In this document: piece after piece, positions 1-59,025 of the stretch | Layout of the letters: every line of letters starts with the position of its first letter | How positions within the stretch are numbered: position 1 is the stretch's first letter | Assembly: GCA_035525825.1 (NCBI GenBank) | Contig: DATLDP010000033.1 | Coordinates: 1 to 59,025, forward strand | DNA length: 59,025 bases | Origin: Candidatus Limnocylindria bacterium | GTDB lineage: Bacteria; Chloroflexota; Limnocylindria; Limnocylindrales; CSP1-4 | Direction of reading: 5' to 3' | Notes under the pieces: generated by a model | Told to the model about the DNA's origin: nothing | Databases searched by the model: none | Seen by the model: only the letters and a program-made list of their open reading frames with translations | Position numbers and translations under genes: made by a program

Positions 1-570
1 GCCTATTACATGGCCCGGATCGCGCGGCAACGCGTGCGAAACGCGATGGTCGTCGCCGTCCTGCTTCCACTGTGGGCCGCGTACCTCGTGAAGGTCTTCG
101 CGTGGCGCACCATCCTCCAGGGCAACGGCCTGCTCGAGTGGGCCCTCACGCCGTTCGGGATCCAGAGCGAGGGCCTCAAGAGCCTCACCAACTCCTGGAT
201 CGTCCTCAGCTATCTCTGGCTGCCGTACATGATCCTGCCGGTGTACGCCGGACTCGAACGCATCCCGAGCTCCTTCCTGGAGGCCTCGGCGGACCTCGGC
301 GGCAAGGCCGGAACGACGTTCCGGCGGGTGATCCTGCCGCTCGTCTTCCCGGCGTTGGTCGCGGGCTCCATCTTCACGTTCTCGCTGACCCTCGGCGACT
401 ACATCACGCCGGACCTCGTGTCCGACGCGAAGTTCATCGGCAACGTGATCTACGACAACTCGGCGCTCGGCAACCCTCCGCTCGCGGCGGCCTACTCGCT
501 GGTGCCGATCGCGATCATGACGGTCTACCTCCTGCTGGCCCGGCGGCTGGGCGCCTTCTCGTCGCTGTGA
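1..570 (+). CDS. ABC transporter permease, PotB-like (polyamine/opine family), 5'-truncated by the window
   Basis: Frame open from base 1. Hydrophobic, with the EAA loop 'LEASADLGG' and PLVFPALVAGSIFTFSLTLGDY. Confidence 0.85.
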   Translation, partial: AYYMARIARQRVRNAMVVAVLLPLWAAYLVKVFAWRTILQGNGLLEWALTPFGIQSEGLKSLTNSWIVLSYLWLPYMILPVYAGLERIPSSFLEASADLGGKAGTTFRRVILPLVFPALVAGSIFTFSLTLGDYITPDLVSDAKFIGNVIYDNSALGNPPLAAAYSLVPIAIMTVYLLLARRLGAFSSL

Positions 571-580
571 CCAGCGTCTG

Positions 581-1384
581 ATGGTCGAGTCGAGGGGAAC
601 CGCGATCCTGCTGCGCATCGCCAGCGCGCTGGTGCTGGCGTTTCTCTACCTCCCGCTGGTCGTGCTGGTGATCTACGCCTTCAACGACAGCCGGGTCCAG
701 ACCTGGCCGCCGGCGCACTTCTCGCTGAAGTGGTTCGGGGAGGCGGCGGCCAATCCCCAGATCATCAAGGCCGTGACGACCTCCCTCATCGCCGGCTCGG
801 TTGCCACGGTGCTCGCGCTCGTCCTGGGGACCCTCGCGGCACTGGCCGTCCATCGCTACCGGTTCTTCGGCCGCGAGACGATCTCGTTCCTGCTGGTCCT
901 GCCGATCGCGCTTCCGGGGGTCGTGACGGGGATCGCGCTCCAGCGGACGTTCAAGACGCTCGATCTCGACTTCGGGCTGATGACCGTGATCGTCGGCCAT
1001 GCGACCTTCTGCGTGGTCATCGTCTACAACAACGTGATCGCCCGGATGCGGCGGCTGCCCTCCTCGCCGGAGGAGGCCTCGGCCGACCTCGGGGCGGACA
1101 TGTGGACCACGTTCCGACGAGTCACCGCCCCGCGACTCGGAACGGCCCTGCTGTCCGGCGCCCTGCTGGCCTTCGCTCTGTCGTTCGACGAGATCATCGT
1201 GACCAACTTCACGGCCGGCCCGGGAACGCAGACGGTCCCGCTCTGGATCCTGACCGCCATCCAGCGGCCGAACGAGCTGCCGGTCGTCAACGTGGTCGCC
1301 TTCATCCTGATCCTGGTGAGCGTGATCCCGGTGTGGCTCGCGCAACGGCTCAGCGGCGCCGAGACGGCAGGCGCCCGGCTTTAG
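581..1384 (+). CDS. ABC transporter permease, PotC-like
   Basis: FLYLPLVVLVIYAFN N-terminus, EEASADLGA EAA loop, FALSFDE motif; follows the PotB-like gene. Confidence 0.88.
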   Translation: MVESRGTAILLRIASALVLAFLYLPLVVLVIYAFNDSRVQTWPPAHFSLKWFGEAAANPQIIKAVTTSLIAGSVATVLALVLGTLAALAVHRYRFFGRETISFLLVLPIALPGVVTGIALQRTFKTLDLDFGLMTVIVGHATFCVVIVYNNVIARMRRLPSSPEEASADLGADMWTTFRRVTAPRLGTALLSGALLAFALSFDEIIVTNFTAGPGTQTVPLWILTAIQRPNELPVVNVVAFILILVSVIPVWLAQRLSGAETAGARL

Positions 1385-1427
1385 CTCCCGCTCCAGCGCC
1401 CGGCTGTGGCCGCGCTACGATCCCGCG

Positions 1428-1769
1428 ATGGCGACCCCCTCGATCGATCTGGCTGCGGCGCGAGCGAGCCTGCTCGAGGAGCGCGGGCGGCTGGTGGTCG
1501 AACTCGGCGAGCCGATCGAAGGACCGGGCCAGATGACCTACGGCTCACAGGCCGCGGCCGCCAGCCAGGTCTTCGAGCAGCAGCGTGACCTCGCGCTGCG
1601 CGAGCGCTCGAAGGCGGAGCTCGAGCGGGTCGACGCAGCACTTCGAGCGCTCGACGCCGGGACGTACGGGACCTGCATGAGCTGTGGCAATCCGATCGCG
1701 CCGGAGCGGCTGGAGGCCATCCCGTGGGCGCCCACCTGCATCGATTGCGCCCGCAAGGGCGGGCGCTGA
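1428..1769 (+). CDS. TraR/DksA C4-type zinc-finger protein
   Basis: Helical N-terminus, then GTYGTCMSCGNPIAPERLEAIPWAPTCIDC (Cx2C-x17-Cx2C). Confidence 0.9.
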   Translation: MATPSIDLAAARASLLEERGRLVVELGEPIEGPGQMTYGSQAAAASQVFEQQRDLALRERSKAELERVDAALRALDAGTYGTCMSCGNPIAPERLEAIPWAPTCIDCARKGGR

Positions 1770-1771
1770 AC

Positions 1772-2830
1772 GTGGCCACGGACGCGGGCGCCCGCGCGCT
1801 TGCGGAGGCCGATCTCGCGGGCGTGGGCGAGGACGCGAGTGCTGCCCTCGTCACCCTCGAGGACATCCGCAGGGCAGCGGCGAATCTCGCCGGCGTGGCC
1901 ATCCGGACCCCGCTGCTCTCATTCGGGACCGCCGGTTCGGGCGGCCCGCGGGTGCTGCTCAAGGCCGAGTCGCTCCAGCCGATCGGCGCGTTCAAGATCC
2001 GCGGCGCCTACCACGCGATCGCCTCGCTGACGCCGGAGGAGCGGGCTCGCGGCGTCGTGACGCACTCCTCGGGCAACCATGCGCAGGGCGTCGCGCGGGC
2101 GGCGCGACTCCTGGGGGCAAAGGCCGTGATCGTGATGCCATCCGATGCGCCGGCGGTGAAGCGCCGCCGGGTCGAGGCGGACGGCGCGGAGGTGATCACC
2201 GTGGCTCCTGCCAGCAGCGCCCGCGAGGCAAAGGCGGAGGAGCTCATCCGCGAGCGAGGGCTGGTGTTCGTGCCGCCCTACGACGACGACCGGGTCATCG
2301 CGGGCCAGGGCACGGTCGGGCTCGAGATCGCCGAGGACGTTCCGGATCTCGCCGCCGTGCTGGTGCCGATCGGCGGGGGTGGCCTCTCCAGCGGCGTGGC
2401 GGTCGCGATCCGCGCCCTCCATCCGAACGCGAGGGTCCTGGGGGTCGAGCCGCAGGTCGCCGCCGACGCGCGGCAGTCGCTGCGCGAGGGCCGGATCGTG
2501 CGCTGGGACGCGGCGCAGACCGGGTCGACGATCGCGGACGGCGTTCGATCACAGGCGATCGGGCGGCGGCCGTTCGCCCACCTCTCGAAGCTGCTCGACG
2601 ATGTCATCACCGTGGCCGAGGCCGAGATCGCGGCGGGCGTCCGGCTGATCGCCGAGGAGGCGCGGCTGGTCGTTGAGCCGTCAGGCGCGGTGGCCCCTGC
2701 GGCCGCGCGCTTCCGGGCCGGCGAGGCGGGCATCGACGGCCTCACCGGGACGGTCGTCGCCGTCGTCAGTGGCGGCAACGTGGATCCGGAGCGCTACCTC
2801 GCGCTGCTGGAGTCGCCGCTCCCCGGCTGA
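1772..2830 (+). CDS. PLP-dependent threonine/serine dehydratase (catabolic type, no ACT domain)
   Basis: KAESLQPIGAFKIRGA (PLP lysine), HSSGNHAQG, PIGGGGL, VEPSGA, SGGNVD. Start moved to the GTG just after the DksA-like stop. Confidence 0.9.
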   Translation: MATDAGARALAEADLAGVGEDASAALVTLEDIRRAAANLAGVAIRTPLLSFGTAGSGGPRVLLKAESLQPIGAFKIRGAYHAIASLTPEERARGVVTHSSGNHAQGVARAARLLGAKAVIVMPSDAPAVKRRRVEADGAEVITVAPASSAREAKAEELIRERGLVFVPPYDDDRVIAGQGTVGLEIAEDVPDLAAVLVPIGGGGLSSGVAVAIRALHPNARVLGVEPQVAADARQSLREGRIVRWDAAQTGSTIADGVRSQAIGRRPFAHLSKLLDDVITVAEAEIAAGVRLIAEEARLVVEPSGAVAPAAARFRAGEAGIDGLTGTVVAVVSGGNVDPERYLALLESPLPG

Positions 2831-3864
2831 CCGGAGGGTCCGGCCGAACCACCCGCGGCGGCCGTGGCGGCCTCGTTCGCCCGCCGTCGCTCGAGGCGAT
2901 CCGCGCGGTCCCGCAGCGCCGCCCGCTGCGTGTCGGCCCGGCGCTCAGCCGCCACCGTGTCGCGCGTCTCGTGGCGCATCCACGCCGCGACGATCATGAG
3001 CACCCCGACGATGAAGACCACGTCCCCGCCGAGCCACATGATCCCGCCGGCAAGCTGCTGGTCCGCCAGCGGCGCGATCCCGTACGGCGCGCCCAGCGAC
3101 GCGTAGTGGCCATACAGGGGAGCGGGCGCAAACAGGATCGCTACGCCCAGGAACGAGTTGAGCGGGAACTGGAGCAGCAGGTACAGGACCCGCGCCGGGT
3201 AGCCCATCCGGCGTCGCGCGGGATCGGCCGCGATCGCGGGCCACCAGAACAGCAGCGCGGTCCCGAGATAGAGCGCGTGCTCCAGCTCGTGGACTTCCCC
3301 ATTCTCGAGGGCCAGGTCGAACAGGAGCGAGAAGTGGCTGACCCACATCACGACGGTGAAGGCCAGCCAGGCGACCACCGGGTGCCCGATCGCGCCGACG
3401 GCCGTTGAGTGAAGCACCGGCAGCAGGACCCGCCGACGGGCGTCCGGCGTCGCCACTCGGAGGAGCTGCGTCACCGGCGCGGCGAGGACCAGCAGCGGCG
3501 CCGCGATGAACAGCAGGAGGAGGTGCTGGACCATGTGGATCGAGAACAGCGTGGTGTCGTAGCGCCCGATCCCAGAGAGCAGCGCCACGGCGATCGCAGC
3601 GAGCCCGCCGAACCACGCCGCGGACCGACCGAGCGGCACCGGCGTGTCCGGGTGCGCAATGGCGATCCGCCGGACCAGCCAGATCCAGCCCGGCGCCGCC
3701 GCGAACAGCCCGATCGCGACCAGGGGCTCCAGATGCCAGCCGAAGGCGAGATTCGCAAAGGACGGTGGGTCCGGCGGAACGGAGCCATGCGCCACGGCCG
3801 TTCCCGGGACCGCCGCGGCGATGAGCATCGCGGTCGGGACGAGGAAGGTGAGGCGCCGGGTCAC
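2794..3864 (-). CDS. ctaG: Cytochrome c oxidase assembly protein, caa3-type CtaG family
   Basis: FSIHMVQHLLLLFIAAPLL, VHELEH and DQQLAGGIMW motifs; divergent from the cox operon. GTG start at 3864 inferred. Confidence 0.85.
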   Translation of the reverse strand: MTRRLTFLVPTAMLIAAAVPGTAVAHGSVPPDPPSFANLAFGWHLEPLVAIGLFAAAPGWIWLVRRIAIAHPDTPVPLGRSAAWFGGLAAIAVALLSGIGRYDTTLFSIHMVQHLLLLFIAAPLLVLAAPVTQLLRVATPDARRRVLLPVLHSTAVGAIGHPVVAWLAFTVVMWVSHFSLLFDLALENGEVHELEHALYLGTALLFWWPAIAADPARRRMGYPARVLYLLLQFPLNSFLGVAILFAPAPLYGHYASLGAPYGIAPLADQQLAGGIMWLGGDVVFIVGVLMIVAAWMRHETRDTVAAERRADTQRAALRDRADRLERRRANEAATAAAGGSAGPSGQPGSGDSSSAR

Positions 3865-4021
3865 GCCGTCATGGTGGCACGGCGTGCGCATGCGCCCCAC
3901 GATCGTGCTCGCGCTATGATGGCCCTCGGTCGGCCGAGGTTTGGTCGGCCGTTCCCGTGCCCGCCCGGTGCGCCATCACCCCGCTGCCGGGCACCGGTCC
4001 CGCCGACGCACTCGAGGAGCC

Positions 4022-5128
4022 ATGTCGACCAGTCCGAGGAAGCCCCCCGCCCCCGGAGCGATCGTCGCCGGTGGTGCCGTGCTCCTCCTGATCGCCATCG
4101 TCGGGATCGTGCTCCTGAGCCCTGCCGGCTCGGCGCTGTATCCGCCGCCGCCCGCCACTGCCCAGGCGCGGGAGATCAGCCAGCTCTACGACATCATCTT
4201 CGCCATCGCCGTGGTGGTCTTCCTCGTCGTCGAGGGCCTGATCGTCTGGAGCATCTTCCGGTACCGCCGGCGCCCGGGCGACACGGACCTGCCGCCCCAG
4301 ACCCACGGCAACAACCTGGTCGAGGCGCTCTGGACGCTCATCCCGACCGTGCTCGTGATCTTCATGTTCGCGATCTCGTGGCAGACCCTCGATCACGTTG
4401 ACGCGGTCAGCGCGGACCCGGACGTCCACATCAACGCCCTGGCGGGCCAGTTCCAGTGGCAGTTCCAGTACCTCGACAAGGACGGCAACGTCCTCGCGAC
4501 CCAGCGCCGAGCGGTCGGCGACGGCGGCGGCATGGCCGTGCCGGTCGCCAAGTCGGTCTACGTGACGCTCGAGAGCCGGGACGTCATCCACGCCTGGTAC
4601 GTCCCGCGGTTCCTCTTCAAGCGCGACGTCGTCCCGGGCCAGCAGAACCACTTCGAGTTCAAGGTGGACGAGGCCGAGGCCGGCCAGACGTTCCACGGCC
4701 AGTGCGCGGAGCTCTGCGGTACCGGCCATCGGGCGATGCTCTTCGACGTCGTGGCCATGGCCCCGGCGGACTACGACGCCTGGCTGGCGAAGCTGGTCGA
4801 GGCGGCCAATGCGACGCCGCCTCCGGCGCCGTCCGGCGCAGCCGTGATCGACCTGGCGGCGCAGGCCATCGCCTACGACAAGAAGACGCTCGATGCCCCG
4901 GCGGACGCACCGTTCGTCATCGCCTTCAAGAACGGCGACCCCGAGACCATCACCCACGACGTCGACATCAAGGGTGCCGACGGCGCCGTGATCGCCAACC
5001 AGGAGCCCATCGCGGGCGGCACCACCGGCCAATACCAGTACCAGCCGCTCGCGGCCGGCACGTACCAGTTCTTCTGCTCGATCCATCCCGGCGTGGCCGC
5101 GATGGAAGGCACCCTGACGGTGAAGTGA
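4022..5128 (+). CDS. ctaC: Cytochrome c oxidase subunit II with C-terminal type-1 cupredoxin domain
   Basis: Two TM helices; CuA ligands DVIHAW...CAELCGTGHRAM; P/A linker; then H(DV)...CSIHPGVAAM. SD gaggag precedes ATG 4022. Confidence 0.93.
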   Translation: MSTSPRKPPAPGAIVAGGAVLLLIAIVGIVLLSPAGSALYPPPPATAQAREISQLYDIIFAIAVVVFLVVEGLIVWSIFRYRRRPGDTDLPPQTHGNNLVEALWTLIPTVLVIFMFAISWQTLDHVDAVSADPDVHINALAGQFQWQFQYLDKDGNVLATQRRAVGDGGGMAVPVAKSVYVTLESRDVIHAWYVPRFLFKRDVVPGQQNHFEFKVDEAEAGQTFHGQCAELCGTGHRAMLFDVVAMAPADYDAWLAKLVEAANATPPPAPSGAAVIDLAAQAIAYDKKTLDAPADAPFVIAFKNGDPETITHDVDIKGADGAVIANQEPIAGGTTGQYQYQPLAAGTYQFFCSIHPGVAAMEGTLTVK

Positions 5129-5138
5129 GGAGGCAGCG

Positions 5139-6854
5139 ATGGCCACGCACGCCCTGAGCCCGGCTGCCGTCCCCGCCTACCGCGGCGGCATCTACGAGTG
5201 GCTGACCACGACCGATCACAAGAAGATCGGGATCATGTACGTGATCAACTCGTTCCTGTTCTTCCTGGTCGGCGGCATGTTCGCGCTGCTCGTCCGGACG
5301 GAGCTGGCGCAGCCCGGGATCCAGTTCTTCACCAACGAGCACGTCTACAACGAGTCGTTCTCGATCCATGCGACCGTGATGATCTTCCTGTTCATCATCC
5401 CGATGCTCGCGGGCCTCGGGAACTACGCGGTCCCGCTGATGATCGGCGCGCCGGACATGGCGTTCCCGCGGATCAATGCCCTGTCGTTCTGGATGTTGCC
5501 GCTCGGCGGGATCCTGCTGCTGATGGGCTTCCTGGTCCCAGGCGGCGCGGCCGCGGCCGGCTGGACGAGCTATCCCCCACTGTCCGAGCGAGGCGCGCTG
5601 TCGTCGCCAGGTGCGGGCCAGGACCTCTGGATCGTGGCACTGATCCTGATCGGCACGAGCTCGATTCTCGGCGGCATCAACTTCCTCGTGACGATCTTCA
5701 AGATGCGCGCGCCCGGGATGACCCTGTTCCGGATGCCGATCATGGTCTGGACCATTCTCGTGACCAGCGTGCTCGTCGTCATGGCGACGCCGGTCATCAC
5801 GAGCGCCCTGGTTATGCTCTTCATCGACCGGAACTACGGCGGCTCGTTCTTCAACCCGGAGACCGGCGGCACGGCCGTGCTCTACCAGAACGTGTTCTGG
5901 TTCTACTCGCATCCCGCCGTGTACGTCATGGTCCTGCCCGCGATGGGCGTGATCAGCGAGGTCCTGCCGGTCTTCAGCCGGAAGCCGCTGTTCGGCTACA
6001 AGGCGTTCATCTTCGCGACCGCCGGCATCGGCGCCCTCGGGTTCTCTGTGTGGGCCCACCACATGTTCACGACGGGCGCGGTGTTCCTGCCGTTCTTCGC
6101 GCTGATGACGTTCTTCATCGCCGTCCCGACCGGCGTGAAGATGTTCAACTGGGTCTTCACGATGTTCCGGGGCCAGCTGACATTCTCGACCCCGCTCATC
6201 TTCGCGATCGGCTTCCTGACGATGTTCCTGATCGGCGGCATCAACGGCGCCTTCAGCGCAGCCGTCCCGGTCGACTTCGCCCTCCATGACACCTACTGGG
6301 TCGTCGCCCACCTCCACTACGTCCTCTTCGGCGGCTCCGTGTTCGGCGTCTTCGCCGGGCTCTACTACTGGTTCCCGAAGATGACCGGCCGGATGCTCGA
6401 TGAAGGGCTCGGCAAGGTCCACTTCGCCCTGATGTTCATCGGCTTCAACCTGACGTTCTTCCCGATGCACATGCTCGGCATCAAGGGCATGCCCCGGCGG
6501 ATCGCGGACTACGCCTCCACCGCGGGCTGGAACGACTGGAACCTCCTGGCAACCGTCGGCGGCTTCCTGATCGGCATCTCGATGCTGCCGTTCATCTGGA
6601 ACGTCTTCGTCTCGCTGCGGAACGGCAAGGTCGCCGGCGACGATCCATGGGAGGGCAACACCCTCGAGTGGGCGACCTCCTCGCCGCCGCCGCCGTACAA
6701 CTTCGATCGCCTGCCGGAGATCCGGTCGGAGCGGCCGCTGTTCGATGCCCGCCACGGGCTCGTCGCCCATGACACCAACGCTCCGCGCGAGGTGGAGGAC
6801 GGCCAGAAGGCCATCGGGGCAGGCCCGGGCGAAGGTCGCGAGGGCCAGGCGTGA
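5139..6854 (+). CDS. ctaD: Heme-copper oxidase subunit I, A2 type
   Basis: TTTDHKKIG, HATVMIF, YSHPAVY, WAHHMF and VVAHLHY ligand motifs; PDMAFPRIN D-channel segment; TGVK K-channel lysine. Confidence 0.97.
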   Translation: MATHALSPAAVPAYRGGIYEWLTTTDHKKIGIMYVINSFLFFLVGGMFALLVRTELAQPGIQFFTNEHVYNESFSIHATVMIFLFIIPMLAGLGNYAVPLMIGAPDMAFPRINALSFWMLPLGGILLLMGFLVPGGAAAAGWTSYPPLSERGALSSPGAGQDLWIVALILIGTSSILGGINFLVTIFKMRAPGMTLFRMPIMVWTILVTSVLVVMATPVITSALVMLFIDRNYGGSFFNPETGGTAVLYQNVFWFYSHPAVYVMVLPAMGVISEVLPVFSRKPLFGYKAFIFATAGIGALGFSVWAHHMFTTGAVFLPFFALMTFFIAVPTGVKMFNWVFTMFRGQLTFSTPLIFAIGFLTMFLIGGINGAFSAAVPVDFALHDTYWVVAHLHYVLFGGSVFGVFAGLYYWFPKMTGRMLDEGLGKVHFALMFIGFNLTFFPMHMLGIKGMPRRIADYASTAGWNDWNLLATVGGFLIGISMLPFIWNVFVSLRNGKVAGDDPWEGNTLEWATSSPPPPYNFDRLPEIRSERPLFDARHGLVAHDTNAPREVEDGQKAIGAGPGEGREGQA

Positions 6855-7486
6855 CCGCTGAAGCCCCGCCCATGACCGGCGCCGTTTCCCACGGGGATCC
6901 GCACGCCGCCGAAAGCGGCCACGCGCAGCGAGGCATCTCCAACCCGATCCTCGGGATGGCGCTGTTCATCACCTCCGAGGTGATGTTCTTCTCGGGCCTG
7001 TTCGCCGCCTACTTCGCGACTCGCGCGGCGAACCAGCCGTGGCCGCCGGAGGCCTTCGGGGAGCTCCTGGAGCCCCTCTCTCTGATCCTGGTCGCGACGA
7101 TCATCCTGATCCTGAGCTCGTTCACCTGCCAGTTCGCCGTCTGGTCCATCCGGAAGGGCGACCGGGCCGGGTTCATCCGGAACATCTCGATCACCTTCGT
7201 GCTCGGGATCATCTTCCTGGTCATGCAGATGTACGACTACAGCATCCTCTTCGGCGAGGGGATGACGCTCGGCTCCGGGCCGTTCGGGACGACCTACTAC
7301 ACGCTCACCGGCTTCCACGGCGCCCACGTCTTCGGTGGCGTCCTGATGCTCGGGGTGGTGCTGTACCGCGGCCTCGCCGGCCAGTTCTCGGCGAAGCACC
7401 ATGACGCGGTCGAGGCGGTCAGCCTCTACTGGCACTTCGTCGACGTCGTCTGGATTCTCCTCTTCTCGATCCTGTACCTGGTCTGA
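6851..7486 (+). CDS. ctaE: Cytochrome c oxidase subunit III (short form)
   Basis: LFITSEVMFFSGLF, YYTLTGFHGAHV, SLYWHFVDVVW; GTGA overlap with ctaD. Confidence 0.95.
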   Translation: MTAEAPPMTGAVSHGDPHAAESGHAQRGISNPILGMALFITSEVMFFSGLFAAYFATRAANQPWPPEAFGELLEPLSLILVATIILILSSFTCQFAVWSIRKGDRAGFIRNISITFVLGIIFLVMQMYDYSILFGEGMTLGSGPFGTTYYTLTGFHGAHVFGGVLMLGVVLYRGLAGQFSAKHHDAVEAVSLYWHFVDVVWILLFSILYLV

Positions 7487-7499
7487 GGGGGAACGAGAC

Positions 7500-7685
7500 A
7501 TGCCCGGTCGACATCTCGCCGCCATCATCATCGCGATCAGCTGCGTGGTCCTCGGCGTCCTCTACGGCGCCCTCGCGCCCGTCTTCGGCTACCGCATCGA
7601 GTGGGCCGGCGTCACGATGCTGATCGCGCTCGGTGCCGCCCTCGGCCTCATGGTGTTCGTCCTCGACACCGGGCACCGCGAGTAG
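7500..7685 (+). CDS. Small two-TM membrane protein resembling the N-terminal half of actinobacterial oxidase subunit IV (CtaF)
   Basis: 61 aa with two hydrophobic helices; IEWAGVTMLIALG recalls the CtaF EWAGT motif; in-operon position. Confidence 0.6.
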   Translation: MPGRHLAAIIIAISCVVLGVLYGALAPVFGYRIEWAGVTMLIALGAALGLMVFVLDTGHRE

Positions 7686-7698
7686 CGGGCTCCTGCCG

Positions 7699-8787
7699 AT
7701 GGAGCCGACCGCCAGTTCCAGGACCCTCCTCGACACGCTGCTCGAGGCGGCCGCGGTCGTCATCACCCCGAACTGGAACGAGCTGCTGCTCCTGATCCCG
7801 ATCGGGCTGCTCCTCCTCTTCCTCGCCTGGTTCATGCTGACGCTTCGCAGGTTCGCGACCGTCGGCCCCCGACGCCGGGAGCCGGCGCGGATCCAGCCGC
7901 TGACGCCCGCCAACGTCCACATGCCGGGCGGCTCGCTCGCCCCGATCCTGGTCGCGGTGGGCGCGGCATCGCTGTTCGCCGGCCTGATCATCGGTGGCGT
8001 CGCGCTGCTGCTGGGTGTCATCGCGCTCGTGATCACGATGCTCGCCTGGTTCCGCGAGGCGATGCAGGACTACGACCACCTGGAGCCCGCGAACCGGCTG
8101 CCGGCCGTGGTCCACGAGGGCCCGCCGCCCGGCGTCCACATGCCCGGGCCATCGATCCGCCCGCTCCTGGGGGCGCTCGGCTCCGCGGCGCTGCTGGGCG
8201 GCCTCGTGATCGGTGGCTGGGTGCTGATCCTCGCGGTCATCTTCCTCGTCTACACCCTCATCGGCTGGCTGGTCGACGCGACCGCCGAGTACCGCAAGGT
8301 CGAGGAGGCGGACAAGACCGGCCATCTCGAGAACATCCCGGACCGGCGGCTGCCGATGCGCACGCTCCAGGTCTTCGCCGTCCTGTTCGCCCTGCTGACG
8401 ATGGCCCAGCTCGGGATCTTCCCGCCGACCGCGCCGGCCACGGCCGGTGGCCCCGGCGGCTCCCCTGCCCCATCCGGCGCCGGCGGCCCCGTGGCGCCTC
8501 CGGGCTCGCTCCAGCTGGTCGCGTCGGGCATCTCCTACGACCAGAAGTCCCTCACGGCGCCCGCGGACCAGCCGATCACGTTCTTCCTGGTGAACAAGGA
8601 TCCGGCCTCCACTCCGCACGACGTGGAGCTCCACAACGCGGACGGCACGCCGATCAAGCCGGTCCCCGAGACGCCCGGCGGAGAGTCGATGGCCTACCAG
8701 TACGACCCGCTGCCGGCCGGCGACTACACCTACATCTGCTCCATCCACCCAATCCCCGCGATGACGGGGACGCTCACGGTCCAGTAG
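7699..8787 (+). CDS. Multi-TM putative oxidase accessory subunit with duplicated HMPxxS hairpin modules and C-terminal type-1 cupredoxin
   Basis: VHMPGGSLAP (7918) and VHMPGPSIRP (8137) are each followed by two TM helices. C-terminal PHDV...ICSIHPIPAM. Confidence 0.8.
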   Translation: MEPTASSRTLLDTLLEAAAVVITPNWNELLLLIPIGLLLLFLAWFMLTLRRFATVGPRRREPARIQPLTPANVHMPGGSLAPILVAVGAASLFAGLIIGGVALLLGVIALVITMLAWFREAMQDYDHLEPANRLPAVVHEGPPPGVHMPGPSIRPLLGALGSAALLGGLVIGGWVLILAVIFLVYTLIGWLVDATAEYRKVEEADKTGHLENIPDRRLPMRTLQVFAVLFALLTMAQLGIFPPTAPATAGGPGGSPAPSGAGGPVAPPGSLQLVASGISYDQKSLTAPADQPITFFLVNKDPASTPHDVELHNADGTPIKPVPETPGGESMAYQYDPLPAGDYTYICSIHPIPAMTGTLTVQ

Positions 8788-8833
8788 GCAGGTCGACACG
8801 GCGCTCCACCTGGACCGGCGGCGCCGGCTCATC

Positions 8834-9430
8834 GTGATCGGGCTCGTGATTGCGGCGATCGCGACGTTCAGCCTCGTCCAGGTCCGGGCCGCGCTGGACC
8901 GGGCGGAGGCCACCCCAGGCCCGTTCATCGAGCGGGGCAAGGCGGCGCCGCCCATCGTCGGCCGAACGCTCGACGGGGAAACCTTCGACCTGGCGGCCCT
9001 GCGTGGGACCCCGGTGATCGTCAACTTCTGGGGCCCGAGCTGCATCCCCTGCCGCGACGAGTTCCCCCTCTTCAAGACGAAGCTCACCGAACTGGGAGCG
9101 GCGAATCTCGCCATCGTCGGCGTGCTCATGGACGACCCCGTCGCGCCGGCGCGGGACTTTGTCACCGAATACGGCGCGAGCTGGCCCACGGTCGAGGATG
9201 GATCCGGCGCGATCCGGGCGGTGTATCGCGTCGCCGCGCGACCGCAGTCCTACTTCATCGATCGCGAGGGCGTCCTCCGCGCGATCCAGGTCGGCCAGCT
9301 CACCGATGCCGAGTTCGCGCGGCAGTACGCGCTCATCTCGGGTGAGGCGGCCCCGGTCGTTACGGCGACCCCCGGTGGGTTCGGCAGCCAGAAGCCGTTC
9401 GGCAGTCGCGAGGTCCCGCCACCCCCATGA
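8834..9430 (+). CDS. Membrane-anchored TlpA/ResA-like thiol-disulfide oxidoreductase
   Basis: N-terminal TM; VIVNFWGPSCIPCRDEFP (CxxC); PQSYFIDREG cis-Pro motif. Start uncertain (RRRR n-region lies upstream). Confidence 0.85.
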   Translation: MIGLVIAAIATFSLVQVRAALDRAEATPGPFIERGKAAPPIVGRTLDGETFDLAALRGTPVIVNFWGPSCIPCRDEFPLFKTKLTELGAANLAIVGVLMDDPVAPARDFVTEYGASWPTVEDGSGAIRAVYRVAARPQSYFIDREGVLRAIQVGQLTDAEFARQYALISGEAAPVVTATPGGFGSQKPFGSREVPPPP

Positions 9431-10398
9431 TCGAGGTTGCGGGCCTGCGGAAGTCCTATGACGGCCGGACGGTGCTCGAGGGCGTGGACCTCGTCGTTCG
9501 ACCGGGCGAGCTGGTCGCGCTGCTCGGCCCGAACGGCGCCGGGAAGACGACGACGGTCGAGATCGTCGAGGGCTTTCGCGATGCTGATGCGGGCATGGTG
9601 CGGGTGCTCGGGGAGGACCCGCGTCGCGGCGGGCCGGCGTTGCGAGCTCGGGTCGGCCTGATGCTCCAGGGCGGCGCGGGGCTGGAGCCACGCGCGACGG
9701 CGAGGGACCTCGTTCGGCTCTACTGTGCCTTCCACGACGGCGGCCGCCGCGCCGACGAGCTGATCGAGCAGGTGGGGCTCGCGCCCGTCGCCGGGACGCG
9801 GGTCCGGCGGCTCTCCGGCGGCGAGCGACAACGACTCTCGCTCGCGCTGGCCCTCGCGGGCGAGCCCGAGGTGCTGCTCCTTGACGAGCCGACCGCCGGG
9901 ATGGATCCGGAGGCGCGGCGGGACACGCGGGCGCTCGTAGCGTCGCTGCGACGCGAGGGGCGGACGATCCTGCTGACCACCCATGACCTCGGCGACGTCG
10001 AGGAGCTCGCGGATCGCGTCGCGATTCTCGCCAACGGCCGGATCGTGGCGGACGCGTCACCGGAAGAGCTCCGCGCCGGGGTCGAGACGGCCATCCGGTT
10101 CCGCCTGCACGCCACGCCCGCGCCCGAGGCGCTCGCGAAGCTGGCGTTGCGCCTGTCACAACGCGACCGCGGGGTCGAGCTCCGGCCGGTCGGCCGAGAG
10201 GGCCGCGACGACGATGCCGGCGCCGCGACGACCTTCGAGATCAGCCCGGGCGCCGCGTCCGCGGACGTTGTCGCCGACGTCTCCGCGTGGGCCGCGCGCG
10301 AGGGCCTCCTCGTCACGGAGCTGCGCGCGGGGGCCGCGTCGCTGGAGGATCGCTACCTGGAGCTGACCGGCGATCGCGACATCGAGGCCGGCTCGTGA
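9427..10398 (+). CDS. ABC transporter ATP-binding protein (ABC-2/DrrA type)
   Basis: GPNGAGKTT, LSGGERQR, LLLDEPT, TTH. Confidence 0.92.
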   Translation: MIEVAGLRKSYDGRTVLEGVDLVVRPGELVALLGPNGAGKTTTVEIVEGFRDADAGMVRVLGEDPRRGGPALRARVGLMLQGGAGLEPRATARDLVRLYCAFHDGGRRADELIEQVGLAPVAGTRVRRLSGGERQRLSLALALAGEPEVLLLDEPTAGMDPEARRDTRALVASLRREGRTILLTTHDLGDVEELADRVAILANGRIVADASPEELRAGVETAIRFRLHATPAPEALAKLALRLSQRDRGVELRPVGREGRDDDAGAATTFEISPGAASADVVADVSAWAAREGLLVTELRAGAASLEDRYLELTGDRDIEAGS

Positions 10399-11162
10399 GC
10401 CGCCCGGCGCCTCCCCTTCGCGCGGCGGCAGCGCTGGCGGCGCTGGAGCTCAGGCTGACCGCCCGTCGCGGGGAGAACATCCTCGCGACGATCGTGATCC
10501 CCGTCGCCGTCCTGCTCTTCTTCGCGGGCACCTCGACCCTGCCCGATACCGGGGTTCGGCAGGTCGACGTGCTGCTTCCGGGGTCGATCGCCCTCGGGAT
10601 CATCGCGAGCAGCCTCGTCAACCTCGGGATCGCCACGGGCTACGACCGCCAGTACGGCGTGCTGAAGCGCCTCGGCGGCGCGCCCCTGCCGCGCTGGGGC
10701 CTCGTCGCGGCCAAGATCGCGGCGGTCCTCGTCCTCGAGCTCGTCCAGGTGATCGCCCTCGTCACCGTGGCGAATCTCGCCTTCGGCTGGACGCCCGGGC
10801 CCGGCTGGTCCCCGCTGCTCGCCATCGGCGCGGTCCTGCTCGGGACGCTGGCGTTCGCGGGCCTCGGGCTCCTCCTCGCGGGGACCATGCGCGCCGAGGC
10901 AAACCTGGCGCTCGCCAACGCGCTGTTCCTCACGTTCATGTTGATCGGCGGGATCATCCTGCCCGTCGACCACCTGCCCGCGTTCCTGCAGCCGATCGCC
11001 GCGATCCTGCCCTCGACCGCGCTCGCCGATCTGCTGCGAATCTCGCTCGCGAGCGGCGCTGCCACGGTCGCCAGCGCCAATCCCCTGTCGCCGATCGCCA
11101 CGCTGGCCGGGTGGACCGTGATCGGGGTCGGGCTCGCGACGCGGCGCTTCCGCTGGGAGTAG
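10395..11162 (+). CDS. ABC-2 type transporter permease
   Basis: Six TM helices, 'DRQYGVLKRLGGAPL' motif; GTGA overlap with the ATPase gene. Confidence 0.88.
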   Translation: MSRPAPPLRAAAALAALELRLTARRGENILATIVIPVAVLLFFAGTSTLPDTGVRQVDVLLPGSIALGIIASSLVNLGIATGYDRQYGVLKRLGGAPLPRWGLVAAKIAAVLVLELVQVIALVTVANLAFGWTPGPGWSPLLAIGAVLLGTLAFAGLGLLLAGTMRAEANLALANALFLTFMLIGGIILPVDHLPAFLQPIAAILPSTALADLLRISLASGAATVASANPLSPIATLAGWTVIGVGLATRRFRWE

Positions 11163-11175
11163 CCGGGAAAAGAAA

Positions 11176-11204
11176 GAACCCCGGGTGGTCGGGACCCGGG
11201 GTTC
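11176..11204 (-). terminator. Intrinsic terminator of the tRNA-Met gene (possibly bidirectional)
   Basis: 11-bp stem gaaccccgggt/acccggggttc, followed by tttctttt on the minus strand. Confidence 0.75.
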
Positions 11205-11220
11205 AAAGGTGACTTCGAAT

Positions 11221-11295
11221 TGGTTGCGGGGGAAGGATTCGAACCTCCGACCTTCGGGTTATGAGCCCGACGAGCTGCCGCTGCTCCACCCCGCG
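11221..11295 (-). tRNA. tRNA-fMet (initiator, anticodon CAT), CCA encoded
   Basis: Reverse complement cgcgggg...gggctCATaaccc...ggttcgaatcc...ccccgcaacca; C1:A72 mismatch and three consecutive G-C pairs in the anticodon stem. Confidence 0.95.
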
Positions 11296-11372
11296 AAGGT
11301 CTAATACTTTACCAGAAATTGACCCCTCGGTCAAAGGCCGAGCCTCGCCTGGTTACGACTAGACTCGCGGTT

Positions 11373-11948
11373 GTGGACGAACGCGAGCGCGAGATCCGGG
11401 CAGCGACGGTCGGCGACCTGCCCCGTCACGACGCCACGATCGAGCTCGCGGAGTACGACGAAGGGTGGCCCAGGCTGTTCGAGCGGGAGGCCGCGCGCAT
11501 CCGCCGCGCCCTCGGCGACCGGGTGCTCCTCCTGGAGCATGCCGGCTCGACGTCCGTTCCCGGCCTTGCCGCGAAGCGACGGATCGACATTGCGTTGGGG
11601 GTCGCCGATTCGTCGCACGAGGACGACTACATCCCCGCTCTCGAGGCCGTCGGGTACGTCGTCCGGATCCGCGAGCCGGACTGGCACGAGCATCGGATGC
11701 TGCGCGGGCCGGACACGGAGGTGAACCTCCACGTCTTCTCGGATGGCTCGCCCGAGATCGAGCGGATGCTGCGGTTCCGCGACCACCTGCGATCGCATCC
11801 GGATGACCGCGAGCTGTACGAGCAGACGAAGCGAGCGCTCGCCACACGGGAGTGGCGATTCGTCCAGGACTATGCGGACGCGAAATCCGAGGTGGTCGAG
11901 GCGATCCTTGGCCGCGCGTCGGTTGATCCGAATGAGCAGGCCCGGTGA
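11373..11948 (+). CDS. GrpB family protein (UPF0157 nucleotidyltransferase-like)
   Basis: YDEGWPRLFE, LEHAGSTSVPGLAAK, NLHVF, FRDHLR, YADAKS. GTG start placed 7 nt after TAGACT. Confidence 0.88.
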   Translation: MDEREREIRAATVGDLPRHDATIELAEYDEGWPRLFEREAARIRRALGDRVLLLEHAGSTSVPGLAAKRRIDIALGVADSSHEDDYIPALEAVGYVVRIREPDWHEHRMLRGPDTEVNLHVFSDGSPEIERMLRFRDHLRSHPDDRELYEQTKRALATREWRFVQDYADAKSEVVEAILGRASVDPNEQAR

Positions 11949-11978
11949 CGATGGCCGGGCGCCCGATATCCTCGCTCG

Positions 11979-13184
11979 ATGCGGCCCTACTCCCTTGATT
12001 CACCCTGGGATCTCGATCCGGCGATCACGTTCCTCAACCACGGCTCGTACGGGGCGTGCCCGCGTCCGGTGCTGGAGCTGCAGCGCGAGCTGACCCGCCA
12101 TCTCGAGGCGAACCCGATCCGCTTCCTGTCGCGCGAGTTCGAAGGCCGTCTCGACGAAGCGCGCCGAGCCGTCGCGGCGTTCATCAACGCCGATCCCGAG
12201 GGCCTCGTCGTCGTGCCGAACGCGACCACCGGCGTCGCCACGGTCGTCGAGGCGCTGCACCTCCGGCCGGGCGACGAGCTGCTGGCCACCGACCACGAGT
12301 ACAACGCGACCCTCAACGCCCTCCAGACCGTGGCCGAGCACCATCGGGCTCGGGTCGTCCGCGCCGAGATCCCGCTCCCGATCCGGCACCCGGAGCAGGC
12401 GGTCGAGGCCATCCTCGCGGCGGTCACGCCTCGCACGAGGATCGCCCTGGTGAGCCACATCACGAGCCCAACCGCCCTGGTCCTGCCGATCGAGACGATC
12501 GTCCGCGAGCTGGACCGGCTCGGCGTCGACACGCTCGTCGACGCGGCCCACGCGCCCGGCATGCTCCCGGTCGACGTGACCGCGCTCGGGGCCGCGTACT
12601 GGACCGGCAACGGCCACAAGTGGCTGTGCGGGCCGAAGGGCGTCGGCGTCCTCCACGTTCGCGAGGACCGCCGTGAGGGCATGCACCCGCTCGTGACCAG
12701 CCACGGCCGGAACGACCCGCGCACGGACAGACCGCCGCTGTGGAAGGAGTTTGACTGGCAGGGCACGGGCGACCCGACCGCGATCCTCGCCCTCCCGGGG
12801 GCGGTGCGGGTCATCGAAGGCCTCCAGCCGGGCGGCTGGCCCGCCCACATGCAGGCGAACCACGAGCTCGCGCTCGCGGCTCGAAACGGCCTCCTCGATG
12901 CCCTCGGGCAGGAGCCCCTGACGCCCGATTCGATGGTCGGCTCCATGGCGGTGGTCACGATCCCCGCCGGCACGGACCCGGATGCCCTGAACCTCGATCT
13001 GGCCGAGAACGAGCTGATCGAGGTGCCGGTCACGCCATGGCCGGTCCGCGCGGCCCGCGACGACCCGAATTCGCCGCCGAAGCTCATCCTCGTCCGGATC
13101 TCCGCCCAGCGCTACAACGAGCTCGACGACTACGACCGCCTCGCCGAGGCGCTCGTCCGCCGCCTCGGCAAGCGGGCGGCCTGA
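11979..13184 (+). CDS. Class V PLP enzyme (isopenicillin N epimerase / cysteine-sulfoxide lyase-like)
   Basis: FLNHGSYGACP, VPNATTG, VDAAHAPG, GNGHKWLCGPKG. Confidence 0.85.
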   Translation: MRPYSLDSPWDLDPAITFLNHGSYGACPRPVLELQRELTRHLEANPIRFLSREFEGRLDEARRAVAAFINADPEGLVVVPNATTGVATVVEALHLRPGDELLATDHEYNATLNALQTVAEHHRARVVRAEIPLPIRHPEQAVEAILAAVTPRTRIALVSHITSPTALVLPIETIVRELDRLGVDTLVDAAHAPGMLPVDVTALGAAYWTGNGHKWLCGPKGVGVLHVREDRREGMHPLVTSHGRNDPRTDRPPLWKEFDWQGTGDPTAILALPGAVRVIEGLQPGGWPAHMQANHELALAARNGLLDALGQEPLTPDSMVGSMAVVTIPAGTDPDALNLDLAENELIEVPVTPWPVRAARDDPNSPPKLILVRISAQRYNELDDYDRLAEALVRRLGKRAA

Positions 13185-13240
13185 TTCGTCGCCTCCGCAC
13201 GCCTGACGGGGACGCGAGCCGGCTCCGGTATCGTGGCGGC

Positions 13241-14533
13241 GTGACGGACACCGTCGAGATTCCTGACCCGAGCCTCGCCACCGGCCGCGACGCCGCCGAG
13301 GAGCAGCTGGACCAGCTCAAGTTCCTCCATCGCGTCGCGCGCATGGCCACGACCGCGAGCACGTGGGACGAGCTGCTCGAGACGGTCGTCGACGAGACCC
13401 GGGATGCCCTCCGGGCGAGCGTCTCGTCCCTCTACCTGCTCGACCGGGACGCGGAGAATCTCACCCTCGCGGCGACCAACGGCCTCGATCGGTTCCAGAT
13501 CGGGCGGGCGCGGGTGCCGTTCGGCGAAGGGGTGACGGGTCGCGTCGCCAAGAGCCGCGAGCCGCTCGCGATCCCGGATGTCAGCCAGGACGAGCGATTC
13601 ATGTGGGTGCGCGGCATCGACCAGCGTCGCTTCATCGCCTCGATGCTGTCCGTGCCGCTCGTCTGGAACGACATGATCGTGGGCGTCCTCAACGTCCAGA
13701 CGGAGCAGCCCCGTGACTTCACGCCGTCGGACGTGGCCCACCTCCGGGCGATCGCGGACCTCCTCGGCGGGATCGTCGAGAAGGGCCGGATCCAGAAGGA
13801 AGCGGAGGCCCGCGCCGCGGAGCTCAAGGCGATCGACGAGGCCCGCGCCGAGCTGATCGCGATGGTCACCCACGAGCTCCGGACGCCGCTCGCGGTCGTC
13901 CGCGCGTACACGGAGCTCCTCGCCGAGGAGCCGCCGCTCGATGGCCGCGAATCCCGGGACCACGAGCGCCGCGACCGCCGCGCGGGCTGGTACCACTCGA
14001 CGATGGAGCAGGTCGCGCGCCTTGATCGCCTGGTCGATTCCATCCTGGCGTCCGTTCGGGTCGGCCCGGAGCTCGCGGCGGACCTCCAGCCGGTCGACGT
14101 CGGCGAGGTCGTGCGGGAGGCGGCGGAGGAGCTGAAGCCGCTGCTGGCGCGCCACGGGCTCGTCCTTCGCGAAGGGATCCGGCTGTTCGCCCTCACGGAC
14201 GCTGGCCGGCTTCGCCAGATCCTCGAGCACCTCGTCGAGAACGCCGTGAAGTACGCGCCCCCGGACACCACGATCACGCTCGACTGGAAGATGGCCGAGG
14301 GCGGAGTCCGCGTGGGCGTTGCCGACGAGGGCCCCGGCATCCCCGAGGAGTGGCGCGAGCGCATCTTCGAGCCGTACGCGCGGCGCGAGACCCACACCGC
14401 GCGTGGCTCCGGGATCGGGCTGTATGCGGCCCGGAAGGTCGCGGAATCCGTTGGCGCGCGCCTGTGGTGCGAGCCCGCCGAGGGCCACGGCGCGAGATTC
14501 GTGCTGGCCCTGCCGGCCGCGGCGGCGATGTAG
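13241..14533 (+). CDS. Cytoplasmic GAF-HisKA-HATPase sensor histidine kinase
   Basis: GAF (LTLAATNGL...GEGVTGRVA), THELRTPL, ENAVKYAP, DEGPGIP, GSGIGL; no TM segment. Confidence 0.9.
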   Translation: MTDTVEIPDPSLATGRDAAEEQLDQLKFLHRVARMATTASTWDELLETVVDETRDALRASVSSLYLLDRDAENLTLAATNGLDRFQIGRARVPFGEGVTGRVAKSREPLAIPDVSQDERFMWVRGIDQRRFIASMLSVPLVWNDMIVGVLNVQTEQPRDFTPSDVAHLRAIADLLGGIVEKGRIQKEAEARAAELKAIDEARAELIAMVTHELRTPLAVVRAYTELLAEEPPLDGRESRDHERRDRRAGWYHSTMEQVARLDRLVDSILASVRVGPELAADLQPVDVGEVVREAAEELKPLLARHGLVLREGIRLFALTDAGRLRQILEHLVENAVKYAPPDTTITLDWKMAEGGVRVGVADEGPGIPEEWRERIFEPYARRETHTARGSGIGLYAARKVAESVGARLWCEPAEGHGARFVLALPAAAAM

Positions 14534-14552
14534 GCGACGGACGAAATCCCGA

Positions 14553-15290
14553 ATGACGATCCCCCGCCCGCCGCGGCCACTGCGCATCCTCGTCGTCGAC
14601 GACGACCCGGCGATGGTCGGCGCGATCACCGCGCTCGTCGGCACGGAAGGCCATCAGGTCATCACGGCCTATGACGGACTCACGGCCGTGAAGCGCTACC
14701 GCGAGGAGCTGCCGGACCTCGTGCTGCTGGACCTCGCGATGCCCGGGCCGGACGGCTTCTCGGTGGCCGGCCAGATCCGGGCGCAGGGGGACGCCCCGAT
14801 CGTCGTGGTCTCCGGCGAGAGCTCCGAGGAGGCGAAGGTCCGGGCGCTCGGGATCGGCGCGGACGACTACCTCGTGAAGCCGTTCGGGCGCGCGGAGCTG
14901 CTGGCGAGAATCGCCGCGGTGATGCGTCGCGCGGATCGCGCGGCGGGACCGGGCGGTGGTGGTGGCGCGGCGGGCGACGCCACTGCGAGCGGCGCGCTTC
15001 AGCTCGGCAGCCTGGTCCTCGACACGGGCCGTCACGAGGCCCGCGTCGGCGACACGAAGCTGGACCTGACCCCGATCGAGTACCGCCTCGCCGAGGCGCT
15101 CGTCCGCGCGGCGGGTGATCTCGTCCCGCACCTCCGGCTCGTTCGCGCCGGCTGGCCCGCGGAGGCCGACCCTGACCTTCTCTGGCTCAAGCCCCACGTC
15201 GCCCGGCTCCGCCGCAAGGTCGAGAGCGCCGGCGGCCCGCAGGTCCTCGCGGTCAGGGGGGTCGGCTACCGAATCGAGGCAGGATCCTGA
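14553..15290 (+). CDS. OmpR/PhoB-family response regulator
   Basis: ILVVDDD, VLLDLAMP, ADDYLVKPF; winged helix ending VRGVGY. Confidence 0.92.
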   Translation: MTIPRPPRPLRILVVDDDPAMVGAITALVGTEGHQVITAYDGLTAVKRYREELPDLVLLDLAMPGPDGFSVAGQIRAQGDAPIVVVSGESSEEAKVRALGIGADDYLVKPFGRAELLARIAAVMRRADRAAGPGGGGGAAGDATASGALQLGSLVLDTGRHEARVGDTKLDLTPIEYRLAEALVRAAGDLVPHLRLVRAGWPAEADPDLLWLKPHVARLRRKVESAGGPQVLAVRGVGYRIEAGS

Positions 15291-15368
15291 GTCGTCGAGC
15301 GGAGCCCTGGCTGGACCTGCATCGCCCCGCTGGACCAGGACCTCGGTGCGGACGGTACGATCTCGCGC

Positions 15369-17465
15369 GTGAACCGTCAGGCCACGCCCGAGACCTTCAT
15401 CCGCACGCAGGTCGTGCTGGACGAGCACGACCTCTCGCCCGACGGACGGTTCGCCGTGGTCGCCCGCCGCAGCGTCGTAGGAGACCGCTACCGCTCCCAC
15501 CTCTGGCTGGTCCCGCTGGCCCGTCGCGCCACGCCGATCCAGCTCACCAACGGCGCCGTTCGAGACACTCGCCCGCGGATTTCGCCGGATGGCTCGTCGG
15601 TGGCATTCCTGCGGTCGCCTGCGCCAACGCCCGGACGCCGGCATCGCGGCACGGCCGAGGATCGGCAGGACCAGGTCACTCGGCTCCGCGTCCTGCCGCT
15701 GGCCGCCGACGGCGCGCCAGCAGGGGCGCCCTGGGCTGTCCGCACGCCGAAGGAGCGCTCGATCGGCGAGGTCGCGTGGTCACCGGATGGCGTCCAGCTC
15801 GCCGTGACCCTCGAGGTTGACCCGCCGCGGTTCCTCGTCGGCCGGAAGCCGATCGGGGACGACGCCCCCACCGCCCGGCGCATCACGAGGCTCGACTGGC
15901 AGTGGGACGGCTCCGGCGCCGTGGATCACTGGTCCCATGTTCATGTCGTCGACGCCCAGCGCGGGGCGAAGCCTCGTCAGGTGACCAGCGGTGACTGGGG
16001 CGCCGCGAAGCTGGCCTGGTCGCCAGACTGCCGGTCCGTCGCGTTCGTCGCGGATCCGCGAGCCACCGCGGATCTCCGGCCCAGGACCTCGATCTGGTCG
16101 ATCGATGTCGACGGCACGGGGGCGCAACCCCGCGAGGTGCTCGCGCTCGGGAGCGCGGCGGACCACCCGGCGTTCTCGCCCGACGGGCGGTGGCTCGCGG
16201 CGATCGGCTACGTCGCCGAGGACGCCCTGGATGACACGAGCCCGGAGCTGGTCATCGGCCCGGCGGATGGGTCCGTCTCGCCGTGGCCGCTCGCGCCGTC
16301 GCTGGACCGGCCCCTCGGGACCTGGAACGACACGGACATGCACGGCTGGGTCGCGGATTCGCGTACGACCCCCGTGTGGGTGGACGAGTCGACGATCGTC
16401 GCGATCGTCACGGATCGCGGGCGTGCCGGGCCATGGCGATTCCCGGTCGACGCGCACACCGGGCGGCCCGCCGGCGCGCCCGAGCCCCTCGTCGCCGGTG
16501 ACATCTCGACCTACAGCCTCGCGGCGACCGGGAACCCCGCCGTGCCGCGCGACCGGCGCGTCTCGCTCCTCGCGTGCCTCGGCGACCGGCCCCTGGACCT
16601 CGTGACGGTGCCGCTCGACGCCGGGTCCACTCCGCGACGGCGGACCACCATGGGCAGCCGCTGGATCGACCGGTTCGACCGGCCGGTCATGCGAGAGGTC
16701 AGCGTGGCCGGCGAGGGCGGGCCGATCGATACCTGGATCGCGTCACCCGCCGGCGCGGGCGACGAGCCGCTCCCGAGCGTCGTCTCGATTCATGGCGGCC
16801 CGCTGGGGGCGTGGGCGCCGGCGCCCTCGGTCGAGGTGGTGCTGCTGTGTGCCCGCGGCTACCGCGTCATCCTGCCCAACATCCGCGGCTCCACCAGCTA
16901 CGGGCGGGACTGGATTCGCCCGCACCTCGGGGATTGGGGCGGGCCGGATGCTGCCGACGTCCATTCCGCGATCGAGCACGCAATCGCCCTGGGGCTCACC
17001 GATGCCGATCGGCTTGGGGCGCTCGGACTGTCGTACGGCGGATTCATGGTCAACTGGCTGATGGGCACCACCGACCGATTCAGGGCCGGAGTGAGCGTCG
17101 CCGGTGTCACGAACCAGGTGTCCGCATGGGCGGACGGCGACGCGGGGGTGGAGTTCAACCGGATGCAGCTGCTGGGTGCGCCGATCGATCCCGACGGCGT
17201 CGCGAAGCTCTGGCGGCAGAGCCCGCTCGCGAACGTCGCGAACATCCGGACGCCGCTGCTGCTCCTGCAGGGCGAGGCGGACCTGCGCTGCATGCCGGAG
17301 GACAACGTCCAGCTCTTCACGGCGCTGCGGGTGCTCGGCCGGACCGTGGAGTACGTCCTCTATCCCGAAGAGTCCCACGTGTACTTCACGTCGGGGCGGC
17401 CGGACCGTCGCATCGACCACATGACCCGGATGCTCGACTGGTTCGATCGGTTCGTGAGAGCCTGA
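15369..17465 (+). CDS. S9 family peptidase (acylaminoacyl/prolyl oligopeptidase; beta-propeller plus alpha/beta hydrolase)
   Basis: SPDG repeats, IHGGP, GLSYGGF nucleophile, GEADLRC (Asp), EESH (His). Confidence 0.9.
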   Translation: MNRQATPETFIRTQVVLDEHDLSPDGRFAVVARRSVVGDRYRSHLWLVPLARRATPIQLTNGAVRDTRPRISPDGSSVAFLRSPAPTPGRRHRGTAEDRQDQVTRLRVLPLAADGAPAGAPWAVRTPKERSIGEVAWSPDGVQLAVTLEVDPPRFLVGRKPIGDDAPTARRITRLDWQWDGSGAVDHWSHVHVVDAQRGAKPRQVTSGDWGAAKLAWSPDCRSVAFVADPRATADLRPRTSIWSIDVDGTGAQPREVLALGSAADHPAFSPDGRWLAAIGYVAEDALDDTSPELVIGPADGSVSPWPLAPSLDRPLGTWNDTDMHGWVADSRTTPVWVDESTIVAIVTDRGRAGPWRFPVDAHTGRPAGAPEPLVAGDISTYSLAATGNPAVPRDRRVSLLACLGDRPLDLVTVPLDAGSTPRRRTTMGSRWIDRFDRPVMREVSVAGEGGPIDTWIASPAGAGDEPLPSVVSIHGGPLGAWAPAPSVEVVLLCARGYRVILPNIRGSTSYGRDWIRPHLGDWGGPDAADVHSAIEHAIALGLTDADRLGALGLSYGGFMVNWLMGTTDRFRAGVSVAGVTNQVSAWADGDAGVEFNRMQLLGAPIDPDGVAKLWRQSPLANVANIRTPLLLLQGEADLRCMPEDNVQLFTALRVLGRTVEYVLYPEESHVYFTSGRPDRRIDHMTRMLDWFDRFVRA

Positions 17466-17486
17466 CGGCGGCCTGACACCGGTCGG

Positions 17487-19538
17487 TCACAGGAGGTCGC
17501 GCGGGACCACCTCGTGCCAGGCGCGGGCGAAGAACGGCTCGCCATCGAGCTCGACGCGAACGCCGACCCGCATGTCAAACGCCGCGGCGCTCGCCGCGGT
17601 GCTGCCGTCCGCGACCACCCGGATCCCATGGCCCGCCTGGTCGAGGCGGTATTCGCAGGCGTTCTCGAAGCGCCCATCTCCCGGCGTTCGCGCGGAGGCG
17701 GTCATCGTCAGGGTCTCGCCAACGTACAGCGTGGAGCGACCATCTGGAAGCGTCGTCGTCGCGCCCTCGTGGGTCCGGATCGTGACGTCGCCTGTCGCCG
17801 CGTCCTCCGCGGAGTCCCAGAAGGTGGGCTCCGAGACCTCGGCGCCGATCTCCGGCAGCTCGGGCGGGTCTTCGCGGAACGCGGGCGGCGCCACGGCATT
17901 CCCGTCCGATGGCGCGAGCGGCAGCTCCAGGCGCGACGGCGCATCGGATCCGCGATGGAGCCACACCCGGTTGGCGCCCGGCGACGGCCAGATCACGGGC
18001 CAGTGGGCGGACGCCAGCCGAAGCTGGATCCGATGCCCCGCCGGGAAGCGGTAGCCGGCGCCACGGAGCGGCAGTCTCACCTCATAGCGGCGTTCGGGCT
18101 CCAGGGGAGCGGGCTCGGCGTGCGAGTCGCGATGGGTGAGGTTGAGGATGCCCTCGCAGACCTGCTCGATCTCGCCGCCCGGCGCCACGGACGCGAGGCG
18201 AGCCACCAGGTGCGCGACCTCGCCCATCGACGAGACGTGGAGCACGGCGACCGGAACGCCCAGCAGGTCCACCGGCTGTTCCAGCGGCGCGCTGGTGTAG
18301 ACGACGTCGAAGGAGTCCTCGAGGCGAAGGTCCGCTGCGAGGCCGTTCGGCGGGTGTCCCGCGCCCCAGCACAGCGACCCGGCCCTCGAGCCGGCGGTCG
18401 GGCTGTGGAAGAGCGAATCGCTCCCATGCGTCGCGGCGGGCTGGGGGACCAGCGAGAGCTGGTCCAGTGCGAGCTCGAGGGACGCGGGCATCGCCGGCGG
18501 CCACGCCGACGTGGCTCGCCACTCCCCCTGGAGTCGCTTCGGGAACCGCTCGGGGGGCGTCGGATCCCGGTGGAACCACGTCAGCGCGGGCTCTCGCTCG
18601 GCGCCGTTGGGCTCGTCCTTGAGCCACCGATCGAACCACCGAACGGCCTCGTGCAGCCAGTCGATGTTCGGGCCGGGGTACGCGTGATGCGGGAGCCCGT
18701 GGACCCACGGCCCCACGATCGTCCGGTGCGCGCTCGCGCTCGTGCAACGGGCCTGCATCCGCAGTGCCGCGTCGACGTACTCGTCCATCCAGCCCGTGAT
18801 GTGGAGCACCGCCGCCTCGATCCGCTCGTAGGCGGGAGCCAGTGATCCCCGCCGCCAGTACGGCCCGTCACGCTGTTGCCGCGCCCACTCGAACAGCCAG
18901 ACCGGCGTCGAGTCCAGCCGCGCCCGCCAGTCCTCGAGCCATCGATCGCCCCGCGTCGAAAGCAGTGCCGGCAGGGCATTCATTGCGATCTGGCTGACGG
19001 CGTACTGCGCCAGCTCGCTGACCGTCATCGCGCCGCCGACATAGTGGACGTCGTCCGTGTAGCGATCGTCGGTCGCCTGGATCGGGACGATCGCCTTGAG
19101 GTGCGGCGGGCGGGTCGCGGCCACCTGGATCGAGGTGAAGCCGCCGTACGACAGCCCCCACATGCCGATGGCGCCGGTGCACCACGACTGGGTGGCCAGC
19201 CATTCGACGGCGTCGTGGCCGTCGAGGGTCTCGGCTTCCGTGTACTCGTCGAACGCGACGCCGCCGGATGAGCCGGTGCCGCGGACGTCGAGGCGGCAGT
19301 AGGCGTAGCCGCGCTTCGCGAGGTAGGACGCGAGCGACAGGTCCCAGCCGGCCTGCCAGTCGTCCTTGCGGTAGGGATCCGTGTTGAGGATGGCGGGGAT
19401 CCGCGTGTCGGGCGCGAGCCCCGCCGGCAGGAAGAGGTTGACCGAGAGCTCGATCCCATCGCGGGCCTGGACCCGGACGTCGGAGCGCACCTCGAGGCCG
19501 AGGTCCGCGGCGGTCGGGTAGAGGTTCGGGTTGGTCAC
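17487..19538 (-). CDS. CocE/NonD family hydrolase (S15 X-Pro dipeptidyl-peptidase-like)
   Basis: DPYRKD, DVRGTGSSGG, WGLSYGGF, VGPWVH, PepX_C-like C-terminus. Confidence 0.9.
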   Translation of the reverse strand: MTNPNLYPTAADLGLEVRSDVRVQARDGIELSVNLFLPAGLAPDTRIPAILNTDPYRKDDWQAGWDLSLASYLAKRGYAYCRLDVRGTGSSGGVAFDEYTEAETLDGHDAVEWLATQSWCTGAIGMWGLSYGGFTSIQVAATRPPHLKAIVPIQATDDRYTDDVHYVGGAMTVSELAQYAVSQIAMNALPALLSTRGDRWLEDWRARLDSTPVWLFEWARQQRDGPYWRRGSLAPAYERIEAAVLHITGWMDEYVDAALRMQARCTSASAHRTIVGPWVHGLPHHAYPGPNIDWLHEAVRWFDRWLKDEPNGAEREPALTWFHRDPTPPERFPKRLQGEWRATSAWPPAMPASLELALDQLSLVPQPAATHGSDSLFHSPTAGSRAGSLCWGAGHPPNGLAADLRLEDSFDVVYTSAPLEQPVDLLGVPVAVLHVSSMGEVAHLVARLASVAPGGEIEQVCEGILNLTHRDSHAEPAPLEPERRYEVRLPLRGAGYRFPAGHRIQLRLASAHWPVIWPSPGANRVWLHRGSDAPSRLELPLAPSDGNAVAPPAFREDPPELPEIGAEVSEPTFWDSAEDAATGDVTIRTHEGATTTLPDGRSTLYVGETLTMTASARTPGDGRFENACEYRLDQAGHGIRVVADGSTAASAAAFDMRVGVRVELDGEPFFARAWHEVVPRDLL

Positions 19539-19591
19539 CGGGATCGAGGATAGGGTCAGCCACGGCCGGCCCGTCGGCTATCGTCTCGGCC

Positions 19592-20764
19592 GTGGAGCGG
19601 GACTACGACGCGATCGTCATCGGGCTCGGCGGGATCGGCATCGCGGCGGCGTACCGGCTCGCGGCGGCAGGCGGCGGTCGGCGCGTGCTGGGACTGGAGC
19701 AGTTCCAGCTGGGGCACGACAACGGCGCGTCCCAGGACGTCTCGCGGATCACGCGGCGCTCGTATCACCGGCGCGAGTACGTCGCGCTGGCGATCGAGGC
19801 CCAGGCGGCGTGGCGCGAGATCGAGGACGCGTCGGGCGAGACGGTCATCACGTGGACCGGCGGGCTCGACCTGGCGCCTCCGAACGCCGCTGAATCCATC
19901 GACGAATACGCGCAGGCCATGATCGCCGTCGGCGTCCCGTTCGAGTGGCTGGATGGCGGCGAGATCGTCCGGCGCTGGCCCCAATGGCGCCTTCACGCGG
20001 ACACGCGGGGCCTCTTCCAGGCGGATGCCGGGATCGCCGATCCGGAGCGCGGCAACGCGGCCCACCAGGCGCTGGCCCGGGCCGCGGGCGCGGATCTGCG
20101 CGAGCGAGCCCGCGTCGCGGCGATCGAGGACCACGGCGGTGAGCTCGCGGTCCTCACCGAGGATGGGCGCCGCATGACGGCGGGCTCCGTCGTGGTCGCC
20201 GCGGACGCCTGGACGAACGACCTCCTCGAACCGCTGGGGCACCGCATCCCACTCTCCGTCACGCGCGAGCAGGTGACCTGGTTCAAGGCGACGGAGCCGG
20301 AGCAATTCTCGCCGGAGCGCTTCCCGGTCTGGATCTGGCTTGACCAGCCGTCGTTCTATGGCTTCCCGACATGGCGCGGCCCCGGCCCGAAGGTCGGCGA
20401 GGACATCGGCGGCCGGCCGACCACGGCGAGGACTCGTGATTTCGCGGTCGACCCGGACTGCCTCGACCGCGTCCAGCGCTTCCTGTCGCGTCGGATGCCC
20501 GGCGCGTTGGGGCCGGCGGCGAAGACGAAGACCTGCCTCTACACGGTCACCCCGGATCGCGATTTCGTGGTGGATCGAGTCCCGGGCCACCCGGGCGTGA
20601 TCGTGGCGCTCGGGGCGGCACACGCCTACAAGTTCGGGGCGCTGTTCGGCGTGTGGCTGGCGAATCTCGCGCTGGATCCCACACGTAGCGCGCCCGGCCC
20701 GGAACGAGACGTCTTCGGCCTCGACCGTCCGGCCCTCGCGACGAATCTCGCAAGCGCGGGCTGA
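19592..20764 (+). CDS. Monomeric sarcosine oxidase / N-methyltryptophan oxidase-like flavoprotein
   Basis: VIGLGGIG FAD motif, GHDNGASQDVSRITRRSY, KTCLYT (covalent-FAD Cys position), AHAYKFG. Confidence 0.85.
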   Translation: MERDYDAIVIGLGGIGIAAAYRLAAAGGGRRVLGLEQFQLGHDNGASQDVSRITRRSYHRREYVALAIEAQAAWREIEDASGETVITWTGGLDLAPPNAAESIDEYAQAMIAVGVPFEWLDGGEIVRRWPQWRLHADTRGLFQADAGIADPERGNAAHQALARAAGADLRERARVAAIEDHGGELAVLTEDGRRMTAGSVVVAADAWTNDLLEPLGHRIPLSVTREQVTWFKATEPEQFSPERFPVWIWLDQPSFYGFPTWRGPGPKVGEDIGGRPTTARTRDFAVDPDCLDRVQRFLSRRMPGALGPAAKTKTCLYTVTPDRDFVVDRVPGHPGVIVALGAAHAYKFGALFGVWLANLALDPTRSAPGPERDVFGLDRPALATNLASAG

Positions 20765-20882
20765 CGATCCGGCGAATCGCGTTGCGCCATCGCGGAGAGC
20801 GTGCGAACCTAGCACCTCACTGCGCGATCCGAGGCACCTCGAGGAGTGGGCGCCCGCCGAGTCAGCGACGGAGGAGAAGCTC

Positions 20883-22805
20883 ATGCGAACGTCCCAGAGC
20901 CGCCGCGCGGCGGGGCTGCTAGCCACCCTCGCGCTGACCGGAGGTGCGCTCCTCGCCGGAGCCGCGGGCCCGGTGGCAGCCGCCGATCCAGTCGTCCTAT
21001 CGGTCGGAACGACGCAGGACCTGGATGCCTCGAACCCGTTCAACACGGAGCTGGTCGTCGGCTACGAGGCGTTCGCGCTGACGTACAGCCTCCTCGTGGA
21101 CTTCGACAAGGACACCCACGCGGCGCCAGGCTTCGCGGATACCTGGGAGCGCGCCGCTGATCGCGTCACCTTCAAGATCGGCGACAACCGGAAATGGTCA
21201 GACGGCGAGCCGGCGACATCCGAGGATGCCTGCTTCTCGTGGGGCCTCGCGCTCGCGGCAATCGCCGACGAGTCCTACATCGGCTCTGGCTACCTCGACC
21301 CGGGCGTCAAGGATGCCGGCGTGACGAAGATCGAGTGCCCGGATGCGAATACCTTCATCGCGTACACCGCGGACCCGTCCGACCGCATCTTCCAGGTCTA
21401 CGTCCCCATCCTGCCCAAGCACATCTGGGGCGAGCTCGACTACACCAAGATCGCCGAGGAGACCTTCGACGCGCCGCTCGTCGGCACCGGCCCATACACG
21501 CTGGCCGAGTGGAAGACGGGCCAGTTCGCCCGGTTCGTGCGGAACCCCAACTTCTGGGGCAAGCAGGGCTTCGCGGATGAGGTCGTGCTCCGCTTCTACG
21601 CGGACAACACGGACACGATGGTCCAGGCCCTCAAGAACGGCGAGCTCGACTACGTCCACGGCGTCAACGCCGACCAGTTCAAGCAGCTTCAGGGCGACAC
21701 GGCGACCTACACGGCGGTCGCCGGCGCGGCGAACGGCTGGACCCAGCTCGCCTTCAACACCTACGGGACCGGCACCGGCAAGACCATCAAGGGCGGTGGC
21801 GCCTCGACCAAGGCGCTCCAGGATGCCGCCTTCCGCGACGCCCTCGGCTACGCCGTGGACAAGCAGGTCCTCGTGGACCGCGTCCTTGGTGGCTTCGGCG
21901 ACCTCGGCGACACCGTTGTCCCGCCGGTCCTGACCGACTATCACGTCACGCCGGACACCGTCCGCACCTTCAACATCGACCTGGCCAAGCAGAAGCTCGA
22001 TACGGCCGGCTACGTCCTCGACAGCGCCGGGAAGCGGCTGGACAAGGAAGGCAAGCCGATCAACCTGCGGCTCTACTACCCGAACACGGACGACAACTAC
22101 AAGAAGGTCGCCCAGTTCGTGCAGGAGTGGTACGGCCAGCTCGGCATCGCCGTAACCCACCAGTCATTCGACAGCGACACCCTCACGGCGCTTCTCCTCC
22201 CGCCGGAATCCGGCGAGGACGGCGCCCTCGCGAAGTACGACATCGAGCTGTGGGGCTGGTCAGGAAGCCCGGACCCCAACGGCCTGCTGTACGTCTTCCT
22301 CTGCGACCAGATCGGCACGTCGTCGGACAGCAACTACTGCAACAAGGAGTACGACGACCTCTACGCCCTCGAGTCCAAGCAGGGTGGCGCGGAGCGGAAG
22401 GCGACGCTCTCCCAGATGCAGAACCTCATCTATGACGAGGCGCCGTACGACGTCCTGTACTACGACGCCAACCTGGATGTCTATCGCAACGATCGGTTCG
22501 CCGGCTGGCAGAACATGCCGTCGAACGGCACGCCGTTCTTCACCTACGGGACCCTGAACTACACGCTCCTCACCGACGCCACCGCGGTGCCGACACCCGG
22601 ACCCACGGTGGTGGCCACTGCGGGCGCGACCGCCGCGCCCGGAGCGACCACGACGCCCACGGCAACGCAGCCACCCAGCACGGGTGGCACCTCGTCCGGC
22701 GGCAACATGACGCCGGTGATCCTCCTGGCTGCCGTCGCGGCGATCGTGCTCGGCGGCTGGTGGTTCATGCGGCGCCGAAAGGGCCCGGCGGTCGAAGAGG
22801 AATAG
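20883..22805 (+). CDS. Peptide/nickel (family 5) ABC substrate-binding protein with P/T linker and C-terminal membrane anchor
   Basis: Signal peptide without lipobox; VGTGPY; WSDGEP; C-terminal SSGG-TM-RRRK. SD ggagga. Confidence 0.88.
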   Translation: MRTSQSRRAAGLLATLALTGGALLAGAAGPVAAADPVVLSVGTTQDLDASNPFNTELVVGYEAFALTYSLLVDFDKDTHAAPGFADTWERAADRVTFKIGDNRKWSDGEPATSEDACFSWGLALAAIADESYIGSGYLDPGVKDAGVTKIECPDANTFIAYTADPSDRIFQVYVPILPKHIWGELDYTKIAEETFDAPLVGTGPYTLAEWKTGQFARFVRNPNFWGKQGFADEVVLRFYADNTDTMVQALKNGELDYVHGVNADQFKQLQGDTATYTAVAGAANGWTQLAFNTYGTGTGKTIKGGGASTKALQDAAFRDALGYAVDKQVLVDRVLGGFGDLGDTVVPPVLTDYHVTPDTVRTFNIDLAKQKLDTAGYVLDSAGKRLDKEGKPINLRLYYPNTDDNYKKVAQFVQEWYGQLGIAVTHQSFDSDTLTALLLPPESGEDGALAKYDIELWGWSGSPDPNGLLYVFLCDQIGTSSDSNYCNKEYDDLYALESKQGGAERKATLSQMQNLIYDEAPYDVLYYDANLDVYRNDRFAGWQNMPSNGTPFFTYGTLNYTLLTDATAVPTPGPTVVATAGATAAPGATTTPTATQPPSTGGTSSGGNMTPVILLAAVAAIVLGGWWFMRRRKGPAVEEE

Positions 22806-22835
22806 CTCCGTCCGGGGCTTCGAAACCGTGAATGG

Positions 22836-22865
22836 GTTGAAGGCCGCCTTCGGGCGGCCTTCAAC
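22836..22865 (+). promoter_or_regulatory. Stable UUCG-tetraloop stem-loop between the SBP and permease genes
   Basis: gttgaaggccgcc-ttcg-ggcggccttcaac, a 13-bp perfect stem without a U tail. Confidence 0.7.
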
Positions 22866-22886
22866 GACCCTGGACCCGCAGCCGGC

Positions 22887-23855
22887 ATGAGCGCCGGCTA
22901 CTTCGTCCGGAAGCTCGCCCAGGCGCTGGTCACGATCTTCGCGATCATCATCCTCAACTTCGTGCTCTTCCGGCTGATGCCGGGATCTCCGGAGCGCGCG
23001 ACCCGCAACCCTCATCTCACGGCCGAGCTCATCGCCCAGAACCGGGCTCGGTGGGGCCTGGACAAGCCCCTCTTCCCCGATCAGCTGGTCAACTACGTCC
23101 AGGAGACCCTGACCGGCGACCTCGGCTACTCGATCAAGTACCGCGGCCAGCCGGTCGTTGACGTGGTCCTCGAGGCGGCGGGTCCCACGATCCTGCTGAT
23201 CGGCCTCGGGGAGCTGGTCGCGATCGTGGTGGGGCTGGCGATCGGCGCGCGCTCGGGCTGGTCACGAGGGGGAATCGGCGATCGGATCGGGAACGGCCTG
23301 AGCCTGATCTTCTACTCGATGCCGTACTTCGTCATCGGCATGCCCCTGATCATCATCTTTGCGGCGGGCCTGCACTGGTTCCCGACCTCCGGGATGACCA
23401 CGCCCGGCGGGAACAAGGACCTGTTCGCGACGCTCTGGGATCTTGGGCGGCACCTGGTGCTGCCGCTGGCCACCGTGTCCATCGGCCTGATCGGTGCGTA
23501 CTCGATCCTCATGCGAGCTTCGATCATCGATACCCGGGCAGAGGACTACATCACCACCGCCCGAGCGAAGGGCCTGTCCGACGGCCGGATCCTGCGCTCG
23601 CACGCCTTCCCGAACGCCCTCCTGCCCATGGTCACGCTGATCGCGATCAACCTGGGCTATGTCGTGGCCGGCGCGATCACGGCCGAGATCGTCTTCACCT
23701 GGCCGGGGCTGGGGACGCTGACCGTCCAGGCCCTGGACGCCCGCGACTACCCGCTGCTGCAGGCGCTCTTTCTCCTCGTCGCCGTCTCCGTGGTGCTCGC
23801 GAACTTCCTGGCCGATCTCGTCTACGGCTATCTCGACCCCAGGGTCCGGGCGTGA
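22887..23855 (+). CDS. Oligopeptide ABC permease OppB/DppB-like
   Basis: GDLGYS, MRASIIDTRAEDYITTARAKG, DYPLLQA. Confidence 0.92.
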   Translation: MSAGYFVRKLAQALVTIFAIIILNFVLFRLMPGSPERATRNPHLTAELIAQNRARWGLDKPLFPDQLVNYVQETLTGDLGYSIKYRGQPVVDVVLEAAGPTILLIGLGELVAIVVGLAIGARSGWSRGGIGDRIGNGLSLIFYSMPYFVIGMPLIIIFAAGLHWFPTSGMTTPGGNKDLFATLWDLGRHLVLPLATVSIGLIGAYSILMRASIIDTRAEDYITTARAKGLSDGRILRSHAFPNALLPMVTLIAINLGYVVAGAITAEIVFTWPGLGTLTVQALDARDYPLLQALFLLVAVSVVLANFLADLVYGYLDPRVRA

Positions 23856-24799
23856 GCGTCACGGGCATCACCGAGCCCGATCTGGGCCTCGAGGTCGTGC
23901 GGCGCCGCGGCGACCGGGCCCGGGGCTTCATCGCTCGGGGCCTCGGCCGATCGGACGGGCGCGTCGGCGTGGCGATCCTCGCCGTGTTCGCCGTGCTGGC
24001 CATCGCGCCATCGCTGTTCGTGGGGCCGCTCCAGACCGTGGTCACGGCAACGGGGTCCTCGCTGGAGGGACCCAGCTCGGCCCACCTGCTCGGGACCGAC
24101 GAGGCAGGACGTGACGTGCTCAACCTCACCGTCCACGGCGCGCGGATCTCGATGACGATCGGCCTGATGGCCACGTTGATCACGATCGTCATCGGCTCGC
24201 TGGTCGGGATCGTGTCCGGCTACGTCGGCGGCTTCGTCGACACGGTGCTGATGCGGATCTCGGACTTCTTCCTCGTCCTGCCCACGATCGTGCTGGCCCT
24301 GATCCTGGCCCCGATCATCCTCGACATCATCGGCCCCGAGGCGGAGTTCGCCGGGATTCGGGCAACCCTTCTCGTGATCGTCGTGGTCATCGGGGTGACG
24401 AGCTGGGCCACAACGGCCCGGATCATCCGCAGCCAGGTCCTGTCGCTCAAGGAGCGGATGTTCGTGGACCGGGCGCGGGTCATCGGCGCGAGCTCCCTCC
24501 AGATCATGTGGCGGCACATCATGCCGAACGTGGTGAACCTGATCGTCGCGCAGGCAGTCCTCACCTTCGCGACCGCCGTCTTCACCGAGACGACGCTGGC
24601 CTTCATCGGCCTGGGCGATCCAACAGCGCCGTCGTGGGGCGAGCTGCTCAACAGCGCCCAGTCCTCCGGCGCGCCCGGCCTCGGCGCCTGGTGGTACATC
24701 GCGCCGCCCGCCGTGTCCGTGGTCCTCGTCGTGGTCTCGTTCACGCTCGTCGGCAACGCCCTCGACGACCTCCTCAACCCGAGGACTCGCCGCCGATGA
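23852..24799 (+). CDS. Oligopeptide ABC permease OppC/DppC-like
   Basis: HLLGTDEAGRD, ARIIRSQVLSLKE, FIGLGDP, NALDDLLNPR. Confidence 0.92.
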   Translation: MSVTGITEPDLGLEVVRRRGDRARGFIARGLGRSDGRVGVAILAVFAVLAIAPSLFVGPLQTVVTATGSSLEGPSSAHLLGTDEAGRDVLNLTVHGARISMTIGLMATLITIVIGSLVGIVSGYVGGFVDTVLMRISDFFLVLPTIVLALILAPIILDIIGPEAEFAGIRATLLVIVVVIGVTSWATTARIIRSQVLSLKERMFVDRARVIGASSLQIMWRHIMPNVVNLIVAQAVLTFATAVFTETTLAFIGLGDPTAPSWGELLNSAQSSGAPGLGAWWYIAPPAVSVVLVVVSFTLVGNALDDLLNPRTRRR

Positions 24800-25962
24800 C
24801 CGACCACAACCGCATCCCCGAGACCGTCGCGCTTCCGAGCGATGCAACCATCGCGCCCGCCTTGGCCGCCGAGATCCGCGGCCGGCGGACCTGGCCGCTG
24901 CCCAAGCTCGCGGACCCCGCGGCGCCGCTGCTCCAGGTGAGCGACCTGCGAACCCACTTCCGGACGGAGCGCGGCTGGGTCCGCGCGGTCGATGGCGTCT
25001 CGTTCGGGCTGGCGGACGGCGAGGCGCTGGGGCTTGCGGGCGAGTCCGGCTGCGGCAAGACAACCACCGCGCTGTCGCTGATCCGGCTCCTGCCCTCGAA
25101 CGCGCGGATCCGTGAAGGCAAGGTGGAGCTGTTCGGGATCGACCTCGTCCAGAAGTCCGAGGCGGCCCTCCAGCGCTACCGCTGGCGCGAGATCAGCATC
25201 GTCTTCCAGGGCGCGATGAACGCGCTGAACCCGGTTCGCCGGGTTCGGGACCAGATCGCCGAGCCGCTGCGGTATCGGTTGGACCAGTCGGACAAGGCAG
25301 CCACGACCCGCGCCGTCGAGCTGCTGGACCTCGTCGGGATCCCGCGGAAGCGCTCCGGCGCGTATCCCCACGAGCTGTCCGGCGGCATGCGCCAGCGCGC
25401 GATGATCGCGATGGCACTAGCGTGCGATCCGGCCATCGTCATCGGCGACGAGCCGACGACGGCCCTCGACGTCATGGTCCAGGCGCAGATCCTCCAGCTC
25501 CTGGAGCAGCTCCGGAGGGACCTCGGCCTGTCGCTGATGCTGATCACCCACGACCTTTCGGTGATCGCGGAGACATGCGACCGCGTGCTGGTCATGTACG
25601 CCGGCCGGGTCGCGGAGGAGGGCCCCGTGTCGCGCGTCTTCACCGCGCCGCGCCACCCCTATACCCGCAAGCTCCTCGCTTCGTTCCCGAACATCCACGC
25701 GGATCGGCGAACGCTGGACGTCATCCCCGGCGAGCCCCCGGACCTGGTGACGCCGCCGAGCGGATGCCGGTTCACGCCGCGCTGCCCGTACGCGATGCCC
25801 GTCTGCAGCGAGGTCGTCCCGCCGGAGGTCCGGTTCGCGGATGGCGTCCGCGTGGCGTGCCACCTGTTCCCGCCAACGGACCCCGATGTTGTCGAGGTTC
25901 CGCCGACACCGCCGACGACCGCCCCGAAGGAGCGCGCCTCGGCGCCGACGGCGCCGGCATGA
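24796..25962 (+). CDS. Oligopeptide ABC ATPase OppD/DppD-like
   Basis: GESGCGKTT, YPHELSGGMRQR, C-terminal GCRFTPRCP...C...CH; ATGA overlap with the upstream gene. Confidence 0.92.
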   Translation: MTDHNRIPETVALPSDATIAPALAAEIRGRRTWPLPKLADPAAPLLQVSDLRTHFRTERGWVRAVDGVSFGLADGEALGLAGESGCGKTTTALSLIRLLPSNARIREGKVELFGIDLVQKSEAALQRYRWREISIVFQGAMNALNPVRRVRDQIAEPLRYRLDQSDKAATTRAVELLDLVGIPRKRSGAYPHELSGGMRQRAMIAMALACDPAIVIGDEPTTALDVMVQAQILQLLEQLRRDLGLSLMLITHDLSVIAETCDRVLVMYAGRVAEEGPVSRVFTAPRHPYTRKLLASFPNIHADRRTLDVIPGEPPDLVTPPSGCRFTPRCPYAMPVCSEVVPPEVRFADGVRVACHLFPPTDPDVVEVPPTPPTTAPKERASAPTAPA

Positions 25963-27020
25963 CGGAGCTGCTCCGACTCTCGAACCTCGAGGTCCACTTC
26001 CCGGTTCGGCACGGGCTTGGCGACACGCTGCTGCGGCGCGCGCCCCAGGTCGTCCGCGCCGTCGATGGGATCGACCTCTCGATCGAGAAGGGCGAGGTCC
26101 TGGGGCTGGTCGGAGAGTCCGGCTCCGGCAAGACGACCACCGGCCGGGTGATCGTGAAGCTGACGCGGCAGACCGCTGGCTCGGTGACCTTCGACGGCCA
26201 GGATGTGTCCGACCTCTGGGGCACCGGGCCGCTGCGGGACTATCGCCGCCGGGTCCAGCTGATCTTCCAGGACCCCTACGAGACGCTGGACCCGAAGCAC
26301 ACGATCGGCGCCTTCGTCGCGGAGCCGCTGATCGTCAACGGGCTAGGTGGCTCGGCGAAGGAGCGGCGCGAGGCGGTCGTCAATGCCCTCGAGGCCGCCG
26401 GTTTGCGGCCGGGCGCGGCGTACGCGGCGCGCTACCCCCATGAGCTCTCGGGCGGGCAGCGGCAGCGGGTGGTGATCGCGGGCGCGCTCGTGCTCGAGCC
26501 CGAGCTGGTCGTGGCGGACGAGCCGGTGAGCATGCTCGACGTCTCGATCCGGACGGAGCTCCTGCGGCTGATGCTGGACCTGCGCAAGGAGCGCGGCCTG
26601 ACCTACCTCTTCATCACCCACGACCTGTCGCTCGCGTGGGTCATCGCGGATCGGGTGGCGGTGATGTACCTCGGCAAGATCGTGGAGATCGGGCCGGCGG
26701 ACCGGGTCATCTCCACGCCGCGACACCCGTACACGGCGGCCCTGGTGTCCGTGTCGCCCTCGCCGGACCCGCCGGCGGCCGGCCAGCGCGCCAAACGGAC
26801 GATCCTCGTCGGCGAAACGCCGGACGCCTCCGCGATCCCGTCAGGCTGCCGGTTTCGAACCCGCTGCCCCCTCGCCTTCGATCGCTGCGCGGTCGAGGAG
26901 CCGCCGCTCATCGACGTCGGCGACGGCCAGTCTGCTGCGTGCTGGCTCGCGGAGACGAGCGCTCCAACGGCCCTGGCGGTCGGAGAAGTCGAATCGAATC
27001 CAGGTGCCACGACGCGCTGA
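25959..27020 (+). CDS. Oligopeptide ABC ATPase OppF/DppF-like
   Basis: GESGSGKTT, QLIFQDPY, LSGGQRQR, GCRFRTRCP. Confidence 0.92.
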   Translation: MTELLRLSNLEVHFPVRHGLGDTLLRRAPQVVRAVDGIDLSIEKGEVLGLVGESGSGKTTTGRVIVKLTRQTAGSVTFDGQDVSDLWGTGPLRDYRRRVQLIFQDPYETLDPKHTIGAFVAEPLIVNGLGGSAKERREAVVNALEAAGLRPGAAYAARYPHELSGGQRQRVVIAGALVLEPELVVADEPVSMLDVSIRTELLRLMLDLRKERGLTYLFITHDLSLAWVIADRVAVMYLGKIVEIGPADRVISTPRHPYTAALVSVSPSPDPPAAGQRAKRTILVGETPDASAIPSGCRFRTRCPLAFDRCAVEEPPLIDVGDGQSAACWLAETSAPTALAVGEVESNPGATTR

Positions 27021-27033
27021 ACTGTGCGGCGAG

Positions 27034-27414
27034 TCAGCGCTTGTCAGCGGTGTCCGCGGCGGAGCGACTGCGCGCTTCTGTTTCGGCGTCGTGGTAGTGG
27101 TCCCGGGCAGCCGTCTCGGCAGCCCTGGCGTCCTCCTCCGTGAGCCGCGCGTCACCGACACCCGGATTTCGCTGCCATGCCGCGAATGCGGTGGCCCGGT
27201 CAGCAGCGGCCTGGGCGCTATCGGCGGCTCGCTGAGCGGCCTCGACTGCTTTCCGTGCCAGCTCCGCGATCACGGCGACCGCGTCTGCATCGGTGTCGGC
27301 CTTGTCCGCCGCCTCTTCAACGAAGCGGGCATGTTCGGCAGCCTCCTGAGCCGCCCGCGTGGCTTCACGCCACGCTGCGAGCAGGTGTGCGGTCGTGACG
27401 CGCCTGTCATCCAC
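27034..27414 (-). CDS. Hypothetical Ala-rich helical protein
   Basis: Amphipathic coiled-coil-like sequence beginning LLAAWREATRAA. Start uncertain (the ORF extends to 27534). Confidence 0.6.
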   Translation of the reverse strand: MDDRRVTTAHLLAAWREATRAAQEAAEHARFVEEAADKADTDADAVAVIAELARKAVEAAQRAADSAQAAADRATAFAAWQRNPGVGDARLTEEDARAAETAARDHYHDAETEARSRSAADTADKR

Positions 27415-27530
27415 GAGCTCATGATCGCCGATGCGCCGTGCCACGTTCACGTTGAGCACTCGCCGCGATGTTGCGACCGCGTGTCGAGCGTCCCGCCAGA
27501 CAACCCTCTTGTGCTGCATCGGCCCAACAG

Positions 27531-27854
27531 TCATCGGTTGTCGCCACTGGCGTTCTTCATATCCCGGTCCCCGCGGCGGGCCTGCTCCCAGATGTCGGCG
27601 GCGACGTCCTCGGTGTCCTGTGTGGCGGCGTCGAAATCGGGCGTTGAGGGCGTCGAACGCGAGCGTCTGTCCTCGGCCTCATGCAGACGAGCGAGGTTTT
27701 CGACCATGCCCTCGGTGTAGAGGCTGTGGTACGCGTCGCGGAGTCGTGCGACGTTCGCCTCGCGCTCGCGGCCATCGCCGCTCGCCACCAGGTCGCGTTC
27801 AGCCTCGCGCCAAAGGTCGAGCGCTTCCTGGAGAGCTTCTCTCCGACTGACCAT
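27531..27854 (-). CDS. Hypothetical helical protein (107 aa)
   Basis: Protein-like composition with ALDLWREAERDL; not overlapped by any recognisable gene. Confidence 0.65.
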   Translation of the reverse strand: MVSRREALQEALDLWREAERDLVASGDGREREANVARLRDAYHSLYTEGMVENLARLHEAEDRRSRSTPSTPDFDAATQDTEDVAADIWEQARRGDRDMKNASGDNR

Positions 27855-28043
27855 GTGCCCACCGGGCTTTCGGTTTCAAGTCGGAAAAGACGGGCGTTCT
27901 GCCCATTTGGCTGGTTCAACCTGAGGGGCAAGTGTGGCCCTCGGGTACCCTCGACGCCCGTCCAGCCGCCGTGACGAGGTCACGGCTGTGTTGCAGGTCG
28001 CAGTTCCGCGAGAGGTTCGCCCGCTCGAGATCGCGACGCGGAT

Positions 28044-28280
28044 CTAGGCGGCGAGGATCGGGCGCCCGCTCCGGTCGTGGGGCGCGTCGATGCACGCCGG
28101 GTTGTCGCCACGGGCGTCGCGGCCGCCCATCCGGCCGAAGTGGAACCACGGTGCTTCGTCCGCGGTGCCGCTCGCCTCGAGCCGGCAGCCGCAGGCGGCG
28201 CAGGTAACGGGTGCGATCTGGCCGTCCCGCACGGCACGCGGTCGATCTGGCGCCTCGTTGATCTCGAGCGTCATGGCCAT
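28044..28280 (-). CDS. Small putative metal-binding protein (CxxCxC...HF...C...H)
   Basis: SD ggaagggg before ATG; CAACGC, WFHF and CIDAPH. Confidence 0.65.
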   Translation of the reverse strand: MAMTLEINEAPDRPRAVRDGQIAPVTCAACGCRLEASGTADEAPWFHFGRMGGRDARGDNPACIDAPHDRSGRPILAA

Positions 28281-28428
28281 CCCCTTCCGGCCGCCCGGCC
28301 TGCCCCGGGTCGTGGGCGAGAATCTGCGCTCCTCGCGACGCCCAGTCAGGGGCACGGGTGTTTCCGTCAGGTTGCGAACCGGTGAACCTTGGAGTCGAAC
28401 GGGGTCCGATCCCGTCTCACCGCGCCGA

Positions 28429-29289
28429 TCAGCCCTCGCTGAAGTCCCACTCGTCGATGTCGTTCACCCGCTGGTAGCCGATGTCCTGGTAGATCTTGTT
28501 CGAGGTTGGGTTCGCGAGGTCCGTGAAGAGGAAGACGTAGTCGCGGCCGGCATCGAGCTGCCGTTGCGTCACGCCCGCGACGAGGTTGCTGGCGTAGCCG
28601 TGCCCACGCAACTCCGGCGGCGTGTACACCGGCCCGATCCGGATCCCATGGGGCGTCAGTCCGCCGACGCCGGTCATCGAGACGGCCCGGCCGCCGTCGA
28701 ACCAGAGCCATGCCTCCCGGCCGATCCCCCGAACCCAGCGGTCGGCGAGCGCCTCGAAATCCTGAACCGGCCCGCCGGGCAGCGCCTCGTTCATGAATGC
28801 CTCGACCCAGTCGCGGACGAGGACTCGATCGCCCTGGACCGCACGCCGCATCTCGCCCGTCGTGGGCCTCGGCGGGATGACGTGCGTCAGCTGGAAGCTC
28901 CGCTCATGGCGGATGAGCCGTGCTGGGGCGCCGGTCCGCTCGCGCCACGCCTCCGCGAAGTGGGTCACGGCTTCGGAAGGCCCGACAGCGCCGGGAATCG
29001 GCCCGCCCGCGACGTCCTTCGAGAGGTCCTCCGCGAGCCGGTGGACCGCGCCGGGGTGATCCATCATCGAGACGACGACCCGCCACGGCGGCGTTCGGAT
29101 CGCGGCGCCGACCACTCGATCTCCATGGAGCGCGGCCGCGAGATATGGCGCCGCGATGTACTGGTTCGGGTCCGCCTCGATCGAGGAGCAGATCCCGAAG
29201 ATCAGGTTGTGCTCGGCCTCGCGCTCGGCGAGGAACTCGCCGGCGACGTCCATGAAAGCGGCAACGGAGCTCGCGCGCAGGATCTCCAC
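28429..29289 (-). CDS. GNAT family N-acetyltransferase (tandem GNAT, FR47-like C-terminus)
   Basis: EREAEHNLIFG; RIGPVYTPPELRGHGYAS; LFTDLANPTSNKIYQDIGY. GTG start placed 7 nt after TAGCCT. Confidence 0.88.
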   Translation of the reverse strand: MEILRASSVAAFMDVAGEFLAEREAEHNLIFGICSSIEADPNQYIAAPYLAAALHGDRVVGAAIRTPPWRVVVSMMDHPGAVHRLAEDLSKDVAGGPIPGAVGPSEAVTHFAEAWRERTGAPARLIRHERSFQLTHVIPPRPTTGEMRRAVQGDRVLVRDWVEAFMNEALPGGPVQDFEALADRWVRGIGREAWLWFDGGRAVSMTGVGGLTPHGIRIGPVYTPPELRGHGYASNLVAGVTQRQLDAGRDYVFLFTDLANPTSNKIYQDIGYQRVNDIDEWDFSEG

Positions 29290-29299
29290 GACGGTGAGG

Positions 29300-30871
29300 C
29301 TAGCGAGCCGGGCCGCCCTGAATCTCGCGTTTTCGCCGGTCCACGAAGTCGTCCAGCGCTTCCGCCCGACCCGGATCCAGCGGCGGCCGCTGGAACTCCG
29401 CGAGGAGCTGCTTCCAGATGCGATTCGCCCGTTCCGTGGCGGTCCTCGCGCCGTCCTCCTGCCACGTCTCGAAGTTCCGCCAGTCGGACAGCATCGGCTG
29501 GTAGAAGGCGTGCTCGAACCGCTCGAGCGTGTGGGCCGTCCCGAAGAAGTGCCCACCGGGCCCCACCTCGGCGATCGCATCGAGGCCCAGCTCGACATCG
29601 TCGATCTTGGGCGGCTGGAGGACGAGCGCCATCTGCTGGAGCAGCTCGGCGTCGAGGATCAGCTTCTCGAAGCTCGCGGTCAGTCCGCCCTCCAGCCAAC
29701 CCGCGCCCTGATAGAGGATGCTGGCGCCGCCGAGCACCGCGCCCCAGATCGACATCTCGCTCTCGTACGCGGCCTGCGCGTCCACGACCGCCGAGCCTGT
29801 CACGTTGGAAGTCCGATGCGGGAGCGAGACCCGCCGCGCCAGCTGCCCGGTCGCGATCTGGCCCTGGACGTACTCCGGCGTCCCGAACGCCGGCGAGCCG
29901 GTGCGCATGTCCACGTTCGAGGTAAAGCCGCCGTAGACCATCGGCGTCCCCGGCCGAACGATCTGGGCGAGCGCGACCATGAACAGGGCCTCCGCGTGCT
30001 GCTGCGCCAGCGCGCCGGCGAGGGTCGCGGGGGCCATCGCGCCCGCCAGCGTGAACGGCGTGGCGATCACCGGCTGGCCCGCCTCCGCCATCGCGATGAG
30101 CCCGTCCGACATGGGTTCGTCCAGCCGCAGCGGCGAGTTCGTGTTGACCACGGTCATGAGGCTCGGTTCGCGCGCGAGCTGCGCCCGATCGATGCCGCGG
30201 GTGATGCAGGCGACCTCGATCGCGTCCTCGGCGACCTGCGAGCCGAAGGCAAGGCATTGCCACGTCTTGTCCAGCGTCGTCGCGAACGTCCGGTACATGT
30301 CGAGATGGCGGGTCTCGACCGGGAGGTCGGTCGGCTCGAGCGGTCCGCCGCCCTCCTGGTGGACGATGTCCAGCGCGCCGATCACCCGGACGTAGTCCTG
30401 GAAGTCGGCGAAGTTGCCGGGCCTCCGGCCACGATCGATGTCGCTGACGAACGCCGGTCCGCCGACGGCCCCGAACACGAGATGCCGATCGCCGAAGATC
30501 AGGTTCCGCTCGGGGTTGCGGGCGTGGAGCTCGAAGCTCGCAGGCGCCGTCGCGACCAGACCTTCGAGGAGCTCGGGCTCCATGCGGACTCGGGCGGCGG
30601 CGCCCCGACCCGCCGCGTCCGCGGTTTTGCGCTCGACGCTGGCGCCGGCCCCCTCGAACAGGTCGAGCGCCCGCGCGTTGAGCACCTCGAGACCGATCTC
30701 ACGCAGGATCTTGAGGCCCGCCCGATGGACCGCCTCGAGCTGGTCCGCGCTCAGGAGCTCAATCGGCGCGAACGGATTGACGATCCGCCGCCATGGCAAC
30801 CGCGGCACGCCACCACCCGTCCGCCGCTCGCGGCGCGGCCGCGTTCGCCAGAGCTCTGGTTGGTCCGGCAC
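29300..30871 (-). CDS. Trimethylamine methyltransferase (MttB) superfamily protein, non-pyrrolysine
   Basis: NTNSPL, TPFTLAGAMAPATLAGA, SNVDMRTGSPAFGTPE, DAQAAYES, GWLEGGL; no in-frame TAG. Confidence 0.92.
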   Translation of the reverse strand: MPDQPELWRTRPRRERRTGGGVPRLPWRRIVNPFAPIELLSADQLEAVHRAGLKILREIGLEVLNARALDLFEGAGASVERKTADAAGRGAAARVRMEPELLEGLVATAPASFELHARNPERNLIFGDRHLVFGAVGGPAFVSDIDRGRRPGNFADFQDYVRVIGALDIVHQEGGGPLEPTDLPVETRHLDMYRTFATTLDKTWQCLAFGSQVAEDAIEVACITRGIDRAQLAREPSLMTVVNTNSPLRLDEPMSDGLIAMAEAGQPVIATPFTLAGAMAPATLAGALAQQHAEALFMVALAQIVRPGTPMVYGGFTSNVDMRTGSPAFGTPEYVQGQIATGQLARRVSLPHRTSNVTGSAVVDAQAAYESEMSIWGAVLGGASILYQGAGWLEGGLTASFEKLILDAELLQQMALVLQPPKIDDVELGLDAIAEVGPGGHFFGTAHTLERFEHAFYQPMLSDWRNFETWQEDGARTATERANRIWKQLLAEFQRPPLDPGRAEALDDFVDRRKREIQGGPAR

Positions 30872-30905
30872 CGAGCCACGATAGGGCTTTGGGCTGGCGC
30901 GAAAG

Positions 30906-30977
30906 TGAGCCCGCTGGGATTCGAACCCAGGACACGAGGATTAAAAGTCCCCTGCTCTGCCGCTGAGCTACGGGCCC
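30906..30977 (-). tRNA. tRNA-Lys (anticodon TTT), CCA not encoded
   Basis: Reverse complement gggcccgtagctcagcggcagagc-ggggacTTTtaatcctc-gggttcgaatccc-cgggctca. Confidence 0.95.
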
Positions 30978-31172
30978 GGCCGGGACGCTAGCACCTTCAT
31001 GGGAGCGGCCGCCGTGCTGCCCATGTCCAGCCGCACGGGTGTCGTGCCGCCGATGGTCGTCGGCCACCATTTCCTCGCTGCTACGCTTGGGCGCCTGGTC
31101 GCGGCGGCCCTCGCGCGCAACTCCACGAGGGCCGTGAGGTCGCGCGAGGGTGAGGGCGCAGGAGGTCGAGGG

Positions 31173-31763
31173 TTGCCAGCGGTTCGTGTGGTCACGATTC
31201 CGTCCGCCGATCGGGCTTTTCGGGTGCACGTGGAGACGATCGCGGAAGAGCTTGGCGGGCCGGACCCGTCGGCGCTCGAGGGTCGGCTCCGCGCCCCATA
31301 TCCAAGTGCGACCGTCAGCACCTCGAGCGCGCTCGGCAGCCTGATCGCAGGCGACGCTCGGATCTACGTCTATCGAGATCGGAGCGCGGCGCGTGAGCCC
31401 GATCCTTCCGACTGGTGGCTGAGCGAGGAGCTTCCGCGCGCGGTCGTCAACCCCGAAGGACGGTACGTGGATGCCAACCCGGCCATCGCCGAGCTGTTCG
31501 GCGTCCCGCTCGCCAAGGTCATCGGCTCGGAAGCTGGGCGGTTCACCCTGCACGAACAGGATCCCGAGATTGCCCGTCGCCTCTTCGAGGCCTTGGCGAC
31601 ATACGGGGAGCTTGCTTCGACCGCCACGGTCAGGCAACCCGATGGCACCGAGATCGCCATCGAGTTCCACATGCACCGCACCGCGGCTGGAACCGGGTAC
31701 GAGACGGTCATGCGTCCGCGCGGAGGGGGCCTCCGCATGGGTCATCCCGACTCGGCGAGATGA
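31173..31763 (+). CDS. Unknown N-terminal domain fused to a PAS domain
   Basis: GGAGG 7 nt before TTG. PAS signature VVNPEGRYVDANPAIAELFG...VIG...RQPDGTEIAIE. Confidence 0.75.
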   Translation: MPAVRVVTIPSADRAFRVHVETIAEELGGPDPSALEGRLRAPYPSATVSTSSALGSLIAGDARIYVYRDRSAAREPDPSDWWLSEELPRAVVNPEGRYVDANPAIAELFGVPLAKVIGSEAGRFTLHEQDPEIARRLFEALATYGELASTATVRQPDGTEIAIEFHMHRTAAGTGYETVMRPRGGGLRMGHPDSAR

Positions 31764-31838
31764 CCTCGTAGCACGCACGCAAGGTTGCGGGCCGGCGCGG
31801 CGAGGCTCGCAGAACAGAACCCGGGTAGGGTCACGGAT

Positions 31839-32057
31839 GTGGATCGGCCGGTGCTCATCGTCAATCCGCGCTCCGACGAGGCCTTCGTGGCGCTCGCGCA
31901 GGCGTTGATCGAGCGGGGCGCTGAAAGTCCCTCTGCGCTCGAAACGGAGCTCCGGCAGCGGTATCCTCTTGCGGTGGTGCGCGAGCGCGGCCTCACCGCC
32001 GAGGCCCCGGTCTGGTACGTGTACCGGGAGGGACAATGGATTCCGAGCGCGAGCTGA
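31839..32057 (+). CDS. Small hypothetical protein; stand-alone paralogue of the preceding N-terminal domain
   Basis: Shares P..D.AF, PSALE..LR..YP.A.V and YVYR[DE] with 31173-31763. Confidence 0.75.
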   Translation: MDRPVLIVNPRSDEAFVALAQALIERGAESPSALETELRQRYPLAVVRERGLTAEAPVWYVYREGQWIPSAS

Positions 32058-32263
32058 ACGAACGACAGGATGACCTGCGAGCGACGAGCGAGGACATCGT
32101 CGTTGACGCGACCTCGCTGAAAGCCCTCGAGGAAGTAAAGGGTTCCATGTCCGTTGGCGACCCGCGCCTGGTCGTGCTCGCAAGGGCGGCCGAGAAGCTG
32201 GGCGAGAAGATCGCAGCAAAGACATCGCTCGAGCTGGCGCTCGCCGAGGACTCCGCCGGATAG
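32036..32263 (+). CDS. Small helical hypothetical protein (75 aa)
   Basis: SD gggaggga before ATG, inside the upstream gene; helix-GDP-helix pattern. Confidence 0.65.
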   Translation: MDSERELNERQDDLRATSEDIVVDATSLKALEEVKGSMSVGDPRLVVLARAAEKLGEKIAAKTSLELALAEDSAG

Positions 32264-32329
32264 AGCTCAGTTGAACTTCTGGTGGGCTGGCGGTCCCACC
32301 ACTGAGATGGACCGCCAGCCCACCGGCAC

Positions 32330-33127
32330 CTAGGCCGTGCTGTGGCGGCGCTCGGGCGCGCTCGAAGAAGGGGTGCTCGTCCTGGCCGCAGGCGTCGGTT
32401 TCGCCCCCTGGTCCTCGGCCGCAGCTCGAACCTTCTCGGCGGCTGCCTGCGTGTCTTCGTACCACTTCTGGGTGATCTGGCCGGCGACATCACGGCCACC
32501 TAGCCCGAAGGCCAGTCCGAATGCCAGGGCGAGGGCGGCGACGAGACCGGTGAACAGAATGTTGAGCAGGTCGGCAGCGATGCCGATCTGGTCAATGGCA
32601 ATCAGGACCGCGAACGCAATGACCGCGATCTCGGCCACACGGCCGAGCAGCGGCGCGTTGGTGAAGCCCATGTTGCCCGCGCCAACCTCGATCAGCCCAC
32701 GCAGGAACCGCCCGATCAGCGGAGCTACGAGCAGAATCACCGCGGCGACGAGGAGATTCGGGATCCACAGCAGAACCTGATTGAGCAGGGTGCTGACCTG
32801 CGGCATGCCCAGGACGTTGGCGGCGGCGACCAGGAAGACGAAGCGGATGATCCACTTCACGATCTCCGACGTCACGACGCTTGGCTTGATCTGCTTTGAC
32901 CGCTTCCCGTAGACGTCCCCGCCGTGCTGGGCGAACATCCGGTCCGCGCCTGCCCGCTCAAGCAACGCTCGCACGGCTCTGCCCACGACACTGGCGATGA
33001 TCCAACCAACAATCAGGATCAGCAGCGCCCCGAGGACCAGCGGGATGGCGGTGATGAAGGTGTTGAGCGCATTCGACGCCGCCAGGAAGATGGCGTCTCC
33101 CCAGTTCGAGACTTCTTGCGTAATCAT
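32330..33127 (-). CDS. TM_helix-repeat membrane protein (CmpX / small-conductance mechanosensitive channel-like)
   Basis: Two repeats 'IPLVLGALLILIVGWIIA' and 'IPNLLVAAVILLV'; ALAFGLAFGLGGRD; SD gaggagagg. Confidence 0.82.
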   Translation of the reverse strand: MITQEVSNWGDAIFLAASNALNTFITAIPLVLGALLILIVGWIIASVVGRAVRALLERAGADRMFAQHGGDVYGKRSKQIKPSVVTSEIVKWIIRFVFLVAAANVLGMPQVSTLLNQVLLWIPNLLVAAVILLVAPLIGRFLRGLIEVGAGNMGFTNAPLLGRVAEIAVIAFAVLIAIDQIGIAADLLNILFTGLVAALALAFGLAFGLGGRDVAGQITQKWYEDTQAAAEKVRAAAEDQGAKPTPAARTSTPSSSAPERRHSTA

Positions 33128-33330
33128 CCTCTCCTCGGAAACACTGATTGCGCAGGCGTAGGGGCCGCGCTCCACTACAGGTTCAGGGCGGAGCAGTGCC
33201 GTCGGGCAATCACAGGCTGTGCCCGCGGTTGCATCGGGCCGACGGAACCGAGAATGGTTCGTGGAACGCTGGCAACCGGGCGCCTGCCGCGGGGCCCGGA
33301 TTCCTGTCGGCACGTAGACCGGGGCTCCGC

Positions 33331-34314
33331 CTAGTCGTAGACCTCGGGGTTGACCGGCGTCGGGAGGCGCTCACCGCGAACGCCCGCGAGCAGGTTCGCG
33401 GCGGCCATCGAGGCCATCTTGCCGCGGGTCGCCAAGGAGGCAGACGCGATATGCGGCACGACGAGGCAATTGTCGAGCGTTACCAGCGGATGGTCGGCCG
33501 GGAGCGGCTCGGGGTCAGTCACGTCGAGGCCCGCCGCCGCGATGACGCCGTCCTGCAGGGCCGTCACGAGCGCGTCGGTGTCGATCACCGCACCGCGCGA
33601 GGTATTGACCAGGACCGCCGACGGCTTCATCCACCGAAGGCGCTCGGCGTTCAGGAGGTGGTGCGTCTGCGGGCTCAGGTTCACGTGGAGCGACACGAAG
33701 TCGCACTTGGGCAACAGCTCCTCGAGCGGCATGAACGTCGCGCCGAGCTCCGCCTCCACCTGGGGGCTGGCCTGCGAGAGGTCGTGATAGAGGACCCGCA
33801 TCCCGAAGCCGGCGGCGCGGCGAGCCATCGCTTGCCCGATCCGCCCGAAGCCGACGATCCCGATCGTGGCGCCATGGACGTCGGGGCCCATCAGGAGCAT
33901 CGGGCCCCAGGTCTTCCACTTGCCGTCGCGGACGTAGTGATCCGCCTCGGCAATGCGGCGCGCGGCGGCCATGAGCAGGGTCCAAGCGAGGTCCGCGGTG
34001 GTTTCGGTGAGGACGCCCGGGGTGTTCCCGACAGCGACGCCTCGGGCCGTGCAGGCCGCGACATCGATGTTGTCGAAGCCGACGGCGAAGTTCGAGACGA
34101 CCTTCAGGTTCGGGCCGGCCCGATCGAGGAACGCGTCGTCGACCTTGTCAGTTAGCAGGGCGAGGACCCCGTCGCAGCCCTCGATCGCCCGGAGGAGCTC
34201 GTCCCGCGGCGGCGGCAGGTCGCCCTGCCAGACCTCGGCGTCGCAGGCATCGAGGATCGGGCGGAGGCCCTCCTCGGGGATGATTCGCGAGACGAAGACC
34301 TTCGGTCCGGGCAC
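33331..34314 (-). CDS. D-isomer 2-hydroxyacid dehydrogenase (glyoxylate/hydroxypyruvate reductase)
   Basis: [46 protein letters not shown]. Confidence 0.92.
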
Positions 34315-34324
34315 TCCGCGGCGC

Positions 34325-35524
34325 CTAGCGGGAGCCGGACGCGGCCGCGGCCGACCCGACCAGCGGCGTGACGAGGGCCTGGATCCGCGCGAGCGCTTCG
34401 GTGAGATTCTCGCGGGAGTTCGCATACGAGATGCGGATGTGGTTCGTGCCCACGCCGCCGAAGGCCGTGCCCGCGAGGACGCAGACGCCGGCCTCCTGGA
34501 GCAGCCGCTCCGCGAGCTCCGCTCCGGTCATGCCCGTGCCCGAGACGTCGGGGAAGACGTAGAACGCGCCCTGGGGCTTGATGCAGCGGAACCCGGGGAT
34601 CGCGTTGAGCCCGTCGACGATGAGGTCGCGGCGGGCTTTGAACTCCACGACCATCGCGTCGACGTCGTCCTGCGGCCCGCGGAGCGCCTCGATCGCGCCT
34701 GCCTGGGCGAACGCGGTGACGCCCGAGATGGTGTTGATGATCAGCTGGCTGTAGGGCTTCACGAGCCAGTCCGGGACCACCGCGTAGCCCATCCGCCAGC
34801 CGGTCATCGCATAGGTCTTCGAGAAGCCGTCGAGGGTGATCGTCCGCTCGGCCATGCCGGGCAGCGAGGCGATGGAGACGTGCTCGGCCCCGTCGTACAG
34901 GATCCGCGAGTAGATCTCGTCGCTCAGGACCACGAGGTCGTGCTGAAGCGCGAGCTCGGCGATGCGCTCGATATCACCACGGGTCAGGACGCCGCCGGTC
35001 GGATTCGCCGGCGAGTTGATCACGAGGAGCCTGGTCTTCGGCGTGATCAGCGAGGCCAGCTCGTCGACGTCGAGGCGGAAGTCGTTCTCCATCCGGATCG
35101 GGATGGGCACTGCCGTGCCGCCGACGAAGCGGGTGATCGATTCGTAGATCGGGTAGCCCGGATCGGGGACGATGACCTCGTCCCCCGGATCCACCAGGGC
35201 CATGATCGCGTAGACCATCACGCCCTTGCCGCCGACGGTCACGAACACGTTCGATGGCTCCACCGCAAAACCGCGCCGGGCCGTCGTGTCGGCGGCGATC
35301 GCGGCGCGCAGGTCCGGCAGGCCCGCGAACGGCGGGTAGTGGGTCATGCCGTTGTCGAGTGCGGTCTTCGCGGCCTCGCGGACGTTCGCCGGGGTGTCGA
35401 AGTCCGGTTCGCCGATCTGGAGATAGACGATCGATCGACCGGTCGCCTCGAGCGCGCGGGCCCTCGCCGAGACCTCGAACGCCGTCTCCGTCCCGATCGA
35501 ATCCATGCGTGCGGCAGCTTTCAT
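34325..35524 (-). CDS. Class I/II PLP-dependent aminotransferase (AspC-like)
   Basis: [35 protein letters not shown]. Confidence 0.92.
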
Positions 35525-35558
35525 GGCCCGCATCATAGGCTCGGCCTAGAATCCGGTG

Positions 35559-36002
35559 GTGACCCGCTACTACGCCATCGACGAGGCCAACGCCGCCATC
35601 CCCGAGGTGGAGCGAATCCTCATCGGCCTGCGCGACCAGCGCGAGGAGCTCATCGCCCGGCGGGACCGCGTCGTGCAGCTGTCGCCTTCGGATGACGAGG
35701 CGCCGCCCGCCGGCGCCGCCGAGCAGATCCGGCTGCTGCGCCTGTCGATGCAGGGGCTCATCGACCAGATGCAGGCGGGCGTCGCGCGGCTGGTCGAGAT
35801 GGACGTCACGCTGCGGGACATCGCCACCGGGCTGATCGATTTTCCGGCGCTGGTGAGCGGCCGCCCGATCTGGCTGTGCTGGCGCCTCGGCGAATCGGAC
35901 ATCGCCAGCTGGCACGCCCACGACGAGGGCTTCGACTCCCGCCGCCCGCTGGACGAGCTCCCGAGCATCTCGTCTCGCGGCTCGGGCACGCCATCCGCGT
36001 AG
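35559..36002 (+). CDS. DUF2203 family protein
   Basis: YAIDEANA; GLIDFPA...LCWRLGE..I..WH..DEGFDSRRPL. Start 35556 or 35559. Confidence 0.85.
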   Translation: MTRYYAIDEANAAIPEVERILIGLRDQREELIARRDRVVQLSPSDDEAPPAGAAEQIRLLRLSMQGLIDQMQAGVARLVEMDVTLRDIATGLIDFPALVSGRPIWLCWRLGESDIASWHAHDEGFDSRRPLDELPSISSRGSGTPSA

Positions 36003-36024
36003 CGCGGGAGCGACCAGCCGGCCG

Positions 36025-36453
36025 GTGAACGACCAGCGCATCGTCCAGGGCGGACGGTCGAAGGCCTACCGGCCGATCCCGGAGGCCGAGCGGCGCGCGG
36101 CAATCGAGGATGGCCTCGCGGCGTACCACCGAGGCGACTTCTTCCTGGCCCACGAGCTGCTCGAGCCGGCGTGGATGGGGACCGCGGACCTGCCCGAGCG
36201 GGAGCTGCTGCAGGGCCTGATCAAGCTCGCGGCTGCGTTCGTCCATGACGCCCGCTCGAACCCGCTCGGCATCCGAAAGAATCTCGCGGGAGCCCGGGAC
36301 CGGCTGGCGGAAGGGCTCTATGCGGGCTCGCGCGTCGGGATCGATGTCGTGGCGCTGATCGCCGCCGTCGATGCACGCCTGGGTGGTGCGATCGAGGTTG
36401 GCGACCCGCCGATCGAGATCCCGCCACAGGATCCGACCGCGGGCGGAGGCTAG
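36025..36453 (+). CDS. DUF309 family protein
   Basis: FFLAHELLEPAW and LQGLIKLAAAFVH. Confidence 0.85.
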   Translation: MNDQRIVQGGRSKAYRPIPEAERRAAIEDGLAAYHRGDFFLAHELLEPAWMGTADLPERELLQGLIKLAAAFVHDARSNPLGIRKNLAGARDRLAEGLYAGSRVGIDVVALIAAVDARLGGAIEVGDPPIEIPPQDPTAGGG

Positions 36454-37979
36454 GCCTCCTTCGGGGCCCGAGCTTCGCGTTCGGCCCTGCGGTTCCGCCA
36501 CCAGCCGGCCATCTTCTCGCGGTTGTTGAAGACCCAGCCGACCGCAACCAGGATCACGAAGTTGCCCGTGCCCACGCCCGCCGCGGCGAGGTAGCCGAGC
36601 TGCTGCCCGATCTCTCCGCCGATCTGGAGGCCCGGAACCACCAGGCCCACCAGCCCGAGCTGGAAGAACGGCGCCTGCGGGGCGAGGTTCGCGCGGTAGC
36701 CGCCGGTGGCGGGGGCGCCGTCCGCCTCGCCGCCGAGGACGTAAACGTTGACGCCGCTCACGACCGTGGCGCTGTCCACCACGCCCGCCGGCAGGTCGGT
36801 CTGATCCAGGTGACGCCAGCCATCGGCCAGGTCCCCGTTGGCATTCGGGAGGGCCCAGTACACCTCGCGCTTCGAGGCGATCCCGTCCGCGCCGCCCGCG
36901 ATGTAGAGCGCACCGTTGGCCACCCAGCCAGCGGCGCCACCGCGCGCACCGGGGAGGTTCGCGGCGTCATTAACGGCCCACTGGACGACCCCTTCGATGC
37001 CGCCGCTCGCCGCGGGGCTCGGGGCCGCTGCCGAAGCGCCCGGCGCCGCGCTGCCGGCAGCCGCCGCCGCGACGCCGTAGCTGGCGCGCTGGACGGTGGC
37101 GGTCGGTCCGTTGGCGTCGTTGCCGCCGAAGACCCACAGGTAGGTGCCCTCGAGGGCCATCGTCGCGTCGGCCACGGCGTGGAGCAATGGCGGCTGCTCC
37201 TTGAACTCGCCGAGGTTGCCGGAGGTGTCGATCGTGGACTTCCAGACCTTGGTGCTCGGCGCGCCGTTGGCGTCTCGCCCGCCCGCGATCACGATGCCGT
37301 CGGTCACGGCAACCGCGGAGGCGCCGGCCCGGGGCTCGGGAAGCTTGAGATCCGTCGCGTCCTCGCCGGTGCCGATCTTGGCCGGCTCCCAGGCCTTGAG
37401 CGCGCTGGTGTCGGGGTCCAGCCCGATCTTCCAGACTGTGTCCGTGGCGCCGCCGGGACCGGCCCCGCCGACCAGGTAGGCCGTTCCGGAGAGGATCGCG
37501 AGCGCGGCGTCGGCGCGGGCCTCCGGCAGGGCCGGACCCTCCGCCCAGGCGCCGAAGACGCCGTTCGCGACCTGGCTGACGTAGGTCGTCGCGACCGGCG
37601 CGTTGCCGTCGCTGCCGCCGATGTACAGGAGGTTCGTGCCGAGCTGGGCAGCCGCACCGTCGCTTCGCGCCGCGGGGAGCGCCACGTCGGCGGCCGTGCC
37701 CTGCCACGGGACCAGCGCGCCGGCGGGAACGGGGCACGGCATGTTCGTGCCGTTCTCCGGCGGGCAGAGGTTGACCGGCGACCAGCCGAGGATGCCGAGG
37801 TCGATCGTCCGTGAGACGACGAAGTAGTAGGCGCGATCCGGCACGTAGCCGAGGGCCATGATGATGACGAGGAGCCAGAACCCGGCCTTCGTCGTCGCCC
37901 AGCCCCAGCCCTCGGGATCGAACAGCCCGAACACGGGACGGCTCCGAACCGGTCGACCTGCGGGCAGCGCCTTGGCCAT
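36450..37979 (-). CDS. Membrane protein with six Kelch-like repeats between N- and C-terminal TM segments
   Basis: Repeats LYIGG, YLVGG, VIAGG, WVFGG, YIAGG and YVLGG, most preceded by LP.AR/LP.G; 2 nt downstream of the cytochrome c gene. Confidence 0.82.
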   Translation of the reverse strand: MAKALPAGRPVRSRPVFGLFDPEGWGWATTKAGFWLLVIIMALGYVPDRAYYFVVSRTIDLGILGWSPVNLCPPENGTNMPCPVPAGALVPWQGTAADVALPAARSDGAAAQLGTNLLYIGGSDGNAPVATTYVSQVANGVFGAWAEGPALPEARADAALAILSGTAYLVGGAGPGGATDTVWKIGLDPDTSALKAWEPAKIGTGEDATDLKLPEPRAGASAVAVTDGIVIAGGRDANGAPSTKVWKSTIDTSGNLGEFKEQPPLLHAVADATMALEGTYLWVFGGNDANGPTATVQRASYGVAAAAAGSAAPGASAAAPSPAASGGIEGVVQWAVNDAANLPGARGGAAGWVANGALYIAGGADGIASKREVYWALPNANGDLADGWRHLDQTDLPAGVVDSATVVSGVNVYVLGGEADGAPATGGYRANLAPQAPFFQLGLVGLVVPGLQIGGEIGQQLGYLAAAGVGTGNFVILVAVGWVFNNREKMAGWWRNRRAEREARAPKEA

Positions 37980-37981
37980 CG

Positions 37982-39046
37982 CTATTCGACCGTCAGGGTG
38001 CCGGTCATCGCCGGGATCGGGTGGACCCGGCAGATGAAGGTGTAGGTACCGGCCGCGAGCGGAGCGTAGGGATAGACGATCTGCTGGCCGCCGTCGATCG
38101 GCGCGGGATCCGAGATCGAGGTGCCGTCCGCGGCCTTGATCTGGACGTTGTGGGGCAGACCGGGCCCGTCCTGATTGTCGAGCGCGATGCCGAACGGCTT
38201 GTCAGCCGGGACGGTGAGCTCCTTCTTGTCGAACGCGACGCCGACCGCGACAAGGTCGACGACGGTGTCCTCCGGGCCGAGCGTCGCCACCGGTGCCGGT
38301 GTGCCGCCACCGCTCCCGGACCAGCACTCGGGCACGTCGGTGGCGTCGGCGGCGGGCTTGAACTCGTCATCGCGCCAACCCTTGAACGTCTCGACCTTGC
38401 CGTCTTCGCCGATGACCGGTTCGTTGAGCTCCGGGTCGCGCCGGGTGAACTCCTGGGTGCTCGGAGCACGGATGAAGGCGATCAGGTCCTCGATCTGGAT
38501 GTAGTTGAGCGGGCCGCCGTTCGTGTCGGCCCAGACCGGCATGAGGCTCTTGGGATTGCCGCAGACGTACCGCCCGCCGACCGTCAGGACGTTGTGGATG
38601 TACTGCTCGGACAGGTGCGAGAAGAGCTTCGCCTGGTCGTTGAGGACCGGGCCGATCCCGCCCTCGCCCTTGGCGCCGTGGCACCGCGCGCAGTTCGCCT
38701 CGTAGAGGTTGTAGCCGCGCTCGATGGACGAGACCTGCTGGGCGTTCTCCTGCGCCTCGAGCCGCGGCGTCGTCTCGATGATCGGGACCCCGAGCTCGTA
38801 GAAGTAGTAGATGATCACGAACAGGGCCACGATCGCGACGCCGAGGAACGCCACCCACCGGGCGTCACCCGTCTGGCGGACGATCTTGGCGGCGCGCTCC
38901 GACGTCAGCCCCGCGATCGCCCGGGTCTGGCGGGGCGCGGTGAAGCGCTCGGCGGACCGGGTGGGGGCGGTTTCGCTGGGCTCGCGGCGGGCGGGCAGGC
39001 TCCGCTCCGGCTGGCCCTCCCGCCGGTCCCTGGGCGAGTCGGTCAT
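37982..39046 (-). CDS. Membrane-anchored monoheme cytochrome c fused to a type-1 cupredoxin
   Basis: One TM; CARCH heme motif; SLMP likely axial Met; C-terminal PHNV...ICRVHPIPAM. Confidence 0.88.
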   Translation of the reverse strand: MTDSPRDRREGQPERSLPARREPSETAPTRSAERFTAPRQTRAIAGLTSERAAKIVRQTGDARWVAFLGVAIVALFVIIYYFYELGVPIIETTPRLEAQENAQQVSSIERGYNLYEANCARCHGAKGEGGIGPVLNDQAKLFSHLSEQYIHNVLTVGGRYVCGNPKSLMPVWADTNGGPLNYIQIEDLIAFIRAPSTQEFTRRDPELNEPVIGEDGKVETFKGWRDDEFKPAADATDVPECWSGSGGGTPAPVATLGPEDTVVDLVAVGVAFDKKELTVPADKPFGIALDNQDGPGLPHNVQIKAADGTSISDPAPIDGGQQIVYPYAPLAAGTYTFICRVHPIPAMTGTLTVE

Positions 39047-39717
39047 ATGCAGCCGGTTGGGGTCTTCGGCGGGATGATCCCCGGCTGGCCGACGGCGACC
39101 GGGAGCGGGCCAAGGGTGATCTTCGAGGTGTCCAGCGTCAGGATGCCCTCGGCGTCGACGGTGATTGCGAAGCGATCCATGCCGCGCGGCGCCGGGCCGT
39201 ACTGCGCGCCCTGGGCCTTGATCCCGAGGCGGTCATAGCGCGAGCCGTGGCACGGGCACTCGAACCAGTAGTTCTTGAGGCACGGGTTGGGCTTGCAGCC
39301 GAGGTGGGGGCAGCGCTGGTAGAGCGCGCGGACGTTGAGGGCGGTGCCGTCACCGGCTCGATCCTCGCCGGGCACGAACTCCTGGCGCGACGGGTCCACC
39401 AGCATGATGTAGGCCCGCGCGGCCTGGTAGTAGACCGGGAACCCGGTCGCGAACGGCAGCGACGTGTTCTGGGCCTTGATGTCGTCGATGGTCCCGATCT
39501 CGATCGTGCCGCCGAAGCCGCCGCGTGAGTTCGGCCACAGGAAGCCGATCGTGCCCGCCGCGACCTCCGTGAGCCAGAGGAGGGTCGCGCCGCCGATGGA
39601 GCGGCGCAGCAGCGTCCGCCGCGAGATCCCCTGGACGGGATCCTGGCGGAGCGAGCGAAGCGCCTGGGGCGTGAGGGCCTGGGGCTTCTCGGCGGGCTGG
39701 ACGTGGTAGTTGCTCAT
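39043..39717 (-). CDS. qcrA: Rieske 2Fe-2S subunit of a Rieske/cytochrome b complex
   Basis: SRRTLL twin-arginine-like segment plus TM; CPHLGC and CPCHGSRY boxes. Confidence 0.93.
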   Translation of the reverse strand: MSNYHVQPAEKPQALTPQALRSLRQDPVQGISRRTLLRRSIGGATLLWLTEVAAGTIGFLWPNSRGGFGGTIEIGTIDDIKAQNTSLPFATGFPVYYQAARAYIMLVDPSRQEFVPGEDRAGDGTALNVRALYQRCPHLGCKPNPCLKNYWFECPCHGSRYDRLGIKAQGAQYGPAPRGMDRFAITVDAEGILTLDTSKITLGPLPVAVGQPGIIPPKTPTGCI

Positions 39718-39725
39718 CGGTCAGT

Positions 39726-40352
39726 TCACAGTGCGAAGTGGAGGCCGTTGGTGAAGTTGTCGAAGAACGGCAGGTACGGCGTCACGAGGGAGTAGCCGGG
39801 CCCGCGGAAGAACACCCCGACGAAGGTGACCATCAGGCCGAGCGCGCACAGCAGCGTGAACAGCACGACCGCAGTCTTGCGATCCGAGGGCTTCTTCGCC
39901 TCGATGTTGGCCCGGTCGATGTACGGCAGCACGATCATGCCCAAGAGGATGTACAGGAACGGCACCAGCACGCCGGAGACGACCGGGTGGAAGTACGCGA
40001 GCAGCTCCTGGAGCCCGAGGAGGTACCACGGCGCCTTCGCGACCGGCGGTGTGACGTTGCCGTTCGCCAGGTCCTCGAGCGGGGCGTTGATGAAGAGGCC
40101 CATCAGGAGCAGGAAGATGCTCATGACCGTCGCGGCGAAGAACTCGATCGAGAGCAGGTGCGGCCAGGTCATGACCGTGTCGTCCGGTTCCTTCTGGACT
40201 CGAACGACCGCGTCCTGCTTGACCATCGCCAGCAGGCGGTAGGGCCGCGCGGACATCGGCACGCGCTGCTTGTCGATCTCCGTCCGACGGGTCGGATCGA
40301 CGGGCAGGACCTCGCGCGCGACGGGCTTCGTGTCGGTCTTCTGATCGCTCAT
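39726..40352 (-). CDS. Cytochrome b subunit IV-like protein (PetD / QcrC N-terminal type)
   Basis: TWPHLL, NAPLEDLAN, KAPWY (PEWY-equivalent), LPYID; three TM helices. Confidence 0.88.
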   Translation of the reverse strand: MSDQKTDTKPVAREVLPVDPTRRTEIDKQRVPMSARPYRLLAMVKQDAVVRVQKEPDDTVMTWPHLLSIEFFAATVMSIFLLLMGLFINAPLEDLANGNVTPPVAKAPWYLLGLQELLAYFHPVVSGVLVPFLYILLGMIVLPYIDRANIEAKKPSDRKTAVVLFTLLCALGLMVTFVGVFFRGPGYSLVTPYLPFFDNFTNGLHFAL

Positions 40353-40470
40353 GCAGCAGTACCCGACGGGCCGCTAGGACGGCCAGATGCAAGGCGCCGG
40401 CGAGCACCGGAACGAGCGGACGCCGACGTCCGTGAGCGAGAAGCGCAGGCGGCAACGCGGCAGATGGCTG

Positions 40471-41199
40471 TCATAGCGGACCGGAGATTCCGCCGTCTTT
40501 CCTGATGCGCCAGAAGTGGACGGCCAGGAAGATGGCGGCGACGAGCGGCAGGACCATGATGTGGAGCACGTAGAACCGGAGCAGCGTGTTCTGCCCGACC
40601 TCCAGTCCACCGAAGATCAGCGACTGGATGGGGGTGTTGATCACCGGCGTGTAGCTGGCCATGTTCAGGCCGATCGTGATGGCCCAGTAGCTGATCTGGT
40701 CCCACGGCAGCAGGTAGCCGGTGAAGCTCAGGGCGATCGTCATCAGCAGCAGGATCACGCCGACGACCCAGTTGAACTCCCGCGGCGGCTTGTAGGCCCC
40801 GTGGTAGAAGACCCGCATCATGTGCAGGAAGACGAAGAAGACCATCAGGTGGGCGCCCCACCGGTGGACGTTCCGGGTCAGCAGGCCGAACGCGACGCGT
40901 GACTGGATGTTCAGGATGTCCGTGTACGCGCTCCCGGTCGACGGGATGTAGAAGAACATGAGGTAGACGCCCGTCACGGTCAGGACGAGGAACAGGAAGA
41001 ACGACAGCCCGCCGAGGCAGAACGTGTACGCGAACTTGACCGCGTGCTGCCGGACCCGGACCGGGTGGAGGTGCAGGAAGACGTTGTTCATCACGGCGTA
41101 CGCGCGCGACCGCTCGTCCGTCGGGTAGGGGTTGCGGAAGAGCGACCGCCAAGCGGGGCTCCGGCGGATGGCCTGGTCCACCCGCTCGAGGAAGCTCAA
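40471..41199 (-). CDS. qcrB: Cytochrome b6-type subunit (4 TM) with heme ci cysteine
   Basis: FCLGG, HRWGAHLM...LHM, GYLLPWDQ, LH...VHF. TTG start with SD aggagg overlaps the upstream TGA. Confidence 0.93.
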   Translation of the reverse strand: MSFLERVDQAIRRSPAWRSLFRNPYPTDERSRAYAVMNNVFLHLHPVRVRQHAVKFAYTFCLGGLSFFLFLVLTVTGVYLMFFYIPSTGSAYTDILNIQSRVAFGLLTRNVHRWGAHLMVFFVFLHMMRVFYHGAYKPPREFNWVVGVILLLMTIALSFTGYLLPWDQISYWAITIGLNMASYTPVINTPIQSLIFGGLEVGQNTLLRFYVLHIMVLPLVAAIFLAVHFWRIRKDGGISGPL

Positions 41200-43034
41200 C
41201 GACCCATTCCTCCTGCGACGCCGGGCGTGCCGGCGAGCTGAGCGTCTCGGTACGACTCCTTGTAGAGCCGGCCATCGGTCGAGATCTCTTGCAGCTCGAA
41301 CCGCTCCATCGTAATGGCGTCGAACGGGCAACGCTTGACGCACAGCGCGCAGCGGATGCAGCGCTCCTCGTCGAGGATCATCGCGGCGCCGTCCTGCCAG
41401 CCGTAGGCCTCGTCCAGCTCGGTCAGGAGGCCCTCGGACTTGAGCTGGTTGATGTCGACCATGTGGATGACGCCCTCGGGGCAGACATCCGCGCACGCGC
41501 CGCAGAGGACGCAGCGGAACGGGTCGAACCAGATGTTGAAGTTGCACATGAGGCAGCGGGTTGACTCGGCGACGGCGGAGGTCGCGTCGTAGCCCTGCTC
41601 GACCTGGGTCGTGAAGTTGACGTCCGGGTCGGTGGACGGCATTCGCTCGGTCAGGGCCGTCATCGGGATGTGCTGGCGCGGCAGGACGTCGTAGAACTCG
41701 GGCATCTCGAACGCCCAGGTGCTGGTCATCTTGACGTTCGCCGCGACGGTCACGTCCGTGCGTCCGGCCAAGTAGCGGTCGATCGCGTACGCGGCCTTCT
41801 TGCCGTGGCCCGCTGCCTCGATGAGGGTCGTGGGGCCGGTCACGAAATCGCCGCAGGCGAAGACGCCCCGGACGTTCGTGGCGTAGGTCGCGGGATCCAC
41901 CTTCACGCGGCCGCGATTGACCTCGAAGTCCGCCTCGACCGGGAGGAACGTCAGGTCCGCGGCCTGCGAGACGGCCGGGATGACCGTGTCGGCCTTGATC
42001 ACGAACTCGGACCCGGGGATCGGCACCGGCGAGCGCCGGCCCGAGGCGTCCGGCTCGCCGAGCTTGTTCCGGATGAACTTGACGCCGGTCACGTGGCCGT
42101 TCTCGCCGAGCACCTCCACCGGGCTCGCGAGGAACTCCATGCGGACGCCCTCCCGCTCCGTCTCGCCGAGCTCCTCCTCGTCGACGACCAGCTCGGACCG
42201 CGTCCGGCGGTAGACGATCGCGACGTTCTCGGCGCCGTGCCGGAGCGAGGTTCGCGAGCAGTCCATCGCGGTGTAGCCACCGCCGATGACCACCACGTCC
42301 CTGCCGACCTCGATCGGCTCGCCGAGGTTGGCCTTCTTCATGAAGTCCACGCCGTACTGGACGCCCTCGAGGTCGCCACCCGGCACGTCGAGGGCCACGG
42401 CGTTCATCGCGCCGGCCGTGATCGCAACCGCGTCATGGTCGCTCTGGAGCTCGTCGAAGGTGATGTCGACGCCGATGTTGGTGTTGTAGTGGAAGGTCAC
42501 GCCGAGGCGCTCGACCAGCTTGATGTCCATCTCGATCGCCTCGCGCGGGAGGCGGAACGCCGGCACGCCGATGAGCATCGTCCCGCCGCCGTACGGCAGG
42601 CTGTCGTAGACGTCCACCCCATAGCCCTTCATCGCCAGCTCGCGGGCGACCGAGATGCCGGACGGACCTGCGCCGACGACCGCGACCTTCTCGGCCCGGG
42701 CCTCGATGTGGGGCATGACGTCAGGGATGCCCGAAGCCTCGTGCCACTCGACGAGGAAGCGCTTCATCGCCCGGATCGCAAGGGGCCGGTCGATGTCGCC
42801 GCGGCGGCAGGCGCGCTCGCACGGGGCGGAGCAGACATAGGAGCACATCGCGGCCACGGGGTTGGGCTCGCGGGAGAGGATGTAGCCCTCCTCGAAGCGG
42901 CCTTCCGCGGCAAGGTTCAGGTAGCCCCGGCAGTTCGTCCCGACCGGGCAGGCCTCCTGGCACTCGATGTTGCACTGGAGCCAGGAAGCATCGACCGGCT
43001 GGACGAGGAATTCCTGGCGGACGTCGAGGGTCAA
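41196..43034 (-). CDS. GltD/NfnB/DsrL-like NAD(P)H-dependent flavo-iron-sulfur oxidoreductase with C-terminal 2x[4Fe-4S] ferredoxin
   Basis: CQEACP, CSYVCSAPCERAC, GAGPSG, GGGYTAMD, YRRT, GDFVTGP, RCLMC and two CxxCxxCxxxCP motifs. Start uncertain (TTG 43034 after gaggt). Confidence 0.9.
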   Translation of the reverse strand: MTLDVRQEFLVQPVDASWLQCNIECQEACPVGTNCRGYLNLAAEGRFEEGYILSREPNPVAAMCSYVCSAPCERACRRGDIDRPLAIRAMKRFLVEWHEASGIPDVMPHIEARAEKVAVVGAGPSGISVARELAMKGYGVDVYDSLPYGGGTMLIGVPAFRLPREAIEMDIKLVERLGVTFHYNTNIGVDITFDELQSDHDAVAITAGAMNAVALDVPGGDLEGVQYGVDFMKKANLGEPIEVGRDVVVIGGGYTAMDCSRTSLRHGAENVAIVYRRTRSELVVDEEELGETEREGVRMEFLASPVEVLGENGHVTGVKFIRNKLGEPDASGRRSPVPIPGSEFVIKADTVIPAVSQAADLTFLPVEADFEVNRGRVKVDPATYATNVRGVFACGDFVTGPTTLIEAAGHGKKAAYAIDRYLAGRTDVTVAANVKMTSTWAFEMPEFYDVLPRQHIPMTALTERMPSTDPDVNFTTQVEQGYDATSAVAESTRCLMCNFNIWFDPFRCVLCGACADVCPEGVIHMVDINQLKSEGLLTELDEAYGWQDGAAMILDEERCIRCALCVKRCPFDAITMERFELQEISTDGRLYKESYRDAQLAGTPGVAGGMGR

Positions 43035-43282
43035 GGCGCGGCTGAACCTCAGTTCGTCGATGGCGGACGGTCGAACGATGGGGGCCGGCGATCCGGGAGC
43101 GGCCGGCAGGCGCAATCTACCATCCGCTCCCTTCCCACGCTCGCCGCACGCTCGGGACGTGCGTCTGCGAGCCCGGAATCGGGCCTGCGCGAAAGGTTGA
43201 CGCGGGCGTTCGCTCGCAGCTACGCTCCGGCGCAGCGACGACGCCCCCGGGTGGCGTTGGACTCCGAGGCATTGGATCCCGC

Positions 43283-44452
43283 GTGACTGCGAGCGAGCTG
43301 GCCTTCATGGCCCTCGGCCTTCTCCTCGGCGCCGCCGTCGGCGTCGCCCTCTTCGTGACCGTTGCGAGCCGAGTCCCACGGCGCGAGATTCGGGTTACCG
43401 TGACCCGGAATGCCCTCCCCCGCCGATCAGAGACGCTCTCCCAGGGTGCCTTCGCGGCCCGGCCGAGCGAGCCGGCCAGGGGCGGCCCGGGCGACCGGCG
43501 ATGGTTCGATCGGGACCATCAGACCCCAGAATCGGCGCTCCTCGTGACAACGGCGGTCTGGGCCCCCGAAACGCCCGCCGATGCTCCGGCGATGACGCCG
43601 GTCGGGCCCGGGCGCGCGGCCCCCGCCAGGTCCAGGGATCGAACGATCGTTCCATTGGCCGCCGGCGCCATCGCGTCGCCGGCAGGCGTTCCGACCTCCG
43701 CTTCGGCGGTCCCGGCGCTGGAGCCGATCGTCGCGCCGATCGAGGATCCCGCCATCGCGACCGCAGCCGCGCCGCTGTCACGGTCCATCGCGGCCTCGGT
43801 GGCCGTTGGGCTCGAGCCGGAGCCCGAGTCCGATACCGACCGAGCGCCCGACGACCTCCGACGCCGGCCCGCACGCGGGACAACCCTGGAGCGGATGCTC
43901 CGCGGCGACCACATGGCGATGGTCGAGGCGATCGACGCGATCGGGGGCGAGGACGGCCATCGGCGCCGCGAATGGGAGGTCCTGCTCGGCGGGCTCGTGG
44001 AGGCGATGGCCGAGGTCGCGGTCGAGGAGTCCGTCATCGACTTCCCCATGGGCACTGCGTTCTGGGACACCTTCACGGTCGAGCAGTGCCGCCGGATCGT
44101 CGCCTCGCTGGCCTCGATGGGTTACCGCTACGACGGCGTCGACGGCTGGGCCGAAGCGCGCGTCCCGGCGTACCGCGACCTCAGCAACGCCCTCGCCGAC
44201 GTCGGCGTGGAGCCACGGCGGGTTCGCGCATGGCCGAACCAGTCGGAGATCGCGGCGCTGTTCGTCGGCGCCCGGCCCGCGCCGGAGGAGCTCCTCGCTG
44301 CCGCGGGTCCGGACTACACGGCCGCCGACATGCAGGCCCTCGTCGGCGAGCGGGCGACTGCGATCGCGGATCTCTGGGTCGCGTGGGACTCCGTGAAGTC
44401 GGTTCTGCTGTCCGAGCAGCGCGAGCCTGCGGAGAGCCAGCCCGTCGCCTAG
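43283..44452 (+). CDS. Hypothetical protein: N-terminal TM, P/A-rich linker, unknown C-terminal domain
   Basis: Good codon bias; upstream TTGACG-N18-TACGCT promoter-like sequence. Confidence 0.75.
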   Translation: MTASELAFMALGLLLGAAVGVALFVTVASRVPRREIRVTVTRNALPRRSETLSQGAFAARPSEPARGGPGDRRWFDRDHQTPESALLVTTAVWAPETPADAPAMTPVGPGRAAPARSRDRTIVPLAAGAIASPAGVPTSASAVPALEPIVAPIEDPAIATAAAPLSRSIAASVAVGLEPEPESDTDRAPDDLRRRPARGTTLERMLRGDHMAMVEAIDAIGGEDGHRRREWEVLLGGLVEAMAEVAVEESVIDFPMGTAFWDTFTVEQCRRIVASLASMGYRYDGVDGWAEARVPAYRDLSNALADVGVEPRRVRAWPNQSEIAALFVGARPAPEELLAAAGPDYTAADMQALVGERATAIADLWVAWDSVKSVLLSEQREPAESQPVA

Positions 44453-44479
44453 CGCCTCGTCATCCGGGCACGCGTGGCG

Positions 44480-45361
44480 TCAGGAAGCGGCGGAACCTTC
44501 CTCGGCGGCCTCGGACGGCTGCGGCGCGGCCTCGTCGTCGTCATCGATCACGACATGGAAGAAGCCGTCGGCGTGTGCCACGCCGATCTCCTTGCCCTGG
44601 ACCGCGGACCACTCGTGGATCCACTTGTCGACCTCGGAGAAGTCCTTGATCTGGCTCTCATGGCAGCGGAGCGCGTCGAGCTTCCGCCCGACGGTCGCGG
44701 TGATGTCGACGTACGCGTTGGCGCGGTGGGTCCAGAAGAAGTACAGGCGACGGACGACGTGCTTGCCGATGCCTGATTTCGCGAGCCACGGGAAGGCCAT
44801 CGGGTTGCGGGCGGCGGGGTAGACGGCGTCCGCCGCGGCCCAGCCGGCGGCGCGATGGTCGGTGTGGTTCACGCCGGCGCCGCGCGGAAACGCGTTCTCC
44901 GGGTCCGTCGCGAGGACGGCGTCAGGCTTGAAGGTGCGGATCTCGCGGACGAGATGCTCCCGCAGGATGAGGTCGTTGGCCAGCGCGCCGTCGGGCATGT
45001 GGAGGAAGGTCACGCCCTCGTAGCCGACCACCTCGGCCGCAGCGCGCTGCTCGCGCTCGCGGATCCGGGCGAGCTCCAGGGGGTCGAACTCGGGATCCTC
45101 GCCGCCCTGGTCGCCGCTCGTGCAGCAGACGAGCCAGCCGACGGACCCCTGGTCGATCCACGCCGCGGCGGTCGCCGCCGGTCCGAAGTCGGCGTCGTCG
45201 GGGTGGGCGGCGATGACCATGAACCGCTCCGGGCGCCAGGCGTGGGCCTCGGCTGGAGCGCCTTCGCCGGCCGGGTTGCCGCCGCTCGCAGCGGGCACGG
45301 TGGCGGGAGTCGTCTCGCCGGCGGGAGTCCCCTCGCCAGCCGCGGTCTCGGGTTCGGCCAT
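44480..45361 (-). CDS. PIG-L/LmbE family deacetylase
   Basis: IAAHPDDADFG, TSGDQG, HTDH, KLDALRCHESQ. Confidence 0.9.
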   Translation of the reverse strand: MAEPETAAGEGTPAGETTPATVPAASGGNPAGEGAPAEAHAWRPERFMVIAAHPDDADFGPAATAAAWIDQGSVGWLVCCTSGDQGGEDPEFDPLELARIREREQRAAAEVVGYEGVTFLHMPDGALANDLILREHLVREIRTFKPDAVLATDPENAFPRGAGVNHTDHRAAGWAAADAVYPAARNPMAFPWLAKSGIGKHVVRRLYFFWTHRANAYVDITATVGRKLDALRCHESQIKDFSEVDKWIHEWSAVQGKEIGVAHADGFFHVVIDDDDEAAPQPSEAAEEGSAAS

Positions 45362-45883
45362 TCAGCCCGAAGCGCGGGTGGCCCGCTCCTCGCCGAGCGC
45401 CGCCAGCACCTCCGCGGGGTGGCCGTCGGCCTTGACGTTCGGCCAGGTCCGGGCGATCCGCCCGTCGGGATCGATGAGGAAGGTCGAGCGGATGATGCCC
45501 ATGTACGACTTCCCGAGCATCGTCTTCTCGCCCCAGGCGCCGTAGCGCGCGATGACCTCGTGCTCGGGGTCGGAGAGCAGGGTGAACGGCAGGTCGAACT
45601 TCTCGCGGAACCGACGGTGGCTCGCGGCGTTGTCCTTGCTCACGCCCCAGACGTCCGCGTCGGTCGCGGCGTAGTCGCTGTCGAGGTCGCGGAACTGGCA
45701 GGCCTCGGTGTTGCAGCCGGGCGTGTCGTCCCTGGGGTAGAAGTACAGGACGGTCCAGCGGCCCTTCTGGTCCATGAGGTTATGGACTGCGCCGGTCTCG
45801 TCCGGGAGGGTCATGTCCGGGGCCACCTGGCCGACCTCGGGGACGACGCGCTGCGGCGGCGTCTCGGTCGCGGGCGCGTTCAT
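45362..45883 (-). CDS. bcp: Peroxiredoxin Q / bacterioferritin comigratory protein
   Basis: YFYPRDDTPGCNTEACQFRD; RSTFLIDPDG. Confidence 0.93.
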   Translation of the reverse strand: MNAPATETPPQRVVPEVGQVAPDMTLPDETGAVHNLMDQKGRWTVLYFYPRDDTPGCNTEACQFRDLDSDYAATDADVWGVSKDNAASHRRFREKFDLPFTLLSDPEHEVIARYGAWGEKTMLGKSYMGIIRSTFLIDPDGRIARTWPNVKADGHPAEVLAALGEERATRASG

Positions 45884-46575
45884 GGCCGGACTGTAGCAGG
45901 GGTTTCGATCAGGAGGAGCCGGCCTGATTCGAGCGTGACGGTGGCAATTGGGCCGGTTCGGACGTTCGAGACACCCCGGGTGCGGCCCAGCACAAGGGGC
46001 TCTCCGACGAGGGGGAAGCGGAGGCCGGCGGTCGTCACGCCCTCTGCGGTCTGGCCGATGGGGATGATCGAGACGAGATCGCCCTCGCGGCCCTCGAGCT
46101 GTCGCGTCGCCGGGCCGTGATCCTCGGGCGCGGTGAGCAGCGAGCACCTGGCCGCCTGGTCGTCGAACAGCCAGGCGGGCCGGCCGCCCAGCGCCGGATT
46201 CGCCAGCAGCCCGAGATTCGCCACGGCGTGATCGACGCGCGGACCGCCGAGGGCCCCGAGCAGCACGATCGAGTCCGCACCGGCCCCGAGCGCCGTCATG
46301 AGCGCGAGCTCCGCATCGGACTCGTCCTTCTCGGCGGCGACGCGCTCGATGGCGACGCCGGTCGCGGCCAGCGCCGCGAGATCGGCCGGGTCGATCGAAT
46401 CGCCATCGCCCACCCATCGATCGATTCGGAGCTTGAGGACCAGGGCGTGGCGCGCGCCGCCGTCCGCCGCGATCACGAGCTCGATGCCCGCCGACCAGTC
46501 CGGCCACGCCTCGTCCAGCTGCGACCGCGTGGGCACGGCGCCGTCCGCCAGGATCACGGCCCGGCGATCGGGCAT
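45880..46575 (-). CDS. thiN: Thiamine pyrophosphokinase
   Basis: IAADGGA, GDGDS, KDESDAELA, LGGPRVDH, GLRFPL, GVSN. Confidence 0.9.
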   Translation of the reverse strand: MPDRRAVILADGAVPTRSQLDEAWPDWSAGIELVIAADGGARHALVLKLRIDRWVGDGDSIDPADLAALAATGVAIERVAAEKDESDAELALMTALGAGADSIVLLGALGGPRVDHAVANLGLLANPALGGRPAWLFDDQAARCSLLTAPEDHGPATRQLEGREGDLVSIIPIGQTAEGVTTAGLRFPLVGEPLVLGRTRGVSNVRTGPIATVTLESGRLLLIETPATVRP

Positions 46576-46577
46576 CG

Positions 46578-47279
46578 TCAGGCGGCCGGGCCGCGCGAAT
46601 CGGCCGGATCCCGCGACTCGCCGGCGGCCGTCGACGGCACGCCCTCGCCGAGCAGGTCGGCGACGAACGTCGCCACGCCCGGATAGACGACGGCCGCACC
46701 GGCCTCGAAGAGCACCTCGCGGGAGCTGATGGCGGACTCGATCCCGACGCCGATGGCGCCCACCGCCTTCGCCATCCGCATGTCGTCGGGCACGTCGCCG
46801 ACGTAGCGCGCGGTGGCGACCCGTTCGGACCGGTCGAGCTCCCGGAGCACCCGGAGCAGTGGGTCGGGATGGGGCTTTGATGCGATGTCGTCGTTGCCGA
46901 AGACCCGGACCGGGATGAGGTCCGAGAGCCCGTTGCTGTCGAGCTGATTCTCGACTACATCCCGGTGGCCCGCGGTCACGAGCCCGAGGACGAAGCCCGC
47001 GGCGGACAGCCGCTCCAGCGCCTCGGCGACCCCCGGCAGCAGGCCGGCATCGACGGTCTCGCGATACAGCTCCAGCCAGCGAATTCCGGCGGCGTCGAGG
47101 TGCTCGGGCGGGATCCCGAGGCGCTGGTACATCACCCGCCAGTCGGGGATGTAGGCCGAGCGATAGCGGGCATCGTCGAACGGCAGGCCGTACTCCGCGA
47201 GGACCTTGAGGTTCGCCTCGTAGATCGCCGGAAGCGAGTCGAAGAGCGTGCCGTCCCAGTCGAAGACGATGGCGTCCAT
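46578..47279 (-). CDS. HAD-superfamily hydrolase (phosphoglycolate phosphatase-like)
   Basis: IVFDWDGTLFDS, KPHPDP, YVGDVPDD. Confidence 0.9.
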   Translation of the reverse strand: MDAIVFDWDGTLFDSLPAIYEANLKVLAEYGLPFDDARYRSAYIPDWRVMYQRLGIPPEHLDAAGIRWLELYRETVDAGLLPGVAEALERLSAAGFVLGLVTAGHRDVVENQLDSNGLSDLIPVRVFGNDDIASKPHPDPLLRVLRELDRSERVATARYVGDVPDDMRMAKAVGAIGVGIESAISSREVLFEAGAAVVYPGVATFVADLLGEGVPSTAAGESRDPADSRGPAA

Positions 47280-47321
47280 GCCCACCGATCGTAGCGCTCC
47301 CCCGATGCTATCCTCGCCGCC

Positions 47322-47837
47322 GTGCCGACCGCCCTCGAGCACCCTGCCGTTCAGCGGGTGCTGGATGTCGCCGCCAGAAAAGGCGTGACCCTGGAGGTCA
47401 TCGCCTTTCCCGACTCGACCCACACCGCGGCAGATGCCGCCCGCGTCGTCGGTGCGGAGATCGGCCAGATCGTGAAGTCGCTCGTCTTCATCCTCGAGAA
47501 CGAGGGCGGCGAGCTGGAGCCGGTCGTGTGCCTCGTGTCCGGCGCGAATCGCGTGGATCTGGAGCGCCTCGCCGCGGTCCTCGGGCGGCGCGACGTCCGG
47601 CGCGCGACCGCCCGCGAAGCCGACGAGCTGACCGGGTTCACGATCGGCGGCATCCCGCCCTTCGGCCACCGGGCCCGGGTGATCATGGATCCCGACCTGG
47701 GCCGGTACGAGACTGTCTGGGCCGCCGCGGGCTTGCCGACGGTCGTCTTTCCCGTGGCCCCGTCGGTGCTGCGGATGCTCGCCGACGCCCACGTGGCGCC
47801 GATCGCCGAGGAGCCGCCGGTCCTCCAGGCGTCCTGA
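47322..47837 (+). CDS. YbaK/EbsC aminoacyl-tRNA deacylase family protein
   Basis: THTAADAA, QIVKSL, TGFTIGGIPPFG, VWAAAG. Confidence 0.9.
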   Translation: MPTALEHPAVQRVLDVAARKGVTLEVIAFPDSTHTAADAARVVGAEIGQIVKSLVFILENEGGELEPVVCLVSGANRVDLERLAAVLGRRDVRRATAREADELTGFTIGGIPPFGHRARVIMDPDLGRYETVWAAAGLPTVVFPVAPSVLRMLADAHVAPIAEEPPVLQAS

Positions 47838-47876
47838 CGGACGAATCGGGCTCCTCGCCGCCGTGACCGTCCTGCC

Positions 47877-48449
47877 GTGACCGCCGAGCCTCGCGACGCG
47901 ACCATCGCCTATCCCGGCGGGCTTCGAGCGCGCTGGCGCTGGGGCGGCTCCGGTCAGGCTGCGGCCGTGTTCGCGCTTTCCGAGGTCGGCGGCAATCTCC
48001 TCGATCTCGGGCCGGAGGTCTCCCCGGCGCCGGACGAGCTGTGTCGCGCGGAGCTCCGGGTGGACGGGCCCGGCGGCGCGTGGGCGGTTCGGCTGGCATC
48101 AACGCTCAACGACGAGCCGACGGCGCAGCTCTGGGACACCGCGGGTCAGCTCGTCGTGAAGTACGGCTTCCACACCTTCGGGCTCGATGCCCGATCCGGC
48201 GCGCTGCGCTGGTCGCATCGGTCGGCAACGCCGGTGCTCGCGGTCTTCGCTTCCTCAAGGCTCCAGCACGTGATCATCCAGGCGGAGCTGGAGACGTTCG
48301 CCGTCGAGGCCGACGGTGGCGTGGCCTGGCGGATCGCGCATTCGGACGTGGTCACGGAGGCGGCGATGGTCGGCGGGCGCCTCGTCCTCACCGCGTACGG
48401 TGGCGGCGTCAACGCGGTCGACCCGGCCACGGGCCGCGGCGAGGGCTGA
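47877..48449 (+). CDS. Hypothetical protein with PQQ/BamB-like propeller repeats
   Basis: GLDARSGALRW, AVEADGGVAW, AVDPATG. Confidence 0.7.
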   Translation: MTAEPRDATIAYPGGLRARWRWGGSGQAAAVFALSEVGGNLLDLGPEVSPAPDELCRAELRVDGPGGAWAVRLASTLNDEPTAQLWDTAGQLVVKYGFHTFGLDARSGALRWSHRSATPVLAVFASSRLQHVIIQAELETFAVEADGGVAWRIAHSDVVTEAAMVGGRLVLTAYGGGVNAVDPATGRGEG

Positions 48450-48576
48450 CCGACCGAACCGAGGGCGGCCGTGCGACTCGGCGCGCGACCCGGCGCGGGG
48501 CTGGCGCGCAGCCTCACGATGTGGATGCGTCGTGGACAAGCCACCCGTCCCGGGTGAATCTCGTGGACAGGTGGCA

Positions 48577-48605
48577 TTGACCCGCCCGGTCGACCCACCT
48601 AATGT
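48577..48605 (+). promoter_or_regulatory. Near-consensus sigma70/sigmaA promoter
   Basis: TTGACC-N17-TAATGT in a 300-bp intergenic gap; the next CDS has its own -10 element 130 nt downstream. Confidence 0.7.
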
Positions 48606-48610
48606 CTGAA

Positions 48611-48695
48611 CCAGCCCGGAGGGGCTGAACGACACTAACGGCGGCGATCGCATCAACGCCCACGTGTTGCGTAGGTTCCTCCGGGCCCTTTGATT
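48611..48695 (+). ncRNA. Candidate small structured non-coding RNA (family not recognised)
   Basis: Begins just after the promoter. GCCCGGAGG/CCUCCGGGC closing stem, inner CGACAC/GUGUUG and GGCG/CGCC stems, then CUUUGAUU. Confidence 0.45.
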
Positions 48696-48748
48696 CCCCG
48701 GGATCGCCGCGGCCTGGACGGCACTGCCGCGCCACCTATGATTCCGGC

Positions 48749-49675
48749 GTGGCTCCCCTGATCCTTGCTGCCGCGGGCGGGCTCGCCCTCGGCATCGCGT
48801 CCGCGATCCTGCGCGGCTTCGGCCCGCGCTACCGCGTCGGCCGGCTGCTCGCGGTCGTACCGAGGGTGACCGTGGCCGAGGCGCTCGAGCTCGCGAACGC
48901 CGGCGAGCCGCGCTACGTCCGGATCGAGGGCCGCATCGACAGCGACGCCGAGTTCGAGGACCAGGACCACCGGCCCCTCGTCTATCGCCGGACGTCCATG
49001 CACTGGCGGCGCTCGCCGGGCCGGGGCGGGTGGACGCCCCTGGAGGACCCGACGATCGAGTCGATGGGGTTCACCCTGAACGAAGGCCTTGAGGACATCG
49101 CGATCGACGCCCAGGCGCTCGGGGACGGGCTGGTCGTCATCGCCCGGGAGAGCACGGGGCTCGTCCGCGATCTCGGCGAGCGTGCCCCGGAGGGCGTCCC
49201 GGCGGACGCCGAGCTGCGGCTCCGGATCGAGTACCTCTCGAGCATCGATCACGCCACCGTGCTCGGCGTCCCGGCTCGCGGCGCCGATGGCGTCCCCGCG
49301 ATGGGTCCCGGCCTCGGCCGCCCGCTGATCGTGACCACGCTCGAGAACGAGGAGGCGATGCGGGTGCTGACGGGTGGCGCGATCGGGCGCTCCCGGGCCG
49401 CGGTGGCGGGCCTCGCAATCGGCGCCATCCTCATCGCTGCGGCGGCGATCTGGTTCCTTCTCGAGGCGCTGCTCGGCGGCGGCGTCGCGATCGCGCTGGC
49501 GGCCACGCCGGAGCCGACGGTCCGGCCGGGCTCGGACATTCGCGGCGGTGGCGCCGCAGGCTTCCTCGGCACGCCCCTGCTCGCCGTCGGGGCCGTCCTG
49601 GCCATCGGGGTCATCTCCGTCGTGGCCACCCTCGCCTACGTCCGGCTGACCGGCGGGCCGCGCGGAGGTCGCTGA
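48749..49675 (+). CDS. Hypothetical membrane protein with GIDE-like soluble domain
   Basis: N-terminal TM; 'YVRIEGRI...PLVYRR...FTLNEG..IAID' beta-rich region; two C-terminal TM helices. Confidence 0.65.
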   Translation: MAPLILAAAGGLALGIASAILRGFGPRYRVGRLLAVVPRVTVAEALELANAGEPRYVRIEGRIDSDAEFEDQDHRPLVYRRTSMHWRRSPGRGGWTPLEDPTIESMGFTLNEGLEDIAIDAQALGDGLVVIARESTGLVRDLGERAPEGVPADAELRLRIEYLSSIDHATVLGVPARGADGVPAMGPGLGRPLIVTTLENEEAMRVLTGGAIGRSRAAVAGLAIGAILIAAAAIWFLLEALLGGGVAIALAATPEPTVRPGSDIRGGGAAGFLGTPLLAVGAVLAIGVISVVATLAYVRLTGGPRGGR

Positions 49676-49836
49676 CCCGAGAGAGGCGTCAACCCGATCC
49701 ACGGCCGATCGCGGCGCGCGCCCGCAACGGCCTCGAGCCGGCCTCCGTGGAGGGCAGTGGTACTTCTCTCCCATTGGCAAGAAATGTGGGGTACGTGAAC
49801 CTACCCTCGAAGTTCACGAATCCTCCCGGGGGCATC

Positions 49837-52707
49837 TTGTCGAAGCTGGACCTGCACCACCCGCGACCGCTCGATGCGACGCTGACGGTCACGCGCGCCG
49901 CAGAGGTGCTCGGCGTTCACGCCAACACGGTCCGCGCCTGGAGCGACGCCGGGCGCCTCCGCTACTACCGGATCAACCCCCGCGGCGACCGCCGCTACCG
50001 CCTGAGCGACCTCCAGCGCTTCCTCACCGGGCTCGATGCATCCGGGCAGTCATCTGCCGGCGACGACGCCAAGGCCGGCAACCCGCGCCGGCGCGGCGGT
50101 ACGGTTCCGCTGGAGGAACACCAGGCGATGCTCGAGCTCGTCGGGGAGCTGTCGGCCCTCAGCGGCTCGGCCATCCGCGAGGCGCTCGCCAACCCCGGCG
50201 CCCCGCTGAACGCGGCCACGCGGGCCATCCGGGAAAGCCTGCGCGTCGCCCACGCCTCCGCGTGGCGCCTCGAGGAGGGCCGCCTCTCCCCCGTCGCGGT
50301 CGCCGGCGGCGGCCCCGGGCTCGTCCGGCTGCCGGGCTCGTTCGGCGTCCTCGGCGAAGCACTTGGCGCTCCGGGAACCGTGGTCGAGGCCGACCCCGCC
50401 ACGCATCTGTCCGCCACCAACCAGGCGGGCCACGAGGTCGCCGCCGCGATCCCCGGCGACGTGGAGTCGTGGGGCGTGCTGCTCTTGCTCCGCCGGGCGA
50501 CCGAGCCCTTGACCGACCAGGAGCGTGACCTGATCCGCGTTGGTGCCATGGCCCTCGGCAACATCATCCGGGCCTCGTCCTCGGCCGCGGAGGTCGCCCA
50601 TCAGCTCCAGCGGGCCGATGCCCTCCGACGCGTGACCAGCGACATCGGCAGCCGCCTGGACCTGGACGAGATCCTCGACCGGCTCGTCGACCACGCTGCC
50701 GTGCTGTTCGGCGCCGACCGGGTGGCGGCCTTCCTGTTCGAGGAGGACGGCCGGCGGCGGATGGCCGCGTCGCGAGGACTCTCGCCGTCGTGGATCACGG
50801 CAGTGACCTCCGTGGAGGGCAACACCCTGGGAACCGCGGCGATCACCGCCCGCCGGCCGATGTTCTCCGTCCACTACGCAGACGACCCCAGGGTCGGGAA
50901 CCTTCGCGCGGCCGTCATCCAGGAGGGTTTTGACACGGCCTGCGTCGCGCCGCTTTTCGATGCCGGCGCCGAGGAGCCGCTCGGCATCCTCGGCGTCTAT
51001 CACGACCAGCCCCACGCCTGGTCGATCGACGAGCTGGACACCATGGCCGCGCTCGCCACGCAGGCCACGGTCGGGATCAGGGCGGCCGGGAACTACGCCC
51101 AGCTGGCGACCTGGGCAGCGCAGCTCCAGTCGATCCAGGCCCTGGGCACCCGCCTCAACCGCCTGACGAGCGTCAAGGAGATCGGCGATGCGATCGCCAC
51201 GGAGCTCCGACAGCTGATCGACTACCACAACGTCCGGGTCTATCGGCTCGATGGCGACGACCTCGTCCCCGTGGCGATGCAGGGCCGCGTCGGGGAATAC
51301 CTCGATGAGACGCCCGAATTGCTGAAGATCAAGTTCGGTGTCGGGATCACGGGCTGGGTCGCCGAGCACCGGACCGCACAGCGCCTCGACAACGCCGCCA
51401 CGGACACGCGGGCCCAGACGATCGCCGGGACCGAGGACGACCTCGACGAGTCGATGCTCCTCGCGCCGATGCTGTTCGAGGACGAGGTCCTCGGCGTCCT
51501 CGTGCTCTCGAAGCTCGGGCTGCGGCAGTTCCGCGCCGACGACCTCCGGCTGCTGGAGATCTACGCCAGCTTCGCGGCCCAGGCGATGGCCAATGCTGAC
51601 GCGACCCAGCAGCTTCGGGCCCAGTCGGCGGCGCTCGAGCAGAAGGTCCGCGGACAGCGCGAGCTCCTTGGCATCACCGAATCGATCCTGACGACCTATG
51701 ACCCGCCTGTCCTGCTCGGCACGATCGCGGACAGGCTCGGCGAGCTGATCGGGTCGGACAATGTCGCGATCGAGCTCCTGGACAAGGACCAGGGCGTGCT
51801 GACGCCGGTGATCGCGCGAGGAATCGACGCGGACTACTACCTCCGCCCCTGGCAGGCGGGCGAGACGGGGCTCGCGACGTGGGTCCTCGAGCACAACGAG
51901 CCGGTCCGGGTGGTCGACGAGTTCGACGACGAGCGCGTTGCCCAGCCACCCAGTGGCCCGATCCACGGCAGCCTCATCTGCGTCCCCCTCCGCGATCGCG
52001 ATGGGGCCATCGGCGTGCTGACCCTCGAGCGGGTCGGCGAGGGCCGGGTGTTCAGCGAGGACGAGTTCGAGCTGACCCAGCTGTTCGCGGCCCAGGCCTC
52101 GATCGCCCTCCAGAACGCCGAGGTCCACCTCGCGGTCCGGCGGCGCGCCCAGACGGACGTCCTCACCGGGCTGCTCAACCACGGCACGTTCGGCCAGCAG
52201 CTGGACGCCCTCATCGCAGCGGGGGAGGAGTTCAGCCTCGTGATGCTGGACCTGGACCGGTTCAAGCCGGTCAACGACGGCATGGGCCATCAGGCCGGCG
52301 ACCTGCTGCTTCGCCAGGTCGCCGACGCGATCGTCGCCGCGAGCCGCGACAGCGATCGCGTGTATCGCTACGGAGGCGATGAATTCGCGGTGCTGCTGCC
52401 GCGGACGGACGGCGACCAGGTCGGCGTGATTGCCGAGCGCGTCCGGGCGGCCGTCAAGGGGGTGGTGGGCCCCGGTTCCGACTGGCGCGGCCGCGCTCGC
52501 TCGCTCGAGGCGTCCGCCGGCACCGCCTCCTTCCCGGCCGATGGGCAGCGCGCCGAGGAGGTCCTCCTCGCGGCGGACCGCGCGCTGTTCGTGGCCAAGC
52601 GATCCGGCGGTGGCCGCGTTGCCAGCTCGGCCGAGGGCCTGGCCCTCGTCGGGGAGTTCACCCTCCAGACCCCGACGCCGATCGACCCGCTCGCGGGCGC
52701 CGCCTGA
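49837..52707 (+). CDS. Diguanylate cyclase with N-terminal BldC/MerR-like HTH and four GAF domains
   Basis: LTVTRAAEVLGVHANTVRAWSDAG...GDRRY; GAF repeats; DLDRFKPVND.GH..GD; RDSD I-site; RYGGDEF. Start uncertain. Confidence 0.9.
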   Translation: MSKLDLHHPRPLDATLTVTRAAEVLGVHANTVRAWSDAGRLRYYRINPRGDRRYRLSDLQRFLTGLDASGQSSAGDDAKAGNPRRRGGTVPLEEHQAMLELVGELSALSGSAIREALANPGAPLNAATRAIRESLRVAHASAWRLEEGRLSPVAVAGGGPGLVRLPGSFGVLGEALGAPGTVVEADPATHLSATNQAGHEVAAAIPGDVESWGVLLLLRRATEPLTDQERDLIRVGAMALGNIIRASSSAAEVAHQLQRADALRRVTSDIGSRLDLDEILDRLVDHAAVLFGADRVAAFLFEEDGRRRMAASRGLSPSWITAVTSVEGNTLGTAAITARRPMFSVHYADDPRVGNLRAAVIQEGFDTACVAPLFDAGAEEPLGILGVYHDQPHAWSIDELDTMAALATQATVGIRAAGNYAQLATWAAQLQSIQALGTRLNRLTSVKEIGDAIATELRQLIDYHNVRVYRLDGDDLVPVAMQGRVGEYLDETPELLKIKFGVGITGWVAEHRTAQRLDNAATDTRAQTIAGTEDDLDESMLLAPMLFEDEVLGVLVLSKLGLRQFRADDLRLLEIYASFAAQAMANADATQQLRAQSAALEQKVRGQRELLGITESILTTYDPPVLLGTIADRLGELIGSDNVAIELLDKDQGVLTPVIARGIDADYYLRPWQAGETGLATWVLEHNEPVRVVDEFDDERVAQPPSGPIHGSLICVPLRDRDGAIGVLTLERVGEGRVFSEDEFELTQLFAAQASIALQNAEVHLAVRRRAQTDVLTGLLNHGTFGQQLDALIAAGEEFSLVMLDLDRFKPVNDGMGHQAGDLLLRQVADAIVAASRDSDRVYRYGGDEFAVLLPRTDGDQVGVIAERVRAAVKGVVGPGSDWRGRARSLEASAGTASFPADGQRAEEVLLAADRALFVAKRSGGGRVASSAEGLALVGEFTLQTPTPIDPLAGAA

Positions 52708-52734
52708 GCGCGCTCGAGCCGCTTCGCCGCCCGC

Positions 52735-52773
52735 TGTTCACGTCCTGTTACGGCGAGCGTCGCCGATCGTTAC
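52735..52773 (+). promoter_or_regulatory. Phased direct repeats resembling an OmpR/PhoB-family binding site
   Basis: TGTTCA-N5-TGTTAC plus CGTTAC 22 bp further, upstream of the LysM gene. Confidence 0.4.
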
Positions 52774-52795
52774 GCCCGCTCGTCAGAGTCCGGCC

Positions 52796-54040
52796 ATGAC
52801 CGTTCGATCCTCGCGCCCCGACGGAGCCCGCGCGACCCTCGAGTCCCCCTGGCTTGCCGCCGGCCTCGTCGCCGTCGTCATGGCCCTGATCGCCGCGATC
52901 CTGCTCGTGCCCGGGCTCATCGGCTCCGGGGGCCCCGGCGCATCGAGCCGCGCGTCCGGCCCGCCGGCTCCCACCGCCGCGCCCACCGACCCCGCACCCA
53001 CCTTCCTGCGGCCCACCCCGAGCCCCCAGCCATCCTTCAGCTCGTACGTCGTTCGACCCGGCGACACCCTGAGCTCGATCGCCCGGACGTACGACACCAC
53101 GGCTCGCTCGATCGCGTGGTGGAACCGCGGCACCTATCCAATCCTGGACCCGGAATCGGAGTCCTACGACCCGAACCACCTCGAGCTCGGCTGGGTCCTC
53201 GTGCTCCTGCCCGGCACGGAGGTCGACGAGAACAACCCGCCGACGCCCAGTCCCGGTCCCAACGCGACGCCCGGCCTGACCCCGCCCTCTGTCACGCCGC
53301 CGCCGACGCTCCCTCCGACCGGCACCACGCCGCCCAGCCCGAGCCCGCGGCCGACGCGGACGCCGGCCCCGACGCCGAAGCCCACTCCCAAGCCGACGGC
53401 CGCGCCGGCATCGGCCACGGTCGTCTCCCATGGCCCGCGAACCGTCCAGAACATCGCCCTCACGTTCGACATGGGCGGGCGTTTGGACCCCGCCGTCCAG
53501 ATCGTGCAGTGGCTGATCGATCACGACGTCCACGCGAGCCTCTTCCCGACCGGAGCCTCCGCCACCACGACGACCCGAGGGCTCCAGGTGATGCAGCTCG
53601 CGGCGACGCGGCCGGACCTCTTCGACATCGGCAACCACTCCTGGAACCATCCCGACTTCCGCGACCTCACCGCCGCCGAGATGGCCGACCAGCTGATCCG
53701 GACGCAGGCGGCGCTGCTCCCGATCTGCGGCACCACGAAGCCCTGGTTCCGCCCGCCGTACGGTGGCTGGAACGAGGCGGTCCGCGCCGGCGTCGGCGCC
53801 GCGGGCTGGCGAACGATGGTGATGTGGGACGTCGACATGATCGACTGGCGGCCCGAGGCCGACGGTGGCCCCACTGCGGCCGACATGGCCGCGAAGCTGC
53901 AGGCGAACGCCCGGGGCGGCTCGATCGTCCTGATGCACCTCGGCGGCTACAACACGCTCGAGGCGCTGCCCGGGGTCCTGGCGGCCGCCGGCGACCTCGG
54001 CCTGGAGCCCGTGACGCTCACGGAGATGCTCGGGAGCTGA
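52796..54040 (+). CDS. Membrane-anchored LysM plus NodB polysaccharide deacetylase
   Basis: TM; YVVRPGDTLSSIA LysM; P/T linker; IALTFDMG, NHSWNH, FRPPYG, IVLMH. Confidence 0.9.
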   Translation: MTVRSSRPDGARATLESPWLAAGLVAVVMALIAAILLVPGLIGSGGPGASSRASGPPAPTAAPTDPAPTFLRPTPSPQPSFSSYVVRPGDTLSSIARTYDTTARSIAWWNRGTYPILDPESESYDPNHLELGWVLVLLPGTEVDENNPPTPSPGPNATPGLTPPSVTPPPTLPPTGTTPPSPSPRPTRTPAPTPKPTPKPTAAPASATVVSHGPRTVQNIALTFDMGGRLDPAVQIVQWLIDHDVHASLFPTGASATTTTRGLQVMQLAATRPDLFDIGNHSWNHPDFRDLTAAEMADQLIRTQAALLPICGTTKPWFRPPYGGWNEAVRAGVGAAGWRTMVMWDVDMIDWRPEADGGPTAADMAAKLQANARGGSIVLMHLGGYNTLEALPGVLAAAGDLGLEPVTLTEMLGS

Positions 54041-54071
54041 GCCGCCGAGCGAGAGTCGGTCCGGAGCCGGT

Positions 54072-54845
54072 CTAGAGTCGGCCAGCCGCGACCACCCGCT
54101 GCAGGAACTGCCTGGTCCGGGGCTCCCGCGGGTCGGTGAGAAGCTGCGCCGGCGTGCCCTGCTCCAGGATCCGCCCGCCATCCAGGAAGCAGATCCGGTC
54201 CGCGACGTCCCGGGCGAAGCCCATCTCGTGGGTTGCGATGACCATCGTCATCCCGCTGGTTGCGAGCTCGCGGACGACGTCGAGGACCTCGGCGATCAGC
54301 TCGGGATCCAGGGCGCTCGTGATCTCGTCGAGGAGCAGGAGCTGCGGCTCCATCGCAAGCGCTCGCACGATCGCGACGCGCTGCTGCTGCCCGCCGGACA
54401 GGCGGTCCGGGAACTCGCGGGCCTTCTCGCCGAGCCCGAACCGGTCCAATAGCGCGAGGGCCGACGCCTCGGCCTCGCCACGCGGGCGCTTGAGGACCCG
54501 GCGCGGCGCCAGCGTGACGTTGTCGAGGACGCGGAGGTGCGGGAAGAGGTTGAACGACTGGAAGACGATCCCGATCCCCCGCCGGACCTCGTCGACGTTC
54601 ACCCCCGGGCCGGTGATCTCGCGCGCGCCGACGTCGATCCGGCCGGCATCGATCGGCTCGAGGAGGTTGATGCAGCGGAGCAGCGTGGACTTGCCCGAGC
54701 CCGACGCGCCGATGAGGCAGACGACCTCGTGCTCGGCCACCTCGAGGTCGATGCCGTCGAGGACGGTCAGCGGCCCGAACGACTTGCGCAGCCCCTGGAT
54801 GCGCAGCGCCGGCAGCGCCGCGCCCTTGGAAGGCATCGGGGTCAT
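54072..54845 (-). CDS. Polar amino acid ABC ATPase (GlnQ-like)
   Basis: GASGSGKST, FQSFNLFPH, LSGGQQQR, DEITSALDPE, ATHEMGFA. Confidence 0.93.
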   Translation of the reverse strand: MTPMPSKGAALPALRIQGLRKSFGPLTVLDGIDLEVAEHEVVCLIGASGSGKSTLLRCINLLEPIDAGRIDVGAREITGPGVNVDEVRRGIGIVFQSFNLFPHLRVLDNVTLAPRRVLKRPRGEAEASALALLDRFGLGEKAREFPDRLSGGQQQRVAIVRALAMEPQLLLLDEITSALDPELIAEVLDVVRELATSGMTMVIATHEMGFARDVADRICFLDGGRILEQGTPAQLLTDPREPRTRQFLQRVVAAGRL

Positions 54846-55636
54846 GGCCGCGATCCCGCGGAGCTGCGGGCTCGATCGCGGGCAAGGAGCCAGTCCGTGA
54901 TCCGGGTCAGCGGGAGGGTGAGGACAAGGAACACCAGGGCGACGACGAGATACGGCGTGAAGTTGAAGTGGGCCGACTGCTTGATCTGGGCGGTCCGGAA
55001 CAGCTCGACGACGCCGACGAAGGACACCAGCACGGTGTCCTTCTGGAGCCCGATGAAGTCATTGAGGAGCGGTGGGATGACGCGGCGGACCGCCTGCGGC
55101 AGGATCACGTAGCGCATCGATTGGGCGCGGGTCAGCCCGAGCGAACGGGCGGCCGCCTCCTGGCTCGGGTGGATCGACTCGATTCCCGCCCGGTAGACCT
55201 CCGAGACGTACGCAGAGTAGATCAGGGTCAGCGCGACGACCCCCCAGAGGAACGGGTCCTTGGACACGCCGGGGAGGCGCAGGCCGGGAACTGCGAAGCC
55301 CAGGAAGAAGATGACGAGCACGCCGGGCAGCGCGCGAAAGATGTCGGCGTAGGCGATCGCAAGCAGGCGGATGGGGAAGAAGACCGGCCCCGGCAGGTTT
55401 CGAAGGATGGCGACGAGCAGCCCCACGACGAGGACCAGCGCCTCCGCGATGATGAAGAGCTGGACGTTCAGCCGGAAGGCCCAGACGATGCCCGGCACAC
55501 CATCGGCGAACTCCTCGCCGTTGAAGAATGATTCCTGGACCGCGGGCCAGTTCGGGGCGTTGACGACCAGCAGGCCGAGCAGCCCGAAGGCCACCAGCGT
55601 GCTGGCAAACGCGATCCAGCTACTGCGCCGCCCCAT
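54842..55636 (-). CDS. Polar amino acid ABC permease
   Basis: YSAYVSEVYRAGIESI, EAAARSLG, GLQKDT. Confidence 0.92.
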   Translation of the reverse strand: MGRRSSWIAFASTLVAFGLLGLLVVNAPNWPAVQESFFNGEEFADGVPGIVWAFRLNVQLFIIAEALVLVVGLLVAILRNLPGPVFFPIRLLAIAYADIFRALPGVLVIFFLGFAVPGLRLPGVSKDPFLWGVVALTLIYSAYVSEVYRAGIESIHPSQEAAARSLGLTRAQSMRYVILPQAVRRVIPPLLNDFIGLQKDTVLVSFVGVVELFRTAQIKQSAHFNFTPYLVVALVFLVLTLPLTRITDWLLARDRARSSAGSRP

Positions 55637-55660
55637 AGCGGCCGGCTCGATCCCGACCGG

Positions 55661-56602
55661 CTACTGGAGCTCGGGGGCCCCCTGTCCGCCGATCCACTCG
55701 TCGCGGATCACCTCGAGCGTGCCGTCCTGCTTCAGCGCCTCGATCGCCGCGTTGATGCAGGAGGTCAGCGGACTGTCCTTCGCGAGCAGGACGCTGAAAT
55801 GCTCGACGTCGGCTCCGGCAGCGGTCGGGAGCGAGCCGACGATGACGCCGTCGTCCAGCTGGGCGTCCCGCATGTAGAAGCCTGTGGGCAGGTCGGCGAC
55901 GATGCCGTCGATCTGGCCGGCCTGCAACGCCGAGACGGCCGCGTCGTTGGTGTCGTAGACGGACGGGTCGGTCGTGGGAGCGATCTGGTCGACGATGTAC
56001 TGGTAGCTCGTGGTCCCGACCTGGGCACCGAGCTTGAACTCCTTGAGGCCGGCGACCGTCGTGACCGCCGCGATCGGGGTGCCCTTCACGGCGATGACGG
56101 CCTGGCTCAGGTCGAAGTAGCCCTCGGTGAGATCCACCGCGGTGCGGCGCTCGGAGCTGTCCGAGACCTGTGTCAGGTAGATGTCGAACGGTTTGTCACC
56201 GGGAGCGACGGTGGCGTTGAAGCCGGCCGAGACGACCCACTTGACCTGCTCCTTGGTGTAGCCCAGCCAGTCCGCGATGGCGTACGCGGTGGCGCTCTCG
56301 AGGCCCTTGCCGTTGGTTGGCTCACCGAGCTCCCAGTCGGAGCCAGCCGGCTTGGTGTCCTCGGGGATGTAGTACGGCGGGTATGCGGGATTGTCCGTCG
56401 AGACGGTCAGCGTCCCCGCGGTCAGCGTCTGGAGGTTGGCCGCGGTGCACTGATCCTCGGTGGGCTCGGCGGTGACGACCGCGGCCTGGCTGGCAGCCTG
56501 GCTGGGAGCAGCGGCGGAGGGGGACGCGCCGCCGCCGCCCGGACCGCACGCGGCGGCAAACAGGGCGATGAGTCCGAGCGTGACGATCCGCAGGCGCGCC
56601 AT
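55661..56602 (-). CDS. Polar amino acid ABC substrate-binding lipoprotein
   Basis: Lipobox FAAAC, LTVSTD..YPP, LGAQVGTT; SD gaggagg. Confidence 0.9.
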   Translation of the reverse strand: MARLRIVTLGLIALFAAACGPGGGGASPSAAAPSQAASQAAVVTAEPTEDQCTAANLQTLTAGTLTVSTDNPAYPPYYIPEDTKPAGSDWELGEPTNGKGLESATAYAIADWLGYTKEQVKWVVSAGFNATVAPGDKPFDIYLTQVSDSSERRTAVDLTEGYFDLSQAVIAVKGTPIAAVTTVAGLKEFKLGAQVGTTSYQYIVDQIAPTTDPSVYDTNDAAVSALQAGQIDGIVADLPTGFYMRDAQLDDGVIVGSLPTAAGADVEHFSVLLAKDSPLTSCINAAIEALKQDGTLEVIRDEWIGGQGAPELQ

Positions 56603-56636
56603 GGGGTCCTCCTCCTCTGGACGCCGGAGTGTAGCG

Positions 56637-57461
56637 TCAGGCTCGGGCGATGCCGATTCGGGCTCCCGTGCCGATACGGAGGCGAGACGCCGCATCGCCG
56701 CTCGAGACGGCGAGGGCGAGGTTGCCGTTCGAATCGACGTACACCAACAGCTCGCCGGCTGTTGCGTCACCGAACGTCTGGTGCCAGCGAGCGTGGTCGT
56801 CGCGCGTCGCGGGATCGTCGAGGAGCTCGAGTCCGAGTCGAGTTCCCCACGGGAGGTCGCCGAGCGCCGCCGCGAGGTCCGCGGGGCCGCCAGCGAGCCG
56901 GACGTTGCCGAACGAATCAACGTAGGTCGCCGCGGTCACCAGCCGGCCCTCTTCGACGGTCGCGGTCGCGGCGGGCAGCCGAACGAGGTCGCGCGGCTCG
57001 ACTGCCGGGCCGAGGTCCTCGAACGCGCCGCCGATCGCGAGCTGTGCCGCCATCGGCGCGAACAGGTCCCGGCCGTGGAAGGTCTGGCTGGTGACGGGCA
57101 GCATCCAGGCGCGATTGGCGAGGAGGCGAGATTCGGCGATCCCGCCGAGGCGCTCCGCCGCAGGCACGAGGAGGCCGTTGTCCGGTCCGATCAGCACGTC
57201 GCCGCGAGCCGTCCGGATCCCGATGGGCCTCCGCTCCGTGCCGACCCCGGGATCCACGACCGCCACGTGCACCCCGACGGGCAGCCACGGAACCGCAGCA
57301 GCGAGCAGGTAGGCGCCGTCCGAGATCGCGTACTTCCGCACGGCGTGGCTGATGTCGACGATCTGGGCGTCGCGGGCGATCGAGAGCATCACGCCGCGGC
57401 AGATCGCGGCCGCTCCGTCGAGGCCGAAGTCCGTGAGGAAGCCGATGACCGGTCGCTCCAT
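56637..57461 (-). CDS. SAM hydroxide adenosyltransferase / SAM-dependent halogenase family (DUF62)
   Basis: FLTDFG, VVDPGVG, GPDNG, TFHGRD, YVDSFGN. Confidence 0.92.
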   Translation of the reverse strand: MERPVIGFLTDFGLDGAAAICRGVMLSIARDAQIVDISHAVRKYAISDGAYLLAAAVPWLPVGVHVAVVDPGVGTERRPIGIRTARGDVLIGPDNGLLVPAAERLGGIAESRLLANRAWMLPVTSQTFHGRDLFAPMAAQLAIGGAFEDLGPAVEPRDLVRLPAATATVEEGRLVTAATYVDSFGNVRLAGGPADLAAALGDLPWGTRLGLELLDDPATRDDHARWHQTFGDATAGELLVYVDSNGNLALAVSSGDAASRLRIGTGARIGIARA

Positions 57462-57516
57462 CGCCGAATCGTAGCGGCGCCGAAGGCCGGGCTGGGAACG
57501 CGGCCGCGGAATCGAA

Positions 57517-57544
57517 ACGGCGCCCGGAGGAGGTCGGGCGCCGT
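57517..57544 (-). terminator. Probable terminator downstream of the small gene 57595-57936
   Basis: 10-bp stem acggcgcccg/cgggcgccgt, continuing into tttcgatt on the minus strand. Confidence 0.55.
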
Positions 57545-57594
57545 CTCGACGTTGCGCGAGCGGAGGGGAGGAGATCCTCGCTCGCTGGGGACGT

Positions 57595-57936
57595 TCAGGG
57601 TGTGGGCGGATCGATCACGTGGGTGAAGCCGGCTCGGTTCGAGCGGCGGTCATGGACCGTCGCGCGGCCCACGCCGCGGGGGTGGCGGATTGCGGTTCGC
57701 GGCGGGAGCGCGGCCCGTTCGGCGGTGCGCAGGTCCGCGGCGTGGCGGATGCGGCGATGGATGATCGCCTCGATCTCCGGCAGCGACCAGTGGAACCCCG
57801 CGCTCGGCAGGCCATGCAGGAACGCGGTGAGATTGGCCGCTTCGCCCGTCTCGAGGCCGCGCGCCAGCAGGGAGCGGTAGGTCGCCCGAAGGCTCCTCCC
57901 GATCGACCCGTCCAGCGGTTCGCCCTGGGTCTCCAT
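57595..57936 (-). CDS. Small hypothetical protein divergent from the WYL regulator
   Basis: SD ggag; protein-like N-terminal 70 aa (TYRSLLARGLETGEAANLTAFLHGL); own terminator. Confidence 0.65.
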   Translation of the reverse strand: METQGEPLDGSIGRSLRATYRSLLARGLETGEAANLTAFLHGLPSAGFHWSLPEIEAIIHRRIRHAADLRTAERAALPPRTAIRHPRGVGRATVHDRRSNRAGFTHVIDPPTP

Positions 57937-58090
57937 CGACTCCGGCCATTGCCGTGCAGACCGAGTGGCCGACCGGCGGACGCCGGGCGGTTCGGTGACT
58001 GGATGGTCGGTTCGGTGCGGTCAGGTGACGATGGCCCGTCCGTACCGGTGGGACCGGTACTTTCCGCGAGGGCCCGCCTATCCTCGGCCC

Positions 58091-59025
58091 GTGGATGACC
58101 TCGACGACCTCGGGCGCGAGTCGGAGCGCGAGCCGGGCAAGCGCGATCGAACGGCCCGCCTGATGCGCGTCGCGGGCCTGCTCGCCGGCAACCCCGGCGG
58201 GATCCGGCCCAAGGACATCGCGGAGCGCCTCGGGATGTCAGTCCGAAACGTCTACCGCGACCTCAAGGCCCTCGAGAGCGAGGTTCGGCTGCCGACCTGG
58301 TCCGACGACGGCAAGTGGGGCATCCTCGGGGATGCCTTCCTGCCGCCGCTGAAGCTCACGCTGCCGGAGGCGATGGCGGTCTTCCTCGGCGCGCGGCTGA
58401 TGGTCCGCTACGCCGACAAGTACGACCCCGACCTGGCGTCCGCCTTCGAGAAGCTGGCCGCGACCCTGCCCGAGGCACTCCGCGATCACGTCTCGCGCAG
58501 CCTCGACGTCCTCCAGGACGCGCCCCGCGACCCGGCCTTCAGCGACCACGTCCGCCAGCTCACCCGGGCGTGGGCGGAGCATCGCGTCGTCGAGATCGCG
58601 TACGAGGGCGCCGCGTTCGAGGGCCGAGCCGGCGAGCGCTCCAGGCGGACCGTCCGGCCGTTCCTCATCGAGCCGTCGCTCCAGACCCACGCGCTGTACC
58701 TGATCGGGTGGGACGAGGACCGCGACGCCATCCGGACGTTCAAGATCGAGCGCATCAGCGAGGTCCGGGTGACGGCCCGGAGCTTCGAGCCGCCCGAGGG
58801 CGCGACGCTGGAGCAGGACCTGCGCCGAGGCTGGGACATCATCGCGGACCAGCCCGCGACCGAGGTGGTCCTGCGGTTCGGGCCAACCGTCGCGGATCGC
58901 GTCGCCGAGACGACGTGGCATCCGCTCCAGCAGGTCGAGCGGACGCCGGACGGCGGGCTCATCTGGCGGTCCACGGTGAGCGGCGTCATCGAGATCCGGC
59001 TCTGGATCCTGTCGTGGGGCGAGGA
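58091..59025 (+). CDS. HTH-WYL-WCX transcriptional regulator (PafB/PafC/YafY-like), 3'-truncated; absent from the ORF track
   Basis: Translated by hand from GTG 58091: DIAERLGMSVRNVYRDLKALE HTH; IAY...RTVRPF...LYLIGWDEDRDAIRTFKIERI; IRLWILSWG. Confidence 0.92.
   Translation, partial: MDDLDDLGRESEREPGKRDRTARLMRVAGLLAGNPGGIRPKDIAERLGMSVRNVYRDLKALESEVRLPTWSDDGKWGILGDAFLPPLKLTLPEAMAVFLGARLMVRYADKYDPDLASAFEKLAATLPEALRDHVSRSLDVLQDAPRDPAFSDHVRQLTRAWAEHRVVEIAYEGAAFEGRAGERSRRTVRPFLIEPSLQTHALYLIGWDEDRDAIRTFKIERISEVRVTARSFEPPEGATLEQDLRRGWDIIADQPATEVVLRFGPTVADRVAETTWHPLQQVERTPDGGLIWRSTVSGVIEIRLWILSWGE

Follow-up and report, generated by a model that had tools for sequence, protein, structure and literature searches.

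Gene content of the oxidase and Rieske/cytochrome b operons

The DNA analysed here is a stretch of 59,025 nucleotides (the window) from the MAG, about 80% complete, of an uncultured bacterium of the Chloroflexota class Limnocylindria, which comes from soil and freshwater and probably belongs to the family CSP1-4. Members of this class abound in soils, sediments and lakes (PMC13212565). The forward strand of the window carries an oxidase operon and the reverse strand an operon for a Rieske/cytochrome b complex, and three of the encoded proteins end in a predicted type-1 copper (cupredoxin) domain.

In the oxidase operon CoxII (4022..5128, forward strand) shows the succession COX2_TM, COX2 and Cupredoxin_1; its likely start is M28 of an ORF that is open from 3941, and a 368-aa form of the protein is on record. 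It matches the TIGR02866 CoxB equivalog with 179 bits against a cut-off of 148, and like subunit II of the caa3 oxidases it combines a two-helix anchor with a CuA site, which is intact, its motif H...CAELCGTGHRAM being directly readable in the protein. The CxxCH of a haem c domain is absent from this CoxII; a cupredoxin stands in its place. On the same strand follow CoxI, the haem-copper oxidase subunit I (5139..6854; PF00115, E = 3e-161), and CoxIII (6851..7486), a short form with 5 TM segments that lacks the N-terminal two helices, the match to PF00510 being confined to positions 77-255 of the 258 in the model. A 61-aa ORF with two hydrophobic segments (7500..7685, forward strand), for which family searches gave no match, might encode a small two-TM subunit, though this assignment is uncertain. 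The operon continues with a CtaF-like subunit (7699..8787, forward strand), and 3' of the oxidase genes lies a gene for an AhpC/TSA-Redoxin family thiol:disulfide oxidoreductase (8834..9430, forward strand; PF00578, E = 1e-18), possibly acting as a TlpA/ResA-like maturation factor. Divergent from the operon is the gene for the caa3-type oxidase assembly factor CtaG (2794..3900, reverse strand; PF09678 Caa3_CtaG, E = 2.8e-67).

The CtaF-like protein, likely to start at M23 of its ORF (7699), matches PF12270 (Cyt_c_ox_IV) in two stretches with 35.4 bits against a cut-off of 26.9. It consists of one TM helix, two helical hairpins of the Cox3 N-terminal type, a sixth TM helix, a P/A/G linker of about 29 aa and the copper domain. 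The motif H-x-P-G-P-S occurs twice, along with the two hairpin copies, and the AF2 secondary structure shows six helices of TM length besides a short N-terminal one (H10-21). The profile of its orthologues recovers Cox3 TM1-2 of 1m56_C (1.6e-7), the Thermus caa3 I+III protein 2yev_A and 9wcx_m 'polypeptide 4'. Thus, the hairpin at the N-terminus of subunit III, missing from the short CoxIII, has its homologue in the host of this copper domain, which suggests that the oxidase itself serves as the anchor of the domain.

The second operon, on the reverse strand, contains in consecutive genes the components of a split, b6-type complex: cytochrome b6, the 4-TM N-terminal part of cytochrome b (40471..41199; PF00033, E = 6e-48), a PetD-like subunit IV corresponding to its C-terminal part (39726..40352; PF00032), the Rieske iron-sulfur subunit (39043..39717; PF00355 and NCBIfam Rieske models) and, last of the four and last redox subunit of the operon, an N-anchored monohaem cytochrome c with a C-terminal type-1 copper domain (37982..39046; PF00034 and PF13473). 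This cytochrome has a single CxxCH, the haem motif CARCH, with Met169, and matches the QcrC model NF050122 with 47 bits against a cut-off of 200. Its haem and copper ligands are each invariant in 43 to 45 of 45 orthologues; those for copper are kept in 43, and the remaining two sequences look locally out of frame. The first gene of the operon encodes a GltD-like oxidoreductase with FAD/NAD(P) and multiple [4Fe-4S] modules (41196..43115, reverse strand; Pyr_redox_2, Fer4_20 and Fer4), its stop being overlapped by the TTG start of cytochrome b6, and the last a Kelch beta-propeller membrane protein (36450..37979, reverse strand; Kelch families). The former is found in 45 of 60 related loci, with 84-96% identity, and the latter follows the cytochrome gene in 58 of the 60.

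Sequence and structural features of the three cupredoxin domains

The three domains, of about 93 aa each, are located at 4844..5125 on CoxII and 8509..8784 on the CtaF-like subunit (both forward strand) and at 37985..38263 on the cytochrome c (reverse strand). They are paralogous, with pairwise identities of 47-54% at the amino acid and 64-70% at the nucleotide level, and find one another in a search of the genome with E-values from 1.7e-25 to 8.6e-28, far beyond chance. Pfam PF13473 (Cupredoxin_1, cut-off 27) is matched by the CoxII domain with 35.8 bits and by the cytochrome c domain with 30.7, while the CtaF-like protein, at 25.3 bits, stays slightly below the cut-off. Each domain follows a P/A/G-rich linker, of about 13 aa in CoxII (ANATPPPAPSGAA), 29 aa in the CtaF-like protein and 20 aa in the cytochrome, where residues 244-252 have a pLDDT below 50 in the AF2 model. 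Hydropathy, positive-inside counts and the AF2 helices predict all three to be outside the membrane, at its outer face.

A complete type-1 set, comprising one upstream His and a Cys-xn-His-xn-Met loop, is present in all three copies of the window, the loop being C-x2-H-x5-M in CoxII and C-x2-H-x4-M in the other two. The same His/Cys/His/Met set is kept in 78 of 78 domain copies sampled from 27 genomes, in which the loop ranges over C-x2-H-x2-5-M, the length seen in plastocyanin and amicyanin. In a profile search of the PDB the domain recovers auracyanin A (2aan, 6.5e-8) and auracyanin B (1ov8, 1.2e-6) first, and then nitrite reductase, azurin and plastocyanin, although its identity to the auracyanins is only about 23-25%. 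Residues 260-354 of the AF2 model of the cytochrome are all beta, with a pLDDT of 93-98, and adopt the Greek-key cupredoxin fold; the domain on the CtaF-like subunit is modelled with a pLDDT of 83-90. Foldseek places the Roseiflexus and Chloroflexus auracyanins (6kol, 1qhq), a Cupredoxin_1 protein, amicyanin and plastocyanin at the top of the matches for the cytochrome's domain, with a probability of 1.0 for auracyanin, amicyanin and plastocyanin. Judging from these sequence features, the domains are bona fide cupredoxins of the type-1 copper kind under strong constraint, and they would be expected to bind copper. A first-pass annotation of this DNA had described three similar C-terminal domains with full ligand sets behind Pro/Ala/Gly linkers, on CoxII, an extra oxidase subunit and the cytochrome c of the bc complex; each of these observations is borne out, that of the hosts by the Pfam and TIGR matches together with the operon context.

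Distribution of the fusions and their haem c counterparts

All three fusions are present in most aerobic genera of the source family. The cytochrome fusion was found in 60 related loci, with the C-terminal domain reached in 59 and the remaining one ended by the end of its contig, and the same three architectures are frequent among metagenome proteins, where they form more than 100 clusters. That the fusions are an artefact of assembly or annotation, or else decaying remnants, might be entertained because the sequences come from MAGs, and because the near-identical copies in one relative (G038, below) could in principle stem from problems of assembly or polishing. The recurrence across about 60 genome records that are independent of one another, and in the metagenome clusters, the intact frames and the invariant ligands effectively refute this reading, and we assign it practically no likelihood.

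Comparison of families within the class (f1 to f5) reveals copper and haem c at equivalent positions. In f3 and f5 the C-terminus of CoxII is a CxxCH cytochrome c domain of the caa3 type, where f1 and f4 carry the cupredoxin. At the position of the bc cytochrome c, f1 and f2 combine haem c with a cupredoxin, where f4 has a dihaem protein with two CxxCH motifs; in genus g9 a different cupredoxin, of the auracyanin type, occupies this position. As the cupredoxins stand where relatives have haem c domains, copper probably does the wiring that is done by cytochrome c elsewhere. We accordingly propose that the domain on CoxII is the copper counterpart of the caa3 haem c domain, and that the one on the cytochrome c corresponds to the second haem in a dihaem QcrC. 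This agrees with the earlier suggestion that the fused haem c domains known from caa3 and bcc-aa3 systems have here given way to cupredoxins, relatives having haem c at both positions.

These substitutions also bear on a possible role of the domains as copper chaperones or stores for CuA/CuB assembly. Some proteins of the cupredoxin fold are copper chaperones, one of which (CupA, 4f2e) is among the Foldseek matches, and genes for CtaG and a thioredoxin-like protein flank the oxidase operon. However, the full type-1 ligand set is invariant, one copy resides on the cytochrome c of complex III, where copper is not needed, and the domains found at the same positions in relatives carry electrons by haem c, so that we regard such a role as highly improbable.

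Co-occurrence of the fusions is not strict. In family f4 the CoxII fusion stands alone, and f2 has the cytochrome c and CtaF-like fusions together with an unfused CoxII that ends in a P/S-rich stub. The first-pass annotation had taken an independent occurrence of the three across genomes as an argument against the arrangement. The separability partly counts in the direction so foreseen; yet it does not speak against electron transfer. Being separable in evolution, the fusions do not require a single fixed wire of three hops.

Proposed electron path and its alternatives

From these observations we consider it probable that the three domains carry electrons by type-1 (blue) copper, as membrane-tethered parts of complex III and the aa3 oxidase. 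Quinol would be oxidized by the b6-type Rieske/cytochrome b complex, and electrons would move from the Rieske cluster to the haem of the N-anchored cytochrome c and on to the cupredoxin on its own tether of about 20 aa. This copper would in turn reduce an oxidase-tethered cupredoxin, either directly or via a lipoprotein cupredoxin of the same family, the candidate receivers being the CoxII domain, about 13 aa past the CuA domain, and the CtaF-like one on its tether of about 29 aa, from where electrons would reach CuA, haem a and finally haem a3-CuB. Copper binding, the direction and order of the hops and any physical supercomplex are what we infer.

In the source genome the cytochrome with the fused copper domain is the single CxxCH protein with a cytochrome c fold, a count that is a lower bound because the genome is only about 80% complete. 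This near-lack of c-type cytochromes, together with the substitution for haem c, upholds one half of the earlier idea that tethered hops replace both haem c domains and a soluble carrier. The other half is less secure, as lipoprotein cupredoxins in relatives and in the source genome itself make a mobile carrier possible: in the same-genus genomes G029, G047 and G095, and in most other members of the family, the same domain also occurs behind a lipobox and a P/A/S linker, and the source genome encodes at least four further membrane-tethered cupredoxins, as lipoproteins or otherwise anchored (at C32, C39, C64 and C126). Hence, the fused domains may exchange electrons with mobile partners instead of among themselves. 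They would then be fixed docking, entry or exit stations, between which the electrons are moved by a laterally mobile lipoprotein of the same cupredoxin family, comparable to auracyanin A, leaving the chain copper-based but not purely tethered. Such a carrier is possible, if on the doubtful side: the lipoprotein copy of G038 shows 98-100% DNA identity to the three fused ones, but the free cupredoxins of the source genome match the fused domain only distantly (E = 6e-7 to 8e-5), and in f2, with genomes of 1.0-1.4 Mb, the matches at E <= 1e-5 are fused copies only. It is compatible with, rather than exclusive of, the domains being carriers built into the two complexes.

The tethered-carrier model leaves the presence of two cupredoxins on one oxidase unexplained. 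They could belong to a branched copper network, in which the oxidase domains receive electrons from sources different from complex III, for example dehydrogenases on the periplasmic face or metal oxidation, and the cytochrome c domain delivers electrons to acceptors different from the oxidase. The combination of the CoxII fusion with a dihaem complex III in f4, the several additional cupredoxins in the genome and the conservation of the unusual GltD-like flavoprotein and the Kelch protein in the bc operon would fit such a network. Against it, the oxidase operon has no linked gene within the window for another candidate donor or acceptor, and the other complex is the simplest partner for each domain; we therefore think it unlikely.

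The relationships among the copies themselves add a further aspect. The domains cluster by genome and not by host protein, and the module has repeatedly been exchanged between host genes; the near-identity in DNA of the four G038 copies points to gene conversion. Such repeated swapping suggests that the modules are interchangeable and nearly isopotential, and a ladder of ordered potentials across the domains would then look unlikely. More speculatively, and on balance rather improbably, identical or near-identical modules on the cytochrome c, CoxII, the CtaF-like subunit and the lipoprotein could form a homotypic copper wire, with copper-to-copper self-exchange in an obligate III-IV assembly and recurrent gene conversion between the four genes keeping docking surface and potential compatible.

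Relationship to characterized respiratory chains

In the caa3-type oxidases of Thermus thermophilus (2YEV), Bacillus and Rhodothermus CoxII carries a C-terminally fused electron-donor domain. The present CoxII likewise combines a TM hairpin, a CuA domain, a short linker and a fused one-electron carrier; the Caa3_CtaG assembly gene adjoins it, and the f3 and f5 relatives have the true caa3 form. It differs in that the carrier is a type-1 copper cupredoxin devoid of CxxCH, of which a second copy sits on the CtaF-like subunit. In the stable III2-IV2 supercomplex of the actinobacterial bcc-aa3 systems (Mycobacterium, Corynebacterium) CtaF is subunit IV, and the link from complex III to CuA is made by a dihaem QcrC, with no soluble cytochrome c involved. 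The likenesses here are the CtaF-family subunit (PF12270), a CoxII nearest to the actinobacterial CtaC model, the weak QcrC match of the cytochrome c, the near-absence of other c-type cytochromes and the dihaem protein of f4. In contrast to those systems, a cupredoxin takes the place of the second haem domain, the cytochrome being monohaem, cytochrome b is split into b6 and subunit IV, and the CtaF-like protein is internally duplicated and bears a cupredoxin.

Auracyanins A and B of Chloroflexus and Roseiflexus are blue copper proteins on a membrane tether, regarded as the link from alternative complex III to the reaction centre or oxidase. They come from the same phylum, provide the best sequence and fold matches and share a flexible linker with a lipid or peptide anchor, relatives having lipoprotein versions of the present domain. 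However, they are free proteins of about 125-140 residues with a C-x4-H-x4-M loop, whereas our domains are fused, about 93 aa long and of the form C-x2-H-x2-5-M, and are paired with a Rieske/cytochrome b complex instead of alternative complex III. The differences in loop, length and fusion mark them as auracyanin-like rather than as members of that family.

The Sulfolobus SoxM supercomplex contains the sulfocyanin SoxE, and there as in ammonia-oxidising archaea a blue copper protein occupies the place of cytochrome c between a Rieske/cytochrome b module and a haem-copper oxidase. Haloarchaeal ba3 oxidases have halocyanin fused to subunit IIa (PMC3128077), and ammonia-oxidising archaea use plastocyanin-like carriers (PMC7785015). 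As in these chains, an anchored or fused blue copper protein stands here in the position of cytochrome c on the way from Rieske/cytochrome b to the oxidase. The archaeal systems involve other host subunits and, as far as described, one carrier each; in the present bacterium the same module is found on three subunits of two complexes, and haem c is retained beside the copper modules. The first-pass annotation had thought the three-fold arrangement unfamiliar from characterized systems. A literature search indeed found no published description of these cupredoxin fusions, although the principle has precedents in the archaeal systems and in auracyanin. The arrangement is thus a bacterial variant of the copper-wired chains known from archaea and auracyanins.

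Implications

To our knowledge, the respiration of Limnocylindria has not previously been described in such detail. As the domains are small and soluble, first tests of their properties should be easy. If the homotypic wire were real, it would represent the concerted evolution of one redox module across different respiratory subunits, of which we know no description; the signal of gene conversion itself suggests how interacting redox modules stay compatible. If the tethered-carrier model holds, a single bacterial class would provide a natural series of respiratory chains that have either haem c or blue copper at each of two defined sites, pairing the caa3 with a 'Cu-aa3' oxidase and the dihaem cc with a haem c-Cu cytochrome. 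It would offer a system for studying tethered carriers and the tuning of a cupredoxin by the length of its ligand loop (x2 to x5), and for asking why and when iron was traded for copper in electron transfer.

The C-terminal cupredoxin domains

CoxII, a CtaF-like protein and the cytochrome c of the Rieske/cytochrome b (bc) complex encoded in the window each end in a domain of about 93 residues, which follows a P/A/G-rich linker and displays a His...Cys-x2-His-x4(5)-Met set. The three domains share 47-54% identity at the protein level and 64-70% at the DNA level, recover one another with E = 1e-25 to 1e-28 in searches within their own genome, and match the Pfam Cupredoxin_1 model, with the CtaF-like copy falling just under the cut-off. 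By identity, Pfam match and ligand reading, the first-pass annotation, which had described three paralogous C-terminal domains with a full ligand set after linkers, was correct in every particular. A profile of the three copies compared with solved structures retrieved auracyanins A and B first, followed by Cu nitrite reductases, azurins and plastocyanins. When the cytochrome c protein was modelled with AlphaFold2 (AF2) from 45 orthologues, the C-terminal domain attained a pLDDT of 93-98 and the linker one of <50, and the Foldseek neighbours of the domain were the auracyanins of Roseiflexus and Chloroflexus, a Bacillus Cupredoxin_1 protein, amicyanin and plastocyanin. However, the ligand loop has the length seen in plastocyanin and amicyanin rather than that of auracyanin; the domain, while auracyanin-like, falls outside the auracyanin family. 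The four Cu ligands are intact in all 78 domain copies that we collected, and the length of the ligand loop ranges from x2 to x5 among these, orthologues included.

Gene organization

The window, with a G+C content of ~70%, contains two respiratory operons separated by about 29 kb. In the oxidase operon on the forward strand coxII (4022-5128) is followed by coxI, a short coxIII encoding 5 TM segments, an ORF of 61 codons with two hydrophobic helices (7500-7685), the CtaF-like gene (7699-8787) and a gene for a thioredoxin-fold protein; a caa3-type ctaG lies upstream of coxII in divergent orientation. The 61-aa product, a possible small oxidase subunit, gave no match in family searches. The bc operon on the reverse strand begins with a GltD-like FAD/NAD(P) and multi-[4Fe-4S] oxidoreductase (41196-43115), whose stop codon overlaps the TTG start of cytochrome b6 (40471-41199), and continues with subunit IV, the Rieske protein, the monohaem cytochrome c with its cupredoxin (cyt c-Cu; 39046-37982) and a Kelch beta-propeller protein whose ends are hydrophobic (36450-37979). 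Another reverse-strand ORF, 40349-41275, was rejected as the cytochrome b gene, being in the wrong frame and devoid of a family match. The GltD-like oxidoreductase, encoded in 45 of 60 related loci with identities of 84-96%, is the best-conserved gene of the bc operon. The Kelch gene comes after that for cyt c-Cu in 58 of these 60 loci, and occupies the same place in genus g9; its product may be an extra subunit or a scaffold of the bc complex. In at least nine members of the family (G029, G071, G059, G074, G050, G113, G080, G038 and G062) the bc and oxidase operons share one contig, 10-60 kb apart. The window also encodes a complete MttB-family (trimethylamine methyltransferase-like) protein (29300-30871, reverse strand; PF06253, E = 5e-186), in an apparently aerobic organism.

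Topology and attachment to the oxidase

From hydropathy, positive-inside counts and the helices of the AF2 models, each of the three domains is predicted to lie on the outer side of the membrane; in the case of the CtaF-like protein, the membrane part of the model is of low confidence (mean pLDDT 60) and its helix count alone was used. CoxII has an intact CuA motif and passes the cut-off of the cytochrome c oxidase CoxB model, with a score that far exceeds those it obtains with the quinol-oxidase subunit II models QOXA and CyoA. The CtaF-like host scores above the Pfam Cyt_c_ox_IV cut-off, in two stretches. A phmmer search of PDB sequences with this protein alone yielded no match, and an orthologue profile was needed to recover the N-terminal helical hairpin of subunit III (Rhodobacter sphaeroides 1m56_C, 1.6e-7; Thermus caa3 I+III). 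This hairpin is exactly the part absent from the short CoxIII of the operon, a correspondence by which the copper domain of the CtaF-like protein is predicted to hang from an integral piece of the oxidase.

Phyletic distribution

We sampled 121 genomes of the class Limnocylindria, including the family of the window (f1) and four others (f2-f5). Most aerobic genera of f1 (g1-g4, g8, g10, g11 and g13) bear the module on CoxII (CoxII-Cu), on the CtaF-like protein (CtaF-Cu) and next to haem c on the bc cytochrome. Genus g9 has CoxII-Cu and CtaF-Cu, together with a bc cytochrome in which haem c is joined to a different, auracyanin-type cupredoxin; genera g5/g6 lack CoxII, the CtaF-like protein and the bc cytochrome c altogether. 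Members of f2, with genomes of 1.0-1.4 Mb, combine an unfused CoxII ending in a P/S-rich stub with two CtaF-Cu genes and a haem c-Cu cytochrome; f4 combines CoxII-Cu with a dihaem cytochrome cc and has no CtaF-like protein. In f3 and f5 CoxII carries a haem c domain of the caa3 type without such a cupredoxin, the CtaF-like protein is absent, and no homologue of the bc cytochrome was found. Hence, the three fusions are separable in evolution, f4 having only that on CoxII and f2 lacking precisely this one.

The apparent absence of cyt c-Cu from g9, g12 and genome G005 has other explanations: g12 and G005 are cut by contig ends, and in g9 (locus L103, 538-1707) the complex III cytochrome c ends, at the same position, in an auracyanin/azurin-like C-x4-H-x3-M cupredoxin, so that the domain was replaced there. 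In the streamlined f2 genomes, whose CoxII has lost its own domain, cyt c-Cu has a full-length CtaF-Cu gene some 4-5 kb away on the opposite strand (loci L105, L107 and L109); the f2 genomes G056 and G065 have a second, shorter CtaF-Cu gene inside the oxidase operon, with a comparable copy in G044.

The 60 related loci belong to Chloroflexota MAGs that bear the label Limnocylindria or Limnocylindrales, the exceptions being two records filed under Patescibacteria group and Candidatus Dormiibacterota. In the rest of the Chloroflexota 273 genomes were sampled, of which only 11 gave matches, mostly to small free proteins. The three architectures were found again among 5.8 billion public proteins, in records whose sole names are automatically assigned ones, for example 'cytochrome c oxidase subunit 2' or 'plastocyanin'.

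Probable tethered electron carriers and their alternatives

Within one class CoxII terminates in a haem c domain, in a cupredoxin or in neither, and the complex III cytochrome terminates in either a cupredoxin or a second haem c. Haem c at these positions is the built-in electron relay of caa3 oxidases and actinobacterial bcc complexes; caa3 and bcc-aa3 systems are defined by such fused haem c relays. The proposal that the cupredoxins stand where other systems have haem c domains is therefore borne out by their own relatives, at CoxII in f3/f5 and at the cytochrome in f4. This substitution at both positions is the strongest argument that the domains carry electrons; further arguments are the invariant ligands and the fact that the genome of the window (about 80% complete) encodes just one recognizable c-type cytochrome, the cyt c-Cu protein itself. 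Taken together, these sequence comparisons make it fairly probable that the three domains are tethered electron carriers between complex III and the oxidase. A role as copper chaperones fits poorly with the presence of one copy on complex III and with the invariance of the type-1 ligand set. The originally proposed chain of tethered blue-copper domains does not account for the presence of two cupredoxins on one oxidase.

An available alternative to purely tethered hops is that mobile cupredoxins act as partners, as relatives of the same genus encode proteins consisting of a lipobox, a linker and the same domain, and the genome of the window encodes four further tethered cupredoxins. These are an auracyanin-type lipoprotein whose axial Met is replaced by Ile (contig C32, 192-737), a plastocyanin-like protein that has a signal peptide and is anchored by a C-terminal TM segment (C39, 20665-21411), an N-anchored protein with a C-x4-H-x4-M loop (C64, 17882-18340) and a lipoprotein with C-x2-H-x2-M (C126, 7624-9414). 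The fourth weak match in this genome, on C94 (L064, 290-1587), was discarded as a respiratory carrier: it is an EfeO-like cupredoxin lipoprotein encoded directly downstream of an FTR1-type iron permease, and the two form a pair for iron uptake that has no relation to the respiratory domains.

Exchange of the module between hosts

In a tree of the 78 domains, copies cluster by genome or genus rather than by host protein, and AU topology tests reject three ancient orthologous lines, one per host (p = 1e-50, 1.3e-4 and 2e-59). In G038, a long-read genome of two contigs, the modules of CoxII, the CtaF-like protein, the cytochrome c and a lipoprotein share 98-100% DNA identity along stretches of 331-450 nt; these stretches extend from within the linker to as far as ~65 nt beyond the stop codon, and the host parts of the four genes (contig C1; L099, L100 and L101) are unrelated. 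These near-identical modules probably reflect recent gene conversion. Weaker cases, with 78-80% nucleotide identity, occur in G095, G062 and G080, and the pattern resembles that expected from repeated gene conversion or replacement of modules. From such exchange it follows that one module can stand in for another, and this interchangeability speaks against potentials arranged in a finely graded ladder.

Precedents and implications

That blue copper can take over from cytochrome c between a Rieske/cytochrome b module and an oxidase is a known principle, seen in the SoxM/sulfocyanin system of Sulfolobus; in Chloroflexus auracyanin likewise takes the place of cytochrome c. The same is true of ammonia-oxidising archaea (cf. 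PMC7785015). In haloarchaea halocyanin is fused to subunit IIa, again with blue copper replacing cytochrome c (PMC3128077). Our literature search, in which subscription papers were incompletely covered, found no published description of the present fusions. What is new is that a bacterial lineage bears one and the same cupredoxin module on three subunits belonging to two complexes, that haem-to-copper swaps occur at both positions inside one class, and that the module appears to have undergone concerted evolution.

Follow-up and report, generated by a model that had tools for sequence, protein, structure and literature searches.

A conserved fusion of an auracyanin-like, predicted type-1 copper domain to the CuA subunit of an A2-type haem-copper oxidase in uncultured Limnocylindria

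Introduction

In caa3 oxidases a cytochrome c domain is fused to subunit II behind the CuA site; can a blue-copper domain hold the same place, and would it then do the same work? This question is raised by a gene at positions 4022-5128 (plus strand) of a DNA stretch from an uncultured soil bacterium of the Chloroflexota (Limnocylindria), which was analysed over its whole length of 59,025 nucleotides (referred to below as the window). The corresponding genome assembly comprises 2.3 Mb and is 80% complete, and the sequencing runs that contain the sequence are from soil DNA only. The known built-in electron-entry modules of haem-copper oxidases are either haem-c domains, as in caa3 and cbb3 oxidases, or the dihaem QcrC of the actinobacteria. 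Cytochrome c and cupredoxins are known to replace each other as soluble carriers, plastocyanin and cytochrome c6 being the familiar pair, and several blue-copper proteins (plastocyanin, sulfocyanin in SoxM, AcoP, and auracyanin) are known that donate electrons to oxidases without being fused to them. The initial annotation of the gene proposed that subunit II carries a cupredoxin where caa3 oxidases carry cytochrome c and that the enzyme is a copper analogue of caa3, with the reservation that the architecture might be already widespread and characterised. The first half of this reservation holds, since the fusion is widespread in metagenomes, but a characterisation was not found, and a search of open-access full texts (PMC and bioRxiv) returned no description of a fusion between CoxII and a cupredoxin. 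Here, we describe the fused subunit, its distribution in the Chloroflexota and its relatives within the respiratory chain, and weigh the functions that the extra domain may have.

Subunit II and its CuA site

Positions 4022-5128 form one uninterrupted frame of 368 codons, which encodes a haem-copper oxidase subunit II (CoxII/CtaC) of 368 amino acids with a C-terminal cupredoxin; translation, Pfam, relatives and an AF2 model agree on this assignment. The ATG at 4022 is taken as the likely start because it is preceded by GAGGAG at a distance of 6 nucleotides and because the resulting protein agrees in length and N-terminus with its homologues, which have 365-377 amino acids and share the N-terminal sequence MSTSPRK. 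An upstream TTG at 3941, which would give a protein of 395 amino acids, was rejected, as the homologues start with MSTSPRK and the ribosome binding site precedes 4022; the TTG lacks support of this kind.

Three Pfam families match the protein above their curated cut-offs: COX2_TM (PF02790; residues 39-119, E 1.8e-13), COX2 (PF00116; residues 164-240, E 2.2e-14), and Cupredoxin_1 (PF13473; residues 270-367, E 6.9e-9). The AF2 model of the full-length protein (pLDDT 86, pTM 0.78) has helices at residues 47-81 and 98-126 together with a beta domain, and in Foldseek residues 1-250 superpose on the CoxII of Paracoccus (TM to target 0.74-0.77), of the Thermus caa3 oxidase (2yev_B), and of mycobacteria. 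The CuA domain (4424-4804, plus strand) contains a complete site with the motif C228-x3-C232-x3-H236-x2-M239, completed by H190 and E230; the codons of the ligands lie at 4589-4591 (H190), 4703-4705 (C228), 4715-4717 (C232), 4727-4729 (H236), and 4736-4738 (M239). W146 (4457-4459) is the candidate electron-entry tryptophan, which we take to be equivalent to W121 of Paracoccus. Neither the six CuA residues nor W146 show any variation among 45 aligned orthologues. With two transmembrane helices, a cupredoxin-fold domain on the outer side, and the full set of CuA ligands, the protein is a subunit II of the haem-copper oxidase A family.

The oxidase gene cluster

The neighboring genes identify the type of the oxidase. 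Subunit I is encoded at 5139-6854 (plus strand; PF00115, E 3e-161) and its translation reads WFYSHPAVYV, that is the Tyr-Ser form YSHPxV and not GHPEV. The Tyr-Ser motif in helix VI is typical of A2-type oxidases, which include the caa3 group, whereas GHPEV is the signature of the A1 type. Subunit III follows at 6851-7486 (plus strand; PF00510, E 1.9e-39), and between it and the next large gene lies a small open reading frame for a two-helix membrane protein of 61 amino acids (7500-7685, plus strand), a candidate gene for which a Pfam search gave no match. The gene at 7699-8787 (plus strand; PF12270 and PF13473) encodes a subunit-IV-like membrane protein that carries a cupredoxin paralogous to the one on subunit II. 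It consists of a duplicated hairpin, about six helices in all, a Pro/Gly/Ala linker (8422-8508), and the cupredoxin with the motifs PHDVELH and CSIHPIPAM (8737-8763), which, judged by the positive-inside pattern, would lie on the outer side of the membrane. This gene is syntenic in the loci of the same family and is found in the sister family too. The last conserved gene of the cluster, recognized by synteny, encodes a thioredoxin-fold protein of the AhpC/TSA-Redoxin type (8834-9430, plus strand), probably a TlpA/ResA-like thiol reductase that serves the assembly of copper sites or of haem c.

Divergent from subunit II, a Caa3_CtaG assembly factor is encoded at 2794-3900 on the minus strand (PF09678, E 2.8e-67), and nearly every related locus has this gene in the same place. 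The initial annotation was thus right about the type of CtaG encoded next door. Caa3_CtaG is not exclusive to caa3 oxidases, as it is also present in the aa3 operons of actinobacteria.

The type-1 copper domain of subunit II

In subunit II the CuA site is followed by a helix, by the Pro/Ala/Ser/Gly linker ANATPPPAPSGAA (4805-4843, plus strand; residues 262-274), and by a predicted auracyanin-like type-1 copper domain (4829-5125, plus strand), which is supported by its Pfam match, its ligands, its model, and Foldseek. A comparable linker is present in every fused orthologue, with a median of about 17 residues when measured as a window of P, A, S, G, and T. The protein has three cysteines in total, of which C228 and C232 belong to the CuA site and C352 to the type-1 site, and the haem-c motif CxxCH is absent from all 368 residues. 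The order of CuA motif, linker, and type-1 domain given in the initial annotation is confirmed by Pfam and by the full ligand set, and as the haem-c motif of caa3 subunits is lacking, the protein is an analogue of caa3 and not a member of that group.

The candidate type-1 ligands are H312 (4955-4957), C352 (5075-5077), H355 (5084-5086), and M361 (5102-5104), all on the plus strand; the last three are part of the loop C352-S-I-H355-P-G-V-A-A-M361, with the pattern C-x2-H-x5-M. All four are unvaried in 45 orthologues with identities down to 40%, and they are also invariant across the three groups of paralogous domains described below. The length of the Cys-His-Met loop differs between lineages (C-x2-H-x2..5-M) while the ligands stay constant, which is the pattern expected if the ligands themselves are under selection. 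The model of the isolated domain is of high confidence (pLDDT 95.3, pTM 0.85) and has eight strands. Its top Foldseek matches are the auracyanins 6kol, 1qhq, and 2aan of Roseiflexus and Chloroflexus (TM 0.78-0.80, identity 24-25%), after which come a Cupredoxin_1 protein of Bacillus, azurins, plastocyanins, and amicyanins. The best sequence-profile matches in the PDB are the tethered C-terminal cupredoxin of the three-domain nitrite reductase 6hbe and, next, auracyanin A. Fold and ligand set are therefore those of a type-1 copper cupredoxin as far as sequence and model can tell, and the domain is predicted to bind copper.

The domain-architecture search proposed with the initial annotation gave a uniform answer: the 120 best relatives, taken as 90%-identity clusters among 5.8 billion proteins, carry PF13473, PF00116, and PF02790 without exception. 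Going by the sequences, this three-domain architecture is far beyond chance. All 120 go by no other name than "cytochrome c oxidase subunit II", and because the source names are silent on the extra domain, the fusion is invisible in current annotation. The domain family as a whole has 8284 representatives at E <= 1e-3 in a 50%-identity representative library; because tandem multi-cupredoxin proteins take most of the top ranks there, no count of CoxII fusions was drawn from it.

Distribution and exchange of the tail

Full-length relatives in the same operon are found in 14 species-level genomes, which are named Candidatus Limnocylindrales or Chloroflexota and in one case Dormiibacterota, and the fusion of CoxII to a cupredoxin is general in the Limnocylindria. 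Relatives differ in the subunits that carry the domain. In the genus of this bacterium and in most of its family (f1), a copy is present on CoxII, on the subunit-IV-like protein, and on the cytochrome c subunit of complex III. The 1.1-Mb genomes of the sister family f2 have the last two copies and a CoxII with a short tail free of cysteine, and one genome of f1 (G154) likewise keeps these two but has lost the CoxII domain, of which the linker remains. In a further family of the class (f3), only CoxII carries the domain; the subunit-IV-like copy is missing and the cytochrome c subunit has no cupredoxin. Two genera of f1 (g6 and g7) lack CoxII altogether, and these also lack the cytochrome c subunit. 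With respect to the oxidase itself, the cupredoxin is on the subunit-IV-like protein only in the genomes G019 and G154, on CoxII only in f3, and on both in further relatives; the oxidase nearly always retains at least one tethered cupredoxin, and the anchoring subunit is variable. Within the order of this bacterium, the fusion on cytochrome c is found together with those on the oxidase. In-frame TGA codons in matches from f3 were considered as recoding and rejected: in the three CoxII-paralogue matches that were checked, TGA ends the gene of a second CoxII without the extra domain, and the alignment had read through this stop.

CoxII genes were sampled across the phylum, 20 of them from Chloroflexota outside the Limnocylindria, and from Nitrolancea. 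A tail with CxxCH follows the CuA site in 14 of the 20 and in Nitrolancea, which bears out the statement of the initial annotation that caa3-type subunits carry cytochrome c at this position. These tails have 117-202 amino acids, and the cupredoxin tails (122-140 amino acids) are equal to them in position. In a tree of the CoxII core, the 27 cupredoxin-bearing sequences fall into one clade with 97-99% support and the cytochrome-c-bearing ones fall outside it. Four tail-less CoxII lie within the clade; two of them (L050 and L052) are nested among fused sequences and are therefore losses. Both losses of the CoxII domain occur only where the copy on the subunit-IV-like protein persists. Another family of the Chloroflexota (f17) has five CoxII with a Copper-bind/Cupredoxin_1 tail that form a separate, fully supported clade, and this placement in the tree suggests that the fusion either arose a second time or was transferred long ago. 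The idea that all CoxII fusions go back to one event was accordingly rejected as unproven. Taken with the A2-type subunit I, the invariant ligands, and the confident auracyanin-like model, the equal place and size of the two kinds of tail uphold the proposal of a copper analogue of caa3.

Complex III and the inventory of carriers

About 33 kb from the oxidase genes lies an operon for a b6-type Rieske/cytochrome b complex, with all genes on the minus strand. It encodes a cytochrome b6-like protein (40471 to about 41190, start not fixed), a subunit IV/PetD-like protein (39726-40352), and the Rieske protein (39043-39717), and at its end lies the gene for a membrane-anchored monohaem cytochrome c that continues through a linker into a cupredoxin (37982-39046; PF00034 and PF13473) and forms the exit subunit of complex III. 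The haem motif CARCH of this protein is at 38678-38692, its cupredoxin at 37985-38272, and the cupredoxin loop CRVHPIPAM at 38006-38032. The cupredoxin domains of CoxII, the subunit-IV-like protein, and the cytochrome c share 47-53% identity in pairs; the CoxII domain is 47% identical to the subunit-IV-like copy and 53% to the cytochrome c copy. No other sequence close to these three was found in the 2.3-Mb assembly, and the three paralogous domains are located only on subunits of complexes III and IV. In a domain tree, which rests on a short alignment and leaves many forks unresolved, the three groups cluster (SH-aLRT 94) apart from the free cupredoxins of this genome, and the CoxII and subunit-IV copies are mixed by lineage. 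The initial annotation was in this respect incomplete, as the domain on CoxII is one of three tethered paralogues and its attachment to CoxII is dispensable in some relatives.

The assembly shows a single haem-copper oxidase and a single Rieske/b complex; a tblastn search of the genome found no second copy of oxidase subunit I. The single PF00034 match is the cupredoxin-fused cytochrome c of complex III, and a gene for CcsA-type cytochrome c assembly is present. A crude gene call gave six open reading frames with CxxCH, one of which is the complex III subunit; the other five were rejected as cytochromes on reading their sequences, being the ribosomal proteins L31 and L32, a thioredoxin-domain protein, and two short open reading frames without cytochrome features. 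At a completeness of 80%, a soluble cytochrome c could be missing from this inventory. Cupredoxin_1 has nine matches in the assembly, including two lipoproteins and one protein with a C-terminal anchor. At least five further cupredoxin-type open reading frames are present in the genome, and three of these are confirmed as membrane-tethered single-domain proteins: lipoproteins of 138 (C94) and 159 amino acids (C32) and a C-terminally anchored protein of 177 amino acids (C39).

Proposed function and alternatives

From sequence and model, we consider it probable that the fused domain serves, on its tether, to relay electrons into CuA. The type-1 copper domain would take up one electron and hand it to CuA, probably via W146, and from CuA electrons would pass to haem a and then to the a3-CuB site; this is the role that the fused cytochrome c domain has in caa3 oxidases. 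The upstream donor would most likely be the b6-type Rieske complex, acting through the cupredoxin on its haem-c subunit, so that the path may run from quinol through the Rieske protein, haem c, and the type-1 copper of complex III to the type-1 copper on CoxII, on the subunit-IV-like protein, or on both, and finally to CuA. That the tether is on CoxII, on the subunit-IV-like protein, or on both fits a module that needs proximity to the oxidase and not a fixed geometry. Since two lineages have lost the copy on CoxII, the route through CoxII is not obligatory, and since the cytochrome c of f3 has no cupredoxin, a hand-over from copper to copper is not a general mechanism for every CoxII fusion.

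A wider proposal, which we put forward tentatively and hold to be somewhat less probable than its negation, is that the aerobic chain of the Limnocylindrales works without a diffusible carrier. One haem c and three tethered type-1 copper domains would form a copper wire, either in an obligate supercomplex of complexes III and IV or by collisions of the tethered domains, and the anchor on the oxidase would be interchangeable. If this is true, copper would do in this bacterial lineage, which is abundant in soil and freshwater, what the bcc-aa3 system does in the actinobacteria.

The alternatives to the relay from complex III differ in what they demand of the domain. Best placed among them, although we think it unlikely, is a redox-active domain that serves as docking or relay port for the free tethered cupredoxins or for other periplasmic donors, with neither a supercomplex nor a direct hand-over between copper sites. 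The genome does encode the three free tethered cupredoxins and further PF13473 matches, f3 has the CoxII fusion and no cupredoxin on its cytochrome c, and the nearest folds, the auracyanins, are in Chloroflexus mobile tethered carriers. However, the three respiratory domains are closest to one another and distinct from the free cupredoxins, which suggests that they have co-evolved as partners, and the fusions on cytochrome c and on the oxidase occur together in this order. The free tethered cupredoxins could be the real shuttles and the fused domain only one of several entry ports.

It is improbable that the domain carries no electrons and instead stores copper, or supplies it as a chaperone, for the assembly of CuA, CuB, or both. 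The cupredoxin-fold chaperone CupA (4f2e) ranks 24th among the fold matches, and the gene sits between those for the CtaG assembly factor and the TlpA-like thioredoxin-fold protein in the cluster, but the top fold matches are electron carriers, redox type-1 sites have just such a His-Cys-His-Met set with a Cys-x2-His-xn-Met loop, which is invariant here, and a chaperone would have no copper site to build on the cytochrome c of complex III, to which the same domain is fused. Marginally less probable again is an entry point for an extracytoplasmic donor such as Fe(II) or Mn(II), comparable to rusticyanin and sulfocyanin, or a domain of another pathway that is parked on the oxidase. Oxidase-bound blue-copper proteins have such a role in acidophilic iron oxidisers (review PMC13741234), and 29 of 146 representatives of the domain family also match the sulfocyanin model; iron-oxidation genes were, however, not seen in the window of 59,025 nucleotides, and the strict pairing and co-loss with subunits of complexes III and IV point to the ordinary aerobic chain. 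The losses of the CoxII copy in two lineages might suggest a decaying or purely structural appendage without redox function, but we give this hardly any credence given ligands that are invariant at 40% identity and across three host proteins and losses confined to genomes that keep the subunit-IV copy.

A relay from complex III through the fused domain into CuA is thus our preferred reading. The fusion extends the interchange of cytochrome c and cupredoxin to domains fused to the CuA subunit, and it offers a defined system for electron transfer from type-1 copper to CuA along a single chain. It also suggests how a lineage that is common in soil and freshwater but uncultured respires with only one c-type cytochrome, a matter relevant to the economy of iron versus copper.

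Comparison with known systems

The principle of a fused donor is known; what is new here is a copper version of caa3 that is conserved and apparently undescribed, in a lineage that is abundant but uncultured. The caa3 (A2) oxidases of Thermus thermophilus (2YEV, subunit IIc), Rhodothermus marinus, and Bacillus (CtaC) share with it the YSHP subunit I, a further redox domain (about 120-130 residues) after CuA on the outer side, and the adjoining Caa3_CtaG; the CoxII core superposes on 2yev_B, and sister CoxII in the phylum are of the caa3 type. In contrast to caa3, subunit II ends in a cupredoxin with a predicted type-1 copper site and not in a haem-c domain, subunits I and III are encoded by separate genes, and a second tethered cupredoxin is present on the subunit-IV-like protein.

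The auracyanins A and B of Chloroflexus and the auracyanin of Roseiflexus (2AAN, 1QHQ, and 6KOL) resemble the domain in fold, phylum, membrane tether, and (predicted) type-1 copper. Auracyanins are thought to link a quinol oxidase (ACIII) to terminal acceptors. They stand alone, anchored by a lipid or a helix, and have an azurin-like C-x4-H loop, longer from Cys to His, whereas the domain described here is fused and has a C-x2-H-x5-M loop; with an identity of 24-25%, a different loop, and the fusion, it is a structural relative of auracyanin and not a member of that group.

Donors joined to their enzyme are known from two other systems. The published case that comes nearest is that of the ba3 (B-type) oxidases of haloarchaea, for which a halocyanin fused to subunit IIa (CbaD) has been described from sequence only (Prunetti et al., 2011, PMC3128077). 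There too a presumed blue-copper donor is covalently attached to a membrane subunit of the oxidase, which is closest in logic to the fusion at 7699-8787; however, that oxidase is archaeal and of the B type, and its cupredoxin lies N-terminal to a single helix and not on the CuA subunit. The tethered cupredoxin or cytochrome c donors of three-domain copper nitrite reductases are well studied (PMC13324648). In these enzymes (6HBE and 2DV6) the cognate donor is likewise naturally fused through a linker, and the cupredoxin of 6hbe shares the motif CSIHP..M.G, but they belong to another pathway and are soluble periplasmic proteins.

Chains without a free carrier, in which the gap from complex III to CuA is spanned by a tethered domain, are represented by the actinobacterial bcc-aa3 supercomplexes (6ADQ, 6HWH, and 7QHM) and by the SoxM supercomplex of Sulfolobus with its sulfocyanin. 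The CoxII core described here resembles mycobacterial CtaC, and a PF12270 subunit-IV-like protein is a further shared feature. The bridge differs, as it is the dihaem QcrC in bcc-aa3 and a separate sulfocyanin subunit in SoxM, whereas in the Limnocylindrales it would consist of type-1 copper domains fused to the complexes themselves, which may or may not form a III-IV supercomplex.

Variation of CoxII among relatives

The C-terminal cupredoxin of CoxII (4022-5128, +) is missing from two related loci, each of which ends the subunit in a different way. At L050 (contig C2 of genome G019), from the sister family with streamlined genomes, the CoxII tail comprises 68 residues, ending in ...GNYVVMSNITGHFAQGMYADLVVV, and matches the SoxE model weakly (E 0.005). 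This tail looks like the final two strands of a cupredoxin in which another residue has taken the place of the Cys and the N-terminal half is absent, and it may be the remnant of the lost domain. At L052, from the window's own family (G154, contig C39), CoxII retains a tail of 45 residues that has the Pro/Ala/Ser linker at its end but lacks the cupredoxin; the start of subunit I lies about 120 nt downstream. This looks like a clean deletion of the domain in a genome that retains the subunit-IV copy.

In six near-complete genomes of genera g6 and g7 of the window's family (G180, G198, G207, G216, G234, and G265), CoxII is absent and so is the cytochrome c-cupredoxin subunit, which suggests that the whole aerobic III-IV module was lost within the family. 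The contig DASQIK010000051.1 (L004), titled Candidatus Dormiibacterota, contains the full Limnocylindria-type operon with a CoxII identity of 70%; it is placed within the Limnocylindria clade and is probably mislabelled or misbinned.

In f17, a family of another class of the phylum, loci L033-L037 have the genes for Rieske, cytochrome b6, PetD, a three-haem cytochrome c, CoxII, and CoxI in a single operon, and complexes III and IV are therefore co-encoded. The CoxII tail of these loci is a Copper-bind domain with the motif CTFHTAFNM, and the fusion looks independent.

The cupredoxin family and complex III

The closest representatives of the cupredoxin domain family (P0160-P0309) are mostly proteins in which the domain is repeated in tandem, with two to six copies; the sulfocyanin model is matched by 29 of the 146 closest representatives and the MSMEG_3727 PQQ-associated family by 19. 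Further small cupredoxins are encoded elsewhere in the window's genome (C94:21908-22324, C32:261-740, C39:20881-21414, and C64:17903-18343). Two are lipoproteins, in one of which Ile replaces the axial Met, one is anchored in the membrane by its C-terminus, and the fourth is a candidate of 146 aa. In the periplasm of this organism, copper proteins are plentiful and haem c is scarce.

The complex III operon (36450-43115, -) is unusual as a whole. Its first gene (41196-43115, -) encodes a GltD/NfnB-like NAD(P)H flavo-FeS protein. The genes for cytochrome b6, a PetD-like protein, Rieske, and the cytochrome c-cupredoxin come next, and the last gene (36450-37979, -) specifies a membrane protein with a Kelch beta-propeller. 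Synteny of the complete set is kept in a 1.1-Mb relative (L051).

The subunit-IV-like protein

In the subunit-IV-like protein (7699-8787, +) a two-helix hairpin is duplicated (VHMPGGSLAP / VHMPGPSIRP), and the protein also has a sixth helix, a Pro/Gly/Ala linker of 29 residues, and the C-terminal cupredoxin. Upstream lies a 61-aa two-helix ORF (7500-7685, +), for which a Pfam search returned no match. The arrangement recalls the haloarchaeal halocyanin-subunit IIa fusion.

Follow-up and report, generated by a model that had tools for sequence, protein, structure and literature searches.

Why should a gene for a membrane-anchored Kelch-repeat protein close the operon of a Rieske/cytochrome b complex? 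The question is raised by the metagenome-assembled genome of a member of Candidatus Limnocylindrales, an uncultured order of Chloroflexota from soil and freshwater (contig DATLDP010000033.1, all 59,025 nucleotides of which make up the window analysed here). To our knowledge, descriptions of bacterial bc-type complexes usually list three or four core subunits and at most tiny single-helix extras. A literature search found no paper connecting Kelch proteins with bacterial Rieske/cytochrome b complexes, and a genomics paper on Limnocylindria mentions neither Kelch nor Rieske (PMC13212565). Judging from comparative analysis of the locus, the lineage-specific product of the gene is likely to be a membrane-bound accessory subunit with a non-catalytic propeller in its outer loop, which belongs to the Rieske/cytochrome b6-type complex of Limnocylindrales or is at least its obligate membrane partner. 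The main new result, which comes from profile comparison, is that a sister order has a protein of four transmembrane helices (TMs) in the position of the Kelch gene, and that the Kelch anchors align with its TM1-TM2 (hhalign E 2e-8).

Gene content and order of the operon

The operon, entirely on the minus strand, consists of genes for a GltD-like flavoprotein, cytochrome b6, subunit IV, the Rieske protein, a cytochrome c-cupredoxin fusion and the Kelch protein, in that order (Table 1), and encodes the sole Rieske/cytochrome b complex detected for the order Limnocylindrales. The c subunit has one CxxCH motif together with C-x2-H-x4-M in 93 of 97 orthologues. The initial annotation had the Kelch gene (36450-37979) starting 2 nt after the cytochrome c stop codon without giving a strand; the junction (...GAA TAG CG ATG GCC..., minus strand) bears this out, and such spacing suggests translational coupling. 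The convergent DUF309 gene marks the end of the operon; a scan for promoters and terminators gave no signal above shuffle expectation. In the public gene call the Kelch protein has 494 aa, versus 509 aa from the ATG at 37979, which is favoured because residues 1-15 are conserved (A4, L5 and G8 in at least 90% of sequences, R14 in 79 of 79).

Table 1. Features of the operon, the Kelch protein and the adjoining gene
Feature	Coordinates	Strand	Evidence or description
GltD-like NAD(P)-binding flavoprotein with 4Fe-4S domains	41196..43115	-	Operon's first gene; profile matches
Cytochrome b6-type subunit	40471..41180	-	Pfam Cytochrome_B 162 bits; NCBIfam ExtP 295/290; start codon approximate, just downstream of flavoprotein stop at 41196
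Subunit IV-like protein (cytochrome b C-terminal part)	39726..40352	-	Profile matches
Rieske iron-sulfur subunit	39043..39717	-	Profile matches
Monohaem cytochrome c + type-1-copper cupredoxin fusion	37982..39046	-	Directly upstream of Kelch gene; Pfam Cytochrom_C and Cupredoxin_1
Junction of cytochrome c-cupredoxin and Kelch genes	37980..37984	-	TAG stop (37982-37984) and 2 nt (CG), then Kelch ATG at 37979
Kelch membrane protein gene	36450..37979	-	509 aa + stop, ATG start; operon's last gene; ORF list, Pfam Kelch matches, synteny, AF2
N-terminal tail, residues 1-24, predicted cytoplasmic	37908..37979	-	5 K/R vs 2 D/E over residues 1-31; conserved motif MxxALxxG..R..
TM helix 1, residues 25-54	37818..37907	-	AF2 helix 25-54; ends in invariant interfacial motif Y-x-PDRAYY
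Loop WSPVN-C-PxEN-x4-PCPxPxG..PW, residues 66-92, predicted outer face	37704..37784	-	Sequence conservation
Six-bladed Kelch beta-propeller, residues ~88-435	36675..37718	-	Predicted outer (P) side; six GG doublets, LPxxR / W repeat motifs, AF2, Foldseek
Ala/Pro/Ser-rich low-complexity loop in blade 4, residues 301-330	36990..37079	-	Conservation 0.32; pLDDT ~70
Hydrophobic segment before second TM, PxxPFFxxGLxGxxxPxLxI, residues 434-454	36618..36680	-	Aligns with short TM1-TM2 loop (IPFL) of sister-order protein (hhalign)
TM helix 2, residues 455-485	36525..36617	-	AF2 helix 455-485; hydropathy 461-484; polar motif GEIGQQLGYLxAAGxGTxNF
Basic amphipathic tail, residues 486-509, predicted cytoplasmic	36453..36524	-	8 K/R vs 4 D/E over residues 483-509
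DUF309 gene, convergent	36025..36453	+	3' end overlaps Kelch 3' end by 4 nt

Distribution and synteny of the Kelch gene

The Kelch open reading frame is not a chance one, because 1597 homologues of its product were found and intact orthologues, down to ~40% identity, are present in 38 of 41 relatives. It always follows the cytochrome c-cupredoxin gene in the ~95 loci with enough flank: among 80 GTDB-representative loci examined, 78 had enough flank for the synteny count, and in all 78 the Kelch gene is the next gene on that strand after cytochrome c-cupredoxin, at a distance of -4 to 54 nt. The operon order is kept in all of the relatives' loci with flank; the most divergent full-length representative (P0250) has the Kelch gene in the same operon, and on the short contig of P0246 the cytochrome c-cupredoxin gene lies directly upstream. 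The synteny check proposed by the initial annotation therefore placed the homologues at cytochrome b/Rieske clusters, not scattered, at every locus with enough flank. Full-length matches to the Kelch protein are limited to the window's order among 401 Chloroflexota genomes, and the family forms only ~5 full-length clusters at 50% identity among 1.8 billion representatives. The 50%-cluster representatives P0251, P0291, P0294, P0313, P0265 and P0281, considered as divergent members, proved to be frameshifted assemblies instead.

Where cytochrome b is lost, the Kelch gene is lost too. Within the order, the Kelch gene and cytochrome b are both present in 20 sampled genomes and both missing from 7 (genera g6 and g7), one genome has cytochrome b on a contig that ends inside cytochrome c, and no sampled genome of the order has the Kelch gene without cytochrome b. 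Three relatives within the genus that lack the Kelch gene likewise lack an orthologue of the cytochrome c-cupredoxin. A third family of the class (f4) has the same operon without a detectable homologue of the Kelch protein, and the Kelch subunit is therefore dispensable for the core chemistry.

The Kelch protein is also tied to the form of the c subunit, which is a dihaem c in sister lineages that have no Kelch protein, and a haem c plus cupredoxin in the Kelch-bearing order; the Kelch protein and the cupredoxin form always occur together and never apart. This co-occurrence of Kelch insertion and cupredoxin counts as one evolutionary event. A mirror-tree comparison of the propeller with each P-side domain, controlled for cytochrome b and GltD distances, singled out no P-side partner and gave no cupredoxin-specific signal: partial r was lowest for the cupredoxin (0.08, probably saturated at a mean distance of 0.88) and highest (0.45) for the N-terminus and TM of cytochrome c.

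Membrane anchors, cysteine loop and propeller

An N-terminal TM, a cysteine pair, six GG-containing Kelch-like blades, and C-terminal hydrophobic segments with a basic tail had been recognized in the initial annotation, and all recur in the conservation of 79 sequences, in hydropathy or in the AF2 model (Table 1). The N-terminal TM spans residues 28-46 by the Kyte-Doolittle method, and W25, W27, A28, K31, W35, Y45 and P47-Y52 of TM helix 1 (25-54 in the AF2 model) are invariant. In the loop that follows, N70, C72, N76, C82, P83, P85 and G87 are invariant; C72 and C82 (C-x9-C within CPPENGTNMPCP, residues 72-83), present in 79 of 79 sequences, are the only two conserved cysteines of the protein. 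The loop is probably stapled by a disulfide between them, and W92 probably supplies the strand that closes the propeller. Ahead of the second TM, P434, P437, F439, G442, G445 and P449 are invariant. The anchors with their short flanking segments (0.77-0.80) are the most conserved parts of the protein, and conservation is likewise higher in the cysteine loop region (0.78) than in the propeller (0.62-0.64). Charge bias (+5/-2 in the N-terminal tail, +18/-35 in the loop, +8/-4 in the C-terminal tail) predicts that the N-terminus and the basic C-terminal tail both lie in the cytoplasm, with TM1 and TM2 bounding ~400 residues on the outer (P) face, in agreement with the extracytoplasmic location first proposed.

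The protein belongs to the Kelch-repeat beta-propeller superfamily. All six GG doublets (121/122, 171/172, 233/234, 285/286, 362/363 and 416/417) are invariant in the 79 sequences, and Pfam scores exceed the cut-offs for PF24681 (51.7 versus 50), Kelch_1 (32.1 versus 20.1), Kelch_6 (30.6 versus 25.3) and Kelch_4 (24.8 versus 21.6). The AF2 model has a mean pLDDT of 84.7 for the whole protein and >95 in the propeller (residues ~91-430) except for the linker at ~301-330 (~70). Structure prediction and Foldseek, which had been suggested as a check, gave a six-bladed Kelch propeller with a target-normalised TM score of ~0.8 and E of 1e-18 to 1e-15 to solved six-bladed Kelch domains (NS1-BP, KEAP1, KLHL, SAKe6), those of KEAP1, KLHL and NS1-BP being the nearest folds, and a PDB profile search with the full-length Kelch profile matched generic Kelch domains only. 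Generic Kelch domains are widespread in the phylum and are the nearest relatives of the propeller. The low-complexity loop of blade 4 varies in length, reaching up to ~100 aa in relatives such as P0074; relatives of 573-587 aa that were checked as natural Kelch-cytochrome c fusions (P0017, P0074) merely have this loop expanded.

Across the 79 sequences the propeller has no conserved His, Met or Cys, the protein's single C72/C82 pair apart. Several enzymatic or metal-handling identities were considered and rejected. Scores against NanM/YjhT mutarotase models are below the cut-offs (Pfam NANM 25.5 versus 45 bits, TIGR03547 22.1 versus 256, TIGR03548 33 versus 243). Galactose/glyoxal oxidases have seven blades, Tyr/His copper ligands and a Cys-Tyr cross-link, whereas here there are six blades and no invariant His or Cys in the propeller. 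A six-bladed PQQ dehydrogenase is likewise rejected, with model scores below cut-off and no His, Cys or Met conserved. Copper chaperones (Sco, PCuAC, CopZ) gave no Pfam match, and C-x9-C is unlike CxxxC+His, H(M)x10Mx21HxM and MxCxxC, with no conserved His or Met.

A four-helix protein in the Kelch position of a sister order

The sister order (f3) has the same operon and neighbours, with a ~195-aa protein of four TMs occupying the Kelch position after the c subunit. All 40 f3 genomes with a significant match have this protein and no f1/f2 genome does; it and the Kelch protein are mutually exclusive. BLASTP of one against the other gave two collinear matches (E 4e-4 for TM2). With full-length profiles hhalign aligned TM1 at E 2e-4, at a probability of only 31-48%; with the propeller removed, 67-69 columns across both TMs aligned with Prob 94.6-95.3 and E 6.5e-8 and 2.2e-8, the observed scores being 52-55 versus nulls of 13.9 +/- 2.6 (full shuffles), 16.4 +/- 3.7 (block-local shuffles) and 15-17 (reversed sequences). 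As a negative control, the membrane open reading frame after cytochrome c in f4 had no homology to the four-helix protein (E 0.45). By these profile alignments, the Kelch anchors are homologous to TM1-loop-TM2 of the four-helix protein, in an alignment of ~67 columns that are for the most part hydrophobic.

The AF2 model of the four-helix protein has four helices and a short outer loop, with no propeller and no Cys loop, versus the two TMs and 400-residue loop of the Kelch protein, which is a derived relative of the four-helix family (A2/A4) and not a member of it. Neither the four-helix protein nor the anchor has a Pfam family; the PDB profile search with the four-helix profile (A2) gave no match at E<=10, and Foldseek with its AF2 model gave none either (best E 0.28, TM score <=0.28).

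Because the conserved anchors have their counterpart in TM1-loop-TM2 of the protein that fills this operon position in the sister order, the Kelch protein most likely arose when a small membrane subunit received a six-bladed Kelch propeller in its outer loop and lost TM3-4. The insertion would have occurred in step with the replacement of the dihaem c by the haem c plus cupredoxin subunit. We infer the polarity, insertion and not loss, against an ancestor that already had the propeller, from which the sister order would have lost it and gained two TMs, making the Kelch form the older. Homology has been shown here without direction, and parsimony is undecided with an outgroup (f4) that has neither form; domain insertion into a loop is, however, the commoner route, and the generic Kelch domains nearest to the propeller are spread throughout the phylum, so that the reverse order of events has perhaps a modest chance of being correct. 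The choice alters the history of the subunit and not its function.

Possible role of the Kelch protein

The Kelch protein is encoded and co-inherited with the core subunits, as expected of a supernumerary subunit, and may associate physically with the complex. The TM hairpin may dock the protein onto the membrane-embedded core, and the propeller, on the side of the membrane where the Rieske head and the haem c/cupredoxin exit domains lie, would serve as a non-catalytic platform for interactions. The non-catalytic reading is based on its likeness to protein-binding Kelch domains and on the absence of conserved His, Met and Cys residues other than one Cys pair. The role of this addition to complex III is probably structural. 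The initial annotation proposed an extracytoplasmic scaffold or assembly factor that might dock the cupredoxin arms or bridge to the oxidase. More tentatively, and with a greater chance of being wrong than right, the propeller might be a platform fixed to complex III on its outer side, where it would position the recently gained cupredoxin exit domain or make contact with the terminal oxidase.

The protein could instead assist assembly, as a membrane-tethered outer-face chaperone that is co-translated with its client and either matures the cupredoxin (for example with Cu(I) via C72/C82) or folds and inserts the c subunit. The 2-nt gap directly after the cytochrome c-cupredoxin gene, the strict pairing with the cupredoxin-form c subunit (dihaem-c sister lineages having no Kelch protein) and the placement of the sole conserved cysteines in an invariant outer-face loop would all fit such a factor, with which operon membership and co-loss with cytochrome b are equally compatible. 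However, a proline-flanked C-x9-C is not a known copper-chaperone motif and has no conserved His or Met alongside, there is no Sco-, PCuAC- or CopZ-type Pfam match, the anchors derive from a protein of lineages that have no cupredoxin to mature, and the TMs are highly conserved, including intramembrane polar residues (GEIGQQ) that point to a permanent helix-helix interface; an assembly or maturation factor is accordingly judged unlikely. Slightly less probable still is an envelope- or ligand-binding protein with its own function (glycan-binding, mutarotase-like or a cell-wall tether) that shares the operon for co-regulation only, for although it resembles NanM/YjhT models weakly (Pfam NANM 25.5 bits, TIGR03548 33 bits), some sources annotate relatives as mutarotase or galactose oxidase, and the variable Ala/Pro/Ser/Thr-rich loop (<=~100 aa) recalls wall-spanning linkers, the scores fall far short of the curated thresholds of 45, 243 and 256 bits, no catalytic-type residues are conserved, the gene is never outside the operon and is lost together with cytochrome b, and the anchors have a homologue in the protein that fills this operon position in the sister order.

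On the preferred reading, an accessory subunit or obligate partner of the complex, the Rieske/cytochrome b complex has gained a folded domain of 400 residues on its outer face in an order that is abundant in soil and freshwater but uncultured. If the propeller is indeed such a fixed platform for the cupredoxin or the oxidase, it would be the first beta-propeller to serve as a subunit in a Rieske/cytochrome b complex, and a clear case of a supernumerary subunit made by domain insertion into a loop at the time when blue copper replaced a second haem c at the electron exit. The locus would thus show, in a concrete case that can be dated, how supernumerary subunits are added to respiratory complexes, and its six operon products are a defined target for structural biologists. 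The consequence is narrow: the family is limited to one order, a sister family carries out the core chemistry with no Kelch protein, and what the propeller does is a guess.

Comparison with known systems

Like subunit IV of the Rhodobacter sphaeroides bc1 complex (PMC10041115) and PetG/L/M/N of b6f, the Kelch protein is a lineage-specific, TM-anchored non-redox extra beside three core subunits. Those proteins, in contrast, are small, mostly of a single TM and without a large folded outer-face domain or beta-propeller, and their association with the complex is proven, whereas that of the Kelch protein is putative. The propeller shares its fold and the GG doublet, W and LPxxR repeat motif with NS1-BP, KEAP1, KLHL2/3/12 and the designed SAKe6, but the NS1-BP, KEAP1 and KLHL domains are cytosolic eukaryotic adaptors with BTB/BACK partners and only 15-20% identity to it, and the Kelch propeller differs from them in its predicted position outside the cytoplasm between two TMs and in the low-complexity loop of blade 4.

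In the actinobacterial CIII2CIV2 supercomplex, LpqE, PRSAF1 and SOD are non-core accessory proteins on the P side. The Kelch protein would share this setting, a bc complex of a monoderm bacterium whose c subunit is bound to the membrane and which lacks a soluble carrier. The folds are unrelated and PDB profile searches detected no homology; the two may nevertheless be analogous in function, as proteins that shape the exit towards the oxidase. In anammox bacteria (Kuenenia kuste4569-4574) the Rieske/cytochrome b complexes include an NAD(P) oxidoreductase subunit, and their further subunits are redox proteins of multihaem or HAO-like type. Unlike these redox additions, the Kelch protein has no cofactor motif, but both systems combine a Rieske/cytochrome b core and a GltD-like flavoprotein in one operon with lineage-specific additions on the P side.

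Gene context of the Kelch protein

The Kelch gene begins 2 nt past the stop codon of the cytochrome c gene, as the initial annotation had stated, the junction reading GAA TAG CG ATG. Its placement there as the final gene of the bc operon also holds, because a DUF309 gene downstream is convergent on it, with a 4-nt overlap of the 3' ends (window 36450-36453). This overlap leaves no space between the two genes for a terminator, and a consensus scan for promoter and terminator signals yielded none above shuffle expectation; from the gene spacing, the Kelch gene may be co-transcribed with the operon. Across the order, the operon has a conserved convergent DUF2203 neighbour and usually a DUF309 one; neither was detected in sister-order loci.

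Positions of the operon genes in the window and of related genes in loci of other genomes
Feature	Position	Strand	Remarks
GltD-like NAD(P)-binding flavoprotein with 4Fe-4S domains	41196-43115	minus	upstream of Kelch
Cytochrome b6-type subunit		minus	upstream of Kelch; NCBIfam ExtP, 295 bits against a cut-off of 290
Subunit IV-like protein	39726-40352	minus	upstream of Kelch
Rieske protein	39043-39717	minus	upstream of Kelch
Monohaem cytochrome c fused to cupredoxin (c subunit)	37982-39046	minus	directly upstream of Kelch
Kelch ORF	36450-37979	minus	509 codons; ATG at 37979
Second cytochrome b6-type gene	L116:11510-12136; L117:11976-12602		loci of genomes G385 and G369
Paralogous cupredoxin domain	L013:3330-3665; L014:13071-13379; L015:5245-5589; L018:4727-5098

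Wherever the contig is long enough, the loci of relatives keep the gene order GltD/Fdx, cytochrome b, subunit IV-like, Rieske, cytochrome c-cupredoxin, Kelch. Homologues are syntenic with qcr genes: 78 of 80 GTDB species-representative loci have an upstream flank, and in every one of these the c-subunit gene directly precedes Kelch on the same strand, with gaps of -4 to 54 nt (mode 9 nt; 2 nt in eleven cases). The most divergent full-length representative (P0250) has the same operon, the short contig of P0246 has the same cytochrome c-cupredoxin gene just upstream, and none of the relatives' loci, GTDB loci or divergent representatives showed a Kelch homologue outside the operon, the outcome that was to refute the initial interpretation.

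In the Chloroflexota sample, 20/20 Kelch-bearing genomes of the order have an orthologous cytochrome b, and seven genomes of genera g6 and g7 (91-95% complete) possess neither Kelch nor any cytochrome b. Cytochrome b of any kind is missing from eight genomes of these two genera of the same family (G190, G208, G217, G226, G244, G275, G424 and G476; 91-95% complete); respiration there, if any, thus proceeds without a Rieske/cytochrome b complex. In one genome with cytochrome b, Kelch is missing because the contig breaks off within the gene for the c subunit, and three incomplete relatives within the genus that have no Kelch gene are missing the cytochrome c-cupredoxin orthologue too. Synteny and co-loss place the Kelch protein with the complex, and an envelope- or ligand-binding protein with an independent role is an improbable reading. 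A stand-alone second cytochrome b6-type gene (83-86% identical) occurs in some genomes of the family (G385, G369, G479 and G505); in the loci of the first two, it stands without a neighbouring gene for subunit IV, Rieske, the c subunit or Kelch.

Distribution

The window's genome is a 2.3-Mb MAG with 70% GC. Kelch is single-copy in 38 of 41 close relatives, which include a second family with genomes of 1.0-1.4 Mb and Kelch proteins approximately 43% identical. Across 401 evenly sampled Chloroflexota genomes, whole-protein matches are limited to the window's order, with only partial matches, to generic Kelch repeats, outside it. A profile search of 1.8 billion representatives at 50% identity recovered only about five full-length clusters; the remaining high scorers were giant multi-Kelch proteins or frameshifted fragments. 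Kelch proteins of this type thus form a genuine family that is under selection and narrowly distributed. Five loci (L024, L025, L034, L037 and L078) carry the Limnocylindrales operon under the NCBI labels Binatia, Patescibacteria, Eisenbacteria, Dormiibacterota or Saccharimonadales, which are probably taxonomic mislabels of these MAGs.

Fold and topology

The features read initially from the sequence were all recovered: an N-terminal TM helix (residues 28-46 by Kyte-Doolittle hydropathy, 25-54 in the AlphaFold2 model), a cysteine pair (CPPENGTNMPCP, residues 72-83), Kelch blades (six GG doublets, with Pfam Kelch matches that exceed the gathering scores), a C-terminal TM helix (461-484 by hydropathy, 455-485 in the model) and a basic tail (8 K/R). 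The AlphaFold2 model, built from a 79-sequence alignment, has mean pLDDT 84.7 and pTM 0.75, the propeller exceeding 95 except in an Ala/Pro/Ser-rich loop at 301-330. By Foldseek it groups with solved six-bladed Kelch domains (NS1-BP, KEAP1, KLHL2/3/12 and designed SAKe6 proteins; E 1e-18 to 1e-15, TM approximately 0.8). In some relatives (P0074 and P0017, 577-587 aa), the Ala/Pro/Ser/Thr-rich blade 4 loop has grown to approximately 100 residues and resembles the linkers with which surface proteins of monoderms span the wall or which are glycosylated.

The charge bias (N-tail +5/-2, central loop +18/-35, C-tail +8/-4) is consistent with a hairpin that has both termini in the cytoplasm (N-in/C-in) and an extracytoplasmic propeller. 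Conservation, as mean majority fraction, is 0.77-0.80 in TM1, the Cys loop, the pre-TM2 segment and TM2, which retains the polar residues GEIGQQ, 0.62-0.64 in the propeller and 0.32 in the low-complexity loop; this conservation supports a constrained interface in the membrane parts. Because no His, Met or Cys is invariant in the propeller, where the invariant positions are the G, W, P and R typical of Kelch repeats, we read it as a putative non-catalytic interaction module.

Origin of the membrane anchor

Family f3, which represents the sister order within this class, has an orthologous operon (cytochrome b 70-74% identical) whose LmbE-like and aminotransferase neighbours are also the same; its c subunit is dihaem, without a copper site, and there is no Kelch gene. 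The Kelch slot holds a conserved protein of approximately 195 aa with four TM helices (AlphaFold2 pLDDT 88) and no Pfam family, PDB sequence relative or structural match. This 4-TM protein is present in 40/40 f3 genomes with a significant match but in none of the f1 or f2 genomes; it and the Kelch protein are mutually exclusive. Family f4/f83, the third, likewise encodes a dihaem c subunit in this operon; homologues of the Kelch or 4-TM protein were not detected there. The sister-order dihaem c subunit (L105:~6600-7700 and L107) has an extra beta-rich domain of approximately 100 residues between its TM helix and first haem (for example SVTVSAAGFEPAVIEIEINASINFTN), which looks cupredoxin- or Ig-like, without copper ligands. 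In one sister-order genome (G074, L103:9600-10760), the region of the Rieske and c-subunit genes can be translated only in fragments from different frames, which suggests frameshifts or assembly errors.

The main new result is that the anchor of the Kelch protein is homologous to the first two TM helices of the 4-TM protein. BLASTP gave two collinear matches (Kelch 19-52 to 26-59 and 456-480 to 69-93; E 4e-4), and full-length profile-profile comparison matched TM1 alone (E 2e-4 to 5e-4). With the propeller excised (Kelch residues 63-433), a single alignment covered both helices and the intervening loop (Prob 94.6, E 6.5e-8, 69 columns; Prob 95.3, E 2.2e-8, 67 columns with more sequences of the same two families). 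The observed scores of 52-55 compare with 13.9 +/- 2.6 (maximum 23.3) for full column shuffles, 16.4 +/- 3.7 (maximum 26.4) for block-local shuffles, which preserve hydrophobic blocks, and 15-17 for reversed sequences; an unrelated membrane ORF gave E 0.45. Both proteins share the motifs [LF]FG..[ED].W..A..K, L.Y.P[DN]..YY at the outer end of TM1 and G[FY]L.A...G..NF in TM2. On these sequence comparisons, the Kelch protein is best read as derived from a small membrane protein of the same operon: the outer loop that joins TM1 to TM2 would have received a six-bladed propeller and a probably Cys-stapled loop, and TM3-4 would have been lost.

The c subunit and the role of the propeller

Of the c-subunit orthologues, 93/97 contain one CxxCH plus C-x2-H-x4-M, the partner of P0250 also having the copper site; the other four fall short, two being truncated without even the haem motif. 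Kelch appears together with the switch from a dihaem c subunit to one with haem plus type-1 copper. This co-appearance, a single evolutionary event, is the one observation that would favour docking of the propeller on the cupredoxin, as initially proposed. In a mirror-tree analysis of 45 operons (the window and 44 loci), the propeller and cupredoxin evolve fastest (mean distances 0.80 and 0.88, against 0.13 for cytochrome b and the flavoprotein), and partial correlations single out no partner for the propeller (0.08 with the cupredoxin; at best 0.45, with the cytochrome c N-terminus and TM). In the small-genome family, a paralogous cupredoxin domain, 33-47% identical to the c-subunit C-terminal domain, lies 3-5 kb from Kelch, and elsewhere in the genus it is found within ORFs of 367-405 aa (genomes G008, G009 and G020); it may be a partner electron carrier.

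The initial interpretation, an extracytoplasmic scaffold or assembly factor, stands in part: the protein belongs with the complex by synteny and co-loss, and its charge bias indicates that it faces outward. It is probably an accessory subunit, stably associated, whose propeller acts in scaffolding or docking; a maturation factor for the new cupredoxin-bearing c subunit, with which it appeared, is unlikely. Nothing was found in the literature on Kelch subunits of bacterial Rieske/cytochrome b complexes. Restricted to one order, the Kelch protein is not needed for core chemistry, and it would fall in the same class as the known supernumerary subunits of bc-type complexes, among which it is distinguished by its size, fold and traceable origin.

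Follow-up and report, generated by a model that had tools for sequence, protein, structure and literature searches.

Known complexes with an NAD(P)H flavoprotein

Rieske/cytochrome b complexes with an NAD(P) oxidoreductase subunit were reportedly described in anammox bacteria by Kartal in 2013. A complex III with an NAD(P)H flavoprotein is a design familiar from anammox bacteria; to our knowledge, it has not been put to a biochemical test.

In Kuenenia, the clusters Kuste4569-4574 and Kustd1480-1485 encode complexes of this type, and all subunits of the anammox complexes are reported to comigrate (Hauser et al. 2025; PMC12954380). Anammox homologues of the flavoprotein have been reported as members of such complexes, which de Almeida et al. 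(2016; cited in PMC5600118) showed to be expressed. NAD(P)-binding, Cys-rich oxidoreductases also co-occur with cytochrome b of subfamily G in several phyla (Dibrova et al. 2013/2017; PMC5600118), and for complexes with the APWY motif a reverse operation has been suggested (Kao and Hunte 2014; PMC4122944). The locus presented here is of a kind already described (Kartal, Dibrova, de Almeida, Hauser); what is new is an aerobic member that is the only complex III of its lineage.

Operon structure and translational coupling

The window (the whole stretch of DNA analysed, 59,025 nt) carries six closely packed genes, all on the minus strand, with the flavoprotein gene first. The genes, and the signals at the first junction, are:

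41196..43034, minus strand: NfnB/GltD-type NADP(H) flavo-FeS protein, 612 aa, TTG start (Pfam, NCBIfam)
41209..41214, minus strand: AGGAGG Shine-Dalgarno sequence for cytochrome b (read from the sequence)
41196..41199, minus strand: TTGA stop/start overlap of flavoprotein and cytochrome b (read from the sequence)
40471..41199, minus strand: cytochrome b6-type subunit, 242 aa (Pfam Cytochrome_B, NCBIfam ExtP)
39726..40352, minus strand: subunit IV, 208 aa, with APWY Qo motif (Pfam Cytochrom_B_C)
39043..39717, minus strand: Rieske [2Fe-2S] protein, 224 aa (Pfam Rieske)
37982..39046, minus strand: membrane-anchored monohaem cytochrome c-cupredoxin fusion (Pfam Cytochrom_C and Cupredoxin_1)
36450..37979, minus strand: Kelch-repeat membrane protein, last gene of the operon (Pfam Kelch)

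The TGA stop codon of the flavoprotein gene (41198..41196) overlaps the TTG start codon of cytochrome b (41199..41197), and the AGGAGG sequence lies inside the 3′ end of the flavoprotein gene, 9 nt before the TTG. A 4-nt overlap (GTGA or TTGA) is kept in 78/78 evaluable related loci, and the gene order in 80/80, as far as the contigs permit viewing, so the arrangement is not due to chance. These results bear out the initial annotation, which had claimed translational coupling between flavoprotein and cytochrome b, with the subunit IV and Rieske genes downstream. The Rieske and cytochrome c-cupredoxin genes also meet in an overlap (ATGA), and a 118-nt spacer separates cytochrome b from subunit IV. 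A scan for promoters and terminators gave no signal above chance.

The cytochrome c-cupredoxin and Kelch genes lie outside the coordinates of the initial annotation. Synteny of the former is kept among related loci, and the Kelch gene is syntenic in every locus that is long enough, at 39-78% identity. The genome carrying locus L001 (G277) belongs to the same genus as the source genome. Two longer reading frames were rejected: a 639-aa flavoprotein ORF starting at 43115 (relatives have 611-612 aa, and the gene caller gives 612 aa), and a 358-aa ORF for cytochrome b (relatives and gene caller give 242 aa).

Sequence and predicted fold of the flavoprotein

By sequence and fold the flavoprotein is a member of the GltD/NfnB family, an assignment already made in the initial annotation and now supported by Pfam, NCBIfam, PDB sequence matches and Foldseek. 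The Pfam matches are Fer4_20 (PF14691, 59 bits), Pyr_redox_2 (PF07992, 98 bits) and C-terminal Fer4 domains, and every NCBIfam equivalog score is under its cut-off. From the N-terminus on, the protein comprises a domain for two clusters, Rossmann folds for FAD and for NADPH, a ferredoxin domain (2x[4Fe-4S]) and a conserved C-terminal tail.

The motifs that had been described for this protein, namely those typical of NADP(H) use, N-terminal Fe-S cysteines and two C-terminal CxxCxxCxxxCP clusters, could all be read in the sequence. The FAD motif is VGAGPSG and the NADPH motif VIGGGYTAMD...VYRR, with Y275, R276 and R277 conserved at 90% or more. Eight cysteines are N-terminal (C48, C52, C56, C62, C91, C95, C99 and C103 in the 639-aa ORF; subtracting 27 gives the numbering of the 612-aa gene), and the two CxxCxxCxxxCP motifs are RCVLCGACADVCP and RCIRCALCVKRCP. 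This gives 16 cluster cysteines in four cluster-binding motifs; an additional CLMC pair is present. No transmembrane segment was found in the protein, and identity is 80-96% throughout the order.

The PDB sequence matches were NfnABC, StnC and NfnL, with the StnABC and NfnABC modules for NADP(H) ranking first. AlphaFold2 predicts the monomer as a self-contained soluble fold (pLDDT 74.9), and Foldseek matched this model to 5jca_L and 4ylf_B (NfnL/NfnB) with target-normalised TM-scores of 0.81-0.82 and rmsd of 2.2-2.4 Å. Fold, two N-terminal clusters, and FAD and NADPH motifs are thus shared with NfnAB (NfnL/NfnB), StnABC and NfnABC (PDB 5jca, 4ylf, 8oh5, 9bov, 9n5u), and the NfnA subunit of NfnABC aligns with the C-terminal ferredoxin-like extension of the flavoprotein. 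The partners differ: in the Nfn and Stn systems they are NfnA/NfnS or a NuoEF-like pair, whereas here a membrane cytochrome b complex is the predicted partner, and neither a GltB large subunit nor an NfnA/NfnS partner gene occurs in the operon or the syntenic loci.

Two segments that are disordered in the AlphaFold2 model match the catalytic core in conservation, the linker 427-454 (conservation 0.885) and the tail 577-600 (0.926), compared with 0.907 for the core. The tail shows 57% identity among cytochrome b-linked orthologues and is confined to them; paralogues do not have it, nor do the Nfn/Stn modules. Linker and tail are candidate interface segments.

Cytochrome b, subunit IV, Rieske protein and probable electron exit

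Cytochrome b is split: the 242-aa protein (Pfam Cytochrome_B, 164 bits) is a short four-helix cytochrome b with the cysteine for haem cn, followed by a separate 208-aa subunit IV. The CxGG motif for haem cn reads TFCLGG, with Cys61, Gly63 and Gly64 invariant in 26/26 class sequences, and the n-side FLHLHP motif is also invariant. The short cytochrome b, CxGG and APWY Qo motif are features shared with subfamily G and the APWY clade (Kao and Hunte 2014).

The cytochrome b passes the cut-off of NCBIfam NF040969 (ExtP) with 296.9 bits against 290, but the name refers to the cytochrome b of a Geobacter selenite/tellurite reduction operon and was rejected for its mismatched context. The multihaem cytochromes, rhodanese and porin of ext-type operons are absent from the neighbourhood, which consists of flavoprotein, subunit IV, Rieske, cytochrome c-cupredoxin and Kelch genes, and with 56 bits the ExtQ model falls short of its cut-off of 150. 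Membership of the cyanobacterial-type cytochrome b6f group was likewise rejected: the b6 score (NF002990, 220 bits) is under the cut-off of 325, the PetC equivalog score is 36 against 250, and a cytochrome f partner is absent. The b6f complex of cyanobacteria and chloroplasts, taken with FNR, does resemble the present case in its split b6 and subunit IV, its haem cn and an n-side NADP(H) flavoenzyme (here predicted), but FNR has an unrelated fold, lacks an Fe-S chain and is encoded outside the pet operon.

The Rieske protein carries the motifs CPHLGC...CPCHGSRY, including the Ser and Tyr of CPCHGSRY. Its nearest solved relatives are the anammox (Kuenenia) structures 9rk4_A and 9rk3_A, and Kuenenia Rieske proteins have Em values above +300 mV (PMC12954380). 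Electrons probably leave the complex through the cytochrome c-cupredoxin fusion, the cupredoxin domain of which is of the type-1 copper kind.

Compared with the anammox complexes, the locus shares the split cytochrome b with CxGG haem cn, the Rieske gene in the cluster, and a neighbouring gene for a GltD-type NAD(P)/FAD protein that has four Fe-S sites. It differs in its p-side partner, which is a monohaem cytochrome c-cupredoxin with a Kelch protein and not a hexa- or octahaem cytochrome; multihaem or HAO-like partners are a feature of the anammox members, not of the wider kind. Unlike the anammox clusters, the gene order starts with the flavoprotein, and subunit IV is short (208 aa) where anammox models have a five-helix version.

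Distribution in Limnocylindria and the terminal oxidase

Limnocylindria are an abundant class of soil and freshwater. Among 33 genomes of the class, 27 carry cytochrome b, an adjacent flavoprotein orthologue and COX1, and six, from two genera (93-95% complete), lack all three. Loci from genomes titled Dormibacterota, Polarisedimenticolia, Saccharimonadales and Sulfomarinibacteraceae were rejected as samples of other phyla, as all four genomes carry a Limnocylindria cytochrome b.

The O2 reductase that the initial annotation mentions for this organism is encoded in the window:

3920..8787, plus strand: aa3-type haem-copper oxidase operon (Pfam, sequences)

This operon encodes CoxII with CuA and an extra cupredoxin, CoxI, CoxIII, and a CoxIV-like protein with a cupredoxin, and its product is the likely terminal acceptor of the complex. 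Alternative complex III (ActD) was found in none of the 33 genomes, and the source genome has one cytochrome b and one Rieske gene, so the complex must run forward as a quinol:cytochrome c reductase. In contrast to the anammox case, the host is aerobic, and its only complex III is co-inherited with the aa3 oxidase. For the APWY clade, where the reverse has been suggested, the present complex points to forward operation: no other route leads from quinol to the aa3 oxidase, and its occurrence coincides exactly with that of COX1.

PntAB and complex I are present in 33/33 genomes, so that an extra source of NADPH is not obviously required, which counts against an NADP+-reducing role. The complex I gene set of the lineage itself includes a GltD module, built into a NuoG-like subunit and adjoining NuoF. 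Of the quinone pathway genes, MqnA/D were found in 0/10 genomes, and MenD and MenA exceeded their cut-offs in only two of the 10; the thermodynamic case for NADP+ reduction hinges on the type of quinone.

Relatives outside the class

The initial annotation would have been refuted by homologues of the flavoprotein that rarely adjoin qcr genes, which is clearly not the case: they adjoin them in 27/27 class genomes with the complex and in five of eight contexts examined outside the Chloroflexota. Flavoproteins of the same architecture (36-44% identity) adjoin cytochrome b in Brocadiaceae, Thermincola and metagenome contigs. The Brocadiaceae homologue is 42% identical over its full length and lies in a cluster of the Kuste4569-74 type (loci L173 and L174), where, as here, an adjacent, co-oriented GltD-like NAD(P)/FAD gene encodes about four Fe-S sites. 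This neighbourhood and the literature agree with the earlier statement that anammox clusters include NAD(P)H oxidoreductase subunits.

Family members in Nitrospinota (L175) and at locus L179 have no adjoining cytochrome b. In a quick tree the cytochrome b-linked flavoproteins did not form one clade, leaving a monophyletic origin unsupported, and those of Limnocylindria and anammox bacteria were not sister groups. Judged from these sequences, homology to the anammox subunit is at the family level and is not strict orthology.

The closest cytochrome b relatives in other Chloroflexota are without the flavoprotein. These sister complexes share the CxGG, FLHLHP and APWY motifs with the linked complexes, and the SRY motif is present in the three Rieske sequences read; no gene for a small Fe-S subunit was found 5′ of their cytochrome b. 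Alignment of linked and unlinked sequences revealed no docking signature on the n-side of cytochrome b or subunit IV, and only P24 and F83 of cytochrome b and V104 of subunit IV stand out as specific to the linked group. Cytochrome b and subunit IV differ at very few positions between the two groups, so the membrane core gives no clear sign of being adapted to a docked subunit or to unusual energetics.

Proposed function and alternatives

We propose, with moderate confidence, that the six gene products form one complex, a b6-type Rieske/cytochrome b quinol oxidase with a docked, haem cn-wired flavoprotein that, in the direction we favour, reduces NADP+. It is the only complex III of aerobic Limnocylindria and would supply the aa3 oxidase with electrons via the cytochrome c-cupredoxin subunit. 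The most likely place of the flavoprotein is at the cytoplasmic side, where it would connect NADP(H) with the low-potential haems. By analogy with anammox complexes modelled in AlphaFold3, four Fe-S clusters would lead from its NADP(H)/FAD site to haems bn and cn. Quinol would be oxidised at Qo, its first electron travelling uphill in potential through Rieske protein, cytochrome c and cupredoxin to O2, while the second, strongly reducing electron could leave by way of haem cn and the Fe-S clusters and end up on NADP+, at least under conditions of a reduced quinone pool. The NADP(H) link may well be reversible. A bolder version of this reading is doubtful: the complex may lack a classical Q cycle, with bifurcation at Qo, pulled by O2 reduction over a relay of copper proteins, driving the second quinol electron by way of haem cn and four Fe-S clusters to NADP+.

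The same docked flavoprotein could also run in the opposite direction, from NADPH through FAD and four Fe-S clusters to haem cn at Qn and on to quinone. Such an input would resemble that of FNR/ferredoxin proposed for cyclic flow in b6f, and the complex would become an NADPH:cytochrome c (cupredoxin) reductase that includes a quinone loop. Haem cn is conserved and has been proposed as an acceptor for stromal donors, and FNR co-purifies with b6f (PMC5600118); GltD-type modules oxidise NADPH in NfnAB, and the module next to NuoF in the complex I set suggests NADPH as a respiratory donor. However, Hauser et al. argue that the energy of the step between NADPH and quinone would be lost (PMC12954380), complex I and PntAB already occur in every genome, and the flavoprotein-less sister complexes operate without such an input. 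We consider this direction unlikely.

Less probable still is that the flavoprotein is co-transcribed without being a stable subunit, and acts as a soluble NADPH:ferredoxin-type oxidoreductase serving the complex, its product or redox signal being used in, e.g., cofactor or haem-cn maturation, repair or regulation. The absence of a transmembrane segment, the soluble fold predicted by AlphaFold2, the close family members without cytochrome b (L175 and L179) and the near lack of linked-group-specific residues in the membrane subunits are all consistent with this. Against it, the strict 4-nt overlap in 78/78 relatives implies 1:1 synthesis, the flavoprotein is lost jointly with cytochrome b and COX1, its conservation matches that of cytochrome b (84-95%), and the tail is conserved despite its predicted disorder. 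Anammox homologues, moreover, have been reported in complexes (PMC5600118) in which all subunits comigrate (PMC12954380).

That the FAD itself bifurcates as in NfnB, sending electrons from NADPH to the low-potential chain of cytochrome b and to a second partner such as ferredoxin, is very improbable, for although the nearest two-subunit relatives (NfnL, NfnB) hold a bifurcating FAD, the operon has no NfnA/NfnS-like partner or ferredoxin gene, the four clusters read as a single linear chain, and the GltD module of the closest solved relatives (StnC, and NfnA of NfnABC) is, we assume, the terminal NADP(H) site and not the bifurcating one.

Significance

The question whether a Rieske/cytochrome b complex can divert its low-potential electron to NAD(P)+ goes back to the anammox genomes, and the evidence on it so far comes from gene clusters, complexome data, Rieske potentials and AlphaFold models. 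The case is simpler in Limnocylindria, with one complex III per genome, six genes, one c-type haem subunit and an O2 sink, making the question more tractable by heterologous expression, potentiometry of the Rieske and Fe-S centres, structure prediction and cryo-EM. Natural controls exist in the flavoprotein-less sister complexes and in the two genera that lost complex and oxidase jointly. The result argues against a general reverse operation of APWY-type complexes, and the NCBIfam name ExtP, with its implication of selenite/tellurite reduction, would mislabel the cytochrome b found here. If the bolder reading without a classical Q cycle is true, NADPH synthesis that is membrane-bound and driven by respiration would be mainstream among aerobes and no mere peculiarity of anammox and, together with the GltD module in the NuoG-like subunit of complex I, the entire chain would centre on NADP(H).

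Operon Structure

The window is 70% G+C, related contigs place it in the class Limnocylindria of the Chloroflexota, and six genes lie head to tail on its minus strand. Rereading of the sequence bore out the coordinates and motifs of the initial annotation, which had described an NADP(H) flavo-Fe-S oxidoreductase translationally coupled to a Rieske/cytochrome b complex (39043-43034).

Complex III operon and O2 reductase features of the window
43034..41196, minus strand: flavoprotein, 612 aa (Pfam, and motifs read in the sequence)
41199..40471, minus strand: cytochrome b6-type protein, 242 aa, haem-cn motif TFCLGG
40352..39726, minus strand: subunit IV, Qo motif APWY
39717..39043, minus strand: Rieske protein, cluster motifs CPHLGC...CPCHGSRY
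39046..37982, minus strand: cytochrome c-cupredoxin fusion (membrane-anchored monohaem cytochrome c and type-1 copper cupredoxin)
37979..36450, minus strand: Kelch-repeat membrane protein, last gene of the operon
3920-8787: aa3 O2 reductase operon
3920-5128, 7624-8787 and 37982-39046: one type-1 copper cupredoxin domain each, on CoxII (behind CuA), a CoxIV-like subunit and the cytochrome c of complex III, respectively; the three domains are paralogues

The TGA of the flavoprotein overlaps the TTG of cytochrome b (TTGA, 41199..41196), an AGGAGG lies 9 nt upstream of that TTG, and the Rieske and cytochrome c genes join through an ATGA overlap. Since flavoprotein relatives are 611-612 aa long, the TTG at 43034 is the correct start. 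A 118-nt spacer (40353-40470) separates the cytochrome b stop from the ATG of subunit IV; in relatives the gap is close to 0 nt or else about 120-160 nt long, and it is a variable insert within an otherwise tight operon.

The Flavoprotein

Pfam recognised a two-cluster domain of the DPD/GltD type (PF14691), the fold of pyridine-nucleotide oxidoreductases (PF07992) and, at the C-terminus, a dicluster ferredoxin domain, and the sequence reads an FAD motif (VGAGPSG), an NADPH motif (VIGGGYTAMD...VYRR), eight N-terminal cysteines and two CxxCxxCxxxCP motifs. The AlphaFold2 model (mean pLDDT 74.9, pTM 0.71) is confident for the core and moderate for the ferredoxin domain, with a linker (427-454) and a tail (577-612) that are disordered. 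Foldseek matched it to StnC (8oh5_C), NfnA of NfnABC (9bov_A, 9n5u_A) and NfnL/NfnB (5jca_L, 4ylf_B), the last at a target-normalised TM-score of about 0.8. Majority-residue conservation in the tail (0.93) and the linker (0.885), both disordered, is on a par with that of the catalytic core (0.91). The tail is present only in cytochrome b-linked orthologues, and both segments are candidate docking elements.

Conservation and Distribution in Limnocylindria

All 80 related genome loci compared keep the gene order of the window, from the flavoprotein through cytochrome b, subunit IV, Rieske and cytochrome c-cupredoxin to Kelch, as far as each contig reaches. Flavoprotein identity over these loci (84-95%) matches the conservation of cytochrome b, and at all 78 loci that could be evaluated cytochrome b begins with a GTG or TTG that overlaps the flavoprotein TGA by 4 nt; the flavoprotein-complex III operon is a real, strongly conserved feature. 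Wherever a related locus extends far enough, the Kelch-repeat protein is found in synteny (39-78% identity); no Kelch subunit is known to us from the characterised bc complexes. Four loci titled Dormibacterota, Polarisedimenticolia, Sulfomarinibacteraceae and Saccharimonadales (L001, L032, L043, L061) bear the operon at 85-94% identity. These titles are mislabels, and the genome of L001 belongs to the same genus as the window.

A phyletic sample of 301 Chloroflexota genomes included 33 from the class Limnocylindria, and 27 of these carry cytochrome b with a flavoprotein orthologue immediately upstream. COX1 is present in all 27, while the other six (two genera, 93-95% complete) lack cytochrome b, the flavoprotein orthologue and COX1. 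Complex I (NuoD) and the PntB transhydrogenase occur in 33/33, and ActD, of alternative complex III, in 0/33. Flavoproteins within the order are 80-95% identical; in a second order, where about 45 residues are inserted, identity is about 57%. The source genome of the window has a single cytochrome b gene and a single Rieske gene which, together with the lack of ActD across the class, makes the operon the only complex III of the lineage. Across the 33 genomes it is inherited and lost jointly with the O2 reductase, and it must therefore operate forward, with electrons passing from quinol through cytochrome c/cupredoxin to O2. A published proposal that reverse operation is characteristic of APWY-type complexes (PMC4122944) is contradicted by this result.

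The six genomes in which the joint loss occurred (G151, G169, G178, G187, G205, G237) belong to one family, retain complex I and PntAB, and are presumably anaerobic or fermentative offshoots. They offer a natural control for the role of the operon.

Related Complexes

Among cytochrome b relatives from outside Limnocylindria, the 20 closest (55-65% identity, 17 families) have neither a flavoprotein nor an Fe-S gene upstream of cytochrome b (0/20). Subunit IV is present in all 20 of these sister complexes, and Rieske and cytochrome c genes were detected beside nearly all. CxGG, APWY and an invariant n-side FLHLHP are common to sister and linked complexes, only three positions of cytochrome b/subunit IV tell the two groups apart, and CPCHGSRY occurs in the three sister Rieske sequences read. 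The flavoprotein is an add-on to the complex.

A second, divergent pairing occurs in a distant Chloroflexota family (loci L137:4158-8756 and L146). A GltD-like protein with a degenerate or lost NADPH motif (VIGDDDSAFD, no YRR) comes first there, followed by a cytochrome b that is long, fused and devoid of CxGG, and by a degenerate Rieske-like protein and a cytochrome c.

An exhaustive search of 50%-identity representatives returned many proteins of the same architecture at 36-44% identity to the flavoprotein, with cluster names including Brocadiaceae, Ca. Wunengus, Scalinduaceae, Nitrospinota, Nitrospirota and Thermincola. Cytochrome b adjoins the flavoprotein relative in five of eight extra-phylum neighbourhoods, does not in two, and the situation is ambiguous in one. 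A Brocadiaceae/Planctomycetota locus (Rieske, flavoprotein, cytochrome b, subunit IV, two multihaem cytochromes) has the Kuste4569-74 layout, in agreement with the earlier statement that anammox planctomycete Rieske/cytochrome b clusters include NAD(P)H oxidoreductase subunits. In Thermincola the flavoprotein adjoins cytochrome b and a molybdoenzyme is also present, and on three metagenome contigs a flavoprotein relative adjoins cytochrome b. The cytochrome b-linked flavoproteins did not form a single clade in a quick maximum-likelihood tree, and the pairing may be either old and often lost, or have arisen more than once.

Dibrova et al. (PMC5600118) record that NAD(P)-binding, Cys-rich oxidoreductases accompany cytochromes b of subfamily G "in many other cases". 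Anammox Rieske potentials exceed +300 mV, and in AlphaFold3 models of these complexes four Fe-S clusters form a path to FAD that sets out from haem cn or from a haem predicted at the dimer interface (Hauser et al. 2025, PMC12954380). The solved structures closest to the Rieske protein are 9rk4_A and 9rk3_A, which on the strength of their molecule names are taken as that study's two anammox Rieske proteins. Our literature search found no description of the pairing in Limnocylindria.

Oxidase, Complex I and Quinone

The O2 reductase attributed to this organism in the initial annotation is the aa3 operon at 3920-8787. CoxII and the CoxIV-like subunit each carry one extra cupredoxin domain, paralogous to that on cytochrome c; all three show the pattern H...C..H....M and end in ...AMTGTLTV or AMEGTLTV. 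With such paralogues fused to CoxII, the CoxIV-like subunit and the cytochrome c of complex III, a copper relay tethered between complex III and the aa3 oxidase may replace a soluble carrier.

The complex I operon lies on two other contigs of the genome (C2:11434-16972 and C62:2-8274), in the order nuoA-B-C-D-H, nuoI fused to a NuoE-like N-terminal part, a NuoF-like gene, a protein of about 950 aa, and nuoJ-K-L-M. The latter protein joins a NuoG N-terminus (Fer2_4, NADH-G_4Fe-4S_3, Fer4_Nqo3) to an inserted GltD module with the NADPH motif VYRR, the same architecture as StnC/NfnA, here within a nuo operon. In most Limnocylindria genomes, including genera without complex III, this paralogue is located about 4.5 kb away from nuoD.

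The futalosine pathway was absent in 10 Limnocylindria genomes, the source genome included (the set being exemplified by C122:8696-9442), and MenD and MenA scored above cut-offs in only two of the ten. A recognisable menaquinone pathway is missing from most of these respiring genomes.

Direction of Electron Transfer

As read from its genes, the operon is consistent with an NADP(H) arm on the n-side that connects to the low-potential haems. Tentatively, the favoured direction is one in which quinol oxidation would drive NADP+ reduction, with bifurcation at Qo pulled by O2, because the Rieske protein resembles the high-potential anammox type and because the complex must run forward. Counted against it are the sister complexes, which have the same core without the arm, and the universal presence of PntAB and complex I in Limnocylindria. 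The opposite direction, with NADPH electrons entering at Qn, is a doubtful though serious candidate, and a flavoprotein that is co-transcribed but unattached to the complex is unlikely.

Rieske/cytochrome b complexes with an NAD(P) oxidoreductase are a kind already on record; what is new here is an aerobic member that serves as the sole complex III.
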